Virus record (IMG/VR): IMGVR_UViG_3300042907_001080
Location: 1 to 64,000 of that record
Reading direction: 5' to 3' (one strand)
Length of the DNA: 64,000 bases
Positions 1-64,000 of the stretch are shown piece by piece. The number at the start of each line of letters is the position of its first letter. The stretch's first letter is position 1. Both the position numbers and the translations under genes were made by a program. The notes under the pieces are model-generated. The model saw nothing but the letters and a program-made list of their open reading frames with translations. It made no database searches and was not told the DNA's origin.

Positions 1-330
1 CCAGAGCAGATCCCCATGATCGTAGCCGAAGCTGAATTCGCTGCCCACGCCGCAGCTGATCAATACTTTCGCCAAGAGCTGGGCGGCAGGGATCAATTCG
101 CATGCGGCTTTGCCTGGGTGAAGATCTACGGTGTCAAGGGCAACACCAAGTTGGGCCGGGCCTTGAAGGCCGCCGGGATCCGTCCTTCATACTCAGGCGG
201 CTTAGAGATGTGGAATCCATCCAAGTTTGGATGCCAGAACGTGGACACGCTGGAAGCAGGTGCTAGAGCAGCAGCCGGTGTGTTTGAGAAGTATGGCTTT
301 GAGGCCTATGCGGGAAGTAGGTTGGATTAA
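1..330 (+). CDS. hypothetical phage protein, probably 5'-truncated by the window edge
   Basis: Frame is open from base 1 (CCA GAG CAG ATC CCC) into the ATG at 16; protein-like composition, ends ...AGSRLD. Confidence 0.7.
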   Translation, partial: PEQIPMIVAEAEFAAHAAADQYFRQELGGRDQFACGFAWVKIYGVKGNTKLGRALKAAGIRPSYSGGLEMWNPSKFGCQNVDTLEAGARAAAGVFEKYGFEAYAGSRLD

Positions 331-339
331 CCCTAGTGG

Positions 340-368
340 TTGACAGGTTATCCAAAAGACGCTATAAT
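340..368 (+). promoter_or_regulatory. consensus sigma70-type (early) promoter
   Basis: TTGACA(340-345)-17 nt-TATAAT(363-368); SD-like AAGGA before ATG at 400. Confidence 0.9.
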
Positions 369-399
369 TAACACATACACAAACACACAAGGAAACACA

Positions 400-585
400 A
401 TGACAACTAATCAAGCAATGTTCGTATTCATCGCAGGACTCTTGCTCACCCTGGGTGCAGTAGGTGGTGTAGAGGCCAGCGTAGATGCAGAGCAACTCAC
501 AGGTTCATTGTTGTTGGCAGTGTTGGGCCTCCTAGGCATGTATGCGGGCACATTGGGTTTCCGTAACGCACACTACTTCGACTAA
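400..585 (+). CDS. small membrane protein (two hydrophobic segments)
   Basis: Start moved to ATG 400 (downstream of promoter and SD); MTTNQAMFVFIAGLLLTLGAVGG...LLLAVLGLLGMYAG. Confidence 0.7.
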   Translation: MTTNQAMFVFIAGLLLTLGAVGGVEASVDAEQLTGSLLLAVLGLLGMYAGTLGFRNAHYFD

Positions 586-586
586 C

Positions 587-901
587 ATGGAAGCACTGAG
601 AGAGATCACAGGGGGCCAGTTCCCCGCCCACATATACCTTGTAGATGGCACGAATCTAGTATCGTATATCAAACAGGGCGAAACCGAAGCCTTCTACTTC
701 AAGAATCCCATCAAAGGATTTGACAAGAGAGGCCGTAAGTTTGAACCAGTAAAACCCAATCCATTCACAACGAAGAAAGCATCAAATGCAAAAACAGTCA
801 TTGGTAGTAGTGGGCAAGTATACACAGTCACTGAAGACTCGTGTAGCTGTCCCGGCTTCACGTATAGAGGTTCCTGCAAACACTTGGGCCAACATGATTG
901 A
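587..901 (+). CDS. SWIM-type zinc-finger protein
   Basis: C-terminal CSCPGFTYRGSCKH (CxC...CxH); ATG at 587 directly after upstream stop. Confidence 0.7.
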   Translation: MEALREITGGQFPAHIYLVDGTNLVSYIKQGETEAFYFKNPIKGFDKRGRKFEPVKPNPFTTKKASNAKTVIGSSGQVYTVTEDSCSCPGFTYRGSCKHLGQHD

Positions 902-919
902 ATACCTGCGAGGTGTAGC

Positions 920-1144
920 ATGATCCGGCTAGAAGGCTTATCCAAACAAGACGTGCAGATCTGCACACTGTTGTGGAACTGTGACACAGTAGAAGCAGTA
1001 GAGGTATTGGTCAACGCCATGCCCGCCGCATATAAACAACGTGCTGTGACCATGCGTGAGCTAATGACAGCAGCACAACTAGATACCATAGAGGACATTG
1101 ATGAAGATATCACTGCTTATCTGCAGCATATTAGTAGCCGCTAG
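920..1144 (+). CDS. hypothetical protein
   Basis: ORF with GAGG SD, co-oriented with neighbours. Confidence 0.65.
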   Translation: MIRLEGLSKQDVQICTLLWNCDTVEAVEVLVNAMPAAYKQRAVTMRELMTAAQLDTIEDIDEDITAYLQHISSR

Positions 1145-1313
1145 CACAGTAACGGGCTGCGCTACACACGATCGCAGGGATGCGCCTTGGGATCCCAATC
1201 TGAGGAGGGGTCAGAGCCTGTTCGATCAGATCCCCAATTGGGAAGGTTCAGCTCAGAAGATATGTTGCGGACATCTTCGAAGCTGCGGTCCGGGACAATC
1301 GCCGAGGTGTTGA
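1101..1313 (+). CDS. putative small lipoprotein
   Basis: SD GAGGA at 1091-1095, ATG 1101; MKISLLICSILVAASTVTGC = basic N-terminus, hydrophobic core, lipobox-like VTGC; overlaps upstream ORF by 44 nt. Confidence 0.5.
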   Translation: MKISLLICSILVAASTVTGCATHDRRDAPWDPNLRRGQSLFDQIPNWEGSAQKICCGHLRSCGPGQSPRC

Positions 1314-1470
1314 GAGGTCAGGTGGTGGTCATGGTGGGGTGGCCGGTTATGCATGTAGTGTTGTATAATAGCAACAGTAGTGGTAGCAAATCACCACCCT
1401 GAAATGATAAGTAACTCACCCAAATTTTTTACGCAGCTGGTTTTTTTCAACTTCAAACTCTTTTTCTACT

Positions 1471-1740
1471 ATGAATCATTCCTTACAACACAGAGACCTT
1501 GCAGGCCATCATCTCTCACCCGGAGATCATTGCCTAGTCACTGAACACAATAGAATCATCCTAGCCCGTGTCTTAAAACTCTATGATGCCAGCAATCAAC
1601 TACAGTTACAGCCATTATCCAGTGATGCAGGTGGCCGTAGAAGCCGACCCAGTCAAAAACCCATTAGGCGAGAGTGCTACAATGTGTATAAGATTGCTGA
1701 TACAGAGATCACCATGAGCATACTACGAGGGGCCATTTAA
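1471..1740 (+). CDS. hypothetical protein
   Basis: 89-aa ORF filling the space between two intergenic motifs. Confidence 0.65.
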   Translation: MNHSLQHRDLAGHHLSPGDHCLVTEHNRIILARVLKLYDASNQLQLQPLSSDAGGRRSRPSQKPIRRECYNVYKIADTEITMSILRGAI

Positions 1741-1795
1741 AAAACTGCGCAGGATTTTTTTAGGTGCATAGACCCATTTCAGCTGTAAATACAAG

Positions 1796-1990
1796 ATGCC
1801 TAACATCTATCACTTTCTATCACTGTCACCCGCTCCCTTGTTCTTTCTAGGGTTTATATACAGCATCTTCAATCCCATGCACATATGCAGTTCTTGGCCC
1901 TATGAAATGGCAGTGATGTGGTTTGTGATGTTTCTAGCACACCTAACACCGTGGCTCATATGGTTCAAGCAGCGCAACTTTACCAGGTAA
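1796..1990 (+). CDS. small membrane protein
   Basis: Two hydrophobic segments; TAAATA at 1786-1791, 4 nt before ATG. Confidence 0.65.
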   Translation: MPNIYHFLSLSPAPLFFLGFIYSIFNPMHICSSWPYEMAVMWFVMFLAHLTPWLIWFKQRNFTR

Positions 1991-2201
1991 ACTAAAGCAG
2001 CAGTGATATGCACCTTGTATGACTGCCCATGATTCCCAGTAGTATATTGACAGTATGTCCGGTCTATCTTGGGGACACCATACTAGATCGTGTATGCGTA
2101 TCACACCCATGGGACCTTGTATTTCCACTGTGGTGTTGTATTCACCTGTGCTGGCAATCAGAGTTAGCATATGTGTATATAGCTGGTCACGTAAATAACT
2201 C

Positions 2202-2321
2202 ATGCGCTATAATTTGATATTGCCCAGTGGTGCGATTATTTCATTTAATCTGCTGAGCTGTGCTGAAATATATCGTCGTGCTTTGGGCGGGCACATAGAG
2301 CAGGTAGAGCCCAAAACATAG
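2202..2321 (+). CDS. small hypothetical protein (39 aa, absent from ORF track)
   Basis: MRYNLILPSGAIISFNLLSCAEIYRRALGGHIEQVEPKT*; TAAATA at 2192-2197 sits 4 nt before ATG, the spacing seen for many genes here. Confidence 0.55.
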   Translation: MRYNLILPSGAIISFNLLSCAEIYRRALGGHIEQVEPKT

Positions 2322-2436
2322 ACTGTAAAAAATCTTGCGCTGTGTGCTTTGCACAAAAAAAATTTTGCGCTGCGCTTCGCAAGGAATAATCTCCACCTTG
2401 ATCCCTATGGATAATTAAGCGTAGCAAGGATCGTTA

Positions 2437-3045
2437 ATGGAAATTTTAAATTTATTCCCCACAGCAGTTTTACAAGATAATCTAGGCAAAGATTTCACTG
2501 ATGCTGAGCAGGCATCGTTTTCTAAACTTCAGTCCCAAACAAGAGGCAATGCTGAAAACACCACCAGCATTAGTTCTGAAATTTTAGAACGTCCTGAATT
2601 TGCAGCGTTAAAACAGTTTTGTTTAGACAAGACCAAGTTCTACATGAAAAACATCCTTGCTGTGCCGGATACTGTGGAACCTTACATCACACTGAGCTGG
2701 TTGAATTTTACCAACAAAGGTCAACAGCACCATAGGCATGCTCACAGCAACAGCATTTTGAGCGGAGTGTTTTATATCCATGCCAAAAAAGACATGGACA
2801 AGATTCATTTTTTCAAAGATCGATACGTGGCCATTGACCTAGGATCAACTAGTTATAATCCGTTTAATTCAGAAACTTGGTGGGTTCCTGTGGGCACAGG
2901 AGACATTGTTATATTCCCGTCGTCGTTGTGTCACGGTGTTATACCAACAAACAACGATCACACTCGCGTCAGTCTAGCATTTAATGTGTTTGTTCGAGGG
3001 GAGATTGGCAGTAGAAGCGATCTAAAATGGTTGAATATCAAATGA
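2437..3045 (+). CDS. putative 2OG-Fe(II) oxygenase (TIGR02466 / 2OG-FeII_Oxy_5-like)
   Basis: HHRHAHSNSILSGVFY, IVIFPSSLCHGV, RVSLAFN. Confidence 0.8.
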   Translation: MEILNLFPTAVLQDNLGKDFTDAEQASFSKLQSQTRGNAENTTSISSEILERPEFAALKQFCLDKTKFYMKNILAVPDTVEPYITLSWLNFTNKGQQHHRHAHSNSILSGVFYIHAKKDMDKIHFFKDRYVAIDLGSTSYNPFNSETWWVPVGTGDIVIFPSSLCHGVIPTNNDHTRVSLAFNVFVRGEIGSRSDLKWLNIK

Positions 3046-3079
3046 CCTGTATAGTTGATTCTAGAAGATAAATATCTGT

Positions 3080-3289
3080 ATGAGCGAACAATTCCTATTA
3101 CCCATGGCCCGCAACATGATTACCGGGCAAACTGTGAAAAATCAAGATCTCACTGGCGACAGATTCACGCAGCGTCAACGTGTGTTAGCCGAAGACATGG
3201 CTGCGCAGTTGGCGCAACGAATGACAGCTAGAACCGGTGAAACGTGGCAGGGCTTTGTAAAACTGTATACCCCATCAGTTCGCAGTTGA
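3080..3289 (+). CDS. hypothetical protein
   Basis: TAAATA 3069-3074, 5 nt before ATG. Confidence 0.7.
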   Translation: MSEQFLLPMARNMITGQTVKNQDLTGDRFTQRQRVLAEDMAAQLAQRMTARTGETWQGFVKLYTPSVRS

Positions 3290-3727
3290 TTATCTGTAGA
3301 GATAGTTCACTGTATCAGCGTTTTCTCTAAAAACTTCTGCACCGTTTTTCAAGTGGAATCTACGAGCCATTTCAGTCTTGGGACTCAGAGTCACATAGGT
3401 ATTGATCTCAGGCTGCTCACGTTGGATTTCCCGCTGTGCTTCTTGAATCAATCTACGCCCTGCACCTGCAGCATATGACCATATGGTATAGAACACAGCA
3501 GTATTGGTGTTTACTGCAAGATCTGCTAGATCATCGACATCCTGCGGAATCTCACTGAGAAACTTCACACAGGTCACTGCTAGGGGTTGTTGTGTTTGAT
3601 CATCCCTCAGCACAAAAATTCGAGAATTGTTGTTGACTCGAAACTCTGCAGGCAGTTCGGGTCTTACTGGATCGTCTTTGATTAGATCAAGCAGGTTATC
3701 TCTAAGGTCTGTGATGATGTGTAGCAT
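3290..3727 (-). CDS. GNAT-like (acetyltransferase-fold) protein
   Basis: FYTIWSYAAGAGRRLI resembles GNAT motif A; ARRFHLKNG resembles motif B (A..FY.K.GF). Confidence 0.5.
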   Translation of the reverse strand: MLHIITDLRDNLLDLIKDDPVRPELPAEFRVNNNSRIFVLRDDQTQQPLAVTCVKFLSEIPQDVDDLADLAVNTNTAVFYTIWSYAAGAGRRLIQEAQREIQREQPEINTYVTLSPKTEMARRFHLKNGAEVFRENADTVNYLYR

Positions 3728-3799
3728 GATGGGTGGTTCCTATTATATGCGTATTTATTGATATCGGTGTGATTTGGCGGTTTTTGTCAAAATCACATG

Positions 3800-3828
3800 T
3801 TGACTGTTAGTATATTATACAGTATAAT
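3800..3828 (+). promoter_or_regulatory. sigma70-type promoter
   Basis: TTGACT-17 nt-TATAAT; SD AGGAG at 3849-3853. Confidence 0.85.
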
Positions 3829-3859
3829 TAAATATACAGCAACCACAAAGGAGTTCAAA

Positions 3860-4558
3860 ATGTTCGGAACAAATTACACAGGCGGGGACGTATTAAGTTA
3901 CCGCTCAGCAGAACAAGTCAACGCAGCCATGGGCCGTGTCTACGGACACATGAGTCTAGCAGTCATAGTATCAATGTTGGTGAGTTTTTGGGTGGGCACC
4001 ACACCTGAGCTGCTGCAATTCTTCTTCACAGGTGTGCTAAAATGGATCGTGATCTTTGCACCCCTGGCCGCCATATTTGGCGTCAGCTATGTGCTAGGTA
4101 ACAATCCCAGCAAAGGTGTAGCGCAGTTATGCCTACATGGTTTTGCGGCCTTGATGGGCTTGAGCTTTGCAATGATTTTTGCAGTGTTTACCATGGGCAG
4201 CATTGTTAGTGCATTCATGGGAGCAGCCGTCTTGTTTGCCGTGATGAGCGGATATGGATACTTTACCAAACAGAATCTAGACAGCATGGGCAAGTTCATG
4301 TTTGTGGGTTTGATAGCCATCATCATTGCCAGCATTGTTAATATCTTTATTGGTAGCACAGTCATGCAGATGGTGATCTCAGCATTGGCAATTGTCATCT
4401 TCCTTGGACTAACTGCCTACGACACACAAAAGATACGTGAAATGGTTTCAGTGGATACCAGTGATGCGGTAGAAGTATCGGGTGCATTGACCCTTTACAT
4501 GGACTTTATCAACCTGTTCCTAAATCTCTTGCAGTTGTTCGGCGATAGAAAAGACTAG
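3860..4558 (+). CDS. Bax inhibitor-1/YccA (TMBIM) family membrane protein
   Basis: About seven hydrophobic helices; VYGHM, TAYDTQKI, ALTLYMDFINLFLNLL signature; start moved to ATG 3860. Confidence 0.9.
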   Translation: MFGTNYTGGDVLSYRSAEQVNAAMGRVYGHMSLAVIVSMLVSFWVGTTPELLQFFFTGVLKWIVIFAPLAAIFGVSYVLGNNPSKGVAQLCLHGFAALMGLSFAMIFAVFTMGSIVSAFMGAAVLFAVMSGYGYFTKQNLDSMGKFMFVGLIAIIIASIVNIFIGSTVMQMVISALAIVIFLGLTAYDTQKIREMVSVDTSDAVEVSGALTLYMDFINLFLNLLQLFGDRKD

Positions 4559-4812
4559 TCCAGCCTGTGCCAATCGGGCCACGTTGAACGCCATATCAGA
4601 GCAAACTGGGTCAACATCGACCCAGTTTCAAAAACCACAGTAATGATATTATGTTGTCTGGTTTCTGTAAATCTAATCCAAGGATAACAGCGCCGTATAG
4701 ATCTCAATCCTGACCTGATTCTCTTGATCCTACTCCACCGTCGATGAGGCAAGATCAAGTCCGTGGTTCTAGGATTGAAAACTATTGATACTGAGTCCAA
4801 AATTGTATCCAA
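4555..4812 (-). CDS. hypothetical protein
   Basis: ORF track; start uncertain; converges on the YccA stop. Confidence 0.45.
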   Translation of the reverse strand: MDTILDSVSIVFNPRTTDLILPHRRWSRIKRIRSGLRSIRRCYPWIRFTETRQHNIITVVFETGSMLTQFALIWRSTWPDWHRLD

Positions 4813-4979
4813 AAATACATGCCGATGACTATCACAGCAAACTCTATACGCTCACGCCAATATCCTCTAGGACGCTGTGATTTTTCTACTGTCGCAGGTT
4901 GAGGTTCTGGACGTTGCTGCGCCAGCTTTAAGGGCTGGCTCTTAGTCCAAGGCGGTCTAGGTTTATCTGGAAAAATCAT
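4782..4979 (-). CDS. small protein with C-terminal membrane segment
   Basis: ATGA-coupled to upstream gene; IEFAVIVIGMYFWIQFW. Confidence 0.55.
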   Translation of the reverse strand: MIFPDKPRPPWTKSQPLKLAQQRPEPQPATVEKSQRPRGYWRERIEFAVIVIGMYFWIQFWTQYQ

Positions 4980-5839
4980 TTCCCGGGAGCGATACGATTA
5001 GCAATGCGCTTCTGTGTACCGTCTACTTTTTCTCTGAGATTAATAACTTCGTCTCGGAGTTCATTGCCGTGATCCTGGCATTCTTGTAGATGATCACCTA
5101 GGCTGTCTGCTAGTCCTGCTAGAGCACGGATTTCTAACTTGTTGATTTCTGCTGCTTTGAGTAGAATATCGGTTTCAGTTTCCGATGCGGTTACACGCTC
5201 TGCATTACCGTCTGCGGTAGATGCCTTCATCGTGCGATCTAGTTCGCCATCAAACCAGACTGCATTCTCGTTGCTGATGTCATCACAGTGTTCTACCATC
5301 AGCTCGTTGACAGCATAGAAACGCTCTGACACATCTCCAATAGCACGGATAGCTGCTGCCATTTCTTTGATGATCTCTACCATTTCTTGATTGACATGAT
5401 TACGATGATGTAGATAATCCAGTTTAGTTTTGGTAATCATCGAATCCTGGAACAATGCCTGTTGTGGATTCTGTGGTTGTAGCTGTGTCAACATCATCAT
5501 GCGATTACGATAGACATCGTCTGTGGTACGCATAATCAGCTCACGATTGCCGCCAGCATTGATGGTATAGCTCTGCATAGCATCAGTAACATTTTCTTCG
5601 ACAATCGATCGTGCTACTTGTACCTGGGCTACATTGAACTGTACCAGAGCTTCTGAATCCCAGGCACGTCGAGTATTACGAGCAACCAGTTCTTGCTGTC
5701 TGCGGATCTGATCAGGATCCTGAGAACGGCTTTCGCGCTCTATACGTAGGAATTTTAGTTCTTCTTGCAGCTCACGAATCGTGTCGTGATCCGTTTTGTT
5801 TTCTACAGGGGCTGCTTCCTGCTTTTTGATTCTGGCCAT
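4976..5839 (-). CDS. alpha-helical/coiled-coil protein of unknown function
   Basis: 287 aa, heptad-like E/Q/R/L pattern; SD AAGGAG and TAAATA (5895-5900, minus) upstream. Confidence 0.75.
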   Translation of the reverse strand: MARIKKQEAAPVENKTDHDTIRELQEELKFLRIERESRSQDPDQIRRQQELVARNTRRAWDSEALVQFNVAQVQVARSIVEENVTDAMQSYTINAGGNRELIMRTTDDVYRNRMMMLTQLQPQNPQQALFQDSMITKTKLDYLHHRNHVNQEMVEIIKEMAAAIRAIGDVSERFYAVNELMVEHCDDISNENAVWFDGELDRTMKASTADGNAERVTASETETDILLKAAEINKLEIRALAGLADSLGDHLQECQDHGNELRDEVINLREKVDGTQKRIANRIAPGK

Positions 5840-5897
5840 CTAAATCTCCTTTGGGTTGATTTAGGCCTAGCTCAGATCGCCTCACACGCAGGGATAT

Positions 5898-6608
5898 TTA
5901 GTCGAGTATATTAGTCTGCTGTTCTAAACTGAGTTCTTGATCTTCCAATTCACGGATCTTGTCTGTGATTTGATCTATCAGTCCTAGATTGCGCAGGATC
6001 TTAAACACCACATTTTCCACCGAGTATTCCCCAGCACGATCAAGCCCAGCTCGGCGCATGGTAGTAATCTTGTCTTTGACGGTTCTCAGCTTGTCGAGAT
6101 CTTTTGACAGCAGAGCCTGTTCTATCTGCGAGAGCATGCTGTCTTTTTTAGCTTCCACTGCTTGATCGTCTAGATCAGGTTCTGTCTTCTGAGGCTTGAG
6201 AATCCATGTGTTATTGACCACGCTGTAGACACCTGTGCTGTGATGTGTTTCTGATTCACCTTGCACATAACATTCCACAGGCAGGCCTTTGACAGTGATA
6301 TCATGGTATTCTGCCCACAGTGCCTTTTTTGCTGAAAACAGCTCTCTTTGTGCATCTGAGACTTCACCTTCAATGATCACATGTAGATCAAGGTCGCTGT
6401 ATTTGCTCCAGGTATAATTGGCATTTGATCCAGTTATGGTGTAGTCTTTGACATCTAGATCTACACCCACAAAATCCACAAATGCACGAGCAATCTGCAA
6501 GAGTTTAAGACGAACTTCACCGTCCAGTCTCCCGCCTTGCCATAGCTTGGGATTCAGCTCTGAGTTTACCGTGACAAAATCTGTTTGGGAAAATTCTCGC
6601 AGTCGCAT
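5898..6608 (-). CDS. Pol-beta superfamily nucleotidyltransferase
   Basis: ITGSNANYTWSKYSDLDLHV = hG[S]x9-13 DhD motif; third acidic residue in PVECY; C-terminal helical region. Confidence 0.8.
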   Translation of the reverse strand: MRLREFSQTDFVTVNSELNPKLWQGGRLDGEVRLKLLQIARAFVDFVGVDLDVKDYTITGSNANYTWSKYSDLDLHVIIEGEVSDAQRELFSAKKALWAEYHDITVKGLPVECYVQGESETHHSTGVYSVVNNTWILKPQKTEPDLDDQAVEAKKDSMLSQIEQALLSKDLDKLRTVKDKITTMRRAGLDRAGEYSVENVVFKILRNLGLIDQITDKIRELEDQELSLEQQTNILD

Positions 6609-6609
6609 A

Positions 6610-6969
6610 TCAAACTCCGTAGCGATTACGTTTAACCACAGCTACTGTGCTCTGTGTATTAACATTGTTTGTTTCTTCTGAGCCTTTACCAGTGACTTCT
6701 TGACTAGGTGCACCCATTAGTTTTTCGGCGCTGCGTCGAATTGCTGCGTCGCCTTCTGAATAGTCCACCGTGATAAAGTTACTGCCTAGAGGACCTTCCT
6801 GATCCATCGTGGATCCTGGACTGCCAGCCATAGCCACACCCATTCTATAGGCTAGATAGGGATTATTATTGTTGTCTAGATATGTGTTTTTACGGAGACT
6901 GCTGATACTAGCCTTAGCACTTTTACGTAAGGGTTTTGTAGTCTCATTGATAAACTCTTTTGCTCGCAT
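6610..6969 (-). CDS. hypothetical protein, possible internal head protein
   Basis: N-terminus MRAKEFINE resembles T4 capsid-targeting sequences; TAAATA 4 nt before ATG. Confidence 0.6.
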   Translation of the reverse strand: MRAKEFINETTKPLRKSAKASISSLRKNTYLDNNNNPYLAYRMGVAMAGSPGSTMDQEGPLGSNFITVDYSEGDAAIRRSAEKLMGAPSQEVTGKGSEETNNVNTQSTVAVVKRNRYGV

Positions 6970-6972
6970 CCA

Positions 6973-7212
6973 TTATTTAGCCCACATTAAGTGATAAGCT
7001 AATAGTGTTTGCTGATCGTAGAATTCTGCTACGAGCTTGAAATCGTCGTTGAGTTTATCTACAACTAACTGACATTTTTCTTTGGGCTGTTTATTGATCC
7101 AATTTATTAGATCTACTCCTACAGTTTTATGTACTTTGGGCCAGTCTACTTCTATTATATCTTTACCGTTGCGTGTGTGCCAATGATAAAGTTCAAACCT
7201 ACTACTCTTCAT
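6973..7212 (-). CDS. hypothetical protein
   Basis: 79-aa ORF overlapping helicase stop. Confidence 0.6.
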   Translation of the reverse strand: MKSSRFELYHWHTRNGKDIIEVDWPKVHKTVGVDLINWINKQPKEKCQLVVDKLNDDFKLVAEFYDQQTLLAYHLMWAK

Positions 7213-8659
7213 CTGTGTTCATGCTGTTTAATATTTCACGTAGTTTGGTGCTTTCTACCTGTGCTCGCACCTTGGGTTTATCTAGGCTGAATCCGTCTTT
7301 GGGTTCAGCACGTTCCCAACTAGGTTTGCTGTCACCGGGCTCTTCACGTGAAGTAAGTTCGGTCTTGCGTTTGATCTGTTCAATAATGCTGGATCCACCG
7401 CGTCCTGCGCCGTTGTGACTTTCTTGTTCATCTTCTGGAAGATCACTGATTCGCAGACTTTCAAGATTAAACTCTAGATCAATCTTCATGCCCACGCCAC
7501 TCGATGAGCGTGTCTTCATTAACTGTATTTGATAACGACCACGCTCACGCATGGCACGGCTTGTAAAGATACCAAACACGTTATCCGCAGTTTGAATCTT
7601 TGACAAACCGCCTGAAATGTGACTGTGATCAAATTCAACTTCTTCAACAGCGCCTCGATTCAACTGTGCCGCGGTGACAAATACACAGTTCTTTTCTACT
7701 GCTAGGTTACGAAGTTCTTCTGACACATACTTGTCTTTGATAAACAAGTCTGCTGGACTAATTTTCTTGCTCACTGGCATCAACAAGTCCAAATAATCAA
7801 CCAACAGCACATCGACTTTCTTGCCTACTTTGATTTCATATTCTTTCAAATATGCACGAATGTCGTTGGCAGTCTTGCCGCTAGGCATGTATTTGATCTG
7901 CAACATACCTGACTTCTTGCCAATCATTTTAACTTTCATTTCAACATCATCTAGCTCTTTGAAAATATCCTTGGTTGACGTTCCGGTGATCATTGCATCA
8001 ATACGCATACTAACTAGTGCTTCTGAAAGTTCAAGAGTTAGGTATACCACATTTAATCCTGCCAATGCCCAGTTCACGCCTAGATTAGCCAAGAATAAGG
8101 ATTTACCTGCACCTGACCCGCCTGCAAAGATGTTCAACTCTCCTCGATTCATTCCGCCAAACAGTTTACGATCCATACAGGGCCATCCTGTGCTCACTTG
8201 ACCGTTTTTGTCTTTGATGCCCATCAATCTTCCACGGGGATCAGCAAAATAGTCTGTGCCCATGTCTCGAGCAAGACCAATCTGCACAGCTTCTTTGATC
8301 AATACTTCTACTGCTCCGTAGTCATGTTTTTCTAATAAATCAGCACTTTCAATAATAGCACGTTCTAATGCCTTGTGTTGAGTGAACTTTTCGAATTCGT
8401 CCATGAACCAATCCATATGACCATCTTTGAGATCGTCGGGTCGTTTAAGTTCAGTTCTACAGGTGGCATTGACCATTTCATAGTCTGGCAATACATTATA
8501 GCCCTTGGCATATTCATTTATGAATTCTGCTGCATCTTGTAGTTTGCGATCAAACAGGCTGTGATCAAAAATACCTTGACATCGAACAAATACTTCTGCA
8601 TCTGCCAGCATGAGTTCAAGATATAATTTTTGCACTTCGTAATCGTATGTTTTTATCAT
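7202..8659 (-). CDS. replicative DNA helicase (T4 gp41/DnaB family)
   Basis: Walker A AGGSGAGKS, TLELSE, Walker B LLVDYLDL, TAAQLNR, MKTR. Confidence 0.92.
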   Translation of the reverse strand: MIKTYDYEVQKLYLELMLADAEVFVRCQGIFDHSLFDRKLQDAAEFINEYAKGYNVLPDYEMVNATCRTELKRPDDLKDGHMDWFMDEFEKFTQHKALERAIIESADLLEKHDYGAVEVLIKEAVQIGLARDMGTDYFADPRGRLMGIKDKNGQVSTGWPCMDRKLFGGMNRGELNIFAGGSGAGKSLFLANLGVNWALAGLNVVYLTLELSEALVSMRIDAMITGTSTKDIFKELDDVEMKVKMIGKKSGMLQIKYMPSGKTANDIRAYLKEYEIKVGKKVDVLLVDYLDLLMPVSKKISPADLFIKDKYVSEELRNLAVEKNCVFVTAAQLNRGAVEEVEFDHSHISGGLSKIQTADNVFGIFTSRAMRERGRYQIQLMKTRSSSGVGMKIDLEFNLESLRISDLPEDEQESHNGAGRGGSSIIEQIKRKTELTSREEPGDSKPSWERAEPKDGFSLDKPKVRAQVESTKLREILNSMNTDEE

Positions 8660-8666
8660 ATATTAT

Positions 8667-8695
8667 ATTATACACTCTAGTTGAACACAGGTAAA
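8667..8695 (-). promoter_or_regulatory. sigma70-type promoter, 7 nt from helicase ATG
   Basis: TTTACC-17 nt-TATAAT-ATAATAT-ATG; no SD. Confidence 0.6.
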
Positions 8696-10146
8696 CCATG
8701 CAGTTGGGTCCAGCTTTCTGCATCAGCAGCATCATTAACCATAGGCTTGCCTTTGATGTTTAGGCTGGTATTCAACAACATAGGACAACCAGTCTTTGCA
8801 TACCAAAGCTCTAACAAGGCGCGGAACTGAGGATTATCAGTCTTATTAACCGTCTGCACACGGCTGGTATTGTCTAGATGCACTATGGCCGGAAAAGACT
8901 CAGATTTCAAACAAGGCGAAATATATTGCATGTAAGTCGTTGATTCTGTTGGCATTTTAAAGTACTGATTTGCGAATTCTTCTAATATTGCAGGAGCGAA
9001 GGGTCTGAACTGCTCACGATGCTTTATCTGGTTAATTGCGACCTTGATTTCCGAACCACGTGGATCGGCTATCAAACTGCGGTTACCCAACGCTCTGGGC
9101 CCAAACTCTGCAGGGCCTCGAGCAAGACCACACATCTTGTATTCGAGTAAATGTGTCACGATATCTTCGTTGCTGGAGATATACCCCATGTCATATCCCA
9201 AATACGGACCAGTCCATTCTATGTGTTTTTTCTTATGTGCCAATACTGCACCAATACTGCTGCCACTGTCGCCGGGTGCAGGCATGATCCAAACTCGATC
9301 AAAATATTTGTAGGCTATGGGATTAGCTGCACAGTTTAGAGCGCAACCGCCCATCAACACTAGATTTCTACTTGAACTAGATCTTACGGCCTGCTGCAAC
9401 GCTCTCTCAAATGCCATTTCATACACAGCTTGTGTGGCTGCTGCTATATCGTAAAAATCTTGCTGTGTTGTTAATTCAGGTCGCCACCATGTGCATCCAC
9501 GATGTAGATTTTGTTTGATCCTGTAAACATGCTCATAATCGTCATTGGGTAAACTAACAAAATCATCTAGTAGATCTCTGAGAAATCTTTTTGGATTTCC
9601 CAATGCTGCCATGCCCATTAAGATATATTCTTCTTCGTTGGGTTTTAGTCCGCAGCGTTGTGTCATTGCGGAATAAAACAATCCTAGACTATTTGGATAT
9701 TCTAGACTATACCGTTTATGTAAGTTATTACCAACAGCATCCCATTGTGTTAGGCATTCAAATTCACCAATGGCATCGATTACTAGCACACAGGCATTGT
9801 CAAATTCGCTGGTATAATATCCTGCGGCGGCATGTGTTTGATGATGTCCAAAAGTTTTGATTGGTGCTCGAATGTTAAACTTTCTAAGATAATCTTTTAC
9901 ATTATTATTCTGCCATCCTTGCCCGGCAGTGAGCTGTCTTAGGGTTTTTAACCAAGGACGTTCATACCAACACACAAGATCAGGCTCGCCAAACGTTCGT
10001 GCATGATCTACTAGTTTTTGATCTAGATCGGCATCGTTTTTTATTCCGCTGAATCTTTCGCTTTCACTAGCGAAAATCAATTTGTCGTCTTCAAACACTG
10101 CTAATGCAGCGTTGTGACTAGCGGCAGAAATTCCCCAGGTAATCAT
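8677..10146 (-). CDS. carbamoyltransferase (NodU/CmcH/TobZ family)
   Basis: HNAALA, ESERFSGIK, HHQTHAAAGY, IDAIGE, GGCALN, PAPGDSG, EFGPRALGNRS, FRPFAP, NTSLN. Confidence 0.92.
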   Translation of the reverse strand: MITWGISAASHNAALAVFEDDKLIFASESERFSGIKNDADLDQKLVDHARTFGEPDLVCWYERPWLKTLRQLTAGQGWQNNNVKDYLRKFNIRAPIKTFGHHQTHAAAGYYTSEFDNACVLVIDAIGEFECLTQWDAVGNNLHKRYSLEYPNSLGLFYSAMTQRCGLKPNEEEYILMGMAALGNPKRFLRDLLDDFVSLPNDDYEHVYRIKQNLHRGCTWWRPELTTQQDFYDIAAATQAVYEMAFERALQQAVRSSSSRNLVLMGGCALNCAANPIAYKYFDRVWIMPAPGDSGSSIGAVLAHKKKHIEWTGPYLGYDMGYISSNEDIVTHLLEYKMCGLARGPAEFGPRALGNRSLIADPRGSEIKVAINQIKHREQFRPFAPAILEEFANQYFKMPTESTTYMQYISPCLKSESFPAIVHLDNTSRVQTVNKTDNPQFRALLELWYAKTGCPMLLNTSLNIKGKPMVNDAADAESWTQLHGLPVFN

Positions 10147-10259
10147 TTGTAGATAAAAGGATCACGTTTACGTAGCTCTTTTAATCTACGTTTGAATCTT
10201 CGGTGTTCTTGATATCTGTTCCAAGGGTAGAGCAGAAAATCTATAATTTTTTTAAACAT
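10143..10259 (-). CDS. small basic protein (38 aa, absent from ORF track)
   Basis: MFKKIIDFLLYPWNRYQEHRRFKRRLKELRKRDPFIYK*; bridges primase stop and carbamoyltransferase start with overlaps at both ends (ATGA coupling). Confidence 0.7.
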   Translation of the reverse strand: MFKKIIDFLLYPWNRYQEHRRFKRRLKELRKRDPFIYK

Positions 10260-11271
10260 TTTCTAACCTTTCTAATTTATGTTCTTGTTGTTTCTTGGCC
10301 ATGTTAATTTTAATCTGTCCTTGTTGTGCTGTTTTTATTGCATCTACAAGCACAAATAACTTCCCATAACGATATACTGCATCTGCTACATCTTTGACAT
10401 CGGCATCCCAATTTGGTATAGCCACTGACCAACCAAGTTCTGCTGCACGATCATACAACACCAATCCTGCTCGATCTTGGTCTGGGATCACAATAACTTC
10501 TGCACCTAGACTGTTAATTATTCTACTTTGTTGTTCGGCAATCTCGTTGGTAAGAAGGGCTACACCGTCAATGGCCAAGGCATCAAACGGGCCTTCACAC
10601 ACAAATATATACTTCTGATTTTCTTTTTGTTGATCAAAATTGAAAACAAAATGAGGATGCTGATCTGATAGATATTTAGGTTTTCCGGCAGTTACTTTTC
10701 TTGCAGTATTACCTACAATACGTCCTTGCCACCTAAAGGGAATAATTACTCTATCAACATATCCTGGTGCGGGACTCCAGTAGAAGTTTTCGCTAGTGGG
10801 ATCGTATCCTCTACTAACTACATATTCAACAACTTCTACTAACTTTTGCTCTTCTTCAGTAGTTAATTTAGCATCTAGCCATTCTAACAAAGGCATTGCA
10901 CCCTCTGGTAATTGTTTGTCTGTGAATTCTAGCTTGATTTCCTGGTGTTCTGGGCGGTAATCATCGCCTTCTGTTCTCATGGCTTCGAACACTAGTTCTT
11001 TAATAGTGTCTTCGCTGGCGCCTAACCATCTGCACAGCGTTTTCATCTTTTCGCCTATGGTGCTACCAGGTTGCCACCCTGTGGTAAATTTGCAATTGAA
11101 ACAGTTATAGATTACACCATCACCGTCAAATCTTATGCCGGCACGTTTGCGAGTATCAGGACTATGCCCTCGATGTTGACAGCAGGGTGCATTGAATGAT
11201 GTCCATCCTGATGGGCTCGATTTAGCACGAGGTGGGAGCAGTGTTCGAAATTTATCAACGACAAGAGTCAT
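10252..11271 (-). CDS. DNA primase (T4 gp61-like)
   Basis: N-terminal Zn-binding CCQHRGH...CFNC; TOPRIM motifs VCEGPFD and IPDQD. Confidence 0.88.
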   Translation of the reverse strand: MTLVVDKFRTLLPPRAKSSPSGWTSFNAPCCQHRGHSPDTRKRAGIRFDGDGVIYNCFNCKFTTGWQPGSTIGEKMKTLCRWLGASEDTIKELVFEAMRTEGDDYRPEHQEIKLEFTDKQLPEGAMPLLEWLDAKLTTEEEQKLVEVVEYVVSRGYDPTSENFYWSPAPGYVDRVIIPFRWQGRIVGNTARKVTAGKPKYLSDQHPHFVFNFDQQKENQKYIFVCEGPFDALAIDGVALLTNEIAEQQSRIINSLGAEVIVIPDQDRAGLVLYDRAAELGWSVAIPNWDADVKDVADAVYRYGKLFVLVDAIKTAQQGQIKINMAKKQQEHKLERLENV

Positions 11272-11277
11272 ACTACA

Positions 11278-11306
11278 AGTATACTATCTATACAGTATCT
11301 TGTCAA
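11278..11306 (-). promoter_or_regulatory. sigma70-type promoter, 6 nt from primase ATG
   Basis: TTGACA-17 nt-TATACT-TGTAGT-ATG. Confidence 0.85.
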
Positions 11307-12366
11307 TGGTTCCAACAGGAATATTAGAGTCATTTAACACAAATGTTTTGACTCCATTATATGAAAGGCCGGTATATGTAAATCCAGTAATGCCGCCGTC
11401 TGCATTAACAGCAGAAACCGTGATAGTGAGATCATTGGTTCCCAATTCTCCACCCAATTTATTACCTGTGATGACAATAATATCACCTACATCATAACCT
11501 TTGCCAATCTCACCAATAGTAACATTATATGTTAGTAGAAGAGTTTGAGCTATGGTAAATCTTGCGACGCTGGAAATTTCGCCTGGAGTGTGTTTGATTC
11601 TAAACCAATTATACTTGCCTGTGACGTTTTTATACTGTTCGGTATCAAGATCCACGGTAGACACTGTGATCCATTTAGTCTCTCTTGGTGTGGCTCCTTG
11701 ATCGTCTAAACTGGCCTGTATCTCTACTGTGCCTTTGTAATTAGTAGAGTAAAATTGAAATGTGTGAATAGGATAGGCTGGCGATGTTTTAGGACGAGCA
11801 TCTATAATAGCACTGGTGTAAAATGGTTGAGGATCAGTGGCACCTTGAGTGAAAGGATTGGTATAATTAAATGTGTCTACTATTACACTGTCTGCTACCC
11901 CGCCGTATACATCGCCAGTGATTTCTAAGGTGCCTATAGTATCATATTGGCTGTCCATATATAAAGGCATTTTAGAATTTACTATATAGTCTGTGCTGTC
12001 TACTGTAGATCGAACTTCTTTGACTATGCTGTAGTTATAGAATCCTGTATTAAGATCCAGCAGTTCGTCGGCAGTAACAATCACAGTGACCTTGCCGGTA
12101 GCAAGATCCATAGCAGTGAAGTCTTTTTGTAGCACTAAATCTTTAGTGTCTTGACTGACGAGATTAAATACCAAAGTGCTGCCCGCAATGTTGCTGGCCT
12201 TTTGATCACTATTACGAACTTGGATGTCAATGCGATTATCAACACCTCGAAATATTTTTAGATTTCTGTTATACACTCTGCGATACCTCTCAGTTGACCA
12301 AGTGTCCGCCGGGGTGGTAAATACATCGAGTTTGTTGACATATAAATAAACAGGATTAAATTGCAT
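11284..12366 (-). CDS. probable virion structural protein (Ig-like/baseplate- or fibre-associated)
   Basis: beta-rich T/S/G/V composition; C-terminal GKGYDVGDIIVITGNKLGG...NDLTITV module typical of fibre proteins; TAAATA at 12388-12393 (minus). Confidence 0.5.
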   Translation of the reverse strand: MQFNPVYLYVNKLDVFTTPADTWSTERYRRVYNRNLKIFRGVDNRIDIQVRNSDQKASNIAGSTLVFNLVSQDTKDLVLQKDFTAMDLATGKVTVIVTADELLDLNTGFYNYSIVKEVRSTVDSTDYIVNSKMPLYMDSQYDTIGTLEITGDVYGGVADSVIVDTFNYTNPFTQGATDPQPFYTSAIIDARPKTSPAYPIHTFQFYSTNYKGTVEIQASLDDQGATPRETKWITVSTVDLDTEQYKNVTGKYNWFRIKHTPGEISSVARFTIAQTLLLTYNVTIGEIGKGYDVGDIIVITGNKLGGELGTNDLTITVSAVNADGGITGFTYTGLSYNGVKTFVLNDSNIPVGTIDKILYR

Positions 12367-12397
12367 ACACTAACGGACCTTTAGCAGTATTTATCGA

Positions 12398-12769
12398 ATG
12401 AGAATAACAACTAACCTACAAGAAAATTTTCCCTTTATCAGTGTTATAGTGCATGTTAACCATGAATATGTGGGCATCATTATTAACCAAGATGCTCAAG
12501 TCACTAGTATGTATGACTATTCTATGATAAAAACAGACGAGGAAAAACAGCGATTTCTAGAACTAGGCGAAGCCTGGTGGTGGGAGTCGAACAGGCAAAT
12601 TCCTATCAACATTTTCTTGGCCAGAGAAATCATTGAATTTCGATACGTAATTAGAAATTTTTCAACTAAAGATGTCAAACTCATGCACGGTCCCTGCACT
12701 AGTTTAAATGACATTATTGTCAAACGAATCAAGCGTAAGTCGATTACTCTAGTTAGAAAGATCGGTTAA
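12398..12769 (+). CDS. hypothetical protein
   Basis: 123-aa ORF divergent from previous gene. Confidence 0.75.
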   Translation: MRITTNLQENFPFISVIVHVNHEYVGIIINQDAQVTSMYDYSMIKTDEEKQRFLELGEAWWWESNRQIPINIFLAREIIEFRYVIRNFSTKDVKLMHGPCTSLNDIIVKRIKRKSITLVRKIG

Positions 12770-13514
12770 CTTGTTTTTCTAATAATTTTTTTATATCGGG
12801 ATTCTTTTTCCAAGGACCTGTTAGAGACCAAATCTTAGAATCTTGCTTTTTAGTTACAAAATTTTCTAAATTGCACAAATTAAAAAAATCGTGTTCTTGA
12901 GTTATTAGTTCCGACATGCAGACCTGATCTAATCCATACATATTCGCTCTTTGCAGTTTTTCCATATTTTCGGTAATAGTTTCAAACGGAATATGTTGAA
13001 TTTTTTCGTTGTATAAATTTACAATATTTTTTATAAAGTTTTTTCTTTTGTCAGTAACATAAAGAAAATTAGCTCCGGTTTTCTTCCACAAAGTATCATA
13101 CTGTGGATAATATAGAATACCCAACTCTACGCTATTGTCAAAATTTATTCTTTCATTAAAAATAATATCTGCGTCTACTATGTATGCTTTAGAAATTAAA
13201 TTTTGTTCGAACAATAGATTAGAAATAAAATATCTCGAACAAAAATAATAACTTTTTAGTTTATAAAAATTAATATTTGTAGTTGTTAACTTCTCTTTAC
13301 TAATTGAAAGATCGATTGATAATTTTAAATTTTTAATTTGCTCAAGTAGTAAATCGGAAGGATTTATTAAATGTAAATGAACGTCGTGACCGTGATTGTC
13401 GCAAGAAAATAAATTATAAATTCCATAATTTATAAAATAATTCTCATCACATTGAAAAATTACTTTTTCTCTACCGTTTGGTCTAGAAATTAATTCTACA
13501 TCTTGAAAAAACAT
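12753..13514 (-). CDS. GT-A-like glycosyltransferase
   Basis: HLHLINP, CSRY, IVDADII (DxD), GLDQ; visibly AT-rich; same motif order as 15938-16621. Confidence 0.6.
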   Translation of the reverse strand: MFFQDVELISRPNGREKVIFQCDENYFINYGIYNLFSCDNHGHDVHLHLINPSDLLLEQIKNLKLSIDLSISKEKLTTTNINFYKLKSYYFCSRYFISNLLFEQNLISKAYIVDADIIFNERINFDNSVELGILYYPQYDTLWKKTGANFLYVTDKRKNFIKNIVNLYNEKIQHIPFETITENMEKLQRANMYGLDQVCMSELITQEHDFFNLCNLENFVTKKQDSKIWSLTGPWKKNPDIKKLLEKQVNRSF

Positions 13515-14092
13515 TAACTATACCCGTAACTGATCTGCTCACAGATCAAATTCATCTGCACCACAATAGCTACAGCATAGGCAGTGGCATGCGATTGTTT
13601 GAAGAAATATTCTTCATTGTCGGGTTTCGTCCAAACTTCCGTCATCACCGTGGTCCATTCTTTCCCAATCAGATAACGTTTCGCTGGTCGGATCATCGCT
13701 AAAACGGCTGCTAGTTGTTCGATAGATTTTGGTTCCATCTTTCTTAGTATAGATCCATGACCGTTCACATGAAACAGATTCTGGATAAACTCTTCGTCTT
13801 GTAGTAGATCCCATAATGGCTCAGTCTCCATGAGTTGAATAAGGTGCGCCTCATCTCGAACACCTTTGTAAATGCCAACATTTAAAAAATCAATCTTGAA
13901 ATATTCTTCGGCTGCTGCATGATCGTATGGTATACTGCACACAGCTTTCTCAGCATTCATTGGAACACTATGTAAATACACACCGGTGTTGTGTTTGGTC
14001 AGAGTTTCGTTGTCAACACGGCTGGCTGGCACATGCTTGAATAACTTTAGAGCATGGGCTCTGTCTACAAAGTCTATGTCGATATCAGGCAT
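13514..14092 (-). CDS. miniature DNA polymerase III alpha (DnaE/family C) catalytic core, 192 aa
   Basis: MPDIDIDF, KHNTGVY, FKIDFL, LAAVLAMIRP, FKQSHATAYA in DnaE order; start at ATG 14092 overlapping upstream stop. Confidence 0.8.
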   Translation of the reverse strand: MPDIDIDFVDRAHALKLFKHVPASRVDNETLTKHNTGVYLHSVPMNAEKAVCSIPYDHAAAEEYFKIDFLNVGIYKGVRDEAHLIQLMETEPLWDLLQDEEFIQNLFHVNGHGSILRKMEPKSIEQLAAVLAMIRPAKRYLIGKEWTTVMTEVWTKPDNEEYFFKQSHATAYAVAIVVQMNLICEQISYGYS

Positions 14093-14297
14093 TGTTTTTG
14101 ATCTCTGCGGGTGGAGTCCATGTAGCATAGTCTATCTTCTTCCACTGTCTAGGCCCGGGTGTGGTGTAAGGAGTATATATCTCGCCAGTCTCTCTATCAA
14201 CCAACAACCATTTCTCTGGGCATTTAGTTGTAATTGTTAATTCTACTGCCGTATTGTATTCTTGAACTGTGGTTCCGTCTATGAGTTGTCTTGACAT
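14085..14297 (-). CDS. hypothetical protein
   Basis: Coupled operon member. Confidence 0.7.
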   Translation of the reverse strand: MSRQLIDGTTVQEYNTAVELTITTKCPEKWLLVDRETGEIYTPYTTPGPRQWKKIDYATWTPPAEIKNNA

Positions 14298-14494
14298 TAC
14301 TGCATCCTTGTTGTTTCGAATAGCAACAACGGAAGTGTCTCTGCTAAAAATGCTGCATATTCTTCTGCAGATTCTTCATCTGCAAAGTTTGAAAATTTAA
14401 CATATACACAGTGTTCACTATCTTCTTCTGTAGTCATTACTTCTATATCTATGTCATCACTAGAAATTAATTCTTGTTTGTTTTCTTCAGTCAC
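14297..14494 (-). CDS. small acidic protein
   Basis: D/E-rich 65 aa; coupled operon member. Confidence 0.65.
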   Translation of the reverse strand: MTEENKQELISSDDIDIEVMTTEEDSEHCVYVKFSNFADEESAEEYAAFLAETLPLLLFETTRMQ

Positions 14495-15174
14495 AGTATT
14501 TTGGCCTCCTTGATGACATCTTTTACTAATTCATGATCTGCTGGCAGAGCTTTAAATCTACGCAACCAAAACTGAGGATCTATCATAGGCCCGATGATTT
14601 CTAATTGTTCATCGTTCATGCGGGTCAACATTTCTTTGCCTGATCGAGTATTCAATATCATCCAAGGACTTACTAATCCTTCTTTGATATCATGAGTGGC
14701 TCTGTTTAGATTTACATAGGCAAAATAATGTTCCCATGCTGCAGAGTTTGATTCCGCCCATGACATCATGGTCATGATACTGCGTTGTATGGCACCATCA
14801 GCAGGCTCTACTTTGATTAAATCTGCGATATAGCTTTGATACAATTCATCTCTGCACCAATGATCTAGTTTAACTCCGCTCTTGACCACGTAGTCTACAA
14901 ATCGCTCAGGATATATAGGCGCTGTATTAACCAAGAAACTGCCAAATTTCACAAAGGCTGTATAGAAACTAGAAGTGGCAAACTCTTCAAAGGTCTTGGG
15001 CTGTTGTGCTTTTTGTGTGAGCTGATAGAATCTTTGGAATGTCAACAATCCCATTAGCACATGTTTTTCATTGCGGCTAAGATGGCGACGCTTTTGTTCA
15101 CAAATATGCACTACCAAAGTTTTTTCTTTGGCAAATAATTTATTGCAATGTTCGCACTTAAAATTTAATTGCAT
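14491..15174 (-). CDS. C2H2 zinc-finger-containing protein
   Basis: FKCEHCNKLFAKEKTLVVHIC; start moved to ATG 15174. Confidence 0.7.
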   Translation of the reverse strand: MQLNFKCEHCNKLFAKEKTLVVHICEQKRRHLSRNEKHVLMGLLTFQRFYQLTQKAQQPKTFEEFATSSFYTAFVKFGSFLVNTAPIYPERFVDYVVKSGVKLDHWCRDELYQSYIADLIKVEPADGAIQRSIMTMMSWAESNSAAWEHYFAYVNLNRATHDIKEGLVSPWMILNTRSGKEMLTRMNDEQLEIIGPMIDPQFWLRRFKALPADHELVKDVIKEAKIL

Positions 15175-15637
15175 TGACTTCTTTTTTGTCCCATCCAAGG
15201 GTTTGACAATAGTCTTTGATTTCTCGATCTGTAGTGATGGCTGCAAGTGTAGCAATGTCTGCCCTTTTCATAGTTGGAAATATCGTGGCAAGAAATTCTT
15301 CTTTCCTGTTCTTTTCTTTTTTCAGAGGAATCCATTCATGAAACTGTTTGGCTTTAGATTCGTGACTGCAAGCCACTAATGTCAGCCATTGCAGTTTAGG
15401 GTGTTGGCTAATGTTGGCCCAGTTTTTGTTGTAGTATTGATTTACAGTGAGCAGATAGTGTTCTTGTATTTCTCTATCAGAGCCCGATACACTGCTGATA
15501 TATCTGTTGAGATTCCACAGATCTCCTTTGATTTCTTTTCGGCCTTCTTCTGTGGCAGCGTCCCAGAGTTCTTTGATTCCCTGATCAACACAGGGTATGA
15601 TATCTTTGAATAGATCTACGTGTTTATTTTTGGCCAT
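15158..15637 (-). CDS. possible clamp-loader small subunit (T4 gp62-like)
   Basis: Size and WNLNRYISSV...VNQYYN...HPKLQW...HEWI pattern recalled from gp62-like proteins; not verified. Confidence 0.4.
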   Translation of the reverse strand: MAKNKHVDLFKDIIPCVDQGIKELWDAATEEGRKEIKGDLWNLNRYISSVSGSDREIQEHYLLTVNQYYNKNWANISQHPKLQWLTLVACSHESKAKQFHEWIPLKKEKNRKEEFLATIFPTMKRADIATLAAITTDREIKDYCQTLGWDKKEVNAIKF

Positions 15638-15884
15638 GGTCTTTGCTCAAGTGATACAATATTTTAACACGTTCTAGGGCTTCTTGTAAAGTGGGATTCG
15701 TCCGAGATTCTCTTAAAATATCTTTCCAAGTATTTTCTAACTCATAATTGATGGTTATATTTTCGTTAAATGGGTCGATATATTTTCCAATCATCGTTCG
15801 TTCTAATTTACCAACTTCTCTGGCATAGATTTCTTCGCCGTTGCGTTCGTAGATATATGTAGCACTTGGTGTTAATTTTCCCAT
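15624..15884 (-). CDS. hypothetical protein
   Basis: 86-aa ORF, operon context. Confidence 0.7.
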   Translation of the reverse strand: MGKLTPSATYIYERNGEEIYAREVGKLERTMIGKYIDPFNENITINYELENTWKDILRESRTNPTLQEALERVKILYHLSKDHGQK

Positions 15885-15937
15885 TTTATTTCCTAATCTA
15901 TAAATTTTAACACAAATTTCGAACCCTGCTAACCTTT

Positions 15938-16621
15938 TTATACCTGCGAATTATAAAAATTTAATAAGTTTACATACTGTTCGTTTTCATGTTTTCTAGA
16001 TCCTTTAGCAGTCCATATCATTCGTTCGGGGGTCATTTTTGTACCGGTCCATTCAGAACTTAATCGAGGTATTGATTTTTCTATCATCATAGCATCTAAT
16101 ATATCTTGATCTAAAAACCAATAAATGTTTCCTTGTTTGAAACTTTCTTGTAATCTAGTGCTATAAGTATTTCTAAAATCATCATCTCCAAACGATATTG
16201 CACTGGCTAACGATTTGCCACCTTTTCTAATAGTAATTTTACTAATGTTAGTTGCCTCTAAAAATTTAATTAATGGAATTGTTTTATTGGCAATCACATC
16301 ACAATCAAAACTTATAATTTTTGCAGCTGGATCAAATATTTCCGGAATTCGTATAAATCGAATGCAGGCACATAGGGTATTAAATTCTTTATCATCAACA
16401 TCTAGTAATTCGTTGGTGTAACTTATATTTTTTTGAGAACACCATTCTAGTTGTTTGTCTGTTGGATTATACAAGTGAACATGAACTTTTGCCCACGGCG
16501 CATGTTGTAGTAAACTTAAGGCCAGTGCTTTACCATATAGATCAAAATATTTTGAATCTGCCGCAAAATAAAAAAAGTTACCCGTTAATCGAGCCGGTAT
16601 ATTCAAAGAAGGAAGAATCAT
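15938..16621 (-). CDS. GT-A-like glycosyltransferase
   Basis: HVHLYNP, CIRF, FDCDVI (DxD), WFLDQ; last gene of sugar operon. Confidence 0.6.
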   Translation of the reverse strand: MILPSLNIPARLTGNFFYFAADSKYFDLYGKALALSLLQHAPWAKVHVHLYNPTDKQLEWCSQKNISYTNELLDVDDKEFNTLCACIRFIRIPEIFDPAAKIISFDCDVIANKTIPLIKFLEATNISKITIRKGGKSLASAISFGDDDFRNTYSTRLQESFKQGNIYWFLDQDILDAMMIEKSIPRLSSEWTGTKMTPERMIWTAKGSRKHENEQYVNLLNFYNSQV

Positions 16622-17433
16622 AGATTTTTTAATTCAATAAGCATTTGATCGTAATCGGAAATATTAAACTCTAATAATTTACGTGTGTCAATTAAGATTT
16701 TGTTTACGGGCTTTGGACCTTGTGTTTGTATAATGGTTTTGTTAAGAGCAAATATATCGTTTATTTTACACAACAAGTCATATTTGTTAATCTTATTATC
16801 ATTGTTAACAAGATGATACACTCCCGTAATTACCGGAGTTTGCATGTATTGATCAATGCATTTTGCCAACTGTAAGGTAGTGATGCCGTTCCACCAAGCA
16901 TTGTTCCATCCTTGCAATTCACTTGCAGAATTATTGACAATCCAATTAAAGAGTCCTGTGCCATTTGATTTTATTTCAGGTCCGATGATACTCATTCTAA
17001 AAGTAACGTCTTTATCGTTGTTAATTTCACCTAGAGATTTCGACTTGCCATACAAGTTAGTTTCGGTGTGTGTATCTAATTCAACATAGTTTCCTTTCTT
17101 GCCATCAAACACACAATCAGTTGATAAGTGAACCACTCGTGTTTTGCTTTTTAAAAAGGTATGTTCTAAAAAGTGTGGAAACCAACCATTGATCAATGCA
17201 GCACGATCCGGACGATCGTTACTATCTTTAACTAACAATCCCACACAATTGATCACAAAGTCAAAAATATTTGTAACTTCACCGAGGCGTTGTATTTCTG
17301 CAAAATTCTCAACATCTATAATAAGATCTGCATTAGATCTTGCCAGTGTGCTTACATCGTGGCCTTGTTGTTTGAGATATCGAGTGATAACATGACCGGC
17401 CATACCGTTACTGCCAACTACTAAGATTTTCAT
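16618..17433 (-). CDS. RmlD-like NAD(P)H sugar 4-reductase (SDR)
   Basis: GSNGMAG, HLSTDCVF, YGKSK (YxxxK). Confidence 0.88.
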   Translation of the reverse strand: MKILVVGSNGMAGHVITRYLKQQGHDVSTLARSNADLIIDVENFAEIQRLGEVTNIFDFVINCVGLLVKDSNDRPDRAALINGWFPHFLEHTFLKSKTRVVHLSTDCVFDGKKGNYVELDTHTETNLYGKSKSLGEINNDKDVTFRMSIIGPEIKSNGTGLFNWIVNNSASELQGWNNAWWNGITTLQLAKCIDQYMQTPVITGVYHLVNNDNKINKYDLLCKINDIFALNKTIIQTQGPKPVNKILIDTRKLLEFNISDYDQMLIELKNL

Positions 17434-18422
17434 ATAAAATTGCCTTTCTTAAGCATTTCTTTAATGGCATTGCGTTGCATAATAAATGTTTTAGAACTAA
17501 ACTCTTCTTCTGAAAACTTCTCTAAGCTGCTATACTTGTCTATTAATGTTTGTTTAGGATTAAATGGTAGTATCACAAAATATGCATCGTCATATTTGTA
17601 TGACATTACTGCTTCGTGTTTTGATATCAGCATCTCATCTAATTTTTCACCGGGTTTACTCCCCATCTCTGTAATTTCTGCATCGCCGTAGACATCTATC
17701 AAAATGTCTGCGATATCTTTGATGTATGCCGCTGGCATATTCATTACAAATGTTTCACCACCTATACTTTCTTCGGCAGCTTTAAATAGTAAACCAATAG
17801 CTTCTTCGAGTGTTAAGAAGAATCGAGTCATTCTTAGATCAGTGATAGTAACCGGTCCACCGTTACGGATCTGTTCTATAAAGTATGGAATAACACTGCC
17901 ATTAGATCCCATAACATTGCCTCCACGTACACAGACAAATCTAGTATGATCGGTTAGATCGTTGGCTTGAATAATCAACTTTTCACCCACAGCTTTAGTC
18001 ATTCCGTATAAGTTCAATGGCTCAACTGCCTTGTCGGTGGATACATCGATGACTTTTTTAACACGATTTTCAATCGCAGCATTAACAACATTTGTTGTAC
18101 CTATTACATTTGTTTTAATAGCTTCCTGAGGTTGATCTTCGCAGATAGGTACGTGTTTAAGAGCAGCCATGTGAAAAATATAATCAACATTCTTAGTAGC
18201 AAACTTAACTGCTTCGTAGTCTCTAACATCTCCTATGATGTATTTGATATTGAGATTTTTAAACTTACGTTGCATTAATACCTGCTGAAGTTCACCTCTT
18301 GAAAAAATAATAATTTCTTTAGGGTTGTGTTTTTCAAGCATTAATCGAGTCAGTGTTTGCCCCCACGAGCCAGTGCCGCCTGTAATTAAAATTCGTGCGT
18401 TGTCAAAAATACTATCATTCAT
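17430..18422 (-). CDS. UDP-GlcNAc 4,6-dehydratase (FnlA/WbjB/CapD/PseB family)
   Basis: ITGGTGSWG, IGDVRD, AALKHVP, STDKA, YGMTKA, GNVMGSNGSVIP, MTRF, PGEKL. Confidence 0.9.
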   Translation of the reverse strand: MNDSIFDNARILITGGTGSWGQTLTRLMLEKHNPKEIIIFSRGELQQVLMQRKFKNLNIKYIIGDVRDYEAVKFATKNVDYIFHMAALKHVPICEDQPQEAIKTNVIGTTNVVNAAIENRVKKVIDVSTDKAVEPLNLYGMTKAVGEKLIIQANDLTDHTRFVCVRGGNVMGSNGSVIPYFIEQIRNGGPVTITDLRMTRFFLTLEEAIGLLFKAAEESIGGETFVMNMPAAYIKDIADILIDVYGDAEITEMGSKPGEKLDEMLISKHEAVMSYKYDDAYFVILPFNPKQTLIDKYSSLEKFSEEEFSSKTFIMQRNAIKEMLKKGNFI

Positions 18423-19173
18423 ATTTTACTCCGATGTCATCTGGGTTGTGGAATAATGCTCTATGTTTGTTATCCAAAGATTCCACTTCCTCTGCAGGTC
18501 TTGTATTTGTATAGTAATACAAAATTAATGATCTACGACTTCTATCTTCGGGGCATTTTAACGGAGTAGGATGACCGTGAAAACTAAAATCGTCAGTTCT
18601 AAATACAACCAGTCTGTTAAGTAATGGACTAATTTTATCAACGCATACTCCTGGTTTGTTGTCGGGGGTTCTAGACCACATTTCTAAATGGCCTCCCCAT
18701 TCTTCTTGCCAATTATCGTTTAAGTATAGGATAACATTTAATCTTCTGTGTACTCCCATTAGATCGTGCCAGTTGCCGTCTGCGTGTACTGCTAGTGTGC
18801 CGCCTGTATTGATCTGGTTAAATCCGCCGCCTGTTAGATAGGGATCAGGAATAAGCCCATTAATTCCAGTTAGCTTAGATAAGAATCTTAAAAATGTTCC
18901 ACCATTTAAAAAATTAATTAAATCCAATGTGTTAGCAGGAACATCACTATCGTCTTTCCAATCACTACGCCATTTAATTTGAATCTTATCGTGATTACGC
19001 TTGTCCCAACTTTCAAAATTTTCATTGTTGAAGTCAGTTAGTGTTTCATTAATAACTTTTTCTGTAAAAAAATCATCTATAGCAATATAGTTAAACGGTT
19101 GCTTAGATTGAAATTCGTTAGAAAGATCTTCTAGATCAAATTTGTCAAATTCTACATATTTCTTTTTCATCAA
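18415..19173 (-). CDS. 2OG-Fe(II) oxygenase (HxD...H type)
   Basis: LAVHADGN, RRLNVILYLN, WGGHLE, SFHG, RRSL. Confidence 0.85.
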   Translation of the reverse strand: MMKKKYVEFDKFDLEDLSNEFQSKQPFNYIAIDDFFTEKVINETLTDFNNENFESWDKRNHDKIQIKWRSDWKDDSDVPANTLDLINFLNGGTFLRFLSKLTGINGLIPDPYLTGGGFNQINTGGTLAVHADGNWHDLMGVHRRLNVILYLNDNWQEEWGGHLEMWSRTPDNKPGVCVDKISPLLNRLVVFRTDDFSFHGHPTPLKCPEDRSRRSLILYYYTNTRPAEEVESLDNKHRALFHNPDDIGVKYE

Positions 19174-19179
19174 TTGTCC

Positions 19180-20253
19180 TTAGTTCGACAGTAGTATGTT
19201 AACAACTACGTCTGATACATTATTTTGATTGTACTCTTCAGGTATTTTCCAGTTCCTGTCAGCTGACTTCATTCTGTTAAAGCAGGCAACAATATTTTCT
19301 TTATCCAAGCCGCTAATTACGTTAGAGCCGCACCAAACTGTTTCTGGTCTTTCTGTTGTATCTCTAATGGTAATTGTTGGTATACCGAATAAACACATTT
19401 CTTCTTGAACCGTTCCTGAATCGCTAATTGCCATATGTGCATTTTTTTCTAAGTTGACAAAATCAAAAAACCCCAAAGGTTCCGTTATTATAATGTTTGG
19501 ATTATCAACTAAAATATTAAACTTTGCTAATTTTTGTTTGGTTCTAGGATGACAACTAAACACTATCTTATATTCTTTAGATATTTCTTCAAAACTTTCA
19601 AAAATATTAATCAACCGATCGTTAACATCAACATTTTCTGCTCGATGCGCTGTGGCTATAATGTAGTTATTTTTTTCAAGATTAAGTGCTGATAATATAG
19701 GAGAACTGTCTATTTCATTTGCATAAAAATCTATTACTTCTTTAATTGGATTCCCCGTGACAAATACTTTGTTGTTTGCAGCACCTTCACGCAATAAATT
19801 TTGACGGCTTAACTCAGTATAAGGTAAATTTATACTAGACACGGCATCAATAATTTTTCTATTCTTTTCTTCAGGAACTTTAAGATCATAACAACGATTG
19901 CCAGCTTCCATATGATAGACCGGAATGCCTAATCTTTCACATATAATTGCTGCTAGGCCTGAATTGGTGTCGCCCAATATCAAAACTTTATCAGGCTTAA
20001 ATTCGTTTACAAATTTTTCAACACCTACAAATGTATTACCAATTTGTTCTGCAAAGGATACAGATTTATTGTCAATTACATAATCTGGGTTTCTTAAACT
20101 CAATTCTTTGAAGAATACATCATTTAAATTTTTATCATAATTTTGACCGGTATGCAATATTTTATGATCAACAATGTTATCAAGTTTAGGAATAATTCTA
20201 GATAGTCTTATAATCTCAGGTCTTGTTCCTAAAATTGTTAGAACCTTAGTCAT
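19180..20253 (-). CDS. UDP-HexNAc 2-epimerase, non-hydrolysing (FnlC/WbjD/Cap5G-like)
   Basis: GTRPEIIR, HTGQNYD, LGDTNS, HMEAGNRCYD..PEEKNR, SDSGTVQEE, TERPE. Confidence 0.9.
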   Translation of the reverse strand: MTKVLTILGTRPEIIRLSRIIPKLDNIVDHKILHTGQNYDKNLNDVFFKELSLRNPDYVIDNKSVSFAEQIGNTFVGVEKFVNEFKPDKVLILGDTNSGLAAIICERLGIPVYHMEAGNRCYDLKVPEEKNRKIIDAVSSINLPYTELSRQNLLREGAANNKVFVTGNPIKEVIDFYANEIDSSPILSALNLEKNNYIIATAHRAENVDVNDRLINIFESFEEISKEYKIVFSCHPRTKQKLAKFNILVDNPNIIITEPLGFFDFVNLEKNAHMAISDSGTVQEEMCLFGIPTITIRDTTERPETVWCGSNVISGLDKENIVACFNRMKSADRNWKIPEEYNQNNVSDVVVNILLSN

Positions 20254-20779
20254 TTGGAAATACCCCAACAAAATAATGGCAAAGACTAGGTAAGTCTAAT
20301 GGTGTCCAGTCTGTAAAATCTTCTTTATGCCAAAGACTTTTATGTATGTCAAAAGTATTACCATAGCACCATAATCTTGGATCATTTACATTTTTATGAT
20401 TATCATCCCAAATTTCTTCTAACGGAGTCAATAATACAATTTTTTTAGTGGTAAGAGTTTTCACAGAATCTAAAAGACGAATGCCTGCATCTTTATCAAG
20501 GTGTTCGATAAAATCTATCATTAAAACATAATCAAATTTCTCACCGCCTAATAAGGTGTTTAGATCAACAGTTTCTAGGTCTGCTACAAAATCTGGATTC
20601 ACTGACTCCCATGCATCAATTGTGATAATTTTGCTACATCTGTCTTTAAATGGATCTGAATATAATTTCGGACCGCATCCGAGATCTAAAATAGAATCTC
20701 CTTCTTTAACAACGGAGTGTAGATATCTCATTAGCTCGTCGTTCGATGAAGCTCGTTTTCCGTTTATATTGTGTTTCAT
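20246..20779 (-). CDS. class I SAM-dependent methyltransferase
   Basis: ILDLGCG, FDYVLMIDFIEHL. Confidence 0.85.
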   Translation of the reverse strand: MKHNINGKRASSNDELMRYLHSVVKEGDSILDLGCGPKLYSDPFKDRCSKIITIDAWESVNPDFVADLETVDLNTLLGGEKFDYVLMIDFIEHLDKDAGIRLLDSVKTLTTKKIVLLTPLEEIWDDNHKNVNDPRLWCYGNTFDIHKSLWHKEDFTDWTPLDLPSLCHYFVGVFPND

Positions 20780-21546
20780 TTAATATTGTCCTTATTATTA
20801 GCTCTAATAGTGGGGGGAACAGATGCTTGCAATTTGGCAAGTAATTGTTGATTATTAACAGTTGCTGGCGGCGCCAGCGGGTTATTATACATTTTAGGGT
20901 GCCATTGATGTATAACATACGGTGCTTCAACAAACGTTACATTTAATTTTTTATTTTTAATTCTTTGTAAAAATTCGTCGTCATCATAACTATGACCGAA
21001 AGCAAATTCTTCGTCAAAACCATTTAATTCACACAAGTTCTTCCTAGTAATTGCCGAGGTATAGTGATATCCCACTGGATGGTGAACACTATGATTAACC
21101 CATTTTGTTTTACTAGATTTTGTTCCGCCTACATCTATTGTACCGCCTTGATGTAGAATTCTTACATCGCCTTTGTTACATGCCCAGCAATGAAAGGTTA
21201 GATAATTGTCATCAGTTAATGTTTGATTCACATATGAGATTACATCGCCTTGATGACAGCACTCTGGATTTTGAATAATAATTTTGTCACCAGAACTTTC
21301 ACGGAATCCAACATTATACGGCACACAGGGATTAAACCAAGTCTTAGATCCTCGATCTGACATTTTAATTATTTTAATATTCAGCGACGGAAATTCACTA
21401 GGAACAGTATCTAAACTGTTTTCTAAATTGCTAAAATCATCTACAATTATTACTTCAAAGTCTTTTTCCCGACTTTGAATAAATGTTTTTAGAGTATGTC
21501 TTAATAATTCTAATCGATTATAATATGCCATTACTATTGATATCAT
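20776..21546 (-). CDS. GT2 family glycosyltransferase
   Basis: ISIVMAYYNR, IIVDDFS, YNVG, GFDEEF..G..YDDDEF, HQWH. Confidence 0.88.
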   Translation of the reverse strand: MISIVMAYYNRLELLRHTLKTFIQSREKDFEVIIVDDFSNLENSLDTVPSEFPSLNIKIIKMSDRGSKTWFNPCVPYNVGFRESSGDKIIIQNPECCHQGDVISYVNQTLTDDNYLTFHCWACNKGDVRILHQGGTIDVGGTKSSKTKWVNHSVHHPVGYHYTSAITRKNLCELNGFDEEFAFGHSYDDDEFLQRIKNKKLNVTFVEAPYVIHQWHPKMYNNPLAPPATVNNQQLLAKLQASVPPTIRANNKDNIK

Positions 21547-22142
21547 GATAGTTTTACCTCAGCCATTATATATTTGTTTCGTTGATTAATCACATTAACA
21601 ATTTCTACGCCGTCTTCTTGCTCGGGCATATTAGTCTTTTTGTATATCACTCGCAAATCCATTATAATTCTCGTATTTGCATGTGAATGTTTTAATATCA
21701 AATCTTTATAAGTGTTTACAGGATAGTGAAAACCACAAGACACCCACGACGTAATCAAATCAAATTTAACATCTTCTGGAATATTAATATTATTGCAATC
21801 AATTAAATGATATTTTTTAGTGCCTAATTTTTTTAATTCTGCGTCTACCTCTGACAATGGATGATAGAATAAGAAATCGTTAGCTGTCTTATTATATTTT
21901 CCAGTTGATGCTTCGGGAGATTTAGAGTCGTTATCTTTAGTATCGCCGTCTAACAACCACAGCTCGGAATTATATTTTTCATTGAACATTCTCGATTCCC
22001 AAGCAAGCCCGCAGCCAATATCTAAAATCTTCATTGGTGCGCTGCCTAAGAATTTATCTAGAATTTCAAAATTTTCTTTCTTGTGGCTTTGATATAATTC
22101 TGTTTCCCAGAGCCCGCCACTGCCTAACCACTGTTTTGTCAT
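21543..22142 (-). CDS. class I SAM-dependent methyltransferase
   Basis: ILDIGCGLA, KFDLITSWVSCGFHYP. Confidence 0.75.
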   Translation of the reverse strand: MTKQWLGSGGLWETELYQSHKKENFEILDKFLGSAPMKILDIGCGLAWESRMFNEKYNSELWLLDGDTKDNDSKSPEASTGKYNKTANDFLFYHPLSEVDAELKKLGTKKYHLIDCNNINIPEDVKFDLITSWVSCGFHYPVNTYKDLILKHSHANTRIIMDLRVIYKKTNMPEQEDGVEIVNVINQRNKYIMAEVKLS

Positions 22143-22483
22143 TTTGAATACCCCACAGTTTCACGCTCAATGTCATCGTGATCAAATTCTGCCCAATATA
22201 ATTCAAATGCTACACAGTCTGTGACTGCTTCAAATTGATGATATTCGCCCGGAGCAACCTTTGTATATTCGCCTGCCTTTAACAAAGTTTCGTCTACGAG
22301 ATCATAATTGCCTTTCCATACACGAATAATCATTTCACCGGACTCGACAAAGAATCCATTCCACTTGTATTTGTGTTTATGCTTAGAACATACTCCACCG
22401 GCGTTGGCTTCAATACGATGAAATTCTAATACACCGTTGGCTTCTAACAATTCTGTCTGTCCCCATACTTTTCCTGCTTTCAT
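22139..22483 (-). CDS. cupin (phosphomannose-isomerase-like / sugar epimerase)
   Basis: KVWG, CSKHKH, FFVESG, PGEYHQF; SD AAGGAG. Confidence 0.8.
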   Translation of the reverse strand: MKAGKVWGQTELLEANGVLEFHRIEANAGGVCSKHKHKYKWNGFFVESGEMIIRVWKGNYDLVDETLLKAGEYTKVAPGEYHQFEAVTDCVAFELYWAEFDHDDIERETVGYSK

Positions 22484-22502
22484 GCTATCTCCTTAATGTG
22501 TG

Positions 22503-22508
22503 TATTTA
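22503..22508 (-). promoter_or_regulatory. late-type promoter heading the 22483-15938 sugar operon
   Basis: TAAATA on minus strand, 19 nt upstream of cupin ATG with SD in between. Confidence 0.55.
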
Positions 22509-22509
22509 A

Positions 22510-23016
22510 TCAGATCAATTTATGTAATTGCAAAACTTCGCTTTGTCTTGAAACTTCTTTGACAAAGAACACGCAAGGTGGATTGACCTCCTCGCTGAGC
22601 GGCACAGTTAATAATTGTCCGTTTTTCATCTTAGGAAAATACCAACGCACATCCTGATAGATATTAACAATTTCTATAGGCATATATTCTGCTCTAAAGC
22701 CTTTGATCGGATTAAACACTAGTGCGTCAAATCCACGCTCATTGATACTAGTCAACGGTAACACTTCGGGATCAAGCCCACAATCTTTGTCACCTACTAC
22801 CATGCACCAATCCAAAGGCATTTGCACTTCATAGCCTCCTATGTTCAGCACTATAGCCGGTGAATTAAACGATTCTAAAAATATCAAAGGCATGAAATAA
22901 AAATCTGGATCCTGTGGATTTGAATTATCCAGCACCGAAAATCTTGTATCTTCGTCTACTTGATCCGGCAATTCGTTTAGATCAAATGCTTCATTGTTTA
23001 GTGTGAGTATTCTCAT
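22510..23016 (-). CDS. hypothetical beta-rich protein, possibly degenerate Hint-like fold
   Basis: IVLNIGGYEVQMPLDWCMVV pattern resembles intein block B without the TxxH residues; weak. Confidence 0.6.
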   Translation of the reverse strand: MRILTLNNEAFDLNELPDQVDEDTRFSVLDNSNPQDPDFYFMPLIFLESFNSPAIVLNIGGYEVQMPLDWCMVVGDKDCGLDPEVLPLTSINERGFDALVFNPIKGFRAEYMPIEIVNIYQDVRWYFPKMKNGQLLTVPLSEEVNPPCVFFVKEVSRQSEVLQLHKLI

Positions 23017-23654
23017 TTTAATTTTCCTAGTATTACGTTTCGGTGATCAGCATCCCATGCTAAAATGTCATAGTTAAAATTGATCTTACAGAAATCAATT
23101 GCTCTAGTATCACTGTTTTCTTGTTCTACAACCAACAGAGGATTGTATTTTTTAATGGTGTTAACTGCACCTTGTAAAACATTTAATTCGTATCCGTCTA
23201 CATCAATTTTAATATAATCAATATCTGAAAAATTAAATTCATCTATAGTGTATAGCTGTTCATCATACCACTTTTCTTGCGGTACTTTTCCAGCAGTTAT
23301 ACTTCCACCACCGCTTACCTTTATAATTTTATGTTCTTCACCCAACGCACATTTAAAATGTGTAATTTTAGATAGGTCAACATTTTTATGAAATAATTTT
23401 CTTCTTCGATAATCAAAACAAAAAACATGATTAAAATCTTTGTGAAGATATCTTGTATATTCGCCGTCTCTACAACCAACATCTATAGCATTTCTTTTTT
23501 CTGTAATAAAAGGAAGACTAGCTACCCACGTTTTTTTACAATGGTGATTAGGGAATTCTTGTGTGCCATCTGGGCTAAAGAAAAAATCAGTATCGTAAAA
23601 ATCCCAGTTAAATGTGTTTTCAGAAAACTGAGTAGGTTCAAGAGGATGTATCAT
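23013..23654 (-). CDS. FkbM-family methyltransferase
   Basis: AIDVGCRDG, CALG, IDYIKIDVDGYELNVLQGA. Confidence 0.85.
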   Translation of the reverse strand: MIHPLEPTQFSENTFNWDFYDTDFFFSPDGTQEFPNHHCKKTWVASLPFITEKRNAIDVGCRDGEYTRYLHKDFNHVFCFDYRRRKLFHKNVDLSKITHFKCALGEEHKIIKVSGGGSITAGKVPQEKWYDEQLYTIDEFNFSDIDYIKIDVDGYELNVLQGAVNTIKKYNPLLVVEQENSDTRAIDFCKINFNYDILAWDADHRNVILGKLK

Positions 23655-25144
23655 ATATTAACCTTGGTAATGGTAAAGGGGTATTTGGCCTCTTTATAAA
23701 ACTTTTTTCTTTCTGTTAGGTGCCGCTTGGCATATTTGCAGGTGCTGGTAATATCCCAGATCTCTACGTGATCTTTGTCTTCTGCTTTTCTAATGCCTCG
23801 CCCAATGCTTTGTATAACACGGACAAAGCTCTTTCCGGGTTCAAGAAGAACCAAATTAAAAATACGTGGAATATTAATACCCACAGCGGCCACACCATAA
23901 GTCGCCAAAATAATCTTGCCATCACTTGTTTTAATTTCATCATATTCTTCCTTGCGATCATCGAGTTTCATACCGCCGCTGACAAACACTGCCTCTGGTA
24001 TTAAGTCAATTAATTTTTTTCCTGTATCGATTCTGTTAATTAACACCAGAGTATTACCGGTAGCAGATAACGCAGTGATCTTACCGGCGATCCATTGTAG
24101 CCGATTATCGTCTGTGACAAGAAATGAGTATTCGTCCTGGAATGAATTAAACACCTGCACATCTGTGGTCTGTAACACATTGATATTCAATTGTGCTAAC
24201 ACACCTTTTTCCTGTAAATCATACGCAGATACTTGATTTATCACAGGACCTATACTGGCCAATATACCTTGAAACTCCCACTGTTCTTTAGGCACAGTTC
24301 CGGTGAGTCCCCAGCGTATGGCACAGTTACGAAAGTTTTGTGTCAGTAGTTTGGTCAATACTTCTGCCTTGGCTTGATGCACTTCGTCAACAATGATCGC
24401 GCAGACTCCTTCACAGAATTCTGCCAATGTCATGGTGTCGTTGTCATAGCTTTTCTTGTCTAACACATTCAAACTTTGCCAGGTGCATATGGTATGTGTC
24501 TTACCTAATTCTTTTCTATCTCCGAAGTAAACACCAACATCCAGGCCTAGGTTCTTGTAATCTTCTTCAGTTTGAACCACCAACGATTTATTAGGAACAA
24601 CTACCATTGTGCGACCATAAGGTTCGCATAGATGGCTTAAAGTTGCTGTGGTAATTGTTTTTCCAGCACCAGTGGCTACTTCTTGCAAGGCCTGAGGATT
24701 CTCTAAAAACTTGTTGATTACCTCATACTGATAGTCTCTTAGAACAATAGGTTCTCCTGCCTGTTGATGTCCTTTGGGCCAGACTTTGCCTTTGTCGGCC
24801 CAGTAATTTTCATCGATAGCAGCAAATTTTAATTCCTGATGCGGTCTAAGATCTTCGACTTCGATGTCATAACCTTCATCATCAATTACTGCTAGAATCA
24901 CATCAAGGTGTGCAAGATATCCACTGCCGCCAATGTTAAAATAAGTTTTAGTTCCGTCCCAACGTCCTAGTTTATAGGCCGGCATGTGTCGGGCATAAGG
25001 TAAATCGAACTTTAATTTATTGACAATTTTCCGTCGTGTTTCAACTCGTAGCCCTTCTACCTTGATGTTTACTTCGTCTTTGATTGTTAACTTACAGTTC
25101 AACAATTTTTTGTCCTTTGGTTTCTGTTGGTCTAGTATCACCAA
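23651..25144 (-). CDS. uvsW: SF2 DNA helicase UvsW
   Basis: WDG, LRDYQ, ATGAGKT, IIVDEVH, GLTGT, QSIGRGIR; true start probably a TTG near 25105. Confidence 0.9.
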   Translation of the reverse strand: MVILDQQKPKDKKLLNCKLTIKDEVNIKVEGLRVETRRKIVNKLKFDLPYARHMPAYKLGRWDGTKTYFNIGGSGYLAHLDVILAVIDDEGYDIEVEDLRPHQELKFAAIDENYWADKGKVWPKGHQQAGEPIVLRDYQYEVINKFLENPQALQEVATGAGKTITTATLSHLCEPYGRTMVVVPNKSLVVQTEEDYKNLGLDVGVYFGDRKELGKTHTICTWQSLNVLDKKSYDNDTMTLAEFCEGVCAIIVDEVHQAKAEVLTKLLTQNFRNCAIRWGLTGTVPKEQWEFQGILASIGPVINQVSAYDLQEKGVLAQLNINVLQTTDVQVFNSFQDEYSFLVTDDNRLQWIAGKITALSATGNTLVLINRIDTGKKLIDLIPEAVFVSGGMKLDDRKEEYDEIKTSDGKIILATYGVAAVGINIPRIFNLVLLEPGKSFVRVIQSIGRGIRKAEDKDHVEIWDITSTCKYAKRHLTERKKFYKEAKYPFTITKVNI

Positions 25145-26276
25145 GATATATCACACAGGGATGACACATAAACCAATCCCGTGCCATGGTATTTGTTGGT
25201 GGGAAAATGTTATTTGTTACTACTAGTGTAACATCATTGCTTGTCTTAAACAACCACTTAGCCGGCTTTGATTCAAAAATTAATATCCTACCAGTTTCGA
25301 CTTTGCCGCCAACTCCTGCAACCTTGATCCAGTCATTCAGCCCAGTAGTGGATTCTTTGTTTTCTCTAAAACACACCTTGATTTCTTCACGATCAACTCC
25401 ACTTTTTTCAGCATCGGCTACAAAACTTTGCAGCCACGGCAATGTGGCGCTGCTTCGATCTAGCAATATACATATTTGTCCGGAAAAAGATTTAGATAAC
25501 TCAAAAAAATCTTGATTGGTTTTCAACCAGAAGCTGTTTTCTTGGCTGGCTGCGATTTTTTCCACTAAAGTATGTGGTTTTTCTTGGTATAAAAACCCCA
25601 TACTTTTAGCTAATAACAAATCTTTGCTGATGTTACTAGTTTTATTACTTTGCCACCACTCCGCTGTTTCGTCACTGGCGTTTTTCAATTGAACGCCATT
25701 TATATCAACTTCGCTGTAAGGTGTAGCATCCTCAGAATTTTGCCAAATTTCTTCTACATCCGACAACACGTTCATAAAAGTATCGTCAATTTCAAAATTA
25801 TGCTTACAGACAAATTCATATAATGTGATTAAGTTATACTGATACAAATCTAAGCGTCTTACCTTATCATCGGGATCCCAAAAGCTGTAAGCGTAAAGAG
25901 TTTCTCGACGTTCAATCTCATCTTCAAATTCTTTTTTCAGCTGATACGGAAATTTTAGACAAATTTCCAGTTTGTTTTCACGCAGTTCTACATATATTTT
26001 TTTACTGAGATCCAACACTCTAAACGGCTTGCGCCATTTGAGATCTTGTAGTTGCGACCTATAATCAAAACCTGCCTGAGCAGATACAATCTTGTATTTT
26101 TCCAATAATTTTATGAGAAAATTCGCCTGATTTTTGGTCAGCTCACCGCTGTTGATAATTTTTTCATGAAAACTTGAGATGGGTGAAAAATCTTGACCTT
26201 GTATGGAGATTTTTTGTTGAGCAACAAGTTTATAAAACTCAACAAATATGTCTTCGGCAAATTCTGATGGTAACAT
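25092..26276 (-). CDS. hypothetical protein upstream of uvsW
   Basis: 394-aa ORF with own sigma70 promoter. Confidence 0.8.
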   Translation of the reverse strand: MLPSEFAEDIFVEFYKLVAQQKISIQGQDFSPISSFHEKIINSGELTKNQANFLIKLLEKYKIVSAQAGFDYRSQLQDLKWRKPFRVLDLSKKIYVELRENKLEICLKFPYQLKKEFEDEIERRETLYAYSFWDPDDKVRRLDLYQYNLITLYEFVCKHNFEIDDTFMNVLSDVEEIWQNSEDATPYSEVDINGVQLKNASDETAEWWQSNKTSNISKDLLLAKSMGFLYQEKPHTLVEKIAASQENSFWLKTNQDFFELSKSFSGQICILLDRSSATLPWLQSFVADAEKSGVDREEIKVCFRENKESTTGLNDWIKVAGVGGKVETGRILIFESKPAKWLFKTSNDVTLVVTNNIFPPTNTMARDWFMCHPCVIYLGDTRPTETKGQKIVEL

Positions 26277-26282
26277 TATTCA

Positions 26283-26311
26283 AGTATACAGCCTTGATTT
26301 CTGGTTGTCAA
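26283..26311 (-). promoter_or_regulatory. sigma70-type promoter, 6 nt from ATG
   Basis: TTGACA-17 nt-TATACT-TGAATA-ATG. Confidence 0.85.
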
Positions 26312-27132
26312 CTGAATAATCTAGAAATTGGTATGCCTTGACGTATTTCGTCCACGGTCCACTCGGTGTGACATAGTTTTAAAAACCATTCAGTTCTGTC
26401 TGGCACATAGGGACTGTCTAATTCTGACCATTTGATGCTGAGATCTGCAGCTAGACTAGACGAATCACACATTATAGGAACACCATTTATGGCTGCTTGA
26501 ATAGCTGGTCCGCTGTTATGGTTGATCACGCAATGATAATTGTAAAAAATATCAAAACTGTCATAGGTATCGGGTATAAGCACGGGTCTTTCTACCTCCA
26601 CCCCAGATTGCTTGAACGGAAATGCTGACCGAGGATGATATCTCACACGGATTCTTCTATGAGTATGTTGTTTTATTTTTCCAATGGTGTCTGCTACCCA
26701 GTCTTTCATGGCAGGCATTCCTTGCCATTGTAGACTTTCTTGATGTTGGCAGGCTATTAATATTTCGCCACGACGTGTGGTGGCAATTGGCTGCAATTTA
26801 ACACCTAATTTTTCAGGTCTAGTTGGATCGAGATTGATATCGTTGCCGAATCTGCCAAGATTGTTGATATGGTCGAGACTGATGCGCCAAGTTTCGCCTC
26901 TTTTCAGATTTCCTACTTCTATGATCATCACAGATTTGCCTGATTGTCGACACTGTTCGTAGATTGTTTTATTTGAACGCATTCTACCGGCCCATAGCAC
27001 AGACCAAATCACAGACACGTCTTCGTTGTCATGCACAATGGTATGCCCTAGTTGTTTTAAACCTTGTTCTAGAGCGTCAAACACAGGAGGACTGTTTAAC
27101 GCACCGTATTCTCGATATAATTTGAAGCGCAT
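26308..27132 (-). CDS. GT-B glycosyltransferase, KpsS/KpsC (Capsule_synth)-like paralogue 1
   Basis: RYHPR, VINHNSGPAIQAAINGVP, HTEWTVDEIRQG. Confidence 0.6.
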   Translation of the reverse strand: MRFKLYREYGALNSPPVFDALEQGLKQLGHTIVHDNEDVSVIWSVLWAGRMRSNKTIYEQCRQSGKSVMIIEVGNLKRGETWRISLDHINNLGRFGNDINLDPTRPEKLGVKLQPIATTRRGEILIACQHQESLQWQGMPAMKDWVADTIGKIKQHTHRRIRVRYHPRSAFPFKQSGVEVERPVLIPDTYDSFDIFYNYHCVINHNSGPAIQAAINGVPIMCDSSSLAADLSIKWSELDSPYVPDRTEWFLKLCHTEWTVDEIRQGIPISRLFS

Positions 27133-27140
27133 AATGTTGA

Positions 27141-27178
27141 TAAATAATCTACGTAGTTAATACTGCCATATATTTATA
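27141..27178. promoter_or_regulatory. overlapping divergent late-type promoters
   Basis: TAAATA on + at 27141-27146 and TATAAATA on - at 27171-27178 in the 50-nt gap between divergent genes. Confidence 0.55.
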
Positions 27179-27182
27179 GATC

Positions 27183-27581
27183 ATGAATAAGATTAAAAAA
27201 AGACTGAGTAAATTGTCAAAAAACGCAGACAATGCGTTGGTAATTGGTGCCGCATTTGGTCAATTAGAACAACTGTTAGACTTATATTCAACAATTTTTG
27301 TTGTGAACGAAGACAACACAGAACTAAAAGCAAAAAATCTCATTTATAGACAAAGCATTGACAGATTAGATAGCATTGTAAATGTCAGGGCAGTATTTTT
27401 TGACATCAAACACATCTCTAAATTAGAAAGTCTGCAAACATTTTGGAAGAAAAATAATTCGTTGATATTCATTGAAGGCGGCGACGCTTTGCCTAGGGAT
27501 CTATCAACGCCGTTATACGATTCAGGGTGGCGATGCACCAGTCTCCAAGGAGCATTTCACGTATGGGAAAAACAACAATGA
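27183..27581 (+). CDS. hypothetical protein, possibly degenerate methyltransferase fold
   Basis: ALVIGAAFG near N-terminus; coupled to downstream GT. Confidence 0.65.
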   Translation: MNKIKKRLSKLSKNADNALVIGAAFGQLEQLLDLYSTIFVVNEDNTELKAKNLIYRQSIDRLDSIVNVRAVFFDIKHISKLESLQTFWKKNNSLIFIEGGDALPRDLSTPLYDSGWRCTSLQGAFHVWEKQQ

Positions 27582-28411
27582 AAATAGCAGTAGTAACAAC
27601 CTTTCACGAAGACGGACTTAACAAATATGCACAGCGTATGATCAACACCTTCTGCGAGAACTGGCCTACTGAGGTCATACTTCATTTATATCCCGAAAAG
27701 TGCAACCCTGCGATCCGTGATCACAGTCGTGTCACACTGAAACGTCTAGAAGAAGTTGCAGAACTAATGACTTTTAAAAACACATGGAAAGATGTGCCTA
27801 AGGCCAACGGCGATGTGTCGGCGGATCCTGTGAGATCTCTAAGAAAAGATTCAGGCAAAGGATTCAAATGGCATGCTGTGAGATTTGCACATAAAGTTTA
27901 TGCCATATTTGATTGTGTCAAAGAAACAGATGCGGATATTTTAATATGGATGGATGCAGATACTATTTGCCACAGTCCTATCACCATGACCGATCTATAC
28001 AAGATGATTCCCACTGATAGTGAGCTGTGCTATCTGGGTCGAAGGGGCAAATATTCAGAGTGTGGTTTGTATGCAATGAATCTACGATCGCCTAACATTC
28101 AACTTTTTCTCAAAGAATTTCAAAGAGTCTATGATCAAGCCGAACAAGGAATTTTTCAGTTAGCTGAGTGGCATGACAGTTTTGTGTTTGATGCGGTACG
28201 AGTAAAATTTCCGCAGATGCGACAACTAGATTGGGCAGCACACTTGCATGACCTACGTCCAGCACCAGGAATGACGTCGGGCGAAGGACACCCATTAATT
28301 AATAGCCAATGGGGCGCATGGCTGGATCACCTCAAGGGTGGTAGAAAGAAATTAGGTCGTAGTAAACCTGAAGATCTAAAAGTTCAAAGAACAGAAGCGT
28401 ATTGGCGTTAG
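27578..28411 (+). CDS. GT-A glycosyltransferase
   Basis: FAHKVYA, IWMDADT (DxD), WHDSFVFD, DHLKG; start at ATG 27578. Confidence 0.75.
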   Translation: MKIAVVTTFHEDGLNKYAQRMINTFCENWPTEVILHLYPEKCNPAIRDHSRVTLKRLEEVAELMTFKNTWKDVPKANGDVSADPVRSLRKDSGKGFKWHAVRFAHKVYAIFDCVKETDADILIWMDADTICHSPITMTDLYKMIPTDSELCYLGRRGKYSECGLYAMNLRSPNIQLFLKEFQRVYDQAEQGIFQLAEWHDSFVFDAVRVKFPQMRQLDWAAHLHDLRPAPGMTSGEGHPLINSQWGAWLDHLKGGRKKLGRSKPEDLKVQRTEAYWR

Positions 28412-29334
28412 AGATACTGTTTGAAAAATTGCCAAGCTTCTCCGGATCGAAGTTCATTAAAATTCCAATGGCACATAGATATCTGTTCAATCCATGATTT
28501 TCTCTCGGGCATCTCGGGATTTTCTAATCGACTTAAATCTGTATTCGCTACTTGGTAACTTTGACTACGCTGTGGATTATGATCTGTAAGAAATGCCGGA
28601 ACTCCTTCAATAATACTAGCCACGCTTGGACTACTGTTGTATACTACTGTGGCCCATGCACCTCTTAAATCGTCGACTAATCTTTCATTAACACTTAATC
28701 GTACACCTTTGCCGTAAATTTTTAAAATTGATTTAATTTTTTTATCTCCGGGGTGTGTTCGAACAACAATCTGACGTTTTCTACTATGCTGTCTAATTTG
28801 TGCAATAGTTTGATCTAACCATGTCTGAACATCTAGCCCACCCATGCTCCACCCACCGTGTCGCTGTAGGCAAATCAATATGTGCTCTCCCTGTGTTCTC
28901 CAAGGCTGCAAACTTATGCGTAAATCGTGACTAATTTTTTGCCAACGTCCAGGATCGATATCTCGATCAAAGTAAAATCCAGTAGTAGGAAAAACTCCAT
29001 CAAAACTGTATCTCAGATAGGTTTTGGTATTATTCGGATCAGCATATAAAAACAAATTGCTGTCTACGATTAAACTTCTCCGATTGTTTTCTTTCTGCAA
29101 TGCAACGGCATCTTGTCTCAATTGAAGATGAGGAGCCGATTTACCATGTTCGTGAACAAACCCCTGTATCAATGCTACATCACAAGGCACAGCATTCATC
29201 CCAGTGTGTGCAATGGCATGATCCCCGGACGATTTCACTCCCTGCAAAAAATTATCCAAGATCAAAGGTTTTTCTGGATTCTTGTTTGTAGGCGGGATTC
29301 CACCATAATAGGCCACAGCGGTGATGTTAGACAC
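28408..29334 (-). CDS. GT-B KpsS/KpsC-like paralogue 2
   Basis: RTHPGD, VVYNSSPSVASIIEGVP, CHWNFNELRSG. Confidence 0.6.
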   Translation of the reverse strand: MSNITAVAYYGGIPPTNKNPEKPLILDNFLQGVKSSGDHAIAHTGMNAVPCDVALIQGFVHEHGKSAPHLQLRQDAVALQKENNRRSLIVDSNLFLYADPNNTKTYLRYSFDGVFPTTGFYFDRDIDPGRWQKISHDLRISLQPWRTQGEHILICLQRHGGWSMGGLDVQTWLDQTIAQIRQHSRKRQIVVRTHPGDKKIKSILKIYGKGVRLSVNERLVDDLRGAWATVVYNSSPSVASIIEGVPAFLTDHNPQRSQSYQVANTDLSRLENPEMPERKSWIEQISMCHWNFNELRSGEAWQFFKQYL

Positions 29335-30421
29335 TGTGATATTCCTTTACTATATTGTATGCAGTTCCGTCCATGAGTTCATTGTAGGTAAACTGACAAT
29401 AACTAAGCCATGCTAGCCAATCGCCAAGCGGGCCATAATATAAATCATTGATCTGTGCTAGATTATTTCTAGTAACAGAGTTACTAACATGTTTGTCAAG
29501 AGTGATAGCAGGAATGCCTGCCCAGATAGATTCCACAGCACTGTTTGAATTGATACTAACCGTGCAATAGTAGTCTCCATCTAGCAGTGTTTGATAAAGA
29601 CTAGTGCGTGTTTTCTTATTAGTTTTAGATCTAATTTCTATAGGTCTATCTGTGTGTTTTTTCAGTTCATCGACGATTTGTTTGGTCCAAGATTCCACAT
29701 CTACATGCATGATGCTGGCTGCAAACTCGCCGGGCTCTACCACTAATATTTTTTTGCCAGTGTTACGCCAAGGTCTAGGAAATTCTGTGAAATTTTTCAA
29801 TCTATCTGCAGGTGCAACAAATTGATTATTAAAATGCAGGTGATTTCTTGTAAGCCTATGCCATTTTTTATTAGATTCAACAAAATTAGTATACCCGCTA
29901 TCTATGAACCAGAACGGAAGATGATTATCAATTTTATCTACAATGATATTTTCATTGCCTACTGTGTTTCGTAATAGACAGTCTTCTGCGCTGTTCAAGA
30001 AATCTCTGCGACGAATCATAGTTGCTGTGGGATCAATTTGTAGTCCAACGGTTTTGATAAAATATTGTTGATCACTATTCATATAGGCGTCAATGATATT
30101 TTCAGCACCTAATTTTTCTATCACGTATTCAGCCTTTTTGTGTATTTGGCCGAAATAATTTTTTCTGTAATTTTCTAAAACTGTGTTGACTTTACTGCGC
30201 CATTCTATAGCATCCGCAGAGACTCCCCGCCATAGTTTTTCTTTAAACTTATCACGGAATTTTTCAATATCAAATTTATGATGATCTCTTTTTTCGATGA
30301 TAAAGTGTATAGCTTCTGCAGTTTTACGCTCATCTAACTCAATGTGTGCGCAATGATCTTTTAAATCTATCAGACTGATAAGATAGTGTGCAAGTTCTTT
30401 GTCGTTTACTAGTAATTTCAT
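29327..30421 (-). CDS. GT-B KpsS/KpsC-like paralogue 3
   Basis: FIDSGY, VSINSNSAVESIWAGIP, CQFTYNELMDG. Confidence 0.6.
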   Translation of the reverse strand: MKLLVNDKELAHYLISLIDLKDHCAHIELDERKTAEAIHFIIEKRDHHKFDIEKFRDKFKEKLWRGVSADAIEWRSKVNTVLENYRKNYFGQIHKKAEYVIEKLGAENIIDAYMNSDQQYFIKTVGLQIDPTATMIRRRDFLNSAEDCLLRNTVGNENIIVDKIDNHLPFWFIDSGYTNFVESNKKWHRLTRNHLHFNNQFVAPADRLKNFTEFPRPWRNTGKKILVVEPGEFAASIMHVDVESWTKQIVDELKKHTDRPIEIRSKTNKKTRTSLYQTLLDGDYYCTVSINSNSAVESIWAGIPAITLDKHVSNSVTRNNLAQINDLYYGPLGDWLAWLSYCQFTYNELMDGTAYNIVKEYHSV

Positions 30422-31188
30422 TGATTTAATATTTTCCAGGCTGTACCGTTGGTAATTTCTTCTTGGGTGAACTGGCCATACGCCAAGGTCTTACACATTT
30501 CGGTTATATTTTCTGTCGAAGGTTTGAATGGATTTCCGAGTGTGGATAGATCGGTAGATGCCAGAGTGCTGGCTGCGCAAGGCACCGAAACAAATGCCGG
30601 GATGCCGTATAGCACACTTTCCAATGATGCTATGCTGTTGAATGACACCGTGGCGTAAACTCCAGAATTAAATGCGTCGTAAATTGAATATCCATGTCCC
30701 CTTTCACTTCTTGATCCTTTCGCCCTGATTTCAATCGGCAAATTAGAATATGTTTTTATTTTTTCAGTAGTTTCTTTAATCCATGTATCACAATCAATAT
30801 CAAAATATCTACAGGCTTTGGGATTCGGCAATACCAATAATATCTTTTTATTAAAAGGTTTCCAGCCTTTCCAACTCAATCTAGGATCTTGGTTAAGAAG
30901 ATTGATCCATCGATCGGCGGGAACTGATTGAGGGGTAATATGTTGTAGATCATTTTTTACAATTCGGTGCCACCATTTTTTACCTGACTTGTTTCCTACA
31001 CTTGGAAAATTACCTACATAACCAGTATCTATGTAATAAAAATCTCTGTTCGTCTTTTTGCACTCTACTATTTCGCTTTTGCTTGTTACCCCACGAACAA
31101 CCATAGGGTTATCAATGTTGGACATATCCGTAGTACAAAAATGATTCGACCCTACGACCAGAGATTCTTCTAAAGATAGTTCTTTCAT
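30418..31188 (-). CDS. GT-B KpsS/KpsC-like paralogue 4
   Basis: YIDTGY, VSFNSIASLESVLYGIP, GQFTQEEITNG. Confidence 0.6.
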   Translation of the reverse strand: MKELSLEESLVVGSNHFCTTDMSNIDNPMVVRGVTSKSEIVECKKTNRDFYYIDTGYVGNFPSVGNKSGKKWWHRIVKNDLQHITPQSVPADRWINLLNQDPRLSWKGWKPFNKKILLVLPNPKACRYFDIDCDTWIKETTEKIKTYSNLPIEIRAKGSRSERGHGYSIYDAFNSGVYATVSFNSIASLESVLYGIPAFVSVPCAASTLASTDLSTLGNPFKPSTENITEMCKTLAYGQFTQEEITNGTAWKILNQ

Positions 31189-31979
31189 AATGTTAATAAC
31201 ATCTCCATGGCTTTGCCGTTTCTCAATTCTGAATTATGAAACTGCCCGTATGACAAATGACAGGCCCACGCATATAATTTATCTTGGTCGGGATAGTAAG
31301 GTTCGTTTATTTTAGATAGATCCTGCAAACTAACAGGACTAGCTGCATTAGCCGGTGCTAGAGTAAATGCAGGTATTCCAAGGAATACAGCTTCTGTAGC
31401 TGCTACACTGTTGAATGTAACTAATGCAAATACATCATCATTGAGGGCCTGTTCTAGTGTATCGTTAACTGTTCTATCTAATCTTTTAGGTGCCCGCTCT
31501 CTAACTACCACAGGTCTATCTGTGTATTTTTTTATTTCATTTACTGTATGTTCTAACCAAATATCTAGATTGTAGTCATAGAATCGCATGGGTTTTTCAT
31601 CTGGTTTCGCTACTAGTATCTTTCTTCCATCTTTCTTCCAGGGCTGAAACTTTTTATTAAAATGTTTAAATCTATCATCTTTTCTTGGCACGATCTCGCC
31701 ATGTTGTAGATTGTTCTTTACTATACGATGCCAATTTTTCCAACCATTGGGATTTGAATCAGTTCTCTCATTGCCAAAATATCCCGTGTCTATATAATAG
31801 AAATCACGACTATCTTCCCAACATTGGTGTATCCACTTTTTCTTAAGTATACCTCTTAATACAATAGGATCAATACTGTCGTTGTAATTAAAATCTTCAG
31901 TTGAAGTTGTTCTAGTGTTGCACCCCTGTGCAAACATGTTAATATATGGATCTTTGCCGTCTTTGCTTAAAAAGATCAT
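31185..31979 (-). CDS. GT-B KpsS/KpsC-like paralogue 5
   Basis: YIDTGY, VTFNSVAATEAVFLGIP, GQFHNSELRNG; start at ATG 31979 (ATGA overlap). Confidence 0.6.
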   Translation of the reverse strand: MIFLSKDGKDPYINMFAQGCNTRTTSTEDFNYNDSIDPIVLRGILKKKWIHQCWEDSRDFYYIDTGYFGNERTDSNPNGWKNWHRIVKNNLQHGEIVPRKDDRFKHFNKKFQPWKKDGRKILVAKPDEKPMRFYDYNLDIWLEHTVNEIKKYTDRPVVVRERAPKRLDRTVNDTLEQALNDDVFALVTFNSVAATEAVFLGIPAFTLAPANAASPVSLQDLSKINEPYYPDQDKLYAWACHLSYGQFHNSELRNGKAMEMLLTL

Positions 31980-32656
31980 AGACCGTGCTGTAGACAATAA
32001 TCTACGTAAATTTTTTCTCTATGCCATTCGTTGGAGAAATCACCCTGGTCTGAAAATTCATGGAAGCAAGGTGTTCCTAGGGTATAGTGAACTAATTTTG
32101 CTTGAGGGTTCCACTCGTATTCAATATCCAGCCAGTTCCATTCTACTGGAAGTTCGCCGACTAAGTCGTCAGTAAGCCATGTAAATCTATGTACCTGTGC
32201 TCCAGTGGCATTTTGTATAAACTCCGGAGTAACCACAGCATTGGCAGGGTGCCCACAGTTCCAAAGTATCACACTAGACCAATTTTTACAAGGATAGTCT
32301 TCGTTCTTGGCACCAAGATACTTTTCAGACATTTTAGTTTTGTAGTCGTGTTTAACAACCATAACTGCTTTTGAATTATCTCTTAATGCCCATAGTTTTT
32401 CAATGTCGTCACGCAATAACATATCGCCGTCCATGAATATTGCCCAACCTTTATATTGCATTAAGTGTGGAACAAGGAAGCGACTGTAGATAAAATGATT
32501 ACTACCGTCGGTGTGTTTTTCTTCGTAGTCTTTTAATATGTTCAATGCCAACGGGTTAATACTCACTGGATGACTAGAATGTCTAATAATACTGTTTGAA
32601 CACACATGGTATGCTATGGCTTCTCGGGGATCATACCCAATAAAAATTGGAATCAT
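31976..32656 (-). CDS. GT8-like glycosyltransferase
   Basis: IFIGYDPRE, FIYSRFLVP, FMDGDML, KNWSSVILWN, WNWL, LVHYTLGTP; start at ATG 32656. Confidence 0.8.
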   Translation of the reverse strand: MIPIFIGYDPREAIAYHVCSNSIIRHSSHPVSINPLALNILKDYEEKHTDGSNHFIYSRFLVPHLMQYKGWAIFMDGDMLLRDDIEKLWALRDNSKAVMVVKHDYKTKMSEKYLGAKNEDYPCKNWSSVILWNCGHPANAVVTPEFIQNATGAQVHRFTWLTDDLVGELPVEWNWLDIEYEWNPQAKLVHYTLGTPCFHEFSDQGDFSNEWHREKIYVDYCLQHGL

Positions 32657-33414
32657 TTTCTTTCTATATCCTCTTCTATGCACTGATCTCCGTATTGTAT
32701 TTCTACAACTTTCAGAGGCTGATCGGTTTCGTTGCATAACTTATGCCATTGATGCTTGTTGATGTGTATATGTTGAAATCGAGTAAATTCACCTAGCAGA
32801 TCCATGTCTGTAGATTGGTCAACAGTATAGACTGTAGCGATGCCTTCAGACACGAACCAATGTTCTGCTCGATTTTGATGGCGTTGCATGCTGAGACAGG
32901 TTTTAGGTAATACCGTAAGTTCTTTGACTTTGACTTCTTGACCTTGTTCATGCAAGACACGATAGTATCCCCAGGCCCTACCGGTCTTAGGAGCCTTCCA
33001 TTCTTGAAGAATCCACGAACTAGAATTCATTTTATTTTCGCCGCCCACACCAAATACAAATGACAAATTGGAATCTACAACATCCATCTCTGGAATGTTA
33101 TCTTTGGTCCTATCGCCGCCATTGGCAAATATCAGTTTGGCATCGGGATAATGTGCTCGCACTTGTTGAATAAAATGTTTTGCTGATCCGTCATCGTCAT
33201 TAAAGGTATAAACTTCGTCAACCATCGATAGATTATTGATGATGCACAGTCGTTCGTTCCACGGCATAAAGGCCGCGCCTTTTTTACGGACAAGCCAATC
33301 GTCAGAATTTAATCCAACAATTAACATGTCTCCTAGAGTTTTTGCAGCTTTGAAGTAGGCAATGTGCCCGGAATGTAGGGGATCAAATCCACCAGTAATT
33401 AAAACGATTTTCAT
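32653..33414 (-). CDS. cytidylyltransferase-family nucleotidyltransferase (RfaE-II/TagD-like) fused to a PMI-type cupin
   Basis: GGFDPLHSGH (HxGH), GLNSD, NGGDR, SSS; C-terminal RAWGYYRVL, SMQRHQNRAEHW. Confidence 0.85.
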   Translation of the reverse strand: MKIVLITGGFDPLHSGHIAYFKAAKTLGDMLIVGLNSDDWLVRKKGAAFMPWNERLCIINNLSMVDEVYTFNDDDGSAKHFIQQVRAHYPDAKLIFANGGDRTKDNIPEMDVVDSNLSFVFGVGGENKMNSSSWILQEWKAPKTGRAWGYYRVLHEQGQEVKVKELTVLPKTCLSMQRHQNRAEHWFVSEGIATVYTVDQSTDMDLLGEFTRFQHIHINKHQWHKLCNETDQPLKVVEIQYGDQCIEEDIERK

Positions 33415-33430
33415 GCAGATATTTATCTGC
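33415..33430 (-). promoter_or_regulatory. late-type promoter within a palindrome, heading the 33414-28408 operon
   Basis: TAAATA (33420-33425) 5 nt before ATG; embedded in GCAGATA-TT-TATCTGC inverted repeat. Confidence 0.65.
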
Positions 33431-33446
33431 GTATATTATCTAGTAT

Positions 33447-33902
33447 TTAAAGACTGGCGTCTTCTAGTCCAGATACTCGTAGTTTAACAATGTTGCTGAG
33501 ATGCCATTGTTTTTGGTCAAGTGCTTTGATAATGCCCAGCCATTTGTTGCGTAGAAGAGCGAAATCGTTGATAATTTTTTCAAAGTCTACAACGTCAGCT
33601 TCACCTTCAACGAACTTTTCACAGTCCCTTGAAGATAAAGCTCGTTGATAATTTTCGAGATACTTGCGAAAATGTTGACTGCGAAGTCTACGAAGTTCAA
33701 TATTTAAGTATTCAAGGATACCTTCAATTTCTTGAAGTTGATTAAAGCGTTCTTCCACAATGCCGGGCATCTGCGAACTTGCCTTCTCGATGTTACCCGC
33801 TATGCGGACATCTTGTTTTGCTTCGATTAACTCAGCTTCATAATAGGCCGCAGCATCTGGAATGTTGCTTATATCTTTACTAACCTTGTCGTACCAATTC
33901 AT
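33447..33902 (-). CDS. uvsY: recombination mediator UvsY
   Basis: Helical 151 aa with FRKYLENYQRALSSRDCEKFVEGE pattern; directly downstream of uvsX operon. Confidence 0.75.
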   Translation of the reverse strand: MNWYDKVSKDISNIPDAAAYYEAELIEAKQDVRIAGNIEKASSQMPGIVEERFNQLQEIEGILEYLNIELRRLRSQHFRKYLENYQRALSSRDCEKFVEGEADVVDFEKIINDFALLRNKWLGIIKALDQKQWHLSNIVKLRVSGLEDASL

Positions 33903-34136
33903 TTATTCCTCTTCGTCGTAGCTGTCTACATCTTCTTCGATCTCTTCACCGTCGATGGCGTATGTGATAGCTTCGTCAAGAAAAGGATCTACTCCTTGCA
34001 AACTGTCTAACACACTTTCTTTGATACCGTAGTCAAGCAATGTGTTTACAAAATCAGTGGCCACATCCGGTCTTTGTTTTTCAGGAATATGTCCAATTAC
34101 CACGTGCCACAGGTCAGCGATTAAATCTTCTTTCAT
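33903..34136 (-). CDS. small acidic hypothetical protein
   Basis: 77 aa, D/E-rich tail; operon context. Confidence 0.7.
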   Translation of the reverse strand: MKEDLIADLWHVVIGHIPEKQRPDVATDFVNTLLDYGIKESVLDSLQGVDPFLDEAITYAIDGEEIEEDVDSYDEEE

Positions 34137-35212
34137 TGTGCTTCCTCCAAGTCTGGTTCAACTGTAGTAGTTATCTCAGATGTGGAAATTTCACCATGTT
34201 TGGAAATATCTTCCATGGCAATGTCTAGGCCGTCTTTCTCATTACGTTCCCAAGCCTTGCGGAACTGCTTGATGATCTCGCCGTCTTTGGTAGTGTAGAC
34301 AAGGCTGTTACCTTCTTTCTTGAGCATGCCTTTGGCTTCGAACAGGTCGACTAATCCACTATATGGACTCATACCTGTTTCATAAGGAATCTCGACCTGC
34401 ACACTTTCAAACGGCTTTGCATAACGAGTTTTCATGATCTTACAAGCAGCACGAATACCTTGCACAGTTGTGGTCTTGTTGCCATCAGCATCGAGTTTCA
34501 GTTTCAATTTACGCATGGCAACCACGATTGAACTGGCGTAGATAAAGCCTTGACCGCCACTGATCTTGTCGTCTGGATCAAACATGTCTTGGCTTGCGTA
34601 TGTGTGATTGGTTGCGACTAGACCAATACCTAGACTACCAAACATGTTTACACAATTACGAACCAGTGCTGTGAGTGCTTTAGGTTTACGGCCCATGTCA
34701 CCTTTGAGATCCCCGGCTTGAAACTGGTTAACATCAGTGGGAGTCAGTAACATTCCAAGACTGTCAATGATGAACAATACTTTAGGACGCTCGTCTTCTG
34801 GCATTGTCTTGTATTCTGCAACAAATTCTGTAATAGTTTTTGCCACATCGTCAATCATGGCCATGTTAAGTTTCAACAACTTATCTGGACTTGTATCAAC
34901 TTCAAGTGCGTGTAACCATTTCTCGTCAAGCGCATTTTCTGTATCAATCAAGATCGGAAAGATACCTTGTGCTTGTGCATTCTTAACTAGATTGCCTGAA
35001 CAGATAAAACTCTTACCTGCGCCACTTTCGCCTGCAAATACTGTAACTTTACCTAGCGGAATACCACGTTTAAAGTCTCCGCTAATAAGATAATTTAATG
35101 CATAGTTGTTTGTACTGACCCAATCAGTTGGGTCGTTAAAGCCAATACTTAAACCGTCAATAGATTTAGTAATTGACTTTCTAAATTTAGAAATATCAAA
35201 TGCTTTTGCCAT
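34133..35212 (-). CDS. uvsX: RecA-like recombinase UvsX
   Basis: GESGAGKS, IDTENALD, IIDSLG, TNHTY, GGQG..YASS. Confidence 0.92.
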   Translation of the reverse strand: MAKAFDISKFRKSITKSIDGLSIGFNDPTDWVSTNNYALNYLISGDFKRGIPLGKVTVFAGESGAGKSFICSGNLVKNAQAQGIFPILIDTENALDEKWLHALEVDTSPDKLLKLNMAMIDDVAKTITEFVAEYKTMPEDERPKVLFIIDSLGMLLTPTDVNQFQAGDLKGDMGRKPKALTALVRNCVNMFGSLGIGLVATNHTYASQDMFDPDDKISGGQGFIYASSIVVAMRKLKLKLDADGNKTTTVQGIRAACKIMKTRYAKPFESVQVEIPYETGMSPYSGLVDLFEAKGMLKKEGNSLVYTTKDGEIIKQFRKAWERNEKDGLDIAMEDISKHGEISTSEITTTVEPDLEEAQ

Positions 35213-35213
35213 A

Positions 35214-35405
35214 TTAATTGTCCAGGTCCATTGCGTTGTATTCTTTGATTAACGCAATTAATTCTTCTTCTGTGTTGCAGACTGTTTTAGAATTCTTCCA
35301 TTCTTCTTTTTTATCACGCCCGCTAATTTCAACCATCCAAGCATTATCATAACGATTGATCGTGATTGATTCGCTCACTTTTGTTAATTTAGTTAGTTTT
35401 GCCAT
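35214..35405 (-). CDS. small hypothetical protein
   Basis: Start at ATG 35405 (MAKLTK...) with SD AGGA, downstream of the gp32 terminator. Confidence 0.65.
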   Translation of the reverse strand: MAKLTKLTKVSESITINRYDNAWMVEISGRDKKEEWKNSKTVCNTEEELIALIKEYNAMDLDN

Positions 35406-35420
35406 TATTATTTTCCTAGA

Positions 35421-35453
35421 AATGAAAGAGAGTGCGAGATTGCCTCGCACTCT
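35421..35453 (-). terminator. intrinsic terminator after SSB gene
   Basis: 10-bp stem AGAGTGCGAG/CTCGCACTCT, 5-nt loop, followed by CTTTCATT on minus strand. Confidence 0.7.
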
Positions 35454-35466
35454 ATGTTTAGTCTAA

Positions 35467-36435
35467 TTACTTCTGACGATTGCGAATCATGGCAAGAATG
35501 TCTTGCGCACGACTAGCAGATTCTGTTGAAGCTGCCGGAGCGGCTGCTGGAGCGGCCTTAACTACAGGAGCTGGTTCGTCATCTGCATCTGCAATAGGAG
35601 CAGCAACAGCCGTTGGTCTATTAGGATCACCAGTGGCTTGGCTCATGCCTGCTGGTTTAAAATATTGTCCCCAACGTTCCATGTCATAGGCTTCACCATC
35701 TACAGAAGCTTCAAACATTTCTTTCATGACTTTAAGTTCAACATCAGTGGGTTTCTTTGGCAAGAAGCCGCTGAGATCAAAAAGACCATGTGACTCTACT
35801 GCCGCTGATTCAACATCTGTCAGTGAACGCTCACGTCGGCTCCACTTTGATGTAGAGTAGTCAGCAAAGCCACCTTTTGATGTCTTGGCAATACGGAAGT
35901 CGAGACCTTTCAGATAGTCTGTTGGCAACTCATCCAATTCCGGATCCATCAACGCTGAACGGATGATAGCATAGATCTGAGGTCCGATAATAAATCTACG
36001 GATAGGGTTGTCTGGAAGTTTATCTTCCTTGAGTGGATCTTCAACCACAAAGCCTTGGAAAATGTATGAACGCTTTTTCCAATATTTACGACCCATTTCT
36101 TCCAATGATTTATCTTTAAACCAACCACGCACTTCTGATAGGATTGGACATGCTGTGCCGTCGTTATACATTTCCACACAGGGAACTTGTACCTGCACTG
36201 CTCTGCTGTCTGTTTCACCTTTGATGCCAGCGAATGGCAATTTGATCATCGCACGTTCTACCCAGAAGAATGTGTTGTTAGGATTGCCATCAGGTAAGAA
36301 ACGTACAACGGCTTCTTTGCCTTCTTGCATATTCCAGTGTGGGTAAATTGCGTTGTCTCCACCGCCAGTGGATTGTCCTGTGGACTTTGATTGTGCTTCT
36401 TGAAGTTTAGCACGGATTTCTGATAATGTTGCCAT
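35467..36435 (-). CDS. single-stranded DNA-binding protein (T4 gp32-like)
   Basis: VVRFLPD, FFWVER, VPC...CPI, YWKKRSY, DYSTSKW; flexible acidic/Ala tail; upstream of uvsX. Confidence 0.88.
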   Translation of the reverse strand: MATLSEIRAKLQEAQSKSTGQSTGGGDNAIYPHWNMQEGKEAVVRFLPDGNPNNTFFWVERAMIKLPFAGIKGETDSRAVQVQVPCVEMYNDGTACPILSEVRGWFKDKSLEEMGRKYWKKRSYIFQGFVVEDPLKEDKLPDNPIRRFIIGPQIYAIIRSALMDPELDELPTDYLKGLDFRIAKTSKGGFADYSTSKWSRRERSLTDVESAAVESHGLFDLSGFLPKKPTDVELKVMKEMFEASVDGEAYDMERWGQYFKPAGMSQATGDPNRPTAVAAPIADADDEPAPVVKAAPAAAPAASTESASRAQDILAMIRNRQK

Positions 36436-36492
36436 TTTAAATGCCTCCTTGTGTTATGCCTAAAATGTTTATATGCCTTATGCACATGTTTT

Positions 36493-36521
36493 ATTATGCG
36501 CTTTTTATTTATCAAGGTCAA
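36493..36521 (-). promoter_or_regulatory. sigma70-type promoter for SSB with nested late motif
   Basis: TTGACC-17 nt-CATAAT; spacer contains GATAAATA. Confidence 0.75.
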
Positions 36522-36744
36522 CGATTATCTACGTATTTTTTGATTTATCTTACCAAAAGAAAAAGCGGGTCAGGCCCACTTTTTCTTATATGCTGCCATG
36601 GCTCGTTGCCTAGCTAGCCATAATCTAAATTTTACATACTCTGATAAGTCATCATCAACTACCTTACCAAAGTCTCGAGCCTTTAGATTACGACCAAATG
36701 TGACTTCATCATCAACAACGAAGTCACTATCGTCTAACCCGAAA

Positions 36745-36942
36745 TTACTTCGCTGGAGTAGCGGCTTTTGCGTCTGCTTTAGCTGGCTCTTTCTTAGCAG
36801 GTTCACTTTTTGCAGGCGTTGCTGCCTTTGCAGGAGCAGATGCAGCTGGTTTAGCTTCTTCTTTCTTAGCAGGTGCAGCAGGTGCTTGTGCAAATGCTGA
36901 TACTGCAAATGCTGATACAATGATTGCGATTACTGATTTCAT
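36745..36942 (-). CDS. secreted/periplasmic Ala-Lys-Pro-rich low-complexity protein
   Basis: Signal peptide MKSVIAIIVSAFAVSAFA|Q then PAK/AAPA repeats; SD AAGGA. Confidence 0.8.
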   Translation of the reverse strand: MKSVIAIIVSAFAVSAFAQAPAAPAKKEEAKPAASAPAKAATPAKSEPAKKEPAKADAKAATPAK

Positions 36943-37049
36943 TTTAAAGTTTCCTTTAGGTTGTTTTACGCAAAGAATATTCCCTACGTATATATATAAC
37001 GCTTTAATAAGACTAAACGTTTACATAAAAGTTTGATTTCATTTCGCCA

Positions 37050-37073
37050 AAAAGAAAGGGCACCTAAGTGCCC
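37050..37073 (-). terminator. intrinsic terminator
   Basis: GGGCAC-TTAG-GTGCCC followed by TTTCTTTT on minus strand. Confidence 0.7.
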
Positions 37074-37094
37074 AATCTAACTGCGACGAAACTT

Positions 37095-38987
37095 TTAATA
37101 GCCTGCTAATTCTCTAATGCGTGATAGTTCTTGAAGTTCTGGATTTTGATCGGTACTCTGCTGTGGTGCCATACGTTCTACAAATTTACGAGCAACTTGT
37201 TCTGCCTGTTCGCCAAACTTCTTGCCTACCATAATAGCAACACCTTCTGGGCCTTTGGGAAATGTGCCTGTGTCACGATCATAAAATGATGTGATAAACT
37301 CTGCTAACTCTTCGGTGTTTAATCTTTCTTTTCTCTTTTCAAAATCACGTTTGGGTTTGTCGTCTTTGTATTCTACATCTTTCATAGTTAACGGTGACTG
37401 GCCTGCTTTTTTTCTATCTACTGCTGGTCTTTCGTAGTCTCTTGGATTGTCGGGATCCACAGCTTCTCGCGGCAATGGCTCTTGTGCAGGCGCAACCGCT
37501 GCCGCTGGATCAACTGGTGCTGGTTCCGCTTCCGGAGCAGTTTGATCAACTCCCTGGGTCGCTTCCGGGTCATCTACCATATCGCCAAAATCCAACTGTT
37601 CTAGTGTTTCAGGTGCATTGAATTCCAACCAATCTTTGACCAATGGTCTTACACATGCATCTGGATCTTGTGCTGCCTGTTCTTTGATTCTTTTATACAA
37701 TTCTGGATCTTCGATTAATCCTTTAAGACTTTCAATGGCGTTGGTTCCATCGACACCTGCTGGGAAGTGTTGTCCTACAAGTTCTTGTAGTCCCTGTAAT
37801 GCTGCTGCCTGCTCTTCAGGATCTTCACTGGTTACCGCACTTTCTTCGCCTAGTGCCATTACCCAATTTTCAAATTGAGCAAATGGGTCATTGTCTTCTG
37901 TTTCAACTGTAAGGTCTTCGTTGTTGATTTCTTCTTGTGTCATAGCGACTATGTCGTCATAGCCTATAGTGCTTCCTTCTTTCATTAGTCTGTATAAGAC
38001 CGGAAACACAGTTGCAATATCTTCTTTAAACGATCTGACTGTGAATTTTTGTTTAAAATCTTCTACCACGTCTTGAGGTATTTCCTCGTTGGGGTTTGCC
38101 TGGAATGATTCTCTGTAAGCCTCGTAGTGACTTTGTTTGCTCAATGCCTTGATCTGTTCTCTAAGATGATTTAGATATTCTGTGCTTCTTTCGACCACTG
38201 AGTTGGTTTCGGAATTCATTAGATCGTTACGGACCACATAGTTACCAAAACTTTTCAACTGTGCAATTTCTTCGCTCATTTGCGTAATACTTTTGCCTAG
38301 ATCATCGTAAGGCAGGCCGCCATTGGCCACATGGCGCTGCATGGCTCTAGCACCAGCTAGATGAATAAATGGATATTTGAATCTTTCACCGTCTTGATTT
38401 TCTACAAACAAGGCACCGATATTTCTGGTTCTAGAACCTGGTTGTGTGTCATCCATCACTGCTTGATTATGTTTAATGATCAAACGTGTGTCCATTAATT
38501 TTTGATAGCTCATTGTTTTGCTACCATACATTGAGCTTTCGCTCATTATGTTTTCACTCATTGTGCTTTCTCCAACTGGTTTTTGTATCGTATTTGTCTG
38601 TGGTTTAGGTTGTGCGTTCTGACTAAGGAATTGATAATCTCGTTTGTCAAGATTGTCTTTGGCAATGTCTCTGGTGTCAAAACTCAATAATCTGCGTTTG
38701 GCAAATTGACGCAGTTCTTTTAAGAATCCGTACCAATTTGTTTTTTGTCCATCATCCATGCCTTCGGTAATTCCATTGGAAAAATACACTTTCATGGAGT
38801 TGGGTTCAGCAAGACTGATGCTGACATGCCCTATGGGATTCTGGCCTTCTGTGTAGTCAAAATCAAAGAATCTTGCCTGTTCCGGATTGATGGTTATCTC
38901 ACCGGTTTCGGCACCTAATTTCAGCCCAGAGAAGCGGCTGCGTACTTTGTAGAATAAATCGGTGGCTATGTTGTTTGTTGCGTCCAT
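37095..38987 (-). CDS. large hypothetical late protein (possible head-associated protein)
   Basis: 630 aa from ATG 38987 with TAAATA 5 nt upstream; acidic; ends LSRIRELAGY. Confidence 0.75.
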   Translation of the reverse strand: MDATNNIATDLFYKVRSRFSGLKLGAETGEITINPEQARFFDFDYTEGQNPIGHVSISLAEPNSMKVYFSNGITEGMDDGQKTNWYGFLKELRQFAKRRLLSFDTRDIAKDNLDKRDYQFLSQNAQPKPQTNTIQKPVGESTMSENIMSESSMYGSKTMSYQKLMDTRLIIKHNQAVMDDTQPGSRTRNIGALFVENQDGERFKYPFIHLAGARAMQRHVANGGLPYDDLGKSITQMSEEIAQLKSFGNYVVRNDLMNSETNSVVERSTEYLNHLREQIKALSKQSHYEAYRESFQANPNEEIPQDVVEDFKQKFTVRSFKEDIATVFPVLYRLMKEGSTIGYDDIVAMTQEEINNEDLTVETEDNDPFAQFENWVMALGEESAVTSEDPEEQAAALQGLQELVGQHFPAGVDGTNAIESLKGLIEDPELYKRIKEQAAQDPDACVRPLVKDWLEFNAPETLEQLDFGDMVDDPEATQGVDQTAPEAEPAPVDPAAAVAPAQEPLPREAVDPDNPRDYERPAVDRKKAGQSPLTMKDVEYKDDKPKRDFEKRKERLNTEELAEFITSFYDRDTGTFPKGPEGVAIMVGKKFGEQAEQVARKFVERMAPQQSTDQNPELQELSRIRELAGY

Positions 38988-38998
38988 AAGTATATTTA

Positions 38999-40585
38999 TC
39001 AAAGACCCATACTGACAAAGATCGGCATAGGCATGGATTCATCGGTGATTTTTTCTGTCATTTTATCGTAGATCTGCGGATCCCAGTCCGCTAACACATC
39101 TGCCATGCGCATGATTAACAGTGTTGAACTGACTAAATCGTCATGTTCTCCACTCTTGGCTTTAAAACCCAGCCCTGAAGCAATATATGTTTTTAGCTCA
39201 GATATCAACGGTTTGCTGTTGATAGTCATCTTGTGATTTTCGATCATGTTTTTTAGTTGACTGCAAGCAGATATTTTACTTCTGTGCGTGGTATTAAATC
39301 CTTTACGGAACTTGCGTATGTGTCCTTTGCGGATGGGCTCACTAAGAAACAGTCCATGAAAGTTTTCTTCGCCTATATCGTTGATAACTATCAGAGCAGA
39401 TTCACCTATTGTATTATTTTCAACACTGTAATACATGATAGGTGCACCGCCTCGTTCTTCGCCTCTGTCATGTATGTATTTTAGTATTTCTCTCAAGACT
39501 CTGACCTGTTGCTGCACAGGCGTGGTATTGTGATGCCACTCTGCTACTTGTATCATTTCAGGCATTTCGTAGACTTGGATGGCTCCGTAGTCACCACCTG
39601 TGCCTAGGCTGGGATCTAAAGCTATTAGATATGTGGCTTTGGGATTTATATCTTTATACCAACGAGTCTGCCCCATGTTCATCATAGGGTCTGAACCTGC
39701 AAGTTCAACCAACTTCACAGAGTTGATTAAAGTTTCGTCATAGATCAAGAACTCGCATTCAAACTCTCTACGGAACCGTTCTTCGCCAATCTTGGCACGT
39801 TCTAATCTAGCCCACTCGTCATCCCTGTCTGGATGTTCCTTCCAGTGTGCGAAGAAGGGGAAGAAACCGTTGACTCCTAGTTTAGTTTCATTGCCGAAGT
39901 CGTCAAACCGTTTGTTGGCTTCTAACCAAATCATAGCAAATTGATCTTCGTCACTGTTAGGAGTTGATGTGATAATAGCTTTACCGCCTGTGGCCAGCGT
40001 AGGTGATAATGCTGTCCAGAATTCTTTGGCTTTTTCCGGCGGCTGCACGAATGCAAACTCATCGCAATAGATTAGAGAAAGAGATTTACCACGACCTGTG
40101 TTTTCTGTGGTAGTAGTTGCTTGTATACGTGATCCGTTGTCGTATTCAATGGTGTTTCTGTTGTATGAATACACTCCAGCTCGAATAAAGTCGGGTAAAT
40201 TTTCATAGGCGTATCTATAACGATCCATGATGTCTCGAGCACCTTCATACTTGTGTGCCGCTATCAATACCTGCACATCTGGCATAAACTGTGTATACCA
40301 CAACAGGTATGCCACTGCACATGTAGTCTTACCCATCTGGCGCGGCAACATGGCTATGCATTCTTTGTTTGTGTGATATGCGTCAATCAACAATTCTTGA
40401 AACCCGTAGGGCTCAAATGGTATTGATCCTCTAGTAGGGTGTTGTATCTTGATAAAGTTTTTAGCAAAGTATAGCGGACCGGTTACTGGATCCATACAAG
40501 CTTCTAGATGCTTGACTTCGTCGAGATTATAGCGTATCTGTGCATGGGCTTTCTTAATTAGATTGCCGTCTAAGGATTTTGACAT
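38999..40585 (-). CDS. terminase large subunit (T4 gp17-like)
   Basis: LPRQMGKTT (Walker A), YCDEFAF (Walker B), TSTPN, RFRREFEC, LDPSLG, HDDLV. Confidence 0.95.
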   Translation of the reverse strand: MSKSLDGNLIKKAHAQIRYNLDEVKHLEACMDPVTGPLYFAKNFIKIQHPTRGSIPFEPYGFQELLIDAYHTNKECIAMLPRQMGKTTCAVAYLLWYTQFMPDVQVLIAAHKYEGARDIMDRYRYAYENLPDFIRAGVYSYNRNTIEYDNGSRIQATTTTENTGRGKSLSLIYCDEFAFVQPPEKAKEFWTALSPTLATGGKAIITSTPNSDEDQFAMIWLEANKRFDDFGNETKLGVNGFFPFFAHWKEHPDRDDEWARLERAKIGEERFRREFECEFLIYDETLINSVKLVELAGSDPMMNMGQTRWYKDINPKATYLIALDPSLGTGGDYGAIQVYEMPEMIQVAEWHHNTTPVQQQVRVLREILKYIHDRGEERGGAPIMYYSVENNTIGESALIVINDIGEENFHGLFLSEPIRKGHIRKFRKGFNTTHRSKISACSQLKNMIENHKMTINSKPLISELKTYIASGLGFKAKSGEHDDLVSSTLLIMRMADVLADWDPQIYDKMTEKITDESMPMPIFVSMGL

Positions 40586-40599
40586 ATGTTTATTTAATG

Positions 40600-40627
40600 A
40601 AAAAAATAGGCTCCGAAGAGCCTATTT
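40600..40627 (-). terminator. intrinsic terminator with UUCG loop
   Basis: AAATAGGCTC-TTCG-GAGCCTATTT followed by T-run on minus strand. Confidence 0.85.
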
Positions 40628-40643
40628 GATTTATTAGTTTATA

Positions 40644-41288
40644 TTAACTGTCTATGGTTTCTGCTGCATCAACAAGGGTTACGGCCACGTCTTTGTAAAT
40701 GTCCGCAAGTGAGTCGGGCAACGTAACAGTCAAAGATTCTTGTATTTCAGCACCTTGACTGCCATCAAACACTCTCATGCTTTTAACGTGATTGGTTCTG
40801 CCAATGGCCTGACCAATTTGATAGCGTAGAGCTTTGGCTGTTGTATCAACTGTAATTGTACCGTCTGTGGTAGCTGTAAATTGGAATGGTGTTCCAATTT
40901 CTGCTCTTGTGCCGCCCAATACGCCGTCTGCTGTGCCTGCACCTGCTGCACCTGCACGATCATATCTCACTGTAAAAGTCACTGCTGTTGCCTGGTTGTC
41001 TGCCACCGTTGCACCAGCACTGGTAAACTGCACGTCTTGAATCTGTGCATCAGCATATTTTTGTAGATTTTCGATAATGGCTAAGAAACGTTGATGAGCT
41101 CTGGCTACACGACGACCAATGGCTAATGTAGTTGGTTTGGTTGTAAATGCACTGTGATCTTGTGGGCATACCGCTCCGTTATCGTTGCCATCTGCTGTAG
41201 GATATGTTCCTGCACCACCAGACAATGTGATTACCACTTGATAAAATTCTGGTCTTAGCGACTCAGTTGAAATTTTAAATCCTGACAT
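40644..41288 (-). CDS. hypothetical protein, probably virion
   Basis: A/T/G-rich 214 aa in morphogenesis cluster. Confidence 0.7.
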   Translation of the reverse strand: MSGFKISTESLRPEFYQVVITLSGGAGTYPTADGNDNGAVCPQDHSAFTTKPTTLAIGRRVARAHQRFLAIIENLQKYADAQIQDVQFTSAGATVADNQATAVTFTVRYDRAGAAGAGTADGVLGGTRAEIGTPFQFTATTDGTITVDTTAKALRYQIGQAIGRTNHVKSMRVFDGSQGAEIQESLTVTLPDSLADIYKDVAVTLVDAAETIDS

Positions 41289-41965
41289 TATTTTGCTCCT
41301 TTAGCTTCTGACAATCTTTGAAGCAGTTCTTCTCGTATACTAGCACGTAGTTGTTCTTTGCTTTCGTAAGCGCCAGCTGCCATAGGGTTGTCACCGCGAT
41401 ATGGTTTGCCACTGAAGCTTTTCTTAGGCTTGTTTAGATCATTCCCGTCCGGGATAGCAGCGTCAATACCTGCATATTCTGTCTCTGATCCGTTTAGTGA
41501 ATTACCAAATGCTTCTTCTTTGTCTTTTTTCTTTTCCATGTCATGATCATCCATGTCATGGTCACCGTCGTCGTCTTGATCTAGAGTTTTGATCAAGGGT
41601 TTTTCATCTGCGTGATCTTTTTCGTGTGCATCAAGATCTCCGCTGTTATCATAATCGCTGTCCATGTCTGGCAGCATTTTCAATGGAGGTAGTCCGCCCA
41701 TAGGCTTGTCCATAGGTTCGATGCTGATAGAATTCATCGGTGCTGGCTGATTAATCATGTCTGGATTAACTTTGGTCATCAGCTTCATTAGTTCTTCGAT
41801 GTTGTCCATGCCTTGTGCATTGAGATTTAAACTCATGCTTGGTGGCGGTGTGTCTGGTTTCTCTGGCATCGATGGCATGCTCATTGGCATAGGTGAGTCA
41901 CCACAGGCTTCTGTGGCGGGCCTGTCTAATTCCTGCATCTTTGCCATTAGTTCTTGAAAGTTCAT
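41288..41965 (-). CDS. low-complexity Met/Pro/Asp-rich protein (possible scaffold/core protein)
   Basis: MPMSMPSMP, DQDDDGDHDMDDH; morphogenesis cluster. Confidence 0.7.
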   Translation of the reverse strand: MNFQELMAKMQELDRPATEACGDSPMPMSMPSMPEKPDTPPPSMSLNLNAQGMDNIEELMKLMTKVNPDMINQPAPMNSISIEPMDKPMGGLPPLKMLPDMDSDYDNSGDLDAHEKDHADEKPLIKTLDQDDDGDHDMDDHDMEKKKDKEEAFGNSLNGSETEYAGIDAAIPDGNDLNKPKKSFSGKPYRGDNPMAAGAYESKEQLRASIREELLQRLSEAKGAK

Positions 41966-41967
41966 AG

Positions 41968-42564
41968 TTAATTTCCTTTGCGTGGATCTTGTTTGCCAGC
42001 AGTTGACATTGGACTCATAGATCCAGCTTTGTCTGTTTTTTGCTTGGGTATTTTATATTCAGCAGCAAATCCATCTTTGGTTCTCTGCTTGGCTGTTTTG
42101 CTTAAATCTTTAAGAAACCCTTTGTTAAAATCATCACCAAAATAATCTTTGTGTTTGATTTTTCCTGTGCCTTTGTCTAAATCTTGTTCATCCAACATGG
42201 CTTCACCGCTGGGTTCATCGTCCAGTAATACCTGATCTGCTTCTGTAGGCTCGCCACTGTTTCTAACACGGAAACAATCTTCATCAATGCCCATGGCTTT
42301 GACATGAGTAGCAATTTCAGGCGGTGTTGTAGGATATTCGCAGATCACTTCATATATAGTAACCTGCATGTTTTCTTTGCCTGGAAAATCTAAGGGCAAT
42401 TTTTGTATAGGTGTTGTTGACAGCTTTTCAAAGGTCATAACCTTGCAGCTGTCCAGGCGTGACTTTAGTGCTTCTTGGAATTTTTCAGGAACATCGCCCG
42501 CAACTTTGATCTTAAAGCTGTAAATTTTTTTGTTTTCGACGAGATATTCTTTAAAAGTTTTCAT
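41968..42564 (-). CDS. probable internal head/prohead core protein
   Basis: N-terminus MKTFKEYLVE closely resembles T4 capsid-targeting sequence; TAAATA 5 nt before ATG. Confidence 0.6.
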   Translation of the reverse strand: MKTFKEYLVENKKIYSFKIKVAGDVPEKFQEALKSRLDSCKVMTFEKLSTTPIQKLPLDFPGKENMQVTIYEVICEYPTTPPEIATHVKAMGIDEDCFRVRNSGEPTEADQVLLDDEPSGEAMLDEQDLDKGTGKIKHKDYFGDDFNKGFLKDLSKTAKQRTKDGFAAEYKIPKQKTDKAGSMSPMSTAGKQDPRKGN

Positions 42565-42572
42565 ATGAGTAT

Positions 42573-43043
42573 TTATGCTTTTCCGCTTAATTTTTTCAGC
42601 AGTTCGTTGCGATCGGTGATCACATAGCCCTGTCCATTTATCACGTTGTTGGGATCTACCCCAGCATCGTTGTCTATTTTTAGTTTTTTCAGCTGTAGAT
42701 CTACAGCTTTGAGTTTCTTTTCTATCTTGTTGCTTTTGGCAGTGATAGCATTGCCCATCATTGAGCTAGCTACTTCAAATATCCTACCCGAATATCTCAC
42801 TTCCACGTTCATACCAAGGTCCATGAGATCGTCGTAGGCTTGTTCTGCTTTTTTGGCAAGATTGTCTAGTTCTTGCTCATCAAGATTTTCTAGTTCTTGT
42901 ATATGTGGCAGTGTTTGCACGATCTTTTGCACTGCTTGATACTGATCATCGAGACTGTTAATTTCTTCATGCACAGGCGGTGGTGGTGCTGTAGGCTCGG
43001 CTTGAGATTCTAAATCAAATAGTTCTTCTAATTTTTTCGTCAT
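42573..43043 (-). CDS. probable terminase small subunit (T4 gp16-like)
   Basis: Helical 156 aa; RIFEVASSMM...coiled coil...ITDRNELLKKL tail like gp16-family proteins; near gp17. Confidence 0.6.
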   Translation of the reverse strand: MTKKLEELFDLESQAEPTAPPPPVHEEINSLDDQYQAVQKIVQTLPHIQELENLDEQELDNLAKKAEQAYDDLMDLGMNVEVRYSGRIFEVASSMMGNAITAKSNKIEKKLKAVDLQLKKLKIDNDAGVDPNNVINGQGYVITDRNELLKKLSGKA

Positions 43044-43618
43044 ATCATACTTATCTGTGTTTTAACCCAGTCTCTATATTCTACAGTTTTAAATTCTATA
43101 TCTTTATTCACATACCAGGTTTCAAAATGACATTCACCTGTCCAAGATTTTCTTCTTCTAATAGCAAACACATTATTTACTGCAACTTTGTATCCTTTGC
43201 TATCTAGATATTCTTTTGCAGAATTACATGTTTCCAAAAATCCTTTTTCTTCTCGCCAATAATCGTCATGTTCAAAAGTTATACAGTCAAAAACAATACC
43301 CTGATTGATTACATTTTTAAGTGCCTGCAATGTTAATTCTGGAGGATTAATGTCACAACTCAAATATCCTATTCGATCTTTTAAATTATACTTGTAATTA
43401 ACTGCGTCTGTATAATAGCAAGAATTACCCCTGATGTTAGACCAGTCTGCTTTAAAATCTGCATTAAGTTCTAAACTAATACCCGACCAGCCCTGTTTTT
43501 CTAACAAAAACGTATTACTCAGTTTTATAGGATCTGCTGCACCAATTTCTACATATGATTTGTGATTGCAAATTTGAAGCGCAAAGATATCTTGACCAAC
43601 CTGTGAATAATGCATCAT
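43040..43618 (-). CDS. FkbM-like methyltransferase
   Basis: YSQVGQD, YVEIGAADP...SNTFLLEKQGWSGISLE, LSCDI. Confidence 0.75.
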   Translation of the reverse strand: MMHYSQVGQDIFALQICNHKSYVEIGAADPIKLSNTFLLEKQGWSGISLELNADFKADWSNIRGNSCYYTDAVNYKYNLKDRIGYLSCDINPPELTLQALKNVINQGIVFDCITFEHDDYWREEKGFLETCNSAKEYLDSKGYKVAVNNVFAIRRRKSWTGECHFETWYVNKDIEFKTVEYRDWVKTQISMI

Positions 43619-44055
43619 TTTCTTTTTGATCCTTGATGGAAAATATCACCTTCATTGACCACCCTGAATCTAAGGCCCTGCTGTTTGCACCAAGCTGTGG
43701 CAGCTTCCCATTTGGCCATGTTTTTAATATATTGCTCTTGGTTGTATCGGCTTTTGCCCACCGACTCTCTTAGTGTTTGACTCTGCGGTTTTACTTCAAC
43801 AACTTCTGCATGTTTCTTACCAGTTTTGTCCTTGTAGACCACAAAGAAATCAGGCACATATATTGTGTATTTGCCCGTCAAGGGATCTCTATACGGTATC
43901 TGTATGCTTTCGCTGGCCCAATTTTCTACACCTTGATGCTCATCCAACATGCGCATGAACACAAATTCCCATGAACTACGAGCCAATGGTATTTTCTTGC
44001 CGACATACTTGTCGGGATTTTTCATTTCAAATCGTCCCTGTGCAAATTTAGACAT
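43615..44055 (-). CDS. head-completion nuclease (T4 gp4-like, TnsA-N PD-(D/E)xK fold)
   Basis: RSSWE, WASESIQIPY, YVPDF, EVKP, KWEAA. Confidence 0.85.
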   Translation of the reverse strand: MSKFAQGRFEMKNPDKYVGKKIPLARSSWEFVFMRMLDEHQGVENWASESIQIPYRDPLTGKYTIYVPDFFVVYKDKTGKKHAEVVEVKPQSQTLRESVGKSRYNQEQYIKNMAKWEAATAWCKQQGLRFRVVNEGDIFHQGSKRK

Positions 44056-44420
44056 TAGGCAGCGATATTTCTAGTCTTATTGTTATCGACGTTTTGAGTT
44101 CTATATCCCAATATAGATGTAGGCACGCGATTGTTGTTAAGTATTTCTGCAACTATCTGGCTCAATGAAACTCCTGGAAAATTCTTTAGTGTATCTAAGA
44201 TTTGAAAAATAGGTGTATTGTCGAGCTTGGCCTGTCTTAGTACCACTGCTGCAGAAGTTGAGGCAGCATCAAGATCAAATCCAGCCTGTTGAAAAAAGCT
44301 CACTGCGGCAGAGACATCGTTGGAGGGAAACTCTAGAGCAGATTCGCCATAGTTTTCAAAATACAATTTGGTAGCAGCGGCGCTGTCTTCAATGGTCTGT
44401 GATGGTAAGTTTGTAGCCAT
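44055..44420 (-). CDS. hypothetical protein (baseplate/tail module)
   Basis: 121-aa ORF between tube-like gene and gp4. Confidence 0.7.
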   Translation of the reverse strand: MATNLPSQTIEDSAAATKLYFENYGESALEFPSNDVSAAVSFFQQAGFDLDAASTSAAVVLRQAKLDNTPIFQILDTLKNFPGVSLSQIVAEILNNNRVPTSILGYRTQNVDNNKTRNIAA

Positions 44421-44422
44421 GG

Positions 44423-45511
44423 TTAATTACCTGTGATATTGCGTTGTCTAGCATTAGTAGTAGCTTCTGTTGTAGCACTTTTAGGAAACACAGTTCCGAC
44501 AACTCCGCTGACCTTATCAATTGCTGTTGAAATATTTCCTGGGTTACTTAGTATGTTAATGGCTTCGCTAGCCAATTGCTCTTTGCTGAGATTATTGAAA
44601 TTTTTGTAGGTGTTAAAAGTTTTGGCCAAGGTGCCTATAAAACCTCCGGGCGTGTTAAAGGCAGCGCCTGTTCCAACATCACCAAAAATCTGTTCAAGCC
44701 CATCTAGCACACCACCCTCGCCCGTTAGTGTGGCAACACCTCCACCTGCCACACTCAGTGGACTTGGCACAGTGTCATAATGCAAGGTTGCAAATCCTTT
44801 AGGTGTTCCCACAGACACATTGCCTGTGCTGTATCGCACCGCTTCGTATTCCAAGGTCATGGTGCTTTCGTTGAATTCGCTGGCAGAGTAATCCATACCG
44901 CCATGGCTCCATGATTTGATTCGGGGGTTTACTAATGTGTAACCGACAAATCGTCTACGACTCATGGTATAGATAGTTACAGATTTAAAAAAATCCACAC
45001 TCTTGTCATTGTCTAGGCCATATCGAAAATTGTCTTTGTTAGTACCAGTGGCTCTATAATGATTGGATTCGTAGGCAGCGTTGGGATTATGCCTATCGCC
45101 GATGTAGTAGCCATAATACAAAGCCCACATGGCACTTATAACATTGTTGCTGTCATCGTGCATGTTGATGTTTACTGGATCATAATTTATCTGTTTATAT
45201 ACGATCTTTTTTCGATTGTATTGATTCTTTATTACAGAATCAAAATTAAATTTCGGAAGATCGGCACTCTTGACCAATAACCCTGCTTCGTTCTTGTGTT
45301 TGGCACTGAATGGTGACATGCCTCGCACTGAATTATCCATTTCGAAATATACATAAAACAGGAATTTGGTTTTTGGGCTTAATCGTAGATTGTTGTCAAT
45401 AAACAATCTAGTAGCGTGGCGATAATTACTCATTTGACCTTTGGGTTTGGTCACACCCTCAATCAAGCCGGAACCGAATTCTGATAGATATCTTGTGAAT
45501 TTATTTGCCAT
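44423..45511 (-). CDS. tail-tube-like baseplate protein (gp48/gp54-like)
   Basis: LPKFNF...NQYN...YDPVNINMHDD and YEAV tube-fold motifs; adjacent to tube gene. Confidence 0.6.
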   Translation of the reverse strand: MANKFTRYLSEFGSGLIEGVTKPKGQMSNYRHATRLFIDNNLRLSPKTKFLFYVYFEMDNSVRGMSPFSAKHKNEAGLLVKSADLPKFNFDSVIKNQYNRKKIVYKQINYDPVNINMHDDSNNVISAMWALYYGYYIGDRHNPNAAYESNHYRATGTNKDNFRYGLDNDKSVDFFKSVTIYTMSRRRFVGYTLVNPRIKSWSHGGMDYSASEFNESTMTLEYEAVRYSTGNVSVGTPKGFATLHYDTVPSPLSVAGGGVATLTGEGGVLDGLEQIFGDVGTGAAFNTPGGFIGTLAKTFNTYKNFNNLSKEQLASEAINILSNPGNISTAIDKVSGVVGTVFPKSATTEATTNARQRNITGN

Positions 45512-45527
45512 ACAAATATTTATGCCA

Positions 45528-45559
45528 CAAAAAAAGCCCGATTTTTAGTCGGGCTTTTT
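45528..45559. terminator. intrinsic terminator (potentially bidirectional) after tube gene
   Basis: AAAAAGCCCGA-TTTTTAG-TCGGGCTTTTT. Confidence 0.85.
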
Positions 45560-45574
45560 GAGCTAATATTACTA

Positions 45575-46225
45575 TTAACCTTGTGCTGTAGAAGCGCCTG
45601 TAGTAGCTGCACCAATAGTTCTTCCTACTGCTGCGCCAATACCACCTATTGGGCTTACTGCTGCCGCACCAGCTGCAAACTGTGATAGATTATCGTAAAC
45701 AATCGACAATGCTACAGTCATATGCTCATTGGTGCTGTAGTTTGCATCACCGTAGTCTGCATTTTGAATGAAACATCCATATAGTTCAAATGTTTCTAAA
45801 GTGCTCGGCACTAACAATCCGTTGCCCCCGTCAAGAACTTCTATGCGTGTGGTAAATTTGTAGTCAATACCTGAACGTGCTGAAGCCTGTTCCATGAAGT
45901 CAAACTGTTTCTGGATCTGCTGTCCTACCATTTTCTGAACTTGACCACTAGCATCATCACGCAATGTTAATGTAATTGGTTCTAATGTGTGTCTGCCAGC
46001 CAATTTAACTTTGGAGTTATAGACATCCAGCGTCATTTCTTCAAACGCCACTTTGGGTCTAGTAACATCTTGCACCTGTTTGGTAAGTTCAGTGGCTGCG
46101 GTAACTCCAAATCCCAACAGTGTAACTCTGAAGCGATATTTTAATTTTGGCATCAACAGCACTTGAGTGCTGCCAGCTGCGTTGGTAGTTGGAATACCAA
46201 TGTTATTAAGCGATGTAATTGCCAT
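45575..46225 (-). CDS. tail tube protein (T4 gp19-like)
   Basis: PKLKYRFRV, ITLTLRDD, LYGCF, SIVYD; immediately downstream of sheath. Confidence 0.8.
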   Translation of the reverse strand: MAITSLNNIGIPTTNAAGSTQVLLMPKLKYRFRVTLLGFGVTAATELTKQVQDVTRPKVAFEEMTLDVYNSKVKLAGRHTLEPITLTLRDDASGQVQKMVGQQIQKQFDFMEQASARSGIDYKFTTRIEVLDGGNGLLVPSTLETFELYGCFIQNADYGDANYSTNEHMTVALSIVYDNLSQFAAGAAAVSPIGGIGAAVGRTIGAATTGASTAQG

Positions 46226-46227
46226 TT

Positions 46228-49200
46228 TTAAATTTCTCCTGTGTTCTTGATACGCAATGGAATGTAAATGAACTCAATGGCTTTCACTGGCTCTATGGCG
46301 ATATCAACATAAAGTTCGTTGCGATCGATACGAGACGGAGTATTATTGCTTTCATCACACACAACCGCAAAGTCGTAGATTGCTCTCAAGCCTACCAATT
46401 CCAACAATAGGCTTTCTGCCGCTTGTTTGATTTCATCTCTGGTAATCTTGTCGTTGGGTTCGAACAAATATGGACGAGCCAACTTGTTCAACTGGCTACG
46501 TAGATATACTACCAATCGTGCTACGTTGATACGATCTAGTGCTGATGCATTTCTTGCACGAGTCTTTTGACCGTAAGCCACAAGTCCTACTCCGTTGAAG
46601 AATGGAATTGGATTGACCTTTAATTCATATAGTGTATCACGTTGGCCTTCGTTGAGTGCTACAGTTTGGAACTCACCTGTGGCAGCATCAATATAACCCA
46701 CTGCTGTGGCATTTGTAATACCGCCACGACGTGTTCCTGCTGGTGCAAACCATGGGAAGCTGACATTATCGCTGAGTGCGATAGTCTTCAGCATCATGTG
46801 ACTTGCTGGAACCACTGCATTAGAACCACTTAGGTCAGTGGTAAATCCATTTGGATAGTATGTAGCCAAGTATTCATCATAGGTTACAATGCCGTCATCG
46901 CCGTTGTCTGTGACTAATTCTGCATTAGTTCCCCAGTTGTTCAATGATGTAGCATCTGCAGGCAATCTCAATGGAGTATCACCTATGACAAATGCTGTGA
47001 TACCTCTGTCAATGTTAAGATTAACTAGATTGCTCATTGTTTCTGGATATCCTGGGCAAGCTATGATGTTGAAGTTTCTGCGTTCTTCATCACGGATCTC
47101 TTGACTTGTGTCAATCACCGACTTCAAGGCCTGTGTAACTACCTTGCGTTGTGCTTTGCGACCAAAACTGCCTGATCCGTCTTCGTTGTTGCCTGACGCT
47201 GTAACCCAACGATCTGGATAGTAGCTTTCCATAGTTTGGCCTGAACCGCTAACAAATGGGTCACCGTTATTAGTACCGCCAGATTGGCTTGTGCGTGGAT
47301 TATCTGTAGCAGTATCAATATAGTTGTTGCGATATTGCTTAACGTTGCCGCCGCTACGTCTTAGATTCCACAGCAACATACCTTTTGGATATAGTGCTGG
47401 ATCTGGAGCATCTGGGTCTAGGAAGTTGTTGGTAATCAAGTCGGCAATGTCATCACTAGGTGCTGTAGTAGCTGTACCACCACTTGTACCTTGACGAGCA
47501 TCTGCAAACAGCACACCTTCTTCTGTGGTTTGATCTGTCTTATCAACCAATTCCCAACGCAGTGTAACATCACCGATGTCGGTCAAATTGCTGTTGTATC
47601 TATAAATTGTTGGGAAGTTTTCTAGATCAGCTGTGCTGATCCACAAATCACCTGTGACAGTAACGCCTGACACATATGGATTGCTGGCAGCTACTATTGG
47701 TAAGTAACCGGTTCTCTTTGTCAACGCTGTGTCGTCAGTTTGATTAAAATATGGTGCTGTGCTGTGTCTATATCCCACCCATGTGTTGCCATTATGAACC
47801 ATAATGTCAACATCAGCAAAGTTAGGATTGTACCATAGTTGTTGATCTGCTGCTTCATTCAATGGAGCATCTGGACTGGCTGAGAATCTTGGATCTTGTG
47901 CGGCTAACGGCTGATAACCTGAAGCTAGATAGTCTTGTGCAGCACCTGCAGCAAGATCTTCTGCGCCTGCAGCACCACTACCCAATGAAATATTGTAGAA
48001 GTTTTCTGTGCCAGCTCTGGTCTTGATGTTGTATGGAGTGAATAGAGTCGACAATGGATTACCTGTGCTGTCTGTGAGTCTAAAATCGCCACCGTCATTG
48101 TGAGTAATTACCAATCTGCTCTGTGTTAGGGTAATCTGCACCACAGAGGCTTCGATGTTTGTGAAGCCGGCTGCGTTGATAGCAGCAGCAAACTTGTCTG
48201 CATCGCTGTTGTCGCCTGTAGGCGCATTTCCCGCGGCTGTTGACAAAGTAATGGTTTTGGCAGCATCTAGAGCCAACTGTCCTACTATGCTTTCAGCCAA
48301 GGTAAATGTTCTAGTAGAAGCAGCGGTAAAGGTTCCACTTTTGATAATGTTGGATGTAATGCTGGTGCCCTGACCTATACCTATATGTCTATACCACATA
48401 CGGAATTCAGCTGTGTCTGGAGTTGCGTCAAATCCACTGTGTTCTTGTGCATTGCTCTGTACAAACACTGTATCTGCTGAGATGTTAGCACCACCTCCAC
48501 TGCGATCTAGATAGTAAAGTGCAGCATTGGTAGATGCATATATAGGAGCTTCTGATGCTACCCACGATAATGTAGCTGAACTCCACTGCTTGGCTCTCCA
48601 TCTAGCGCCGTTGTTTGGCTCTGTGGTTTTAATCCATACAGACCCTGTAGCATATCCCTGCAATGAGGTTGGGTTATCACTGCGCTTGTAAGTCGGCACA
48701 TCTGTGTGCGGTGATTGTTGCAGTTTAGGGCTGAGGTATAATCCGGTGTCAATGCCAATGGTGCTCCAGCTTGCTGTGCCATTTTCTAACTTTATCTGTC
48801 CATCAGCAGACAATGCACTGTCTCCAACTTCAACATTAGTGTTTTCTCCTAATGATCTACCATCGGAATAGATGTATAACTTATTACCCAACATCTTTGC
48901 TGTTACACCCACGATACCGGGTGAATTGATGTTGTTTGCGATTTGTGTTAAAGTTCCTGCAGTAATTTGTTGGGCGTTAACGAATAAAGTGCCCGACAGT
49001 GTTCCCGAGTATGTGTTACTTACTGCTACTGGCCAGCTGGCTTTCCACGCATTGGAACCTATCAATACCCATTCGCCTGCATCAACTGGTGTGCCGCCGG
49101 CACTTACCCCGCCATTGCCTGGAGACTTGTAATATATTCTTGCCAAGTCATTTGCAGTTGTATATGCAGCAGCTTCACCTACAGTTTGAAATACTACTGC

Positions 49201-49782
49201 ATAATCTCCGATCTGTCCTACAGATGTTTTAGGAGCATTGTTTTCAATTTTAGAAGGACTGTCTGCATCTGTTAGCACTAACGGTACTTTGTTAGTAAAT
49301 TTCTGTCCGCCGGCTGTTGATGCTGCGGCACTGTTCCACTCTTGGATACCCCAAGTTGTGGCCTGTGTGTCCATCCACCATTTGCCGTTTACAGGGTTCG
49401 CTCCCGGGGCATCTACTTCTGCTGCGAGTTGGTCTAGATCTACATCAGCTCGAACAATAAATGCCGCGTTGCTTACACCTAGCAAACTATAGGCTGCTAA
49501 TAGTCCATATTCGTTGCGCTCTGAACCATGGATAGGAGTTGAACTCGCTGTCTGTTCAAAGAACGGAATCCCAAAAAGATCTGTGAGATCTCTCTGACTC
49601 GTAATTTTAAATGCCTTGCCAGCATTTGCTTTGGTTGTTGCTGAAGCTGTGTTTGTTCCAGCTCCGTTTGTTTTATCTTGGGCTGTAGCTACGACGATAA
49701 GAGGAACCGTACCAGGTTCTGCTGGTGTATAAAAACTCTCGTCGATTACCGTAACTTGTACGCCTGGTGATGTTAGTGCCAT
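46228..49782 (-). CDS. tail sheath protein (T4 gp18-like), 1184 aa
   Basis: MALTSPGVQVTVIDES start; C-terminal PWFAPAG, KVNPI, GQKT, DRINVARL, IAIEPVKAIEFI; TAAATA and SD AGGAG upstream. Confidence 0.93.
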   Translation of the reverse strand: MALTSPGVQVTVIDESFYTPAEPGTVPLIVVATAQDKTNGAGTNTASATTKANAGKAFKITSQRDLTDLFGIPFFEQTASSTPIHGSERNEYGLLAAYSLLGVSNAAFIVRADVDLDQLAAEVDAPGANPVNGKWWMDTQATTWGIQEWNSAAASTAGGQKFTNKVPLVLTDADSPSKIENNAPKTSVGQIGDYAVVFQTVGEAAAYTTANDLARIYYKSPGNGGVSAGGTPVDAGEWVLIGSNAWKASWPVAVSNTYSGTLSGTLFVNAQQITAGTLTQIANNINSPGIVGVTAKMLGNKLYIYSDGRSLGENTNVEVGDSALSADGQIKLENGTASWSTIGIDTGLYLSPKLQQSPHTDVPTYKRSDNPTSLQGYATGSVWIKTTEPNNGARWRAKQWSSATLSWVASEAPIYASTNAALYYLDRSGGGANISADTVFVQSNAQEHSGFDATPDTAEFRMWYRHIGIGQGTSITSNIIKSGTFTAASTRTFTLAESIVGQLALDAAKTITLSTAAGNAPTGDNSDADKFAAAINAAGFTNIEASVVQITLTQSRLVITHNDGGDFRLTDSTGNPLSTLFTPYNIKTRAGTENFYNISLGSGAAGAEDLAAGAAQDYLASGYQPLAAQDPRFSASPDAPLNEAADQQLWYNPNFADVDIMVHNGNTWVGYRHSTAPYFNQTDDTALTKRTGYLPIVAASNPYVSGVTVTGDLWISTADLENFPTIYRYNSNLTDIGDVTLRWELVDKTDQTTEEGVLFADARQGTSGGTATTAPSDDIADLITNNFLDPDAPDPALYPKGMLLWNLRRSGGNVKQYRNNYIDTATDNPRTSQSGGTNNGDPFVSGSGQTMESYYPDRWVTASGNNEDGSGSFGRKAQRKVVTQALKSVIDTSQEIRDEERRNFNIIACPGYPETMSNLVNLNIDRGITAFVIGDTPLRLPADATSLNNWGTNAELVTDNGDDGIVTYDEYLATYYPNGFTTDLSGSNAVVPASHMMLKTIALSDNVSFPWFAPAGTRRGGITNATAVGYIDAATGEFQTVALNEGQRDTLYELKVNPIPFFNGVGLVAYGQKTRARNASALDRINVARLVVYLRSQLNKLARPYLFEPNDKITRDEIKQAAESLLLELVGLRAIYDFAVVCDESNNTPSRIDRNELYVDIAIEPVKAIEFIYIPLRIKNTGEI

Positions 49783-49886
49783 ATCGCCTATTCTCCTGGT
49801 AATAGTTGCTCATAATATTTAGCATACTATTCCAAAAACAGCAAGTTAGGCACCGAACAAAAGGGGTCTAAAAGGGTAAATATCAA

Positions 49887-50225
49887 ATGCGACCACTATG
49901 CAAGGCCTGCGCACAGCGACCTAGAGCCATTAATTACTACAAAGACACTCGTGCCTATTACAGAACACTGTGTGAAATCTGTCTAGCACACGGTGCAAGT
50001 GCTCATGTTCCACGTTGGCAACGAGCAGGATACAAACCCAAACCCGTGTGTGAAAAATGCGGGTTTCGATCTCAACACGCCGAAGTATTTCGAGTGTTTC
50101 ATGTAGATGAAAATCTCAACAACTGCAGACCCTCAAATCTCAAAACCGTGTGCTTGAACTGCGCTGCTATCTTAGGCAAAGAGGGTATAACTTGGAGGCA
50201 AGGCGATCTTATTGCTGACTACTAG
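49887..50225 (+). CDS. HNH endonuclease-like protein with Cys-x2-Cys zinc ribbons
   Basis: CKAC, CEIC, CEKC, VFHVDENLNNCRPSNLKTVCLNC; TAAATA 4 nt before ATG. Confidence 0.75.
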   Translation: MRPLCKACAQRPRAINYYKDTRAYYRTLCEICLAHGASAHVPRWQRAGYKPKPVCEKCGFRSQHAEVFRVFHVDENLNNCRPSNLKTVCLNCAAILGKEGITWRQGDLIADY

Positions 50226-50828
50226 GTTTGCACTCTGCTCGTAAAGTTCATCGATGCTGCCATTGTTGTCGATGATCTTGTCAAAATCACTGCCCAGCCA
50301 TGCCCATTCCGATGCATGTATTTTACGCATCTTCATGGCGTTTAGCCCTACATTATTGCCTTGATTGGCGCTGATAGCATCCTCATACCAGTCAGGCAAC
50401 TCACCACGCTGCACCCAAACAATTTGGCCGCCTGCATCTTTAATTGATTTAATTTCATTGGGGAAACGGCAGTCTGAAATTACAATATGATCTTTGCTGA
50501 GACGCAGTTTGTTTTCTAATGAAGCAATCCATATGTCGTCGTGGAACGACCTACGACAGACTTCTGTTCCCCAGTATTGTAGAACCCATCTAGGAGTTAA
50601 TGTGGGCATGTCTAAACGTGCTGCCCACCAAGGATCTACTTGTTCACGCCATTCTCGAGCCTGTGCTGTGCGCCCTTCCAGCATGGTTCGATCCCAGCCA
50701 AACACGCTGGCCACGGCATCTTTGAGTGTTGAAGCAAAACTTTCTCTGCGAAATTCGTGAAAATTAACTAGATAGTCGGCTACAGTGTCTTTGCCCGAGC
50801 CTATGAAACCGCATACACCTATAATCAT
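50172..50828 (-). CDS. deoxynucleoside monophosphate kinase (T4 gp1-like)
   Basis: GFIGSGKDT, SFASTLKD, PRWVLQYWGTE, ISDCRFPNE, HASE. Confidence 0.9.
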   Translation of the reverse strand: MIIGVCGFIGSGKDTVADYLVNFHEFRRESFASTLKDAVASVFGWDRTMLEGRTAQAREWREQVDPWWAARLDMPTLTPRWVLQYWGTEVCRRSFHDDIWIASLENKLRLSKDHIVISDCRFPNEIKSIKDAGGQIVWVQRGELPDWYEDAISANQGNNVGLNAMKMRKIHASEWAWLGSDFDKIIDNNGSIDELYEQSANLVVSNKIALPPSYTLFA

Positions 50829-50848
50829 AAATTGTCCCCTTTAGAACA

Positions 50849-50877
50849 ATTATAATATAGATTAGTTATAAGGTCAA
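50849..50877 (-). promoter_or_regulatory. sigma70-type promoter for dNMP kinase
   Basis: TTGACC-17 nt-TATAAT; SD AAGGGG. Confidence 0.85.
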
Positions 50878-51632
50878 CCAGTTATCCAGGTATATCCGCT
50901 GCCGCCGGGAACCAATTTCATCAGATCGTCGGTGAGTTTTTCCATCTCAGTTTGACCTTCTGTGATCAGTGCTGTACCATTGAGTTGAGTACCACCCTGC
51001 GGACCTGCGATCTGTCCAAACTTGCTTCGAGCCTGTCCTAGCATCATTTTGCAGTTGGCTAACGCATAGTCTTTGATCCACTGTCCGGAATACACATCAT
51101 CAATAATCACAAAGTCAGGTCGGCTATTGTATACCTGCAACATCACAGATTCTTCGCCGCGAGGACGTTGATGTATGATCAGCTTGTGACTCTGTGGATG
51201 CCATGTGTAGTTAATAAATGAACCAAACATCTTGCCTACCAATTCTTGATACTGTGCAAACAGTTCATAGGTTAGCAAGCCGCCCATATTCGTTGAACTC
51301 AACAAATAGGTATTGGCATAGGCCAAGTTAAATGGCTCAAACACCGTTCCACCCGTTCCATTACCCGTTCTTGATCCCACCGATCTGCGGAATATCTGTC
51401 GAACCTGCTGTATTTCTTTGGGCAGGATATATTCGTTGGTGCTTTCTGTGAGGGTTAAAAACGCATAACTTTCTTCCACAGCGTTGTCGCTACGCTGACG
51501 GAAAACTGCTAGAGCACGATTAAGTGCTGTGTCGTAGTGGATGGGATCTAGTTCTACATCTACCATACCATCGCCTAGCATGGTTTTGCAGTAGTTGTAT
51601 ACGGAATTTTTGGCTTGATCTGATGTGCTCAT
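50874..51632 (-). CDS. neck protein (T4 gp13-like)
   Basis: LG...VDVEL, WIKDYALA..K...G..RSKF, PQGGTQLNG motifs; divergent from gp14-like gene. Confidence 0.8.
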   Translation of the reverse strand: MSTSDQAKNSVYNYCKTMLGDGMVDVELDPIHYDTALNRALAVFRQRSDNAVEESYAFLTLTESTNEYILPKEIQQVRQIFRRSVGSRTGNGTGGTVFEPFNLAYANTYLLSSTNMGGLLTYELFAQYQELVGKMFGSFINYTWHPQSHKLIIHQRPRGEESVMLQVYNSRPDFVIIDDVYSGQWIKDYALANCKMMLGQARSKFGQIAGPQGGTQLNGTALITEGQTEMEKLTDDLMKLVPGGSGYTWITG

Positions 51633-51659
51633 ACGAGTATTTATCGTAGCGGTAAATAT

Positions 51660-53057
51660 ATGACTATGCCAAGACTCAGTTTATACCGGCCCGAAAAGGG
51701 CAACGATTTCCGCTTTATTGATAAAACCGCCTGGGAAATGTTCCAAGTTGGCGGCACAGATGTGCTGGTGCACAGATATATAGGTCCTGGCACGGCCATA
51801 CAAGGCGATAGTCCTAGCACTCCTACCTACGCCACTGATAACGTAGCAAACATACAGGATCTGTTATTTTTAGAAAATCGAGATCGCAAATATGATCCTG
51901 ATGTTTATGTCATGCGCGGTGTATACAATATATCTGATATCGATTTTAATCTCAGCCAGTTTGGCCTGTTCCTACAGAATGACACTATTTTTATCACATT
52001 CCATATCACCGATACTGTAGAAAAACTAGGTCGTAAAATTATAGCAGGGGATGTGATAGAACTGCCGCATCTCAAAGACGAATACGCTTTGAATGATTTA
52101 ACTTTTGCCTTGAAACGTTTCTTTGTGATTGAAGAAGTTAGTAGAGCAGCGGAAGGATTTTCAGCCACATGGTATCCACATTTATATCGTGCCAAGTGCA
52201 AACCATTAGTAGACAGTCAAGAATTCAAACAGATTCTAGACGACATTGCAGACCGAGAATTCTTCAAAGGCACTTATAATTCAACCATAACTTACTATCC
52301 CGGCGATGTTGTATTAGCCGACAATGGCAAAAAATATCAAGTCATACAAGAAGTCACTGGTGTGGCTCCGCCTAATAATACCTATTATGCATTGGCAGAT
52401 ACATTGCGAGATGTGATCAGTACCTATGAAAAAGAAATGCAGATCACTGCCGCGGTGTTAGATCAAGCAGAAGCAGACGCACCACGCAGCGGTTACGATA
52501 CCAGCAAGTATTATACTCTACAGAGAACCAACGACGGTACCGCAGAATTAGCCAGTGTAGATGCATCGTTGGTGACTGTTGACGCAGCTACACAAGCCAC
52601 TGATGAAAATGGAGTTCCCCAATTTGACTCAGATGGTAATCCAATATTTGTTGGTCAGACTGCTAGCTCGGTGATATTACCGGCGGATGGTGATGGCTAT
52701 GAAGGTTATCTAACCAAAGACGGTTTACCTCCTAACGGTGCTCCATTTACCGCAGGCATTTCTTTTCCAAACAATCCTGTTAATGGACAATTTGCACTGC
52801 GAACAGATTATCTTCCTAACAGACTGTTTAGATTTGACGGAGTAAGATGGCGCAAGTTTGAAGACAATGTGCGCACGACTATGAGCAATCTTGGAGCCAG
52901 TGATGTAGCAGCCGGCGAACCTTTTGCAGACAAAGATGTGCGTCAGACACAAAAATCTACATTCATAAACAATCCCACTGTGAACACCATAGACGGTCAC
53001 ACAGTTAAAGAAAAGCAGAGTCTCAGCAAGGCTCTAAGACCTGAGGCAGACCTATAA
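51660..53057 (+). CDS. neck protein (T4 gp14-like) with inserted and C-terminal extra domains
   Basis: LLFLENRDRKY, SQFGLFL, GDVIELP; start may be ATG 51666. Confidence 0.7.
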   Translation: MTMPRLSLYRPEKGNDFRFIDKTAWEMFQVGGTDVLVHRYIGPGTAIQGDSPSTPTYATDNVANIQDLLFLENRDRKYDPDVYVMRGVYNISDIDFNLSQFGLFLQNDTIFITFHITDTVEKLGRKIIAGDVIELPHLKDEYALNDLTFALKRFFVIEEVSRAAEGFSATWYPHLYRAKCKPLVDSQEFKQILDDIADREFFKGTYNSTITYYPGDVVLADNGKKYQVIQEVTGVAPPNNTYYALADTLRDVISTYEKEMQITAAVLDQAEADAPRSGYDTSKYYTLQRTNDGTAELASVDASLVTVDAATQATDENGVPQFDSDGNPIFVGQTASSVILPADGDGYEGYLTKDGLPPNGAPFTAGISFPNNPVNGQFALRTDYLPNRLFRFDGVRWRKFEDNVRTTMSNLGASDVAAGEPFADKDVRQTQKSTFINNPTVNTIDGHTVKEKQSLSKALRPEADL

Positions 53058-54634
53058 TGGATTTTCACTACGACGGACAGATACGACGGTATGTCACGCA
53101 GTTCATGCGTGTGTTCATTGGATTTAAATATCAAGCAGGCGATGGCGAACAACGACAGATTCCTGTAATGTATGGCGATTTGACCAGACAGGTAGCCAGC
53201 ATTATCAAAGATAATTCTGAAAACAAAATGCCTACGGTGCCGAGAATAGCTTGTTATATCACAGGCATTGAGATGGATACTAACAGGCTCAGTGATCCCA
53301 CATTCGTGTCTAAGATACATGTGAGAGAACGCAGATTCACAGACGCCAGTGGCACAAGAGAATATTCGGGCGCACAGGGCGGCAATTACACTGTTGAAAG
53401 GCTCATGCCTACTCCATTCAAACTGACCATGAAAGCTGATATATGGACATCCAACACCGATCAAAAATTACAGTTGTTGGAACAGATATTAGTGCTGTTT
53501 AATCCCAGTTTAGAACTACAGACCACTGACAATTATATAGACTGGACCAGTCTCAGCGCCATGTATCTAACCGGCACTAATTTTTCCAGTAGGACAATAC
53601 CTCAAGGCGCAGAATCAGATATAGACATCTGCAGTCTTGATTTTGAAATGCCTGTGTATATATCACCACCGGCCAAGGTCAAAAAACTAGGCATAGTTCA
53701 AAGCATAATAGCCAATGTGTTCACAGAACAGGGCGATGTGATGGATCTTTCAGATCTAATATACAACACTTCTCAATCCAGTATGACCCTAGTTACTAAA
53801 ACTTATGGTAATTATCGAGTGTTACTGTTCAAATCTAACACAGGAACAGTCAATGATAATCAATATGATCTCACACTCGTGAATCCATTAGATGCTGTGC
53901 AGTCATTGGGGCTGAGTCAGAAAGAATTTAAAAATGGCGAACCGGTAGAGTGGTCAAAGATTCTAGAGATACAAGGCGGCTATGTGCCGGGCAGTGAGAT
54001 ATGGTTCAAAAAAGCCAGTGGCTATGAGATTGTGGGCACGTTTGTGATCAATCCTCTAGACCAGACTGTTCTCACGGTGACTTTAGATGCAGACACATAT
54101 CCTGCCAATGACGACATTGCCAGTAGTATCCCCGGCATAGCTGCTAGAGGCACGGTAGATGCTATCATAGATCCTTACAAGTATAATCCGTTAGAAGTCT
54201 ATGGATCATACTCGCAGATACCAGTAGGTTTAAGATTCTTGATGTTAGACGATGTCAACAACAGTGAGAATCGTGGAGGTTACATTAACCTTCCTTCTAA
54301 TCCTGCAGACAGCACAAACATACCATATAGAGGTCCGCAGGCCTGGCGTGATCCTAGTAATAACGATTCATCATGGGAAAATCAAGACGGCACGGATCCT
54401 GTGATCACAGCCAACTCTATTGTAGAGTGGACTGGGCAAACCTGGGCCACAATTTGGAATCCTGAAGATCATACATTGGAAGATGCAGCTATTGCAGGTG
54501 AAGATTTCTCACCCACACATATTCAAAATATCCGCACAGGCATCAAATACAAATGGGATGGCACTCAATGGCTCAAAGCATTTGAAGGTGAATATCTGCC
54601 AGGAGAGTGGAACTTCAAGACAGTGGGCGGATAA
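53057..54634 (+). CDS. tail terminator / sheath stabiliser (T4 gp15-like) with C-terminal extension
   Basis: FHYDGQIRRY, IPVMYG, LQLLEQILVLFNP. Confidence 0.8.
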   Translation: MDFHYDGQIRRYVTQFMRVFIGFKYQAGDGEQRQIPVMYGDLTRQVASIIKDNSENKMPTVPRIACYITGIEMDTNRLSDPTFVSKIHVRERRFTDASGTREYSGAQGGNYTVERLMPTPFKLTMKADIWTSNTDQKLQLLEQILVLFNPSLELQTTDNYIDWTSLSAMYLTGTNFSSRTIPQGAESDIDICSLDFEMPVYISPPAKVKKLGIVQSIIANVFTEQGDVMDLSDLIYNTSQSSMTLVTKTYGNYRVLLFKSNTGTVNDNQYDLTLVNPLDAVQSLGLSQKEFKNGEPVEWSKILEIQGGYVPGSEIWFKKASGYEIVGTFVINPLDQTVLTVTLDADTYPANDDIASSIPGIAARGTVDAIIDPYKYNPLEVYGSYSQIPVGLRFLMLDDVNNSENRGGYINLPSNPADSTNIPYRGPQAWRDPSNNDSSWENQDGTDPVITANSIVEWTGQTWATIWNPEDHTLEDAAIAGEDFSPTHIQNIRTGIKYKWDGTQWLKAFEGEYLPGEWNFKTVGG

Positions 54635-54642
54635 GTATCTGC

Positions 54643-55038
54643 ATGCAACAGCGTGCCGGATTATTATTTTTAGCTAAAACCACAGGTCGCATATTTCTAA
54701 TCTTAGATGATGAGCGATGGACTGTGCCTACCTTTCAACGCAATAACAGTCTTCTAGAGGATGCAGACGCATTGTTAACTCAATACGCACAGGGGCGTAT
54801 AGTTCCTATCGAACTGTATCTATCTGAAGATCGCGGGTTTGAGTATGGCACCTATGTGTGCGTGGTCGATCAAGAGTTTTTGACTATGGCGTCAAAGACT
54901 GTATGCTGGGCTGATTTAGATTGCCTTCCCAAACAACTACACTCGGGATTGAGAACTACATTAAATAATCAAGTAATACGTGTGAAAATAGAAACCATAT
55001 TGGAGTTAGAAAATGTCAAGTCTGTTACAAAAATCTAG
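54643..55038 (+). CDS. Nudix-fold protein lacking the Nudix box
   Basis: AGLLF...RIFLI...WTVP start and CW..L..LP..LH.GL end typical of Nudix, but no GX5EX7REUXEEXGU; TAAGTA 5 nt before ATG 54643. Confidence 0.5.
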   Translation: MQQRAGLLFLAKTTGRIFLILDDERWTVPTFQRNNSLLEDADALLTQYAQGRIVPIELYLSEDRGFEYGTYVCVVDQEFLTMASKTVCWADLDCLPKQLHSGLRTTLNNQVIRVKIETILELENVKSVTKI

Positions 55039-55291
55039 TAGATTCCAGGAAGATTATGAGCGATATCGCACAGCCATCGACACAATGCCTGATGGTGCAG
55101 CTAAACAAGAATCTCAACAACTATTGAATAAACTTGTTGCAGAAATAAAAAAATTAGATAGCATGCATATGGAAATGATCTACAGTCGTCAGCTACCTAC
55201 CATGGGCAGTGAAATGAAACAAGATATCACAGCTATAAGAAAAAAATTAGAAACTAGAATCAGAGACTGGTCACAGGCACAAAAAAACTAA
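55013..55291 (+). CDS. small helical hypothetical protein
   Basis: 92-aa ORF, coupled. Confidence 0.7.
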   Translation: MSSLLQKSSRFQEDYERYRTAIDTMPDGAAKQESQQLLNKLVAEIKKLDSMHMEMIYSRQLPTMGSEMKQDITAIRKKLETRIRDWSQAQKN

Positions 55292-55298
55292 ACAAAAT

Positions 55299-55826
55299 TT
55301 ATTGAGCATTGTGCAAAATTGTTCCTTTTAGAACCCAACTTACACTTATACGTCTAGGTTTAGTTGACGCAATCGGTCTATGACTTAGATTAGAATCAAA
55401 AAATATGCCTGTGTTTTCTTTGTGGAAACATTTTTGATGTTCAAATTCAGTCCCGCCATTGCTATCATCTACATAATAAAGTAAACTATATGTTCCAGGT
55501 AATTTATAAGAGTTATCATTATGCCAGGCAGTGACCTGACCAGCAGTGTAAAAATTTATCATACAGTGATTTAAAAAATCAATTTTAAACCATTCTTTAT
55601 TTTGATCTAACCATCGATCAAGAACATAGGTCAATGATTCTACTCTGTTCCAATTATTGATGTTTTGTTGTTTATTAAATGTTAACTTACCAAATGCCGC
55701 CTTTTCTAAATCGATTTCACCGGTTGCATAACTTGGAAAATTCCAATCTAACATCGGATTTAATACTTGTTCTTTAACTATAGAATGCAACCATTCGTCT
55801 GTGAATTTGTTATACTGTTTAATCAT
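55299..55826 (-). CDS. 2OG-Fe(II) oxygenase (HxD...H type)
   Basis: TAWHND, SLLYYVDDSNGGTEF, LSHRP, RISVSW. Confidence 0.8.
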   Translation of the reverse strand: MIKQYNKFTDEWLHSIVKEQVLNPMLDWNFPSYATGEIDLEKAAFGKLTFNKQQNINNWNRVESLTYVLDRWLDQNKEWFKIDFLNHCMINFYTAGQVTAWHNDNSYKLPGTYSLLYYVDDSNGGTEFEHQKCFHKENTGIFFDSNLSHRPIASTKPRRISVSWVLKGTILHNAQ

Positions 55827-56509
55827 TTTTGCAATCGTTGTCGTTCTATCAACACATTCAAATTGTCTTTGGGCTCAAATTTTAATGTTGGAGCATCTAA
55901 ATTTAAAAAACTGGTCTTATCTAATAGGCCTATTGTTCCATTCACCCAAGTGTTAAAAGATAAACTTATCCTATCAGTGTCAGCTATTGATCTCATTACA
56001 GAATGTTCTAAGTAGGACGGAAATATCAATAATGTTCCTTGTTTGATTTCAACTGTGGTGCTATGAGTGTTATATTGATTATATTTGATAGGAAACATCT
56101 TTAATGAGCCCCAAACACAATTTTTATCTACGTGAAATTCAATAGGTGCAGGATCCTCTGTGAAATATAGAACTCCGCTGACAATGCTATTCACATGATG
56201 ATGTTGATAATGATATGCACCTGTTGTGGTACGATTCAACCAACTGATAGTAGGAAACAACTGATTAGATATAGACATTACCTCTCGAGCATATAGATTC
56301 AACTGTGTTTGCACAAAATCACATACTCTTGACATTTCAGGTAAATGTATGATATCAAATCTATCCGATCCTACACATCTTCCTGGTTCATCTTTGTATC
56401 GAGAATACAAAGATGACTGTTTTACAAATTCTAATTCTTCGTTGGTGAATCCTTGTATCTCTGCAACAAATAATGGAGTTGGAAATAACGGAATAACATC
56501 ATGTGTCAT
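55823..56509 (-). CDS. putative 2OG-Fe(II) oxygenase (TIGR02466-like)
   Basis: HYQHHHVNSIVSGVLY, IFPSYLEHSV, RISLSFN. Confidence 0.8.
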   Translation of the reverse strand: MTHDVIPLFPTPLFVAEIQGFTNEELEFVKQSSLYSRYKDEPGRCVGSDRFDIIHLPEMSRVCDFVQTQLNLYAREVMSISNQLFPTISWLNRTTTGAYHYQHHHVNSIVSGVLYFTEDPAPIEFHVDKNCVWGSLKMFPIKYNQYNTHSTTVEIKQGTLLIFPSYLEHSVMRSIADTDRISLSFNTWVNGTIGLLDKTSFLNLDAPTLKFEPKDNLNVLIERQRLQK

Positions 56510-56519
56510 AGAAACCGCC

Positions 56520-57041
56520 TTATCTAAATTTTAAATCAAAGCCAATTATAGTTTTGATTGTGTGTGAATTATTAGGCAACGTGTAATGTAAAATATTACT
56601 CGGTACAATAATCATTAATCCTTCACTGGCTTCAATATTCTTTATCTCTGTTTGATCAGTTATGGGATTATTTACAGGATTAATAAAATAAGTTGGACTG
56701 TGTAAGGTTTCATCGTAATCTAAATAGATGATTCCCGAATATCCCACCCCCGAGTGATTATGAGGGATATGAAATTCATCTTTTGCATAAGACACTGTCC
56801 ATACGTCGCCTATATCTAATGATTCTACTTTAATTTCATTAGAAAACAGAGCCAGTTCATTCTTAAAAATTTCAACAAACTCAGACTGATAGCTGTTATT
56901 ACCTCGATCGCTTGCAAACAATTGACCGGGCTTTCTTACCAATGCCGCTGCATTAATTTTTTTTGAAATTTTTTCTTTCTTTGATTCCCAATCATTGATA
57001 TAATAACTATAAAATTTTGTTTCAAACAATGTACTTTGCAC
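56520..57041 (-). CDS. putative 2OG-Fe(II) oxygenase
   Basis: HIPHNH...SGIIY, IVPSNILHYT. Confidence 0.7.
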   Translation of the reverse strand: MQSTLFETKFYSYYINDWESKKEKISKKINAAALVRKPGQLFASDRGNNSYQSEFVEIFKNELALFSNEIKVESLDIGDVWTVSYAKDEFHIPHNHSGVGYSGIIYLDYDETLHSPTYFINPVNNPITDQTEIKNIEASEGLMIIVPSNILHYTLPNNSHTIKTIIGFDLKFR

Positions 57042-57769
57042 TATTGATTTCCCTGAAAATATGATTTGATCTTAGCGTAATTTCTTACGAAAGTATTGTT
57101 CATCAATATATAATTTATCGTTAGTTCTTCTTTGCTAATATCAGTTCTGATTTCTAATTCCAAGGAATTCTTAGGAACTGCAATTAATTGTGCAAGGGGG
57201 GTGCCAGCTTTGATCACGGTTTCCTCATTGAGGTTGTGCCAAAATACCGGAACATTTATGTTATTGATTCCGTAGTCACTTGAATAAATCCCACTTAGAG
57301 CAGTGAATCGATTTTCATCGGCGTAGAATACAGAAGTTTGTATTAAAAGATAATCACTGGGAATTTTACAGCACCAGCCAGTGATAAATTTTATCACAGA
57401 TCGGCTAGAATGATTCGGCCAGTTTTGAAATGTTTTAAACAAACTGTCTTGATGTTCCTCAATCGCCGGACTGCCGTTGATTTTTTCTTGATCAATAGGA
57501 GTTCTCCACTGTATTTTATCCTGTGACGAATCTGCTTTGACGTAGATATCTTGCCATGCTCGCACTACAAACCCTTGACTCTGTAAGATGTTGATTCCGG
57601 GACAATTAGAAATGCTGTGTATGGCATGCCCGAGATTATTTTTTTGATTTTTAAATTCTCTAGCTGCTTCCTGTTTCCAATTATGCACGATTTTATCTGC
57701 AGATAAAATCGGCATTGTCTTATCGATGCCAGGTATAGTGGGATAAAATATAATCTTTTGTGCAGTCAT
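57041..57769 (-). CDS. hypothetical protein with dUTPase-like beta fold
   Basis: W...IP.DY...SGI...D...INVPVF...IKAGTPLAQLI; C-terminal KAGTPL.Q.I recalls trimeric dUTPase fold. Confidence 0.5.
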   Translation of the reverse strand: MTAQKIIFYPTIPGIDKTMPILSADKIVHNWKQEAAREFKNQKNNLGHAIHSISNCPGINILQSQGFVVRAWQDIYVKADSSQDKIQWRTPIDQEKINGSPAIEEHQDSLFKTFQNWPNHSSRSVIKFITGWCCKIPSDYLLIQTSVFYADENRFTALSGIYSSDYGINNINVPVFWHNLNEETVIKAGTPLAQLIAVPKNSLELEIRTDISKEELTINYILMNNTFVRNYAKIKSYFQGNQ

Positions 57770-57776
57770 GTCTTTG

Positions 57777-57805
57777 ATTATAACACATCAACACAGATTT
57801 TACAA
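57777..57805 (-). promoter_or_regulatory. sigma70-type (extended -10) promoter, 7 nt from ATG
   Basis: TTGTAA-17 nt-TATAAT with TG at -15/-14, then CAAAGAC-ATG. Confidence 0.7.
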
Positions 57806-57812
57806 GCAATCA

Positions 57813-58367
57813 TTAACTCAAAACAGAGTTGTTGTCAACACCCCAGACATTTTGACAAATAATTTCCATGTTAATAGAAACTCTATAATCTAAACTAAAT
57901 GATTGATGAGGCTGATGGTTAAGATATCCTGGAAAAATAATCAAATCACCAACTTCGGGTTTTATATTATAGATTTCATGAAAGTTATTATCATAAAAAC
58001 TTAGAGACCCTTGATGTCTATCTGCAGTCTCGGGTATATTCAAATAGTAAACAGCATTAATTACACAGGTATTTAGGTGATTATGGATGCCACCTTTGTA
58101 AAAAAATTTGTTCGTTACATAACCCCAACAGCTGGCAAGATTTCTTTGATCTAATTCTAGTGGACCAAAATGCTGGTTGGCAATATGAAAAAAATCTTTG
58201 TATAAGGTGTGAAACACTCCCGAAGAATCGTTGATTTGAAAATTATTTCCGGTGTTGTAGTCTGCCTTGTGATGTGCGGCTAACACCTGTGTCTTCATCC
58301 AATCAATTGGATAAGATTTTAACCCTTGGTGTAAAAATATTGGTAGAGTTGAGTCTACTCGATTCAT
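57813..58367 (-). CDS. putative 2OG-Fe(II) oxygenase
   Basis: GIHNHLN..INAVYYL, IIFPGYLNHQP, RVSINME. Confidence 0.75.
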   Translation of the reverse strand: MNRVDSTLPIFLHQGLKSYPIDWMKTQVLAAHHKADYNTGNNFQINDSSGVFHTLYKDFFHIANQHFGPLELDQRNLASCWGYVTNKFFYKGGIHNHLNTCVINAVYYLNIPETADRHQGSLSFYDNNFHEIYNIKPEVGDLIIFPGYLNHQPHQSFSLDYRVSINMEIICQNVWGVDNNSVLS

Positions 58368-58385
58368 GCGAACAGATTATATAAC

Positions 58386-58916
58386 TTATTCGTTGTCGGG
58401 TGGGGCAGGATCGTAGTATTTCAGCAGGTCTTCGAATGATTTTTTATGAGCAGATGCTCTTCTTGATAATTCAATAAACCACTCTGCTAAATGCGGCAAC
58501 TTGTCTTCTCGAGCATCATCTGCATATTTTGTATACAGCTCAACCGATGCTTGCATTTCAGAAGCAATTGCAGTTTCCAATACCTGGGTAATATGCATTG
58601 ATGGCTTTCCAGTATCTGGATCACCTAATCCACCTAAAATAGCTTCTTTTAAATGGCCTTGAGCAAACATATGTTTTTCTTCGGCAATCTGTTTAAAATA
58701 AGCTGTAGCATTTGCATCTTCATATTTTTCAGCCACAGTAGCAAAATAGTGATATCTATCATTAGATCGTGCCTCGGCAGCAAACGCCAGTTTAAGATTG
58801 GCTGCAGTCTTGCTATTCAATGCCACTGGAATAGCCAACGGTGTATTTGGATCAAGATCAGGGGGCGGAATTAATGGTTCTTGATATCCCTCTGGGACTG
58901 GTAATTCTGTGTTCAT
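58386..58916 (-). CDS. rubrerythrin/ferritin-like protein with degenerate metal ligands
   Basis: NLKLAFAAE..SN.RY.YFA, GDPDTG, LETAIASE, AEWF; Pro-rich N-terminal extension. Confidence 0.75.
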   Translation of the reverse strand: MNTELPVPEGYQEPLIPPPDLDPNTPLAIPVALNSKTAANLKLAFAAEARSNDRYHYFATVAEKYEDANATAYFKQIAEEKHMFAQGHLKEAILGGLGDPDTGKPSMHITQVLETAIASEMQASVELYTKYADDAREDKLPHLAEWFIELSRRASAHKKSFEDLLKYYDPAPPDNE

Positions 58917-58960
58917 GTAAATGATCTCCGGAATGAGTAAAATTATATAGTGTATTTATG

Positions 58961-59560
58961 CTATGCGTTGATCACAAGAGTGTTATTATTGAAATTACCT
59001 TTGATGAAAGTATTAAAAGAAATACTCAATCGTTCGTTGTTTGTGGTATTTACAGGCACACTGTGAAAGAGAGTGGAAGGAAAAAGTATTAACATTGCAT
59101 CTTCAACAGGAATCTGCCATTCTATGCTGTTAAATGGTGTACGTTCGCTGCACTCAAACTCCATAAAAAACGGTGATGTTAGCCTGTTGAAACAGATAGA
59201 ATTTTCACTGTCTGCAACATTCACATAGTATACTCCTGAAATCACGCTATTTCTGTGATTGTGCAGATCGTGTGGTTGTCCTTTTTTATTTTGATTTTTC
59301 CAGGAATTTGTCATATAAAATTGGCAGTTTGTTTTAATCACTTCTCGAGCATAATTATGTACATGCTCCATGAATATGTTTTTCAAATCTGAGAATACAT
59401 CGCTATCAAGCAGGGTTGAATTAACAGATGTCTGATTGCCTTGTCTACTTATAGAGGTTACGGTATTAGTGTCATATGCAATTCGTTCAGCCGCTGATAA
59501 CTTTCTAAGATTGATTCTATAGATAGCTGCAGGAAAAATTGGAATAATTTGTGGATTCAT
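58961..59560 (-). CDS. putative 2OG-Fe(II) oxygenase (TIGR02466-like)
   Basis: HDLHNHRNSVISGVYY, LFPSTLFHSV, RLSISFN. Confidence 0.8.
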   Translation of the reverse strand: MNPQIIPIFPAAIYRINLRKLSAAERIAYDTNTVTSISRQGNQTSVNSTLLDSDVFSDLKNIFMEHVHNYAREVIKTNCQFYMTNSWKNQNKKGQPHDLHNHRNSVISGVYYVNVADSENSICFNRLTSPFFMEFECSERTPFNSIEWQIPVEDAMLILFPSTLFHSVPVNTTNNERLSISFNTFIKGNFNNNTLVINA

Positions 59561-59666
59561 GATCTCATATACTTTGCAAACGAGTATTTAATTCAATAAT
59601 TTCAGATTCAAAAATAAATTAGCTATTATCAACTATTTGATTTATAATGTCAGAATTGAAAGAAAA

Positions 59667-61949
59667 TTAAATACTGGCAAAGTTTTTAATCTGAATAGTT
59701 CCAATCATAGCAGCATGAACACTACACTGATATCTGTAGCTACCAGTAATTGAATCTGGAATCTTCCAATATAGTGTGCCCGATGTTTGACCTTGAGCCG
59801 ACGCTCCTGTAGTTACGGTGCCCCCTGTGGTCACGTGTACCAATCCTGTGTTATAATTTGCGCCAGCGCCGTCTTGTATCAAGAATGGATGTCCAGTCAC
59901 ATTGAGATTGAAAGCTATGGTGGTGCCATTGATGGCATAGACTGTAGGATCGTCAGTGGTGCCATATTGGTCAAATCTGTAAGCACTAGCTCCGTTGTTT
60001 GTGACATTAAGTCTTGTTATTGCCTGTAGATAAAATTGGTCTATGGTGAGATCTGCACGATCACTTAGTCCGGTGAATGATGTGGCGCCTGCGCTGACTG
60101 TGCTGGTAATTGTCACTGTGTCTGTGCCGGCATCCGTGGTTATTGAGATCCCTGTGCCTGCAGCTATAGTAAGAGTGTCAGTGGCCGAATCTGCTACCAC
60201 AGAACTCTGCCCAGCTACTGCTATTGTTTCAAAAGTGTTTTGGCCAGTACCTGAGTTGGTAATGGTCACAGTGTCTGTACCTGCATCTGTGGTAATAGTA
60301 ATGCCTGTACCTGCCACCAGTGTTAGTGTGTCTGTGGCTGAATCTGCTACAACATTCGATTGGCCTGCCACAGATATAGTGGCAAAACTGTCAGATGCTA
60401 ATCCTCCGCCCGAAACAGTAGCCCATGTATTGTCGCCTCTAAGGTAGGTGCTGGCACTAGGTGTTCCTGACGACCCGAGTCTTCCGATGGGTACTGTGCC
60501 GCTGGTGAGTTGTGTAGCATTTAATGCTGTGAGATTAGCCCCGCTGGCCGCTGGTAATGTTGCAGGAAGTGCTGTGAGATTTGCGCCACTCACTGCAGGC
60601 AACGTAGCCGGAAATCTGGCGTCCGGTATGGTGCCTGAAGTCAACTGCGTAGCATTTAACGAAGTAAGTGCTGAACCTCCACCACTGAAGTTAGTGGCCG
60701 TAAGTAGTCCAGCATCTGATATGGTTGCAGAGCTGGTTTGTATGATAGTACCGGTAGTACCGTCATAGCGTACAATAGCATTATCGACATATCCGCCACC
60801 ACTGCTAAGAACATCTCCTGTACCTGCTCCCGAAGCTCCTGCTGGCCCTTGCGGTCCTACTGGCCCAGGTACACCTACAGCAGAAGTATTCTGTCTTGTG
60901 CCGTCTGCAAATACGATTTCATTGCCTACTACCACATCTGATTCAAAATTTACAGCAGGAGTTACAGTGATAGCTGTGCTGTCTGTGCTGTCTATGGTGT
61001 TAGCAACAAATGTTATGTTGCCTGTGCTGGCTGTGCTGGTAATTGTAATGGCATCTGTGCCAGCATTAGTTGTGAGGGTTATACCTGCGCCTGCCACTAG
61101 TGTCAGCGTATCTGTGGGGGTGCCCGCAGCCACTGAGCTTTGCCCTGCTACTGCTATTGTGGCAAAACTATTAGACTCTAAGTCTGTATCATTAATCCAA
61201 TTTGTGCCGTTATACTTCAACACCTGGTTAATTGTTGGAGTTGTTAACACAACATCACTCAAGTCATTTAGTGCGCCTCCGCTACCGGTTCCTGATCCAG
61301 GATCTGCTACTGCTATTGACTGACCCATGGCCAAGTGATTCCAACACCAATAGTAGAGCAAAGCTGGCGTAGAATTAGTGACTGTGATACGCACCTGCCG
61401 TGCAGTGGCTGTGGCAAACATATTACTGTTATACACTGCCTGTGTAACATTAACATTATCTAGGTAATATTGCACATCTACAAGATAACTTGTGCCGCCG
61501 CCATTGTTTCCACTGAGATTATCTGCGGAAAAATTCAAAGGATGCTGATTTACTGTAGTTCCATTGACGTTAGGAAAGTAGACGTTGGTAGGATCGTCCT
61601 GAACAAACACATAGGTATAGCCCACTACAAAATTCAGTATAGGACGATAAACACCGTTAAGATTGTATTTGTTGCCTGTATCGCCGCCTTGAGGACCTGT
61701 GATTGTTACCTGATATGTGACTGTAGCCAGTTTAGAAACCACAGACTTAGATCTAAAATCACTGGTTGACACATTGGCAAGATCTCCTCTAGCTAAATTT
61801 AATCCGCCAGTGGATGATCCGTTGTAAATTCTAAGGGTATTAGCTGTTTGATCGTAAAAAACTTCACCTCTTAGCCCTGACTTTCTGTTCAGAAATTCAG
61901 CGTCTCTTGGAATTATTCTTACTGCATCGGATACGGATATTTTGGCCAT
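59667..61949 (-). CDS. tail fibre / virion appendage protein with two cupredoxin-like domains
   Basis: Mtd-N-like GEVFYD...TLRIYNG..TGG; HPL...YWCWNHLAMG and HPF...YQCSVHAAMIG; Gly-X-Y stretch; T/S/G/A-rich repeats. Confidence 0.75.
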   Translation of the reverse strand: MAKISVSDAVRIIPRDAEFLNRKSGLRGEVFYDQTANTLRIYNGSSTGGLNLARGDLANVSTSDFRSKSVVSKLATVTYQVTITGPQGGDTGNKYNLNGVYRPILNFVVGYTYVFVQDDPTNVYFPNVNGTTVNQHPLNFSADNLSGNNGGGTSYLVDVQYYLDNVNVTQAVYNSNMFATATARQVRITVTNSTPALLYYWCWNHLAMGQSIAVADPGSGTGSGGALNDLSDVVLTTPTINQVLKYNGTNWINDTDLESNSFATIAVAGQSSVAAGTPTDTLTLVAGAGITLTTNAGTDAITITSTASTGNITFVANTIDSTDSTAITVTPAVNFESDVVVGNEIVFADGTRQNTSAVGVPGPVGPQGPAGASGAGTGDVLSSGGGYVDNAIVRYDGTTGTIIQTSSATISDAGLLTATNFSGGGSALTSLNATQLTSGTIPDARFPATLPAVSGANLTALPATLPAASGANLTALNATQLTSGTVPIGRLGSSGTPSASTYLRGDNTWATVSGGGLASDSFATISVAGQSNVVADSATDTLTLVAGTGITITTDAGTDTVTITNSGTGQNTFETIAVAGQSSVVADSATDTLTIAAGTGISITTDAGTDTVTITSTVSAGATSFTGLSDRADLTIDQFYLQAITRLNVTNNGASAYRFDQYGTTDDPTVYAINGTTIAFNLNVTGHPFLIQDGAGANYNTGLVHVTTGGTVTTGASAQGQTSGTLYWKIPDSITGSYRYQCSVHAAMIGTIQIKNFASI
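60100..61175 (-). repeat. three ~48-aa repeats plus two LTxLNATQLTSGT repeats inside the fibre
   Basis: F(A/E)TI.VAGQS.V.A...TDTLT..AG.GI..TT.AGTD..TIT at about 61035-61175, 60255-60397, 60100-60243. Confidence 0.85.
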
Positions 61950-62015
61950 TGATATTCTTTGTTATTAGTCTATTATTTATTCTAAAAATGCAGACTGGAT
62001 ACCTATAAATAAACA

Positions 62016-62252
62016 GTGACTTTGACTATCAAAATACTACAAGATGACTGCGCTGTGAGTCCTGTTTTTCTCAAAGCCGTGGAATATCTTATAGAAAAAC
62101 AAAATAATACAGATCAGTTGTCTTTAGATCTACAGTCTGTGATTAGACATCACTGGCAAACAGAATTTAAATCATCAATTTCTGAAGATTGGAGTTGCAT
62201 TGAGTTTTCAAATAGTTTAGATCTGATGACTTTTTCATTGAAATTCAGTTGA
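62016..62252 (+). CDS. hypothetical protein
   Basis: GTG start 4 nt after TATAAATA (62004-62011). Confidence 0.6.
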   Translation: MTLTIKILQDDCAVSPVFLKAVEYLIEKQNNTDQLSLDLQSVIRHHWQTEFKSSISEDWSCIEFSNSLDLMTFSLKFS

Positions 62253-62589
62253 TTTCATCTACCCATACATTGTTGGTAGCAAGATCTATATCATATGTTG
62301 CAAGAAATTCCTGAACCCTATTCGAAGCATCTTTTCCAAAAAATGTCAACGAATGGAACTTTGTTTCCGCTAACACAGGATAATAAACCAAATAGAATTC
62401 ACAATAAGGATCCCAGGCAGCGTATACACCTATTACACCTGGTTTAAAATAAATTTCTTCCCAAACTGTTATATCTGCAACACAAGGAGTAGCAGTAGTT
62501 TGCAAATTGTTAGACGAGATGTTTTGACAATAATTTTTATAAAACTTGTGACTGAATATCTCGTCGCTGGAAATAAAACGGGTGGCCAT
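62245..62589 (-). CDS. hypothetical protein
   Basis: TAAATA 6 nt before ATG. Confidence 0.65.
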   Translation of the reverse strand: MATRFISSDEIFSHKFYKNYCQNISSNNLQTTATPCVADITVWEEIYFKPGVIGVYAAWDPYCEFYLVYYPVLAETKFHSLTFFGKDASNRVQEFLATYDIDLATNNVWVDEIN

Positions 62590-62656
62590 AATCAGTATTT
62601 ATGAAATAATTCCGTTGCTCTCTTAAATAGCATAGCTCGTATAAAAGGACAACAAT

Positions 62657-63286
62657 ATGACCGTGGTAATAAACAATTTTTTTCCTGGGGAACTACAGCC
62701 AAGCACTGTGATAGCAGGTTGTATTGCCATTTATGAAAATGCCTGGCCGAACCCAGAGAACACTATCAAGATGGTGGAAAACGCAGCTTCTAATTCAGAT
62801 TCCGGAGTGCATTGGCAACGAGCCGAAACCACTCAGGAAGGACCACATCAAACACACAGAACAAACAAAATGATGGGAGTTACTCATCTAGCAGGAATTA
62901 CCAATAATGCTGTATTACAAAATGTTCATAATCAGTTCTATATGTTATTATTAGCAGCATCAATTCCCTATGCTAAAAGATTTAATATCAAGGAAGGTCT
63001 TTGGCACGAACATTATCAAATGTTAAAATACGATCAAGGCGAAGAATACAAAGGACATTATGATGGCGGAACTCCTATAGGAAGAGCAATATCTTGCTTG
63101 TGTTATTTAAATGACAATTTTGAAGGAGGTGAGTTGGAATTTCCTAATTTTCACGTAAAAATTAAACCTGAACCCGGAATGTTAATTTTGTTCCCATCCA
63201 ACTATGCGTATCTACACATTGCACACCCAATAACATCTGGCACAAAATACAGCATGGTAACGTGGATCAAGGATAGAGAAATATAA
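62657..63286 (+). CDS. prolyl-4-hydroxylase-like 2OG-Fe(II) oxygenase
   Basis: LKYDQGEEYKGHYD, CYLNDNFEGGELEF, LFPSNYAYLH, GTKYSMVTW. Confidence 0.88.
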   Translation: MTVVINNFFPGELQPSTVIAGCIAIYENAWPNPENTIKMVENAASNSDSGVHWQRAETTQEGPHQTHRTNKMMGVTHLAGITNNAVLQNVHNQFYMLLLAASIPYAKRFNIKEGLWHEHYQMLKYDQGEEYKGHYDGGTPIGRAISCLCYLNDNFEGGELEFPNFHVKIKPEPGMLILFPSNYAYLHIAHPITSGTKYSMVTWIKDREI

Positions 63287-63287
63287 T

Positions 63288-63956
63288 ATGTATTTTCCTT
63301 CTCTGTGTGTAGATAATTTTTATAACGATCCGAATGTGATCAGAGAGTTTGCGTTATCTTTAGAATTCAAAACAACTTCTAATGTGCCATGGCCTGGCAA
63401 AAGATCACCTTCCCTAGATTCTGTAAATCCTGTATTTTTTAAAAATTTCTGCGATAAGCTATTTTCCCTGACCTTTGATTTTAAAAAAACCAACAGTGTT
63501 AAATGGGCTGTGGAAACCTACTTCCAAATTGCAGAACCAGATCAATACTCATCAATCAATCAAGGATGGATTCATGCAGACTATAAGCCATATGCTGGGG
63601 TGATATATCTCACTCCCGGTATAGATACGGGCTGCGGCACTTCGTTGTTTAGACCAAAAAAACCATTTGATATACCGATCAATCTAGAAGAAAAACAAGA
63701 TATGTTTTTGAACTTTGATAGAACTAAAACTGATTTCTATAATGAAAAGCTACAGGAAAACAACAGTCTATTTGAAGAAACTGTGAATTTTAAAAATATC
63801 TATAATAGAATTGTTGCCTATGACGGATTCCAGTATCATGGTGTAAATAAATTTACAGGGCATGATAACAGGCCCAGACTTACACAGGTATTTTTTATTC
63901 AAGAAGTAAGTTCTGATTATTTTCCTATTCCTGCATCGAGACAAATATTATTATGA
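63288..63956 (+). CDS. 2OG-Fe(II) oxygenase (DUF6445-like)
   Basis: VDNFYNDP, PGKRS, WIHAD, AGVIYL, GTSLF, YNRIVAY...HG, RLTQVFF. Confidence 0.75.
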   Translation: MYFPSLCVDNFYNDPNVIREFALSLEFKTTSNVPWPGKRSPSLDSVNPVFFKNFCDKLFSLTFDFKKTNSVKWAVETYFQIAEPDQYSSINQGWIHADYKPYAGVIYLTPGIDTGCGTSLFRPKKPFDIPINLEEKQDMFLNFDRTKTDFYNEKLQENNSLFEETVNFKNIYNRIVAYDGFQYHGVNKFTGHDNRPRLTQVFFIQEVSSDYFPIPASRQILL

Positions 63957-64000
63957 AATTTCCGTATTTTTTTACTAGACAAGAAGAAGTGGTAGTAGAC
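63953..64000 (+). CDS. 5' end of a further gene, truncated by window edge
   Basis: ATG at 63953 overlapping upstream TGA (ATGA); MKFPYFFTRQEEVVVD open to 64000. Confidence 0.55.
   Translation, partial: MKFPYFFTRQEEVVVD

What the first reader, a model, noticed from the sequence alone, without database searches (positions are those of the whole stretch)
1786..62601. Late promoter TAA(A/G)TA sits a fixed 4-6 nt before start codons: apparent leaderless late mRNAs
Seen: motif-to-start gaps of 4 nt (starts 1796, 2202, 6969, 43043, 49887, 62016), 5 nt (3080, 33414, 38987, 40585, 42564, 45511, 51632, 54643) and 6 nt (62589), none with room for an SD. Genes likely needed in bulk (sheath, cupin operon) have the motif further upstream plus an SD. 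Known: T4 gp55-directed transcription starts about 6 nt downstream of TATAAATA, and most T4 late mRNAs have SD leaders. Inference: these transcripts begin at or within 1-2 nt of the AUG, suggesting a two-tier translation strategy (leaderless for low-copy, SD-led for high-copy proteins).
Basis: partly seen in the sequence, partly recalled or inferred. Interest (0 to 1): 0.62.

Follow-up and report, generated by a model that had tools for sequence, protein, structure and literature searches.

The report
Promoters fused to start codons
In this uncultivated freshwater giant phage and hundreds of its relatives, about one gene in ten has its promoter placed so close to the start codon that the mRNA should begin at the AUG itself, with no ribosome-binding leader; its cultured relatives T4, PA5oct and Atu_ph07 do not show this layout.

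Summary
The window is the first 64 kb of a 281.7-kb T4-superfamily jumbo phage contig from lake metagenomes. Genome-wide, TAAATA is the rarest of its 15 letter permutations and 35% of copies are intergenic. An ATG follows it after 5 nt 18 times and after 4 nt 11 times, against a background of about 2.7.

The phage encodes a gp55-type late sigma factor. The extended motif GATAAATA matches T4's TATAAATA, which sits at -13 to -6, so a 5-nt gap puts +1 on the A of ATG.

In the IMG/VR relatives examined, orthologous genes keep the motif, the spacing and ATG (488 of 488 distinct upstream sequences) while the spacer letters drift. Some sites lie directly after terminators with compensatory stem changes. 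Others form 27-33 bp divergent pairs.

At those two the layout is conserved in 84 of 84 ortholog upstreams.

Leaderless mRNAs are the best explanation (about 0.7), but no RNA data exist. The low-copy versus high-copy "two-tier" idea fits the annotated genes and is unproven.

The parts
1786..1798 (+). TAAATA + 4 nt + ATG (64-aa ORF, 1796-1990)
   Evidence: The motif is kept at gap 4-5 in 8 of 10 distinct ortholog upstream sequences.
2192..2204 (+). TAAATA + 4 nt + ATG; weak member, the ORF is only 39 aa
   Evidence: Only 2 distinct ortholog sequences were found; both keep the layout.
3069..3082 (+). TAAATA + 5 nt + ATG (69-aa ORF, 3080-3289)
   Evidence: Kept in 14 of 16 distinct ortholog upstream sequences, with variable spacer letters.
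6967..6979 (-). TAAATA + 4 nt + ATG (119-aa ORF, 6610-6969). The TAA of the motif is the stop codon of the upstream gene.
   Evidence: Kept in 14 of 18 ortholog upstream sequences.
11269..11306 (-). Sigma70-type promoter TTGACA-N17-TATACT, then exactly 6 nt, then the ATG of a Toprim-like (primase-like) gene (10252-11271)
   Evidence: All 72 distinct ortholog upstream sequences keep the -35 box, a -10 box, a 6-nt gap and ATG, down to 45% aa identity.
26274..26311 (-). Sigma70-type promoter TTGACA-N17-TATACT, then exactly 6 nt, then the ATG of a 394-aa gene (25092-26276)
   Evidence: All 12 distinct ortholog upstream sequences keep the layout.
33412..33425 (-). TAAATA + 5 nt + ATG of a cytidylyltransferase-cupin gene (32653-33414)
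   Evidence: Conserved in relatives.
38985..38998 (-). TAAATA + 5 nt + ATG of a 630-aa virion protein (37095-38987). The motif starts right after the terminase TGA stop.
   Evidence: In 28 ortholog upstream sequences the gap is 5 in 25, 4 in 2 and 7 in 1.
40583..40596 (-). TAAATA + 5 nt + ATG of the large terminase gene (38999-40585)
   Evidence: All 37 ortholog upstream sequences have gap 5 (27) or gap 4 (10). TAAATA and the T at -1 are invariant; the rest of the spacer varies.
40604..40627 (-). Intrinsic terminator hairpin. Its U7 run ends 3 nt before the terminase TAAATA.
   Evidence: dG -13.9 kcal/mol, z -5.75. Across 33 relatives 98.8% of cells are paired and 3 pairs show compensatory changes; 0 of 500 shuffles reach this.
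42562..42575 (-). TAAATA + 5 nt + ATG (198-aa ORF, 41968-42564). The TAA of the motif is the upstream stop codon.
   Evidence: Gap 5 in 32 of 34 ortholog upstream sequences.
43041..43053 (-). TAAGTA + 4 nt + ATG of a small-terminase-like gene (42573-43043)
   Evidence: The G variant is kept in all 37 ortholog upstream sequences (gap 4 in 32, gap 5 in 5).
45509..45522 (-). TAAATA + 5 nt + ATG of a 362-aa tube-like paralog (44423-45511). This is not the main tail tube.
   Evidence: All 30 ortholog upstream sequences have gap 5 or 4.
45530..45559 (-). Intrinsic terminator hairpin plus U7 run, just upstream of the 45511 promoter
   Evidence: dG -14.7 kcal/mol, z -3.9. Stem letters differ among relatives while pairing is kept, by eye in alignment A2.
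49877..49889 (+). TAAATA + 4 nt + ATG of an HNH-like gene (49887-50225)
   Evidence: All 44 ortholog upstream sequences have gap 4 or 5.
51630..51668 (.). Divergent promoter pair in a 33-bp spacer. TAAATA (51643-51638, - strand) + 5 nt serves ATG 51632 (head-tail adaptor). TAAATA (51653-51658, + strand) + 7 nt serves ATG 51666 (465-aa virion protein).
   Evidence: Gap 5 in 44 of 44 upstream sequences for 51632; gap 7-8 in 43 of 43 for 51666. The ATG at 51660 is not conserved.
54632..54645 (+). TAAGTA + 5 nt + ATG (131-aa ORF, 54643-55038). The TAA of the motif is the stop codon of the gp15-like gene.
   Evidence: All 57 ortholog upstream sequences have gap 5 or 4; a few carry TAATTA instead.
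62006..62018 (+). TAAATA + 4 nt + GTG (78-aa ORF); weak member
   Evidence: Found only in 6 near-identical contigs. A GTG start fits leaderless initiation poorly.
62587..62601 (-). TAAATA + 6 nt + ATG (114-aa ORF, 62245-62589); untested member
   Evidence: Found only in 6 near-identical contigs.
49780..49821 (-). Contrast class: TAAATA, then a 33-nt leader with an AGGAG SD, then the ATG of the tail sheath gene (46228-49782)
62624..62659 (+). Contrast class: TAAATA, then a 27-nt leader with an AAGGA SD, then the ATG of a 2OG-Fe(II) oxygenase/cupin-type gene (62657-63286)
61947..61979 (-). Contrast class here: TAAATA, then a 24-nt leader, then the ATG of the 760-aa baseplate gene. In several relatives the same gene has TAAATA + 5 nt + ATG.

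Best explanation
Proposed mechanism: (G)ATAAATA, with core TAAATA and tolerated variant TAAGTA, is the -10-like element of late promoters read by host RNA polymerase carrying the phage's gp55-type sigma factor.

At about 27 genes (13-15 in the window) the element ends 4-5 nt (rarely 6-7) before the ATG. By T4 geometry the box spans -13 to -6. Transcription then starts on the A of the AUG, or within 1-2 nt of it. The resulting mRNA has no Shine-Dalgarno leader and must be translated by recognition of the 5'-terminal AUG, the 70S or IF2-dependent leaderless route.

The same design is used with host sigma70-type promoters. At five genes TTGACA-N17-TATAMT ends exactly 6 nt before the ATG, the canonical distance from a -10 box to +1. 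One further gene has a 5-nt gap.

About 36 other TAAATA sites lie 10-55 nt (mostly 16-36 nt) upstream of starts. Most of these have an AGGAG-type SD and make ordinary leadered late mRNAs; sheath and the operon that holds the capsid gene are examples.

Shown here: the motif statistics, the gp55 homolog, the geometry, the conservation, the terminators and the lack of any SD. Inferred: the position of the 5' end, and that these mRNAs are translated as leaderless messages.
For: 1. Enrichment and depletion. TAAATA is the rarest of its 15 permutations (184 copies) and the most intergenic (35% against 6-19% for the others). The peaks at gap 5 and gap 4 have p = 8e-10 and 1e-4. A motif-blind scan finds TAAATA at gap 5 as the top upstream signal.

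2. Transcription machinery. A gp55-type sigma lies at G000:104078-104920(-): phrog_12791 at 2e-80, phrog_234 at 3e-24. Its only PDB hit is T4 gp55 (7d7c_F). The T4 pocket residues Y97 and T99 are conserved.

3. Geometry. T4's TATAAATA occupies -13 to -6. The proximal and distal classes here share G(-2) and A(-1) before TAAATA. The other 125 TAAATA copies have TT there instead.

4. Two promoter types, each at its own canonical distance from the ATG. The gap is 5 nt (modal) for the gp55-type box and exactly 6 nt for the sigma70 -10 box. All 84 distinct ortholog upstream sequences of the two sigma70-type genes keep the 6-nt gap.

5. Position. Some sites lie immediately after intrinsic terminators, one with compensatory stem changes. 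Others form divergent pairs with only 27-33 bp between the two ATGs.

6. Conservation. Across 15 genes and 488 distinct ortholog upstream sequences, all 488 start with ATG. The -1 base is a pyrimidine in 89%, against 48% in 12 SD-led control genes. The other spacer letters vary.

7. Replication and contrast. Five related large contigs carry TAAATA-N5-ATG 68 times against 9 reversed-pattern controls. T4, PA5oct and Atu_ph07 show no such excess (10/5, 15/12, 15/9). Their orthologous genes carry TAAATA 20-35 nt upstream, mostly with an SD.

8. No SD. No SD-like word of more than 4 nt stands before these starts, with one exception at 11-12 nt.
Against: - There is no RNA evidence. Every public run holding this DNA is a lake metagenome kept as DNA contigs.
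- T4 gp33 and gp45 were not found by sequence, and the gp45 Pfam model found nothing. Only the sigma part of the T4 late system is shown. The contig is about 80% complete.
- Eight of the 27 sites are operon-internal, 3-16 nt after an upstream stop codon. There, reinitiation from a polycistronic mRNA could also serve the gene.
- Gap-4 and gap-6/7 sites require some flexibility in the start site, or 1-2 nt leaders.
- The first 36 nt of these ORFs are no less structured than those of other genes.
- The host is unknown, so its ability to translate leaderless mRNA cannot be judged.
Confidence: 0.7

Rival explanations
1. TAAATA next to the ATG works in the RNA, not the DNA. It would be an A/U-rich, SD-independent ribosome-loading or reinitiation element (for example bound by protein S1) inside longer transcripts that start further upstream.
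For: Eight sites lie 3-16 nt after an upstream stop codon, often sharing its TAA. A/U-rich leaders are known translational enhancers (general knowledge). No RNA data exclude this.
Against: - The same motif, with the same G and A flank, occurs 16-36 nt upstream of SD-led genes, where it cannot be a ribosome site.
- It matches the T4/CBB late-promoter box, and a gp55 homolog is present.
- Some sites lie directly after conserved terminators or inside 27-33 bp divergent spacers, so an upstream start would have to lie beyond the terminator or inside the neighbouring gene.
- It does not explain sigma70-type promoters at exactly 6 nt.
- An S1-type enhancer would not need a fixed 4-5 nt spacing or a pyrimidine at -1.
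Confidence: 0.12
2. The motifs are real promoters, but the AUG-proximal transcripts are poorly translated or not translated. The proteins would come mainly from read-through or upstream polycistronic mRNAs by translational coupling.
For: Leaderless mRNAs are translated poorly in E. coli-like hosts (general knowledge; review read). Eight of the 27 sites are operon-internal.
Against: - 19 of the 27 sites are in divergent spacers, after terminators, or after gaps of 29 nt or more, with no SD anywhere. No alternative ribosome entry is visible there.
- ATG is strict (488 of 488) and a pyrimidine stands at -1. This points to selection on the 5'-terminal AUG itself.
- In the baseplate gene, GTG starts appear only in the relatives that have a leader.
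Confidence: 0.1
3. The start codons are mis-assigned. The true starts would lie downstream with their own SD, and the motif-ATG spacing would be incidental.
For: One such case was found: the ATG at 51660 is not conserved and the real start is 51666.
Against: These ATGs are the first start codon after an in-frame stop, which lies 0-17 codons upstream in most cases. Orthologous proteins align from residue 1. The ATG and its distance to the motif are conserved while the flanking letters change.
Confidence: 0.04
4. The pattern is a chance product of AT-rich intergenic DNA and TAA stop codons lying close to the next start.
For: Within the window alone, the gap-4 class is not significant (5 against 2.4; 10 of 100 shuffles reach 5).
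Against: Genome-wide p-values are 8e-10 and 1e-4. Other TAA-starting hexamers are flat. The excess replicates in five related contigs, 68 against 9. The layout is conserved in 15 genes.
Confidence: 0.01

Closest known systems
Bacteriophage T4 late promoters (TATAAATA read by gp55, activated by gp33 and the gp45 clamp)
   Same: - A gp55-family sigma is encoded.
- The promoter is an A/T-rich -10-like box with no -35 element, and 6 of its 8 positions are identical (GATAAATA against TATAAATA).
- It precedes virion genes.
- The T4 box at -13 to -6 predicts +1 at the sixth nt after the box.
   Different: - In T4 the motif shows no excess directly before ATGs (10 against 5 controls).
- Here about 43% of gene-proximal TAAATA sites (27 of 63) abut the ATG.
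- T at -13 is replaced by G.
- gp33 and gp45 homologs were not detected.
Predicted late promoters of the related jumbo phages CBB/GAP32 (ATAAATA), PA5oct and Atu_ph07
   Same: The gene order is syntenic in PA5oct: adaptor, dNMP kinase, sheath, tube, tube-like paralog, head closure, terminase, virion protein. Sheath is 39-44% identical. TAAATA stands upstream of the same late genes. CBB has a gp55-like sigma and no detected gp33 or gp45.
   Different: In PA5oct and Atu_ph07 the orthologous genes have TAAATA 20-35 nt upstream, mostly with an SD. No 4-5 nt class is seen. In the freshwater clade the leaders are gone.
Thermus thermophilus phage phiYS40, where most middle and late mRNAs are leaderless
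   Same: A large lytic phage whose later transcripts start at the start codon. It is reported to shift host IF2 and IF3 levels in favour of leaderless translation (review text read).
   Different: phiYS40 is an unrelated phage with different promoters, and its host phylum (Deinococcus-Thermus) is naturally rich in leaderless mRNAs. There the 5' ends were mapped experimentally. Here they are only inferred, and only about 11% of genes are affected.
Bacterial leaderless genes with a -10 box a fixed 6-7 nt before the start codon (Actinobacteria, Deinococcus; lambda cI from PRM)
   Same: The layout is the same: a -10 element at a fixed short distance from an AUG, with no SD. Deinococcus deserti has 47% of its start sites exactly at the start codon (abstract listed). 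The rules for leaderless initiation are in the review read.
   Different: Here a phage uses the layout with two promoter classes, each at its own distance (6 nt for sigma70-type, 5 nt for gp55-type). Most of its other genes have strong AGGAG SDs.
Giant phages phiKZ and AR9, which have mapped transcription start sites
   Same: They are jumbo phages with short late-promoter motifs.
   Different: They use their own multisubunit RNA polymerases. No leaderless transcript was detected in the early-infection dRNA-seq map of phiKZ. AR9 5' UTRs are 26-491 nt.

Membership tests
T4-type late transcription (gp55 system) | The phage encodes a gp55-family sigma factor | tested here: met
   G000:104078-104920(-). 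T4 gp55 search gives E 1e-6. phrog_12791 scores 2e-80 and phrog_234 3e-24. The only PDB hit is 7d7c_F (T4 gp55); Y97 and T99 are conserved and H95 is F.
T4-type late transcription (gp55 system) | The promoter is a TATAAATA-like -10 box with no -35 element, upstream of late (virion) genes | tested here: met
   The consensus is GATAAATA. Nothing is conserved further upstream. It precedes sheath, baseplate, terminase, adaptor, the head-gene operon that holds the capsid gene, and giant virion-size ORFs.
T4-type late transcription (gp55 system) | gp33 co-activator and gp45 sliding clamp | tested here: inconclusive
   T4 gp45, T4 gp33 and Pfam PF02916 gave no match in the contig. The contig is about 80% complete and single-sequence searches are weak. 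CBB also lacks detectable homologs.
T4-type late transcription (gp55 system) | Transcription starts at the sixth nt after the box | not testable with these tools
   No RNA run holds this phage.
Leaderless mRNA | The 5' end of the transcript lies at, or within a few nt of, the start codon | not testable with these tools
   Inferred from promoter geometry only: a 5-nt gap for the gp55-type box and a 6-nt gap for the sigma70-type -10 box.
Leaderless mRNA | No Shine-Dalgarno sequence or other leader element | tested here: met
   Positions -11 to -5 or so are taken up by the promoter box. Only 4-nt chance words (TAAG, TGAT) were found, plus one TAAGG at 12 nt.
Leaderless mRNA | The start codon is AUG (5'-terminal AUG recognition) | tested here: met
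   26 of 27 sites in this genome. All 488 distinct ortholog upstream sequences start with ATG, against 14 non-ATG among 393 for SD-led genes. The filter that alignments begin at residue 1 favours ATG in both sets.
Leaderless mRNA | Translated by 70S or IF2-dependent initiation; insensitive to kasugamycin | not testable with these tools
   This needs experiments.
Sigma70-type (host RpoD) promoter | TTGACA, a 16-18 nt spacer, TATAAT, and +1 about 7 nt after the -10 box | tested here: met
   Five genes have TTGAC(A/C)-N17-TATA(A/C)T-N6-ATG. At the two tested, this is conserved in all 84 ortholog upstream sequences. The position of the start site is inferred.

The most novel reading that the evidence does not exclude
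A widespread clade of uncultivated freshwater jumbo phages has systematically removed 5' leaders. Both host sigma70-type promoters and gp55-type late promoters are fused to AUG codons at their respective canonical distances, down to 27-bp bidirectional promoter-and-start modules. About 11% of genes, including terminase, adaptor and baseplate genes, would then be expressed from leaderless mRNAs in a host that otherwise uses strong SDs. In the strongest form of this reading, the phage also tunes initiation itself: this genome carries its own IF1 behind an early-type promoter. Leaderless versus SD-led would then be a regulatory tier.
Probability: 0.3. Interest if true: 0.75.

Novelty: new variant of a known kind. 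Interest (0 to 1): 0.62.

Why it matters
If the 5' ends are where the geometry predicts, this is the first T4-superfamily lineage I could find in which late promoters, and early sigma70-type promoters too, are fused to start codons. My literature searches found no report of this for T4-like or Rak2/PA5oct-like phages.

- **Natural experiment.** Orthologous genes are leadered in cultured relatives and leaderless-type here, and even vary within the clade. That gives a way to study how and why 5' leaders are lost.
- **Minimal modules.** A 6-8 bp promoter plus AUG makes a very small expression unit, and a 27-bp spacer makes a bidirectional one. Both can be tested directly in vitro.
- **Host.** The layout implies that the unknown host translates 5'-terminal AUGs well, or that the phage helps it to.
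- **Annotation.** Gene callers and promoter predictors that expect an SD will misplace starts in these abundant lake phages. The motif-ATG rule gives exact start codons.

Tried and rejected
- **RNA evidence.** The one run search returned only lake or freshwater metagenome runs kept as DNA contigs. Read laying was therefore not used, because contigs cannot show RNA 5' ends.
- **Near-identical cultured phage.** Megablast against the phage collection found none.
- **Host inference.** The closest bacterial homologs of a nucleotide-sugar dehydratase were scattered across Spirochaetes, Patescibacteria, Bacillota and others at 68% identity or less. The IF1 atlas neighbours are mostly viral clusters. 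The host stays unknown.
- **gp33 and gp45.** Searched with the T4 proteins and, for gp45, with Pfam PF02916; nothing was found.
- **Phage translation factors.** S21 and IF3 are absent. IF1 is present but is not found in a 280-kb relative that shares the promoter-ATG layout. A necessary link between IF1 and leaderless expression is rejected.
- **5' structure.** The first 36 nt of leaderless-class ORFs are no less structured than those of other genes (p = 0.29-0.42).
- **Extended -10 reading.** Reading G(-2) as part of a sigma70 extended -10 (TGn) is rejected, because T is not preferred at -3.
- **The 362-aa "tail tube" hit at 45511.** I first took this as a high-copy counter-example to the two-tier idea. 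The true tube is the SD-led 216-aa gene at 45575-46225 (2.6e-49 against 7e-13 for the same PHROG), so the counter-example was withdrawn.
- **phiKZ-like TATG late promoter with a phage RNA polymerase.** I considered this from memory at the outset. It was dropped once the T4-type terminase, sheath, gp15-like and gp55-like genes were found.

Full report
**What the window is**

The window is the first 64 kb of a single 281,658-bp viral contig with 40% G+C. It comes from IMG/VR, is classed as linear, and is about 80% complete by CheckV. Public runs that hold it are lake-water metagenomes.

Its genes place it in the T4 superfamily of jumbo myoviruses:
- a T4-type large terminase, a 1184-aa tail sheath, a gp15-like sheath stabiliser, a DnaB-like helicase, UvsX and gp32-like proteins;
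- a gp23-family major capsid protein at G000:88193-89359.

The sheath is 39-44% identical to those of Sinorhizobium phage Phosso, Agrobacterium phage Atu_ph07 and Pseudomonas phage PA5oct. It is about 50% identical, over part of its length, to those of the Rak2/CBB group. Gene order around the sheath and terminase is syntenic with PA5oct.

**Check of the observation**

The hexamer is under selection in this genome:
- TAARTA is depleted in the window, 64 copies against 103 expected.
- Genome-wide, TAAATA is the rarest of the 15 permutations of its letters (184 copies).
- It has by far the highest intergenic share, 35% against 6-19% for the others, in a genome that is 7.4% intergenic.

Without any gene calls, an ATG follows TAAATA after exactly 5 nt in 18 cases and after 4 nt in 11. 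The background is 2.7 per gap (Poisson p = 8e-10 and 1e-4). The reversed-pattern controls give 3 and 4. About twenty control hexamers, including others that begin with TAA, show no such peak.

I also ran a motif-blind scan of every hexamer at every position upstream of 300 crudely called genes, always using the longest-ORF start. TAAATA at gap 5 is the single strongest cell. Nearly all the other strong cells are AGGAG-type Shine-Dalgarno words.

In the window alone, the gap-5 class is significant (8 against 2.5; 0 of 100 shuffles reach 8). The gap-4 class is not significant by itself (5 against 2.4; 10 of 100).

With gene calls, 27 genes carry TAA(A/G)TA 4-7 nt before an ATG that is the first or nearly the first start codon of the ORF.

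Weak members:
- 2202 opens a 39-aa ORF.
- 62016 is a GTG start.
- 62589 has gap 6. Like 62016, it occurs only in six near-identical contigs and cannot be tested by comparison.

One correction to the gene starts: the ATG at 51660 is not conserved. The start of that gene is 51666, which lies 7 nt after the motif.

**What the motif is**

The genome encodes a gp55-type late sigma factor at G000:104078-104920(-):
- a search with T4 gp55 gives E = 1e-6;
- PHROG "sigma factor for late transcription" scores 2e-80, and the T4 gp55 PHROG scores 3e-24;
- the only solved structure matched is T4 gp55, chain 7d7c_F.

In that alignment, T4 residues Y97 and T99 are conserved and H95 is replaced by F. Y97 and T99 line the pockets that take the flipped adenines at -12 and -8 (read against PMC7892883).

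I aligned the sites on the motif. The 24 ATG-proximal sites and the 36 sites lying 10-55 nt upstream of genes share a preference for G at -2 and A at -1 relative to the motif, giving GATAAATA. The remaining 125 TAAATA copies, mostly inside genes, carry TT there. The two classes are therefore one signal. It is the T4 late box TATAAATA with one change.

In CBB and GAP32, jumbo phages of the Rak2/CBB group, ATAAATA has already been proposed as the late promoter, next to a gp55-like sigma and with no detectable gp33 or gp45 (PMC5259590). Here too gp33 and gp45 were not detected. Only the sigma part of the T4 system is shown.

**Why the transcripts should be leaderless**

1. *Geometry.* In T4 the box occupies -13 to -6 (PMC2988020). 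Five bases separate it from +1, so the modal 5-nt gap here puts +1 on the A of the ATG.

2. *A second promoter class gives an independent calibration.* Canonical sigma70-type promoters, TTGAC(A/C)-N17-TATA(A/C)T, end exactly 6 nt before the ATG of five genes. Their starts are at G000 11271, 26276, 104040, 181308 and 219161. A sixth gene has a 5-nt gap. The other promoters of this type upstream of genes mostly lie 20-43 nt away, usually with an SD. Six bases is the textbook distance between a -10 hexamer and +1. Each of the two promoter types therefore sits at its own canonical distance from the AUG. It is hard to explain this unless the AUG is the 5' end.

3. *Position.*
   - The terminase site and the 45511 site follow intrinsic terminators directly. 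The hairpins have dG of -13.9 and -14.7 kcal/mol (z -5.8 and -3.9) and U7 runs.
   - Across 33 relatives the terminase hairpin is 98.8% paired, with three compensatory pairs; 0 of 500 shuffles reach this.
   - Nine sites lie in divergent spacers. At G000:246945/246973 the whole 27-bp spacer is 5 + 6 + 5 + 6 + 5 nt: two opposed TAAGTA boxes and their spacers. At 51632/51666 the spacer is 33 bp.
   - In all, 19 of the 27 sites are where a promoter is needed anyway.

4. *No SD.* The box occupies the place where an SD would be. Only chance 4-nt words were found.

**Comparative evidence**

Six scans of IMG/VR returned between 35 and 595 related stretches each; up to 80 loci per scan were kept.

For 13 late-type and 2 sigma70-type genes I collected 488 distinct upstream sequences of orthologs, some as low as 35-45% protein identity:
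- The start codon is ATG in all 488.
- The late box lies at 5 or 4 nt in nearly all. The exception is 51666, which is always at 7-8 nt.
- The sigma70 -10 box lies at 6 nt in 84 of 84.
- The base at -1 is a pyrimidine in 89% (T in 73%), while the other spacer letters drift.

In 12 SD-led control genes (393 upstream sequences), the -1 base is a pyrimidine in 48% and 14 starts are not ATG. The requirement that alignments begin at residue 1 favours ATG in both sets.

A pyrimidine at -1 with a purine at +1 is the usual preference of bacterial RNA polymerase at start sites. It has no evident coding or ribosome-binding reason. Within this genome the same contrast holds: 18 of 23 against 49%, p = 0.008.

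Neighbouring SD-led genes keep their AGGAG and lack the motif. Examples are the ssDNA-binding protein, the true tail tube and the dNMP kinase; the last has a conserved TATAAT box and a leader.

Five related large contigs carry TAAATA-N5-ATG 68 times, against 9 for the reversed control pattern. T4, PA5oct and Atu_ph07 give 10/5, 15/12 and 15/9. In PA5oct and Atu_ph07, late genes in the syntenic region carry TAAATA 20-35 nt upstream, mostly followed by an SD. These include the tail tube and the gene after terminase in both phages, the adaptor in PA5oct and the terminase in Atu_ph07.

The ATG-proximal layout is thus a derived trait of the freshwater clade. It is also labile inside the clade. The 760-aa baseplate gene (start 61949) has a 24-nt leader here, TAAATA-N5-ATG in several relatives, and an SD leader in others. 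GTG starts appear only in the leadered versions.

**The two-tier idea**

The annotations fit it.

SD-led genes:
- major capsid protein;
- sheath;
- the true tail tube at 45575-46225.

Leaderless-type genes:
- large terminase;
- a small-terminase-like protein (43043);
- head-tail adaptor (51632);
- a 1143-aa baseplate wedge subunit (G000:111044);
- a tube-like paralog (45511);
- two virion proteins;
- an HNH-like endonuclease;
- a cytidylyltransferase-cupin enzyme;
- a radical SAM protein.

This is a correlation over a handful of genes. Three things show that copy number cannot be the whole story. The baseplate gene changes state among relatives. A leaderless mRNA can serve only the first cistron of an operon. 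And the same layout occurs at sigma70-type promoters of a Toprim-like primase gene and an SbcD-like nuclease gene. I rate the two-tier reading at about 0.3.

**Rivals**

- An RNA-level, SD-independent loading or reinitiation signal remains possible for the eight operon-internal sites. It does not explain the distal class, the sites after terminators, or the sigma70-type class. I rate it 0.12.
- The promoters could be real but the transcripts poorly translated (0.1).
- Mis-assigned starts are unlikely (0.04).
- Chance is excluded (0.01).

**Comparison with what is known**

Leaderless phage messages are known: lambda cI, and most middle and late mRNAs of Thermus phage phiYS40, which also shifts IF2 and IF3 levels. 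Bacteria rich in leaderless genes show a -10 box at a fixed short distance from the start codon.

The giant phages phiKZ and AR9, which have mapped 5' ends, show none: no leaderless transcript was detected in the early-infection map of phiKZ, and AR9 UTRs are 26-491 nt. My searches found no report of T4-type late promoters fused to start codons.

I therefore class this as a new variant of a known kind.

**Limits**

- There are no RNA data. Read laying was not run, because only DNA contigs were on offer.
- The host is unknown.
- The gene calls come from a simple codon-bias caller that I wrote. The central statistics do not depend on it.
- Relatives are metagenomic contigs, and many are closely related. 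The counts of distinct sequences are not independent events.

Noticed in passing
window 11269-11306 (-) and 26274-26311 (-); also G000 starts 104040, 181308, 219161 (gap 6) and 158504 (gap 5): Full sigma70-type promoters (TTGACA-N17-TATAMT) end exactly 6 nt before the ATG. Annotated products are a Toprim-like primase-type protein and an SbcD-like nuclease; the others are unannotated. These are predicted leaderless early or middle mRNAs.
   Followed up: yes
G000:265229-265447 (-) (L255:1495-1713): The phage encodes a full-length translation initiation factor IF1 (72 aa; PF01176 at 64.5 bits). It lies in an operon behind a TTGACA-N17-TATAAT promoter with an SD leader. Its nearest atlas clusters are mostly viral IF1 families. 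It was not found in a 280-kb relative that shares the promoter-ATG layout, nor in PA5oct, Atu_ph07 or T4.
   Followed up: partly
G000:246945-246973; window 51632-51666: Minimal bidirectional modules. Two opposed TAA(A/G)TA boxes and their spacers fill the entire 27-bp (5+6+5+6+5) or 33-bp gap between two divergent ATGs. By T4's -12 to +2 opening, the two open complexes would overlap.
   Followed up: partly
window 59667-61979 (-): The 760-aa baseplate gene has a 24-nt leader here. In relatives it has TAAATA-N5-ATG, TAAATA-N9-ATG or an SD leader. GTG starts occur only in the leadered versions.
   Followed up: partly
window about 8677-33414, especially 16618-20271: A low-G+C stretch (35-36%, against 40-45% elsewhere) carries nucleotide-sugar genes:
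- a Polysacc_synt_2 (FnlA/CapE-like) dehydratase;
- an RmlD-like reductase;
- a UDP-GlcNAc 2-epimerase;
- a NodU/CmcH-type carbamoyltransferase (8677-10146);
- a cytidylyltransferase-cupin fusion (32653-33414).
Its role is unknown; modification of a surface glycan or of DNA are possibilities.
   Followed up: partly
window 49842-49876 (+): A conserved purine-rich element (AAAGGGG, then 3-5 nt, then AAAAGG(G/T)G) lies directly upstream of the TAAATA of the HNH-like gene 49887 in nearly all 44 distinct relatives. It is too far from the ATG (11-12 nt) for a good SD. Its function is unexplained.
   Followed up: no
window 33426-33449 (-): Upstream of the 33414 promoter, relatives keep an ATAAT(A/G) box 8-9 nt before TAAATA. 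A second TAAATA at 33449-33444, overlapping the upstream stop codon, is not conserved. This may be a tandem early and late promoter arrangement.
   Followed up: no
window 54632-54637 and orthologs: The fourth position of the box tolerates change gene by gene. TAAGTA is kept at 43043 and 54643 across relatives, and a few orthologs of 54643 carry TAATTA. This may tune promoter strength.
   Followed up: no
G000, whole contig: ATG at gap 1 after TAAATA is also somewhat raised (8 against 2.7). At least two cases are explained: the non-conserved ATG at 51660, and an ATGATG at 128297/128300. The rest were not examined.
   Followed up: no

What the first reader, a model, noticed from the sequence alone, without database searches (positions are those of the whole stretch)
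13514..14092. Miniature 192-aa DnaE (family C polymerase) keeping all three catalytic aspartates
Seen: PDIDID (res 2-7), KHNTGVY (33-39), KIDFL (66-70) and FKQSHATAYA near the C-terminus in one short ORF, flanked by coupled genes, so it is not a frameshift fragment. Known: E. coli DnaE is about 1160 aa with D401/D403 and D555 some 150 residues apart, plus PHP, thumb, clamp-binding and OB domains. Inference: the spacing here is about 63 residues, so most of the thumb and all accessory domains are missing. It may be a split polymerase whose partners lie elsewhere, or a repurposed nucleotidyltransferase or primer-extension enzyme. Short phage DnaE-like ORFs may already be catalogued in jumbo phages, but I know of no demonstrated function.
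Basis: partly seen in the sequence, partly recalled or inferred. Interest (0 to 1): 0.7.

Follow-up and report, generated by a model that had tools for sequence, protein, structure and literature searches.

The report
Half of a split mini-DnaE polymerase
The 192-residue ORF is the catalytic half of a two-gene, stripped-down bacterial-type (Pol III alpha) DNA polymerase that a clade of jumbo phages carries beside an ordinary family B replicase; it was predicted from genomes in 2021 and I found no biochemical test of it.

Summary
Window 13514-14092 (minus strand) encodes a 192-aa protein with the DnaE motifs at the stated positions. Independent lake-metagenome assemblies reproduce the sequence without indels.

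It is not a complete miniature polymerase. It is the C-terminal half of a split minimal Pol III alpha. The missing half is a 153-aa ORF carrying the invariant GxGRGSS phosphate-binding loop. It lies 176 kb away in the same 281.7-kb phage record and ends just where this ORF begins (EFFKGE | MPDIDIDF).

- Both halves co-occur in Rak2/121Q/PA5oct/Atu_ph07-type jumbo phages.
- Both are under purifying selection (dN/dS 0.12 and 0.22).
- A rare lineage has them fused into one 375-aa protein.
- Co-folding gives 0.91 against 0.00 for the best control.
- The model aligns over its whole length to DnaE/PolC (Z 9.5 to Taq 461-841).
- The thumb, the PHP domain, about 100 finger residues and all C-terminal domains are absent.
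- The genome also encodes a family B polymerase.

Iyer et al. 2021 (Viruses 13:63) described exactly this arrangement for "group 2.2" jumbo phages, and PHROGs lists both halves. I found no experimental study, so activity and role remain inferred. This is a known kind, and the window holds a new environmental member.

The parts
13514..14092 (-). C-terminal unit of the split minimal Pol III alpha (192 aa). It carries the metal-binding aspartates and the reduced fingers.
   Evidence: Match to phrog_11778, E 1.4e-64. AF2 pLDDT 96.6. VIA-align Z 9.5 to Taq 3e0d 461-841 and Z 8.8 to E. coli 2hnh 400-787. Median dN/dS 0.12.
14069..14089 (-). PDIDIDF (residues 2-8). D3, D5 and D7 correspond to E. coli D401, D403 and D405.
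   Evidence: D3 and D5 are invariant and D7 is present in 83 of 85 sequences. This strand contacts the N-unit strand W116-G117 in the co-fold.
13976..13996 (-). KHNTGVY (residues 33-39), equivalent to E. coli K510-HAGGVV. It follows the pre-thumb strand directly through a tight hairpin, so the thumb is deleted.
   Evidence: H34 is present in 84 of 85 and G37 in 83 of 85 sequences. Strands 21-27 and 30-39 form the hairpin in the model. D7 to K33 is 26 residues, against 105 in E. coli.
13883..13897 (-). KIDFL (residues 66-70). K66 and D68 correspond to E. coli K553 and D555, the third catalytic aspartate.
   Evidence: K66 and D68 are invariant in 85 of 85 sequences. The family profile aligns here to E. 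coli 539-641.
13679..13693 (-). IRPAK (residues 134-138), equivalent to the E. coli F638-R639-P640 finger motif.
   Evidence: R135 is present in 84 of 85 sequences and P136 in 85 of 85. Alignment to E. coli is.
13574..13603 (-). FKQSHATAYA (residues 164-173), equivalent to E. coli F756-NKSHSAAYA.
   Evidence: K165 is present in 78 of 85 and H168 in 83 of 85 sequences. The profile aligns to E. coli 742-769. Residues 165-178 touch the N unit in the co-fold.
14085..14494 (-). Context only: two small coupled ORFs (70 and 65 aa) between the zinc-finger gene and the C unit. They are variable among relatives.
   Evidence: They are present in 30 and 60 of 80 related loci. One metatranscriptome contig of a relative skips 14089-14295.
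14491..15255 (-). Context only: a conserved phage-specific C2H2 zinc-finger protein (phrog_11058) that lies upstream of the C unit. Its start is probably at residue 28.
   Evidence: Match to phrog_11058, E 5.8e-58. Present in 80 of 80 related loci. Genes of similar size sit in the same position in PA5oct, 121Q and Atu_ph07; their homology was not tested.
10252..11271 (-). Context only: DNA primase, downstream in the same conserved module.
   Evidence: Match to phrog_47, E 2.1e-34. The order C unit, reverse small ORF, virion protein, primase, helicase is the same in PA5oct, 121Q and Atu_ph07.
7202..8659 (-). Context only: DnaB/gp41-like replicative helicase.
   Evidence: PF03796 DnaB_C, E 3.9e-17.

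Best explanation
The ORF is the C-terminal subunit of a two-subunit, minimal C-family (Pol III alpha / DnaE-type) nucleotidyl polymerase of a freshwater jumbo phage.

The Pol-beta-like catalytic fold is divided between two polypeptides encoded 176 kb apart.
- The 153-aa N unit lies outside the window at 189994-190452 of the genome record. It supplies a helical scaffold and the invariant GxGRGSS triphosphate-binding loop (E. coli G359-S364).
- The 192-aa C unit is this ORF. It supplies the strand with D3 and D5, the strand with K66 and D68, and a cut-down finger module (R135-P136 and K165...H168).

The two chains assemble non-covalently, with the N-unit strand at about residues 113-118 pairing with the C-unit DxDxD strand. 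This forms one active site that would carry out two-metal nucleotidyl transfer.

Shown here:
- homology and fold;
- strict conservation of the catalytic residues;
- co-occurrence of the two genes, and their natural fusion in one lineage;
- purifying selection on both;
- a confident co-fold;
- absence of any other Pol III domain in the record;
- presence of a family B polymerase.

Inferred:
- The heterodimer is catalytically active.
- It is a DNA-templated DNA polymerase.
- It has no thumb, clamp-binding, HhH or OB domains, so it is distributive or needs other phage replisome proteins.
- It serves as an accessory enzyme (primer extension, gap filling or repair) beside the T4-type PolB replisome, in whose gene module the C unit is embedded. 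It is not the main replicase.
For: Identity:
- The C unit matches phrog_11778 (E 1.4e-64). The N unit matches phrog_11127 (E 2.7e-38) and PF07733 above its cut-off.
- Family profiles align to E. coli DnaE 320-393 for the N unit (E 1.4e-9) and to 539-641 and 742-769 for the C unit.
- The C-unit model (pLDDT 96.6) aligns over 187-190 of 192 residues to Taq 461-841, E. coli 400-787 and PolC 971-1299 at Z 8.8-9.5. Unrelated chains score Z 3.3 or less. The 18 best Foldseek PDB hits are all C-family polymerases.

Catalytic residues:
- D3, D5, K66, D68 and P136 are invariant. D7, H34, G37, R135, K165 and H168 are at least 90% conserved in 85 diverse sequences.
- GxGRGSS is invariant in 39 N units, and all split forms end at EF[FL]K.

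Partnership:
- Each gene is single-copy and they lie 175.9 kb apart.
- The same isolates hold both. Escherichia (34), Pseudomonas (11), Erwinia (8), Salmonella (8), Xanthomonas (4) and Yersinia (4) phages give identical tallies in the two searches, and Klebsiella gives 11 against 10.
- A 98%-complete relative has both genes, also about 176 kb apart.
- Three independent protein clusters (375-376 aa) are natural N+C fusions with a linker of about 10 residues. They nest inside the split clade.
- Co-fold score 0.91 against a best control of 0.00. This mark was reached by 58 of 80 solved complexes and 2 of 110 mismatched pairs. The runs agree in at least 96% of contacts and partner pLDDT is at least 75.
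- Modelled alone, the N unit falls below pLDDT 50 at residues 117-127 and 133-153, which are the interface segments.

Selection: median dN/dS is 0.12 for the C unit and 0.22 for the N unit.

Context:
- PolB lies at 168.8-170 kb.
- There is no PHP, no second finger domain and no DnaQ-type exonuclease, and no other ORF resembles E. coli DnaE.
- The module C unit, reverse ORF, virion protein, primase, DnaB is conserved.

Literature: the same split minimal Pol III was predicted for group 2.2 jumbo phages (PMC7824862).
Against: - No biochemical or genetic test of this family turned up in my literature searches, so activity, substrate and template dependence are inferences.
- The thumb is absent.
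- The conserved finger segment of canonical DnaE (E. coli about 642-741, containing YQEQ and LRRAMGKK) has no counterpart. From memory, those arginines help bind the incoming dNTP, so nucleotide binding may differ from DnaE.
- E. coli R390 aligns with a glutamate in the N unit.
- Co-fold scores are model confidence, not binding data. Because the pair resembles one solved chain (DnaE), the score may partly reflect memory of that fold (caveat).
- Two of five long relatives selected for the C unit, and three of five selected for the N unit, lack the other half. All of these are 46-79% complete records.
- Evidence for transcription is weak. Only relatives at 80-95% likeness appear in metatranscriptome contigs, and DNA carry-over is not excluded.
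Confidence: 0.75

Rival explanations
1. Repurposed nucleotidyltransferase. The two-subunit core is active but is not a templated DNA polymerase. It could be a terminal transferase, a primer-independent or RNA-linked synthase, or a maker of a nucleotide signal or decoy used in phage-host conflict.
For: All the DNA-duplex-binding parts of DnaE (thumb, HhH, beta-binding, OB) are missing, and so is the YQEQ/LRRAMGKK finger segment. The Pol-beta-like superfamily includes many non-polymerase transferases (own knowledge). The genome already has a complete PolB.
Against: The retained finger motifs (RP, KxSH) and the residues shared with DnaE beyond the minimal transferase fold are at least 90% conserved. 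The whole 192 residues superpose on the DnaE palm plus fingers. The gene sits in the primase-helicase module in distant phages.
Confidence: 0.13
2. Self-sufficient 192-aa miniature polymerase. The ORF works alone and the 153-aa ORF is unrelated to its function.
For: All three catalytic aspartates and K66 lie on this chain. The chain folds confidently on its own (pLDDT 96.6).
Against: The GxGRGS loop is part of the same fold in every C-family polymerase, and here it is on the other gene. The break point is identical across the family. The two halves co-occur and are fused in one lineage. The co-fold scores 0.91 against 0.00.
Confidence: 0.05
3. Decaying remnants of a once full-length phage dnaE with no present function, or an inactive structural mimic.
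For: Pfam barely recognises the C unit (E 0.036). About 70% of the DnaE length is gone.
Against: Close relatives fill more than 8000 clusters at 90% identity, of uniform length. A separate search found 407 representatives of 50%-identity clusters. Catalytic residues are invariant. dN/dS is 0.12 and 0.22. The family is conserved from Agrobacterium to Escherichia phages.
Confidence: 0.03
4. The two halves are joined after translation by a split intein, as in cyanobacterial DnaE, or the split is an assembly or frameshift artefact.
For: Cyanobacterial dnaE is encoded as two distant genes joined by a split intein (own knowledge).
Against: The N unit ends 2-3 residues after the last DnaE-homologous position, and the C unit starts 1 residue before PDIDID. 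This leaves no room for intein halves. The natural fusion has only a linker of about 10 residues. The two genes are 176 kb apart, and independent assemblies agree without indels.
Confidence: 0.01

Closest known systems
Split minimal DNA Pol III alpha of 'group 2.2' jumbo phages (Iyer, Anantharaman, Krishnan, Burroughs, Aravind 2021, Viruses 13:63; PHROGs 11127 + 11778; examples 121Q gp56 + gp16, PA5oct gp196 + gp264)
   Same: The two units are the same and the break point is the same. The genes are distantly located, a family B polymerase accompanies them, and no other Pol III domains are present. The C unit sits in the same neighbourhood by primase and helicase, and the N unit sits by a GroES-like gene.
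   Different: Only in detail. The C unit is 35-51% identical to those of cultured phages. The genes are 176 kb apart here, against 30-45 kb in enterobacterial and Pseudomonas phages and 224 kb in Phosso. A window-specific gene is inserted after the C unit. The host is an uncultured lake organism.
Bacterial replicative DnaE / PolC (E. coli Pol III alpha, Taq 2HPI/3E0D, Geobacillus PolC 3F2B)
   Same: It has the same Pol-beta-like palm, with the GxGRGS loop, DxD and K-x-D, and the RP and KSH finger motifs. The C unit superposes on E. coli 400-787.
   Different: It is 345 aa in two chains, against about 1160 aa in one. It has no PHP domain, thumb, clamp-binding motif, HhH, OB or tau-binding domain, and about 100 finger residues including YQEQ/LRRAMGKK are missing. 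It is not the only polymerase of its genome.
Cyanobacterial split dnaE joined by the DnaE split intein
   Same: A C-family polymerase encoded by two genes far apart on the genome (own knowledge).
   Different: There, full-length DnaE is rebuilt covalently by protein trans-splicing. Here there are no intein sequences, the break lies inside the catalytic fold between the GRGS helix and the DxD strand, and assembly must be non-covalent.
Split family B polymerase of nucleus-forming chimalliviruses (bioRxiv 2026, PMC13648687; title and abstract seen only)
   Same: A jumbo-phage DNA polymerase divided into separate polypeptides.
   Different: It belongs to a different polymerase family (B, not C) and a different phage group, and there it is the main replicase.

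Membership tests
Split minimal Pol III alpha of group 2.2 jumbo phages (Iyer et al. 2021) | C-terminal Mg2+- and template-binding unit of about 190-210 aa | tested here: met
   Match to phrog_11778, E 1.4e-64, covering 11-198 of the 204-aa reading. It is 35-51% identical to the units of 96 jumbo phage records.
Split minimal Pol III alpha of group 2.2 jumbo phages (Iyer et al. 2021) | Separate N-terminal NTP-binding unit encoded by a distant gene in the same genome | tested here: met
   A 153-aa ORF at G000:C1:189994-190452 (minus strand). It matches PF07733 at E 2.8e-10 and phrog_11127 at E 2.7e-38, is single-copy, and lies 175.9 kb away.
Split minimal Pol III alpha of group 2.2 jumbo phages (Iyer et al. 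2021) | Accompanied by a family B polymerase and by no other Pol III domain | tested here: met
   PolB in an 895-aa frame, E 8.7e-30. There is no PHP, no further finger domain, no RNase_T/DnaQ and no other DnaE-like ORF. The record is about 80% complete, so these absences are provisional.
Split minimal Pol III alpha of group 2.2 jumbo phages (Iyer et al. 2021) | Jumbo phage genome (over 200 kb) with T4-type replication genes | tested here: met
   A 281,658-bp virus record. It has a primase, a DnaB-like helicase and a UvsW-like helicase.
C-family DNA polymerase (DnaE/PolC) | Pol-beta-like palm with three catalytic aspartates and the K-x-D lysine | tested here: met
   D3, D5, K66 and D68 are invariant and map to E. 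coli D401, D403, K553 and D555. The structural match scores Z 8.8-9.5.
C-family DNA polymerase (DnaE/PolC) | GxGRGS phosphate-binding loop in the same catalytic domain | tested here: met
   It is present and invariant, but on the separate N unit. The co-fold places it against the DxDxD strand.
C-family DNA polymerase (DnaE/PolC) | N-terminal PHP domain | tested here: not met
   PF02811 finds nothing in the record, although it is detected in all 14 control genomes.
C-family DNA polymerase (DnaE/PolC) | Thumb domain between the two palm halves | tested here: not met
   There are 26 residues between D7 and K33, against 105 in E. coli. The model has a tight hairpin there.
C-family DNA polymerase (DnaE/PolC) | Complete fingers, clamp-binding motif, HhH and OB/tau-binding C-terminus | tested here: not met
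   The protein ends at the equivalent of E. coli residue 787 or so. E. coli 642-741 has no counterpart. No other ORF in the record is DnaE-like.
C-family DNA polymerase (DnaE/PolC) | Template-directed DNA synthesis | not testable with these tools
   This needs a primer-extension assay. I found no published assay.
Intein-split DnaE (cyanobacterial type) | N- and C-intein halves at the break | tested here: not met
   The N unit ends EFFKGE and the C unit starts MPDIDIDF, with no spare residues.

The most novel reading that the evidence does not exclude
The two-chain (or, in one lineage, single-chain 375-aa) thumb-less core would be the smallest functional C-family polymerase. It may also do something a conventional DnaE does not.

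One possibility is that it works only with an unidentified phage DNA-binding partner supplied in trans. The conserved C2H2 zinc-finger protein encoded just upstream is an untested candidate.

Another is that it acts as a specialised primer-extension, lesion-bypass or modified-nucleotide polymerase, or as a non-templated transferase.

None of these is excluded by my evidence, and none is specifically supported.
Probability: 0.2. Interest if true: 0.7.

Novelty: already known. Interest (0 to 1): 0.4.

Why it matters
If the heterodimer is an active polymerase, it defines the minimal catalytic core of the bacterial replicative polymerase family: about 345 residues, no thumb, and a fold that tolerates being cut between its NTP-binding and metal-binding halves. 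Iyer et al. proposed it as a model of the ancestral Pol III.

The family is widespread. The freshwater lineage sampled here alone has hundreds of IMG/VR loci. A second polymerase beside PolB in these phages is therefore an unexplained and common feature of jumbo-phage replication.

For the scan itself, the point is that the finding is real but already published as a prediction.

Tried and rejected
- Megablast of the region against phage genomes found no match. A single-sequence PDB search with the C unit found none either.
- I tried to model the natural fusion P0211 with a joint alignment. MAFFT laid the N units onto the C half, so I dropped that alignment and did not model the fusion.
- The N unit modelled alone gave pLDDT 61, too low for a fold search. 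I used it only to note that the disordered segments are the interface.
- The alignment-based scan of cellular genomes failed for lack of a conserved stretch. The single-protein scan found only two canonical actinobacterial DnaE genes at 27% identity. This means there is no close cellular relative within the limits of that pattern search.
- The search for a DnaQ/epsilon-like partner, present in 121Q, CBB and Atu_ph07, was negative in this record by Pfam and by the 121Q gp9 protein.
- RNA evidence is weak. No metatranscriptome holds this phage; only diverged relatives were found.
- The promoter and terminator scan and the T4 late-promoter motif were not above chance.
- I rejected the intein, frameshift and pseudogene readings (see the rival explanations).
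Full report
**1. The observation**

The minus strand of window 13514-14092 holds a 192-aa ORF beginning MPDIDIDF.
- An upstream ATG at 14128 would give 204 aa. However, metagenomic homologues are 192 aa and begin at the same methionine, and conservation begins at the DxDxD motif.
- The ORF is translationally coupled on both sides. It overlaps the upstream 70-aa ORF by 8 nt and shares a TAATG with the next gene.
- The sequence is not an assembly accident. Twenty lake-water metagenome runs hold 99-100% of its sampled 31-mers. Independently assembled contigs cover it with no difference and no indel.

**2. What it is**

Pfam barely sees the protein: the finger domain scores E 0.036. It does match PHROG 11778, "DNA polymerase", a 197-position profile, at E 1.4e-64.

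tblastn finds it at 35-51% identity in 96 jumbo-phage records, including Atu_ph07, Phosso, PA5oct, RaK2/K64-1, 121Q, GAP32, XacN1 and SCTP-2.
- An exhaustive HMMER search of 1.84 billion cluster representatives gave 407 hits, nearly all 185-215 aa.

The window is the first 64 kb of a 281,658-bp IMG/VR virus record estimated at 80% complete.

**3. The partner**

Searching that record with PF07733 (DNA_pol3_alpha) found one hit above the curated cut-off. It is not the target ORF but a 153-aa ORF at 189994-190452 on the minus strand.
- It matches PHROG 11127, also "DNA polymerase".
- Its profile aligns to E. coli DnaE 320-393, which includes the GPGRGSGAGS loop. It also aligns weakly to Taq 409-454.
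- It ends ...KYKLPINEFFKGE, equivalent to E. coli ...FDLLFERFLN(393). The target ORF begins at the equivalent of E. coli P400-D401.
- The two ORFs therefore abut in DnaE coordinates with no loss and no spare residues.

In 39 N units, GxGRGSS is invariant and every split form ends at EF[FL]K. The break is thus ancient and fixed.

**4. Evidence that the two act together**

(a) Co-occurrence. The two tblastn searches return identical tallies for Escherichia (34), Pseudomonas (11), Erwinia (8), Salmonella (8), Xanthomonas (4) and Yersinia (4) phages. Klebsiella gives 11 against 10.
- The genes lie 30-45 kb apart in the enterobacterial and Pseudomonas phages and 224 kb apart in Phosso.
- The extra N-unit hits (Bacillus, Clostridium, Cellulophaga) are probably full-length DnaE or PolC genes of other phages; I did not inspect them.
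- Among long IMG/VR relatives, the only record at least 90% complete (353 kb, 98%) has both genes, again about 176 kb apart.
- Incomplete records have both in 3 of 5 and 1 of 4 cases.

(b) Fusion. One representative, P0211 (375 aa), carries the N unit (42% identity over 109 residues, E 4e-20), then a linker of about 10 residues, then the C unit.
- Two further clusters from other samples (376 aa; 81% and 78% identical to P0211) share this architecture.
- In a maximum-likelihood tree of C units, the fused forms are one clade (support 1.0) nested inside stand-alone forms. This indicates a secondary re-fusion.

(c) Co-fold. The score is 0.91 in three runs against 0.00 for the best of three controls.
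- This mark was reached by 58 of 80 solved complexes and 2 of 110 mismatched pairs.
- The runs agree in at least 96% of contacts, and the partner's pLDDT is at least 75.
- The interface pairs N-unit residues 112-126 (the strand and GRGSS loop) with C-unit residues 1-9 (the DxDxD strand) and 165-178 (the KSH helix).
- Because the pair resembles a single solved chain, part of this score may be memory of the DnaE fold. It shows likeness, not measured binding.

(d) Folding alone. The C unit folds confidently by itself (pLDDT 96.6). The N unit does not (pLDDT 61), and it falls below 50 at residues 117-127 and 133-153, which are exactly its interface segments. This fits folding on assembly, which is an inference.

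(e) Selection. Median pairwise dN/dS is 0.12 for the C unit and 0.22 for the N unit among close relatives.

**5. Anatomy relative to DnaE**

VIA-align superposes 187-190 of the 192 residues on Taq 461-841 (Z 9.5), Geobacillus PolC 971-1299 (Z 9.4), M. tuberculosis DnaE1 419-811 (Z 9.1) and E. coli 400-787 (Z 8.8). The next unrelated chain scores 3.3. Foldseek's 18 best PDB hits are all C-family polymerases.

Residue mapping to E. coli DnaE:

| C unit | E. coli DnaE |
|---|---|
| D3, D5, D7 | D401, D403, D405 |
| H34, G37 | H511, G514 |
| K66, D68 | K553, D555 |
| R135, P136 | R639, P640 |
| S167, H168 | S759, H760 |

Invariant in 85 diverse sequences: D3, D5, K66, D68 and P136. At least 90% conserved: D7, H34, G37, R135, K165 and H168.

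What is missing:
- The stretch D7-K33 is 26 residues against 105 in E. coli, and the model shows a tight beta-hairpin (strands 21-27 and 30-39). The thumb (E. coli about 433-510 by my recollection of Lamers et al. 2006) is therefore cleanly deleted.
- Between R135 and F164 there are 29 residues against 117. E. coli about 642-741, which contains YQEQ and LRRAMGKK, has no counterpart.
- Everything beyond about residue 787 of E. coli is absent.
- The record contains no PHP domain, no second finger match and no DnaQ-type exonuclease.
- No other ORF resembles E. coli DnaE under phmmer --max at E <= 1.

The record does encode a family B polymerase in an 895-aa frame.

**6. Surroundings**

On the minus strand the order is:
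- UvsW-like helicase (23651-25144);
- an inserted sugar-nucleotide island;
- small ORFs;
- a C2H2 zinc-finger protein (14491-15255, phrog_11058);
- two small variable ORFs;
- the C unit;
- a window-specific 253-aa gene;
- a reverse-strand 123-aa ORF (phrog_11637);
- a virion protein;
- primase (10252-11271);
- carbamoyltransferase;
- DnaB-like helicase (7202-8659).

The core of this order holds in 69-80 of 80 IMG/VR relatives. The core is the zinc-finger gene, the C unit, the reverse ORF, the virion protein, and primase. PA5oct, 121Q and Atu_ph07 show the same gene order by their records' own annotation, continuing into the helicase.

The N unit is followed everywhere by an ORF of about 90-150 aa and then a GroES-like gene. 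The C unit therefore belongs to the replication module of a highly syntenic core genome. That fits a replication or repair role but is not specific evidence for one.

**7. Mechanism**

I commit to the following. The two chains assemble into one Pol-beta-like active site.
- The N-unit GRGSS loop and C-unit K66 hold the triphosphate.
- D3, D5 and D68 hold two Mg2+ ions.
- The retained finger elements (R135-P136, K165/H168) close over the nascent pair.

Without a thumb, clamp-binding motif, HhH or OB domain, the enzyme should be distributive or dependent on other replisome proteins. With PolB present, it is most likely an accessory polymerase for primer extension, gap filling or repair. [quoted passage not shown]

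The fold, residue conservation, pairing, fusion and selection are shown here. Activity, template dependence and role are inferred.

The main rival (about 0.13) is a non-templated or otherwise repurposed transferase, because so much DNA-binding surface and the LRRAMGKK segment are gone. The stand-alone, remnant, intein and artefact readings are disfavoured (see the rival explanations).

**8. Comparison with what is known**

Earlier genome papers noted the N unit as a "truncated" Pol III alpha:
- CBB, 172 aa (PMC5259590);
- Atu_ph07 gp316 (PMC6102473).

Every defining feature of that described system is met here (see the membership test).

I found no experimental work on it in the library. The library lacks most subscription journals, so this absence is provisional.

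**9. Verdict**

The finding is real and correctly recognised as DnaE-like. The system is already known as a computational prediction, and this is a new environmental member.

- the location of the partner gene;
- the natural fusion;
- a co-fold with controls;
- dN/dS estimates;
- a residue-level deletion map, including the loss of the thumb and of the YQEQ/LRRAMGKK segment.

Interest is moderate, because the biochemistry is still entirely open.

Noticed in passing
window 16618-23654 (minus strand): A sugar-nucleotide biosynthesis and modification island sits inside the replication module, between the UvsW-like helicase (23651-25144) and the C-unit operon. It contains an RmlD-like reductase, a Polysacc_synt_2 (CapD/PseB-type) dehydratase, a 2OG-Fe(II) oxygenase, a UDP-GlcNAc 2-epimerase, two methyltransferases and a GT2 glycosyltransferase. 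Its target is unknown. It could act on virion glycans, host surface sugars or DNA modification.
   Followed up: partly
window 8677-10146 (minus strand): A carbamoyltransferase (Carbam_trans_N and Carbam_trans_C, E 1e-38 to 1e-49) lies between primase and the DnaB-like helicase. In PA5oct, 121Q and Atu_ph07 those two genes are adjacent. The carbamoyltransferase is present in 59 of 80 close relatives.
   Followed up: partly
window 12753-13514 and 15938-16621 (minus strand): Two distantly paralogous genes with no family match (29% identity, E 3e-5) flank the C-unit operon. They occur in only 6 of 80 related loci, so they are recent insertions.
   Followed up: partly
window 14491-15255 (minus strand): A phage-specific protein with an N-terminal C2H2 zinc finger (phrog_11058; its start is probably at residue 28) lies upstream of the C unit in all 80 close relatives. 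A gene of similar size occupies that position in PA5oct, 121Q and Atu_ph07. It is an untested candidate DNA-binding partner for the thumb-less polymerase.
   Followed up: partly
window 5898-6608 (minus strand): A second, unrelated Pol-beta-superfamily nucleotidyltransferase (PF01909 NTP_transf_2, E 9.6e-5) lies near the replication module.
   Followed up: no
L089:1066-2193 (P0211) and P0271, P0272: These are natural single-chain fusions of the two units (375-376 aa), found on short metagenome contigs from different samples. They are the simplest constructs for testing the enzyme.
   Followed up: yes
L001:835-1254 and 1263-1541 (genome 189.3-190.0 kb): The N unit is followed by a small ORF and a GroES-like co-chaperonin gene. 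This arrangement is conserved in PA5oct, 121Q, Phosso and Serratia phage BF. In this genome the GroES-like call rests on reading the sequence and on synteny with those annotated genes.
   Followed up: partly
window 12341-12348 (plus strand): A T4-late-promoter-like TATAAATA lies 50 nt upstream of the lone plus-strand ORF at 12398-12769. The motif is not more frequent in the window than chance (3 found against 4.8 expected).
   Followed up: no

What the first reader, a model, noticed from the sequence alone, without database searches (positions are those of the whole stretch)
15938..22483. Complete phage-encoded 6-deoxy-L-HexNAc (likely UDP-L-RhaNAc/L-QuiNAc) pathway with tailoring enzymes
Seen: FnlA/WbjB-like dehydratase, RmlD-like reductase and FnlC/WbjD-like 2-epimerase (HMEAGNRCYD) in one coupled operon with a GT2, a second GT-A, two methyltransferases, a cupin and a 2OG oxygenase. 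Known: dehydratase + WbjC + WbjD gives UDP-L-FucNAc (Pseudomonas O11, S. aureus Cap5E-G); with an RmlD-like reductase (Vibrio cholerae O37 WbvB/WbvR/WbvD) the products are UDP-L-RhaNAc then L-QuiNAc, and Megavirus chilensis uses a similar trio. Inference: the phage makes an O-antigen-type rare sugar and may methylate or hydroxylate it.
Basis: partly seen in the sequence, partly recalled or inferred. Interest (0 to 1): 0.65.

Follow-up and report, generated by a model that had tools for sequence, protein, structure and literature searches.

The report
Lake jumbo phage rare-sugar glycosylation operon
A large freshwater bacteriophage carries a tightly packed operon that most likely turns UDP-GlcNAc into the rare sugars L-RhaNAc and L-QuiNAc and attaches and methylates them, as giant viruses and some bacteria do; what gets glycosylated is unknown.

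Summary
Nine coupled minus-strand genes at 15938-22483 encode a cupin, two methyltransferases, a GT2, a 2-epimerase, a 2OG oxygenase, a UDP-GlcNAc 4,6-dehydratase, an RmlD-like reductase and a second GT-A, now shown by fold to be GT8-like. The window is the start of a 282-kb lake-water jumbo myovirus.

- **Dehydratase.** It is neither FnlA/CapE-type nor PseB. It keeps the Tyr-x3-Lys motif and falls in its own well-supported, almost wholly viral clade.
- **Reductase.** It belongs to the 270-aa S-T-D-C family. In about 75 of 80 bacterial loci this family sits beside a dehydratase and a 2-epimerase.
- **Epimerase.** It clusters with CapG-type enzymes, far from WecB.
- **Pseudaminic acid.** No aminotransferase or synthase for that route is present.

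The best analogue is Megavirus Mg534/535/536, which makes UDP-L-RhaNAc and UDP-L-QuiNAc. In related lake phages the dehydratase-reductase pair is constant, while the epimerase, glycosyltransferases and methyltransferases are swapped as cassettes. The oxygenase is one of seven protein-hydroxylase-like paralogues, so it is probably not a sugar tailoring enzyme.

The product stereochemistry and the acceptor (virion protein, host envelope or DNA) remain inferred. I rate it a new member of a known kind, of moderate interest.

The parts
17430..18422 (-). UDP-GlcNAc 4,6-dehydratase (330 aa) of the short soluble Polysacc_synt_2 type, presumed also to be a 5-epimerase. It has the T-D-K and Y-x3-K ('LYGMTK') motifs and belongs to a clade that is almost wholly viral.
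   Evidence: Pfam E 2.5e-96. PseB HMM 327 bits (cut-off 407.75) and FnlA HMM 258 bits (cut-off 730). PDB alignments to 4j2o, 2gn4, 3vvb and 4tqg. Motif census. Maximum-likelihood tree.
16618..17433 (-). RmlD-like NAD(P)H 4-ketoreductase (271 aa) of the family inferred to include WbvR and Mg535. It is presumed to be a 3-epimerase/4-reductase giving UDP-L-RhaNAc.
   Evidence: Pfam RmlD_sub_bind E 5e-22. The S/T-T-D-C-V-F motif is in 116 of 118 relatives. It is linked to a dehydratase and a 2-epimerase in about 75 of 80 bacterial loci. Tree.
19180..20271 (-). Non-hydrolysing UDP-HexNAc 2-epimerase of the CapG/WbvD/FnlC type. It is presumed to interconvert UDP-L-RhaNAc and UDP-L-QuiNAc. The likely start is the ATG at 20253.
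   Evidence: Pfam E 9e-93. Best PDB match is CapG 7ya2 at 299 bits, against 145 bits for E. coli WecB. Against the wecB HMM it scores 292 bits, like the trio-linked bacterial enzymes (231-249) and unlike a housekeeping Vibrio WecB (526). Tree.
20776..21546 (-). GT2-family (inverting GT-A) glycosyltransferase, 256 aa, with no predicted membrane segment. It is the candidate transferase for the phage-made sugar.
   Evidence: Pfam GT2 E 8e-9 and Glyco_transf_7C E 4e-6. PDB chondroitin synthase domain E 2e-7. Homologues occur only in relatives that also carry the 2-epimerase. No TM segment.
15938..16621 (-). GT8-like (retaining GT-A) glycosyltransferase, 227 aa, the last gene of the operon.
   Evidence: AlphaFold pLDDT 94. 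Foldseek matches glycogenin, UGGT and GlyE at E 1e-9. D22, D106 and D108 are invariant. Atlas neighbours are viral GT8/Nucleotid_trans clusters. No Pfam or PHROG hit.
20246..20779 (-). Class I SAM methyltransferase, 177 aa, a candidate sugar O-methyltransferase.
   Evidence: Methyltransf_23 E 2e-6. The nearest PDB match is an O-methyltransferase (UbiG type) at E 8e-5.
21543..22142 (-). Probable class I SAM methyltransferase, 199 aa, with weak support.
   Evidence: Methyltransf_23 E 0.005, below the cut-off. SAM motif I 'ILDIGCG' is present. Conserved at 75-92% in L094 and L102.
22139..22483 (-). Small metal-binding cupin, 114 aa, the first gene of the coupled run. Its role is unknown; it may be a sugar epimerase or isomerase.
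   Evidence: Cupin_2 E 2e-6 and WbuC subfamily 20 bits against a cut-off of 42. HxH...E...H ligands are present. It belongs to a large family of small phage cupins. It also occurs in relatives that lack the 2-epimerase.
18415..19170 (-). 2OG-Fe(II) oxygenase, 251 aa, of the prolyl-hydroxylase-like kind with an intact HxD...H triad. It is probably a protein hydroxylase or a passenger gene rather than a sugar-tailoring enzyme.
   Evidence: 2OG-FeII_Oxy_3 E 2e-16. The nearest PDB matches are OGFOD1, Tpa1 and P4H. It is one of seven paralogues in the genome. Within the island it is found only in this phage and in L094/L095.
23013..23654 (-). FkbM-family methyltransferase, 213 aa, just upstream.
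   Evidence: Methyltransf_21 E 8e-11. It has no counterpart in L094 or L102.
27527..33414 (.). Second glyco block between the UvsW-like helicase and UvsX. It holds a GT2-like gene (27527-28411, + strand), four genes of unknown function, a GT8 (31976-32737, - strand) and a cytidylyltransferase-like/mannose-6-P-isomerase-cupin fusion (32653-33414, - strand).
   Evidence: Pfam. The same genes lie next to the dehydratase-reductase pair in relatives L005-L007.

Best explanation
The operon is a phage-encoded glycosylation module built around a UDP-6-deoxy-L-HexNAc pathway of the Megavirus Mg534/535/536 and Vibrio cholerae O37 WbvB/R/D kind.

Proposed steps:
1. The Tyr-type short dehydratase converts host UDP-D-GlcNAc to the UDP-4-keto-6-deoxy-L sugar by 4,6-dehydration and C5 inversion.
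2. The 271-aa S-T-D-C reductase epimerises C3 and reduces C4, giving UDP-L-RhaNAc.
3. The CapG-type 2-epimerase equilibrates this with UDP-L-QuiNAc.
4. The soluble GT2 (inverting) and GT8-like (retaining) transferases add these and probably a common sugar to an acceptor in the cytoplasm.
5. Up to three SAM methyltransferases O-methylate the glycan.

Shown here: gene content, family and clade membership, gene linkage, and conservation of the dehydratase-reductase pair across a lineage of lake phages with cassette-like exchange of the accessory genes.

Inferred: every catalytic step, the L-manno/L-gluco stereochemistry, and the acceptor. I consider virion proteins the most likely acceptor, host lipo-oligosaccharide core next, and DNA least likely.
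For: Core enzymes:
- Domain hits for all three are very strong.
- The reductase has the S/T-T-D-C-V-F motif, found in 116 of 118 relatives, where true RmlD has STDYVF.
- In about 75 of 80 bacterial loci this reductase lies next to a Polysacc_synt_2 dehydratase and a 2-epimerase. This is the arrangement described for wbvB/R/D and for Rickettsia pso (PMC6765297).
- Protein sizes of 330, 271 and 363 aa match Mg534/535/536 at 323, 270 and 370 aa. Mg534 also has Y-x3-K (PMC9614988; PDB 4TQG hit E 6e-46).
- The epimerase is closest to CapG. It is separated from a housekeeping WecB by a long branch with 100% SH-aLRT support.

Exclusions:
- No DegT/PseC aminotransferase and no NeuB/PseI synthase is in the 282-kb record.
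- No ThyA-family, TET/JBP or C5-methyltransferase gene was found.

Organisation:
- All cluster proteins lack predicted membrane segments, and no Wzx- or Wzy-sized membrane protein is in the genome.
- The genes are translationally coupled.
- In 33 IMG/VR contigs the dehydratase-reductase pair is always adjacent, with changing sets of GT2, GT25, GT32 and GT8 transferases and methyltransferases.

Precedent: Megavirus fibrils carry L-RhaNAc, 4-O-methyl-L-RhaNAc and L-QuiNAc (PMC9614988).
Against: - No enzyme of the phage clades has been assayed.
- The dehydratase clade is distinct from every characterised enzyme (PseB, CapE/FnlA, Mg534). Inversion at C5 is therefore inferred only from its partners.
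- If the reductase does not epimerise C3, the product would be 6-deoxy-L-AltNAc or 6-deoxy-L-IdoNAc rather than L-RhaNAc.
- I could not place the sequences of WbvR or Mg535 themselves in my trees. The giant-virus metagenome homologues are only 33-36% identical and form a separate clade.
- The cupin's role is unexplained.
- Nothing in the sequence identifies the acceptor.
- The record is about 80% complete, so the absences are provisional.
Confidence: 0.7

Rival explanations
1. The enzymes are the same but the stereochemistry differs. The Tyr-type dehydratase inverts only C5 and the reductase only reduces C4. The pair then makes UDP-6-deoxy-L-AltNAc or UDP-6-deoxy-L-IdoNAc, and with the 2-epimerase their C2 epimers. 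Alternatively the small cupin supplies the C3 epimerisation, as the cupin domain of CapF is proposed to do, which would change the outcome.
For: The dehydratase keeps the PseB-like Tyr and lies outside the FnlA/CapE clade that partners this reductase family in bacteria. The cupin has the metal ligands and a faint WbuC resemblance. CapF combines C3 epimerisation with C4 reduction in a protein that has SDR and cupin domains (PMC3699295).
Against: Mg534 (Tyr-type) with Mg535 (RmlD-like, 270 aa) gives UDP-L-RhaNAc without a cupin (PMC9614988). Most phage relatives carry the pair without any cupin. The Cys of the S-T-D-C motif sits at the position that I align, from memory and without a test here, with the epimerisation Cys of GDP-fucose synthase. 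It is conserved across the whole family.
Confidence: 0.15
2. The module is an auxiliary gene set that remodels the host envelope during infection, for example by adding sugars to the lipo-oligosaccharide core or the capsule. This could block superinfection or adsorption of progeny to debris. It would not decorate the virion.
For: The GT2, GT8 and GT25 families found in these islands include peripheral lipo-oligosaccharide core transferases that need no membrane segment (general knowledge; Pfam names). L-QuiNAc and L-RhaNAc are classic O-antigen sugars (PMC6765297, PMC7685785).
Against: No initiating transferase, flippase, polymerase or ligase is encoded, and no Wzx- or Wzy-sized membrane protein is in the record. 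The island is hypervariable among phages that share conserved flanks, which fits a phage-borne trait at least as well. This rival shares the pathway assignment and differs only in the acceptor.
Confidence: 0.25
3. The glycosyltransferases hypermodify phage DNA, using the rare sugar to glycosylate a hydroxylated base as protection from restriction. Arabinosyl-5-hydroxycytosine in phages RB69 and DLP3, and glucosyl-hmC in T4, are the precedents.
For: The island lies in the replication module, between a UvsW-like helicase and DNA polymerase-related genes and near UvsX and gp32. Phage clusters that combine nucleotide-sugar synthesis with glycosyltransferases for DNA are known (PMC13326640).
Against: No thymidylate-synthase-family hydroxylase or hydroxymethylase, no TET/JBP and no C5 cytosine methyltransferase was found in the 282-kb record. 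The local 2OG oxygenase resembles protein prolyl hydroxylases, not TET/JBP. The TET/JBP search rang in no control genome, so that negative is weak.
Confidence: 0.07
4. The dehydratase is a PseB working in a pseudaminic-acid or related nonulosonate route, and the epimerase is a plain WecB.
For: The PseB HMM scores higher than the FnlA HMM (327 against 258 bits) and the catalytic Tyr is PseB-like. The epimerase passes the wecB equivalog cut-off (292 bits against 210).
Against: Both dehydratase scores are below their cut-offs. The phage clade is separate from a PseB clade with 100/100 support. No PseC-type aminotransferase or PseI/NeuB synthase is present. The dehydratase is always fused in an operon to the S-T-D-C reductase. 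The epimerase clusters with CapG and the trio-linked enzymes, away from WecB.
Confidence: 0.03

Closest known systems
Megavirus chilensis Mg534/Mg535/Mg536 cluster (UDP-L-RhaNAc and UDP-L-QuiNAc for fibril glycans)
   Same: Both are viral. Both have the same three-enzyme logic and nearly the same protein sizes (323/270/370 aa against 330/271/363 aa). Both combine a Tyr-x3-Lys dehydratase with an RmlD-like reductase that carries the conserved Cys. Both have neighbouring glycosyltransferases, and methylated RhaNAc is found in the Megavirus glycan (PMC9614988, PMC10117803).
   Different: The host is a bacterium rather than an amoeba. The phage dehydratase matches Mg534 (4TQG) at only 160 bits, and the giant-virus homologues form separate clades in the dehydratase and reductase trees, so the acquisition was independent. 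The methyltransferases are inside the phage operon, whereas the Megavirus methyltransferase has not been identified.
Vibrio cholerae O37 WbvB/WbvR/WbvD and the homologous bacterial trios (Rickettsia pso, Proteus)
   Same: The same reductase family and the same epimerase superclade, with the three genes adjacent. About 75 of 80 bacterial loci found with the phage reductase show this arrangement.
   Different: The bacterial dehydratases are Met-x3-Lys (82 of 83) and score 550-640 bits on the FnlA HMM. The phage enzyme is Tyr-x3-Lys and scores 258 bits. The best cellular reductase is only 41% identical. The phage has no Wzx/Wzy machinery.
Staphylococcus aureus CapE/CapF/CapG and Pseudomonas WbjB/C/D, E. 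coli FnlA/B/C (UDP-L-FucNAc)
   Same: The same starting substrate, the same dehydratase superfamily, and CapG is the best solved-structure match of the phage epimerase.
   Different: The reductase is not the two-domain SDR-cupin type of CapF/WbjC (about 370 aa). The dehydratase lacks the Met motif of the CapE family (PMC3699295). The expected product is therefore RhaNAc/QuiNAc rather than PneNAc/FucNAc.
Phage glycan islands and virion glycosylation (mycobacteriophage capsid and tail glycosylation; envelope-sugar gene islands of T4-like cyanophages)
   Same: These are phage-borne soluble glycosyltransferases, methyltransferases, cupins and multiple 2OG oxygenases in variable islands. This comparison rests on general knowledge; papers citing mycobacteriophage virion glycosylation were listed.
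   Different: Here the phage also makes its own rare nucleotide sugar from UDP-GlcNAc, with a dehydratase clade not found in the cellular genomes searched.

Membership tests
UDP-6-deoxy-L-HexNAc pathway of the WbvB/R/D and Mg534/535/536 type | Three adjacent genes: a short Polysacc_synt_2 dehydratase, a roughly 270-aa RmlD-like reductase and a non-hydrolysing 2-epimerase | tested here: met
   The same linkage is seen in about 75 of 80 bacterial loci and in phage contigs L102, L112, L115 and L116.
UDP-6-deoxy-L-HexNAc pathway of the WbvB/R/D and Mg534/535/536 type | Reductase belongs to the S/T-T-D-C-V-F subfamily with Y-x3-K, distinct from dTDP-rhamnose RmlD (STDYVF) | tested here: met
   The rmlD equivalog HMM gives only 76 bits against a cut-off of 224.
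UDP-6-deoxy-L-HexNAc pathway of the WbvB/R/D and Mg534/535/536 type | Products are UDP-L-RhaNAc and UDP-L-QuiNAc | not testable with these tools
   This needs an enzyme assay with NMR or MS.
FnlA/WbjB/CapE dehydratases (NCBIfam TIGR04130) | HMM score at or above the curated cut-off of 730 bits | tested here: not met
   258 bits.
FnlA/WbjB/CapE dehydratases (NCBIfam TIGR04130) | Met-x3-Lys in place of the SDR Tyr-x3-Lys | tested here: not met
   The query has LYGMTK, whereas CapE and A. baumannii FnlA have AMGISK (PMC3699295). All 32 phage relatives have Tyr.
FnlA/WbjB/CapE dehydratases (NCBIfam TIGR04130) | Placement inside the CapE/FnlA clade | tested here: not met
   The Met-type clade (96/94 support) excludes the phage clade (99/94 support).
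PseB (NCBIfam TIGR03589) | HMM score at or above the cut-off of 407.75 bits, and placement in the PseB clade | tested here: not met
   327 bits. The PseB clade (100/100 support) excludes it.
PseB (NCBIfam TIGR03589) | Partner genes of the pseudaminic acid route (PseC aminotransferase, PseI synthase) | tested here: not met
   No PF01041 or PF03102 match in the 282-kb record. The record is about 80% complete.
WbjC/CapF/FnlB reductases | Two-domain protein (SDR plus C-terminal cupin) of about 370 aa | tested here: not met
   The reductase is 271 aa with no cupin domain. The separate 114-aa cupin scores 20 bits against the WbuC cut-off of 42.
CapG/WbjD/WbvD-type 2-epimerases (as opposed to housekeeping WecB) | Clusters with CapG and the trio-linked enzymes, apart from WecB | tested here: met
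   CapG 299 bits against WecB 145 bits. wecB HMM 292 bits, against 231-249 for trio-linked enzymes and 526 for a housekeeping WecB. Tree. That tree used the quick method and a single WecB outgroup.
GT8 / GT-A retaining glycosyltransferases (ORF 15938-16621) | GT-A Rossmann-like fold with a DxD motif | tested here: met
   pLDDT 94 model. Foldseek matches glycogenin, UGGT and GlyE at E 1e-9 and TM up to 0.69. D106 and D108 are invariant.
GT8 / GT-A retaining glycosyltransferases (ORF 15938-16621) | Match to the Pfam Glyco_transf_8 profile | tested here: not met
   No Pfam hit at E 0.01. None of its 64 homologues carries a precomputed Pfam domain.
Phage DNA glycosyl-hypermodification systems | An enzyme that makes a hydroxylated or hydroxymethylated base (ThyA homologue, or C5 methyltransferase plus TET/JBP) | tested here: not met
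   The TET/JBP model rang in no control genome, so that part is weak.

The most novel reading that the evidence does not exclude
A widespread lineage of freshwater jumbo phages glycosylates its own virion proteins autonomously, as Mimiviridae do. It would use phage-made, O-methylated L-RhaNAc/L-QuiNAc glycans. The island would diversify by cassette exchange, like a bacterial O-antigen locus, giving phage 'glycotypes' that alter adsorption, stability or recognition by hosts and grazers. The embedded prolyl-hydroxylase-like oxygenase might even create the acceptor hydroxyl groups.
Probability: 0.3. Interest if true: 0.8.

Novelty: new member of a known kind. Interest (0 to 1): 0.5.

Why it matters
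Until now, a complete route to L-RhaNAc/L-QuiNAc encoded by a virus has been described, as far as I could find, only for giant viruses of amoebae. Finding the same logic in bacteriophages has three consequences.

- It shows that rare-sugar autonomy is not limited to giant viruses. The pathway here has an almost wholly viral dehydratase clade. The reductase has more than 3,000 metagenomic relatives, and the closest of them (60-100% identical) are viral or metagenomic. The phage itself recurs in at least 24 lake-water data sets.
- It gives a defined, easily expressed three-enzyme set for testing how Tyr-type and Met-type dehydratases pair with this reductase family.
- The cassette-like variation of transferases and methyltransferases around a fixed sugar-making core is a natural experiment in glycan diversification. 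It could explain part of phage-host specificity in lakes.

If the acceptor is the virion, this would be the first phage known to build its coat glycan from a nucleotide sugar of its own making.

Tried and rejected
- **DNA similarity.** Megablast of the operon against 50,697 phage records found nothing, so no isolate-level relative could be used.
- **Promoters and terminators.** The consensus scan was uninformative: 58 promoter-like sites against 43.5 expected, and no convincing terminator in the operon.
- **Fold of ORF 15938-16621.** Single-sequence AlphaFold failed (pLDDT 40). It was repeated with an alignment.
- **Cupin.** PDB sequence search gave only one insignificant hit.
- **Methyltransferase and GT2.** PDB searches gave only generic matches.
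- **Context look-ups.** Two look-ups by translated locus coordinates found no exact product on record. I called ORFs myself instead.
- **FnlA references.** None of 155 genomes searched for FnlA had a hit that reached the 730-bit cut-off in six-frame search. S. aureus CapE, taken from an unverified 'phage' record that evidently carries the host cap locus, served as the characterised Met-type reference.
- **Collagen-like acceptors** for the hydroxylase: none found.
- **Pseudaminic acid route and DNA hypermodification** were considered and disfavoured.
- **Not run.** The large representative-protein search (cost, and family identity was not in doubt), read laying, and complex prediction (no specific pair to claim).

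Full report
**1. What is there**

The window is the first 64 kb of an IMG/VR virus record of 281,658 bp, estimated about 80% complete. It encodes a large terminase, a 1,184-aa tail sheath, a tail tube, baseplate proteins, UvsX, a gp32-like SSB and a DnaB-like helicase. Its terminase is 54% identical to that of Pseudomonas jumbo phage PA5oct. The operon's sampled 31-mers are all held by at least 24 lake-water metagenome runs from 24 studies. It is therefore a recurrent freshwater jumbo myovirus, and 'phage-encoded' is correct.

On the minus strand, nine ORFs run from 22483 down to 15938. They overlap by 4-8 nt or are separated by at most about 9 nt. Pfam and NCBIfam identify eight of them: a cupin, a weak methyltransferase, a GT2, a methyltransferase, a 2-epimerase (E 9e-93), a 2OG-Fe(II) oxygenase, a Polysacc_synt_2 dehydratase (E 2.5e-96) and an RmlD-like reductase (E 5e-22).

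The ninth ORF (15938-16621) has no profile hit. A 37-sequence alignment gave an AlphaFold model with pLDDT 94. Its best structural matches are glycogenin, the UGGT catalytic domain and GlyE, with E about 1e-9 and TM up to 0.69. The N-terminal Asp and the DxD motif are invariant.

**2. The dehydratase**

Neither description fits.

- It scores 327 bits on the PseB model (cut-off 407.75) and 258 bits on the FnlA model (cut-off 730).
- In alignments to solved structures it has T-D-K and L-Y-G-M-T-K. This is the Tyr-x3-Lys of PseB/FlaA1 and Mg534, not the Met-x3-Lys that defines CapE/FnlA (PMC3699295).
- All 32 dehydratases from related viral contigs have Tyr. Of 83 dehydratases found next to the homologous reductase in bacteria, 82 have Met.
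- A careful maximum-likelihood tree (66 sequences, LG+C20+F+G4, rooted on CapD/PglF-type enzymes) gives four separate groups. These are PseB (100/100), the Met-type CapE/FnlA/bacterial-trio clade (96/94), giant-virus homologues, and a phage clade that also holds one Prolixibacteraceae sequence (99/94). The order among the four is unresolved.
- In 301 Bacteroidota genomes the best identity was 49%, split between PseB-like and FnlA-like hits.

**3. The reductase**

It is only distantly RmlD-like: 76 bits on the rmlD model against a cut-off of 224, and a best PDB E-value of 1e-12. A word search found 3,131 relatives. Everything above about 60% identity is viral or metagenomic. The best hit in 185,579 species genomes is 41%.

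The family is marked by S/T-T-D-C-V-F where RmlD has STDYVF, in 116 of 118 sequences. The Cys sits two residues after the catalytic Thr. From memory, this is the position of the epimerisation Cys of GDP-fucose synthase. The giant-virus review says that Cys is conserved in Mg535 (PMC9614988). I did not align Mg535 itself.

In about 75 of 80 bacterial loci recovered with this reductase, a dehydratase (42-52% identical) and a 2-epimerase (40-53%) lie beside it. This is the trio arrangement described for V. cholerae wbvB/R/D, Rickettsia pso and Proteus, which makes UDP-L-QuiNAc (PMC6765297). In the reductase tree the phage sequences form one clade nested with nine bacterial ones (97), and the giant-virus sequences lie apart.

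**4. The epimerase**

- Its best solved-structure match is S. aureus CapG at 299 bits. E. coli WecB scores 145 bits.
- On the wecB model it scores 292 bits. The bacterial trio-linked enzymes score 231-249, and a housekeeping Vibrio WecB scores 526.
- In a quick tree the phage epimerases form a clade beside the CapG/trio group. A very long branch with 100% SH-aLRT support separates them from WecB.

The second refutation condition is therefore not met either. No PseC-type aminotransferase and no PseI/NeuB synthase is present in the record.

**5. Most likely chemistry**

The closest functional analogue is Megavirus chilensis.

| Enzyme | Size | Role (PMC9614988, PMC10117803) |
|---|---|---|
| Mg534 | 323 aa, Y-x3-K | 4,6-dehydratase/5-epimerase |
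| Mg535 | 270 aa | 3-epimerase/4-reductase, giving UDP-L-RhaNAc |
| Mg536 | 370 aa | 2-epimerase, giving UDP-L-QuiNAc |

Megavirus fibrils carry RhaNAc, 4-O-methyl-RhaNAc and QuiNAc. The phage proteins are 330, 271 and 363 aa, with the same motif pattern. I therefore propose the route UDP-GlcNAc, then UDP-4-keto-6-deoxy-L-IdoNAc, then UDP-L-RhaNAc, in equilibrium with UDP-L-QuiNAc.

This is inference. The main chemical alternative arises if C3 is not epimerised, or if the cupin does that step. The product would then be a 6-deoxy-L-AltNAc or 6-deoxy-L-IdoNAc series.

**6. Context and evolution**

In 33 IMG/VR contigs and several assemblies the dehydratase and reductase are always adjacent and coupled. 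The other genes vary.

| Gene | Where it is found |
|---|---|
| 2-epimerase | This phage, L094/95, L102, L112, L115 and L116 |
| GT2 of this operon | Only where the epimerase is present. L115 and L116 instead have a GT2-GT32 fusion whose GT2 part is 24-25% identical |
| Cupin | This phage, L094/95, L102, L107-111 |
| 2OG oxygenase | This phage and L094/95 only |
| FkbM methyltransferase (close homologue) | This phage only; L107-L111 carry a 30%-identical counterpart |

Other relatives carry GT25, GT7C, GT32 and different methyltransferases in these positions.

DNA comparison shows conserved flanks (helicase, phrog_11279, phrog_11058, a polymerase-related gene) at 68-82% identity, with whole genes swapped inside the island. 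Identity is also mosaic: against L094 the dehydratase is 97% identical, the oxygenase 95%, the reductase 83%, the epimerase 75% and the GT2 58%.

A second glyco block (GT2-like, GT8, a cytidylyltransferase-like/cupin fusion and four genes of unknown function) lies at 27.5-33.4 kb. In some relatives it directly abuts the dehydratase-reductase pair. The unit is thus a fixed sugar-making core inside a diversifying glycosylation island.

**7. The oxygenase and the tailoring claim**

The oxygenase has an intact HxD...H triad. Its nearest solved relatives are protein prolyl hydroxylases (OGFOD1, Tpa1, P4H), at weak E-values. It is one of seven highly diverged paralogues in the genome. A sugar-hydroxylating role is therefore not supported.

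It may be a passenger gene or a protein hydroxylase. No collagen-like protein was found. A second SDR gene overlapping another such oxygenase lies at about 233-235 kb of the record, and this repeated pairing is unexplained.

Methylation is plausible. Two class I SAM methyltransferases are in the operon, one of them weakly supported, and an FkbM-family enzyme lies just upstream.

**8. The acceptor**

- None of the cluster proteins has a predicted membrane segment. The record has no Wzx- or Wzy-sized membrane protein and no initiating transferase. This points to cytoplasmic glycosylation.
- No ThyA-family, TET/JBP or C5-methyltransferase gene was found, which argues against DNA glycosylation.
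- Virion proteins (as in giant viruses and mycobacteriophages) and host lipo-oligosaccharide core (which uses peripheral GT8 and GT25 enzymes) both remain possible. I rank virion proteins first, on the hypervariability of the island, but this is a judgement.

**9. Verdict**

The finding is a new, bacteriophage member of a known kind of pathway. Its dehydratase clade is almost wholly viral, and it has an interesting cassette architecture. I rate the interest as moderate, 0.5.

I did not use read laying, complex prediction or the large representative-protein search.

Noticed in passing
window 3797-4558 (+): A six-TM protein of the Bax inhibitor-1 family (PF01027, E 6e-53) is encoded by the phage. 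This is an unusual membrane protein for a phage, possibly affecting host membrane or ion homeostasis or the timing of lysis.
   Followed up: no
window 18415-19170, 55299-55826, 55823-56509, 57813-58367, 62657-63286; G000:C1 ~194.4 kb and ~234.6 kb: There are seven highly diverged prolyl-hydroxylase-like 2OG-Fe(II) oxygenase paralogues in one phage genome. The two compared share only 32% identity over 63 residues. The one at 62657-63286 is followed by a DUF6445 protein (63288-63956).
   Followed up: partly
L002 (G000:C1:232016-235228): 686-1420, 1417-2343, 2327-2959: A cold-shock-domain/glutathione-peroxidase fusion (244 aa) is followed by a second sugar-nucleotide SDR (308 aa, GDP-mannose-dehydratase/epimerase-like). 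That SDR overlaps another 2OG oxygenase (210 aa). This is a second SDR-oxygenase pairing in the same genome.
   Followed up: partly
window 27527-33414: A second block of glycan genes: GT2-like, four genes of unknown function (256-364 aa), a GT8, and a cytidylyltransferase-like/mannose-6-P-isomerase-cupin fusion. It is conserved in relatives, where it can abut the dehydratase-reductase pair.
   Followed up: partly
window 12000-27000 compared with L094, L102, L107, L100: Whole genes are replaced as cassettes between conserved flanks, and identity is mosaic within the operon (dehydratase 97%, reductase 83% and GT2 58% against L094). This indicates frequent recombination among co-occurring lake phages.
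   Followed up: yes
window 13514-14128 (-): A 204-aa ORF matches a PHROG annotated as DNA polymerase (phrog_11778, E 1e-64). It aligns to only part of a long polymerase profile, which suggests a split or fragmentary polymerase gene in this lineage.
   Followed up: no
window 46228-49782 (-): The tail sheath protein is 1,184 aa, much longer than typical sheaths. Only its C-terminal part (residues 893-1182) matches the common sheath PHROG (phrog_23).
   Followed up: no
L121 (GenBank OR849864.1, 'Staphylococcus phage SA 1298 Kay', UNVERIFIED_ORG): This unannotated 'phage' record carries what look like the S. aureus capD-capE-capG capsule genes. It is therefore probably host DNA rather than phage sequence.
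   Followed up: partly
L082 (Prolixibacteraceae MAG, CAXXKQ010000011.1): This is the only cellular dehydratase found that has Tyr-x3-Lys and groups with the phage clade (52% identity by tblastn). It sits next to a reductase homologue with no 2-epimerase nearby. It may be a prophage or viral fragment, or a hint to the source or the host.
   Followed up: no
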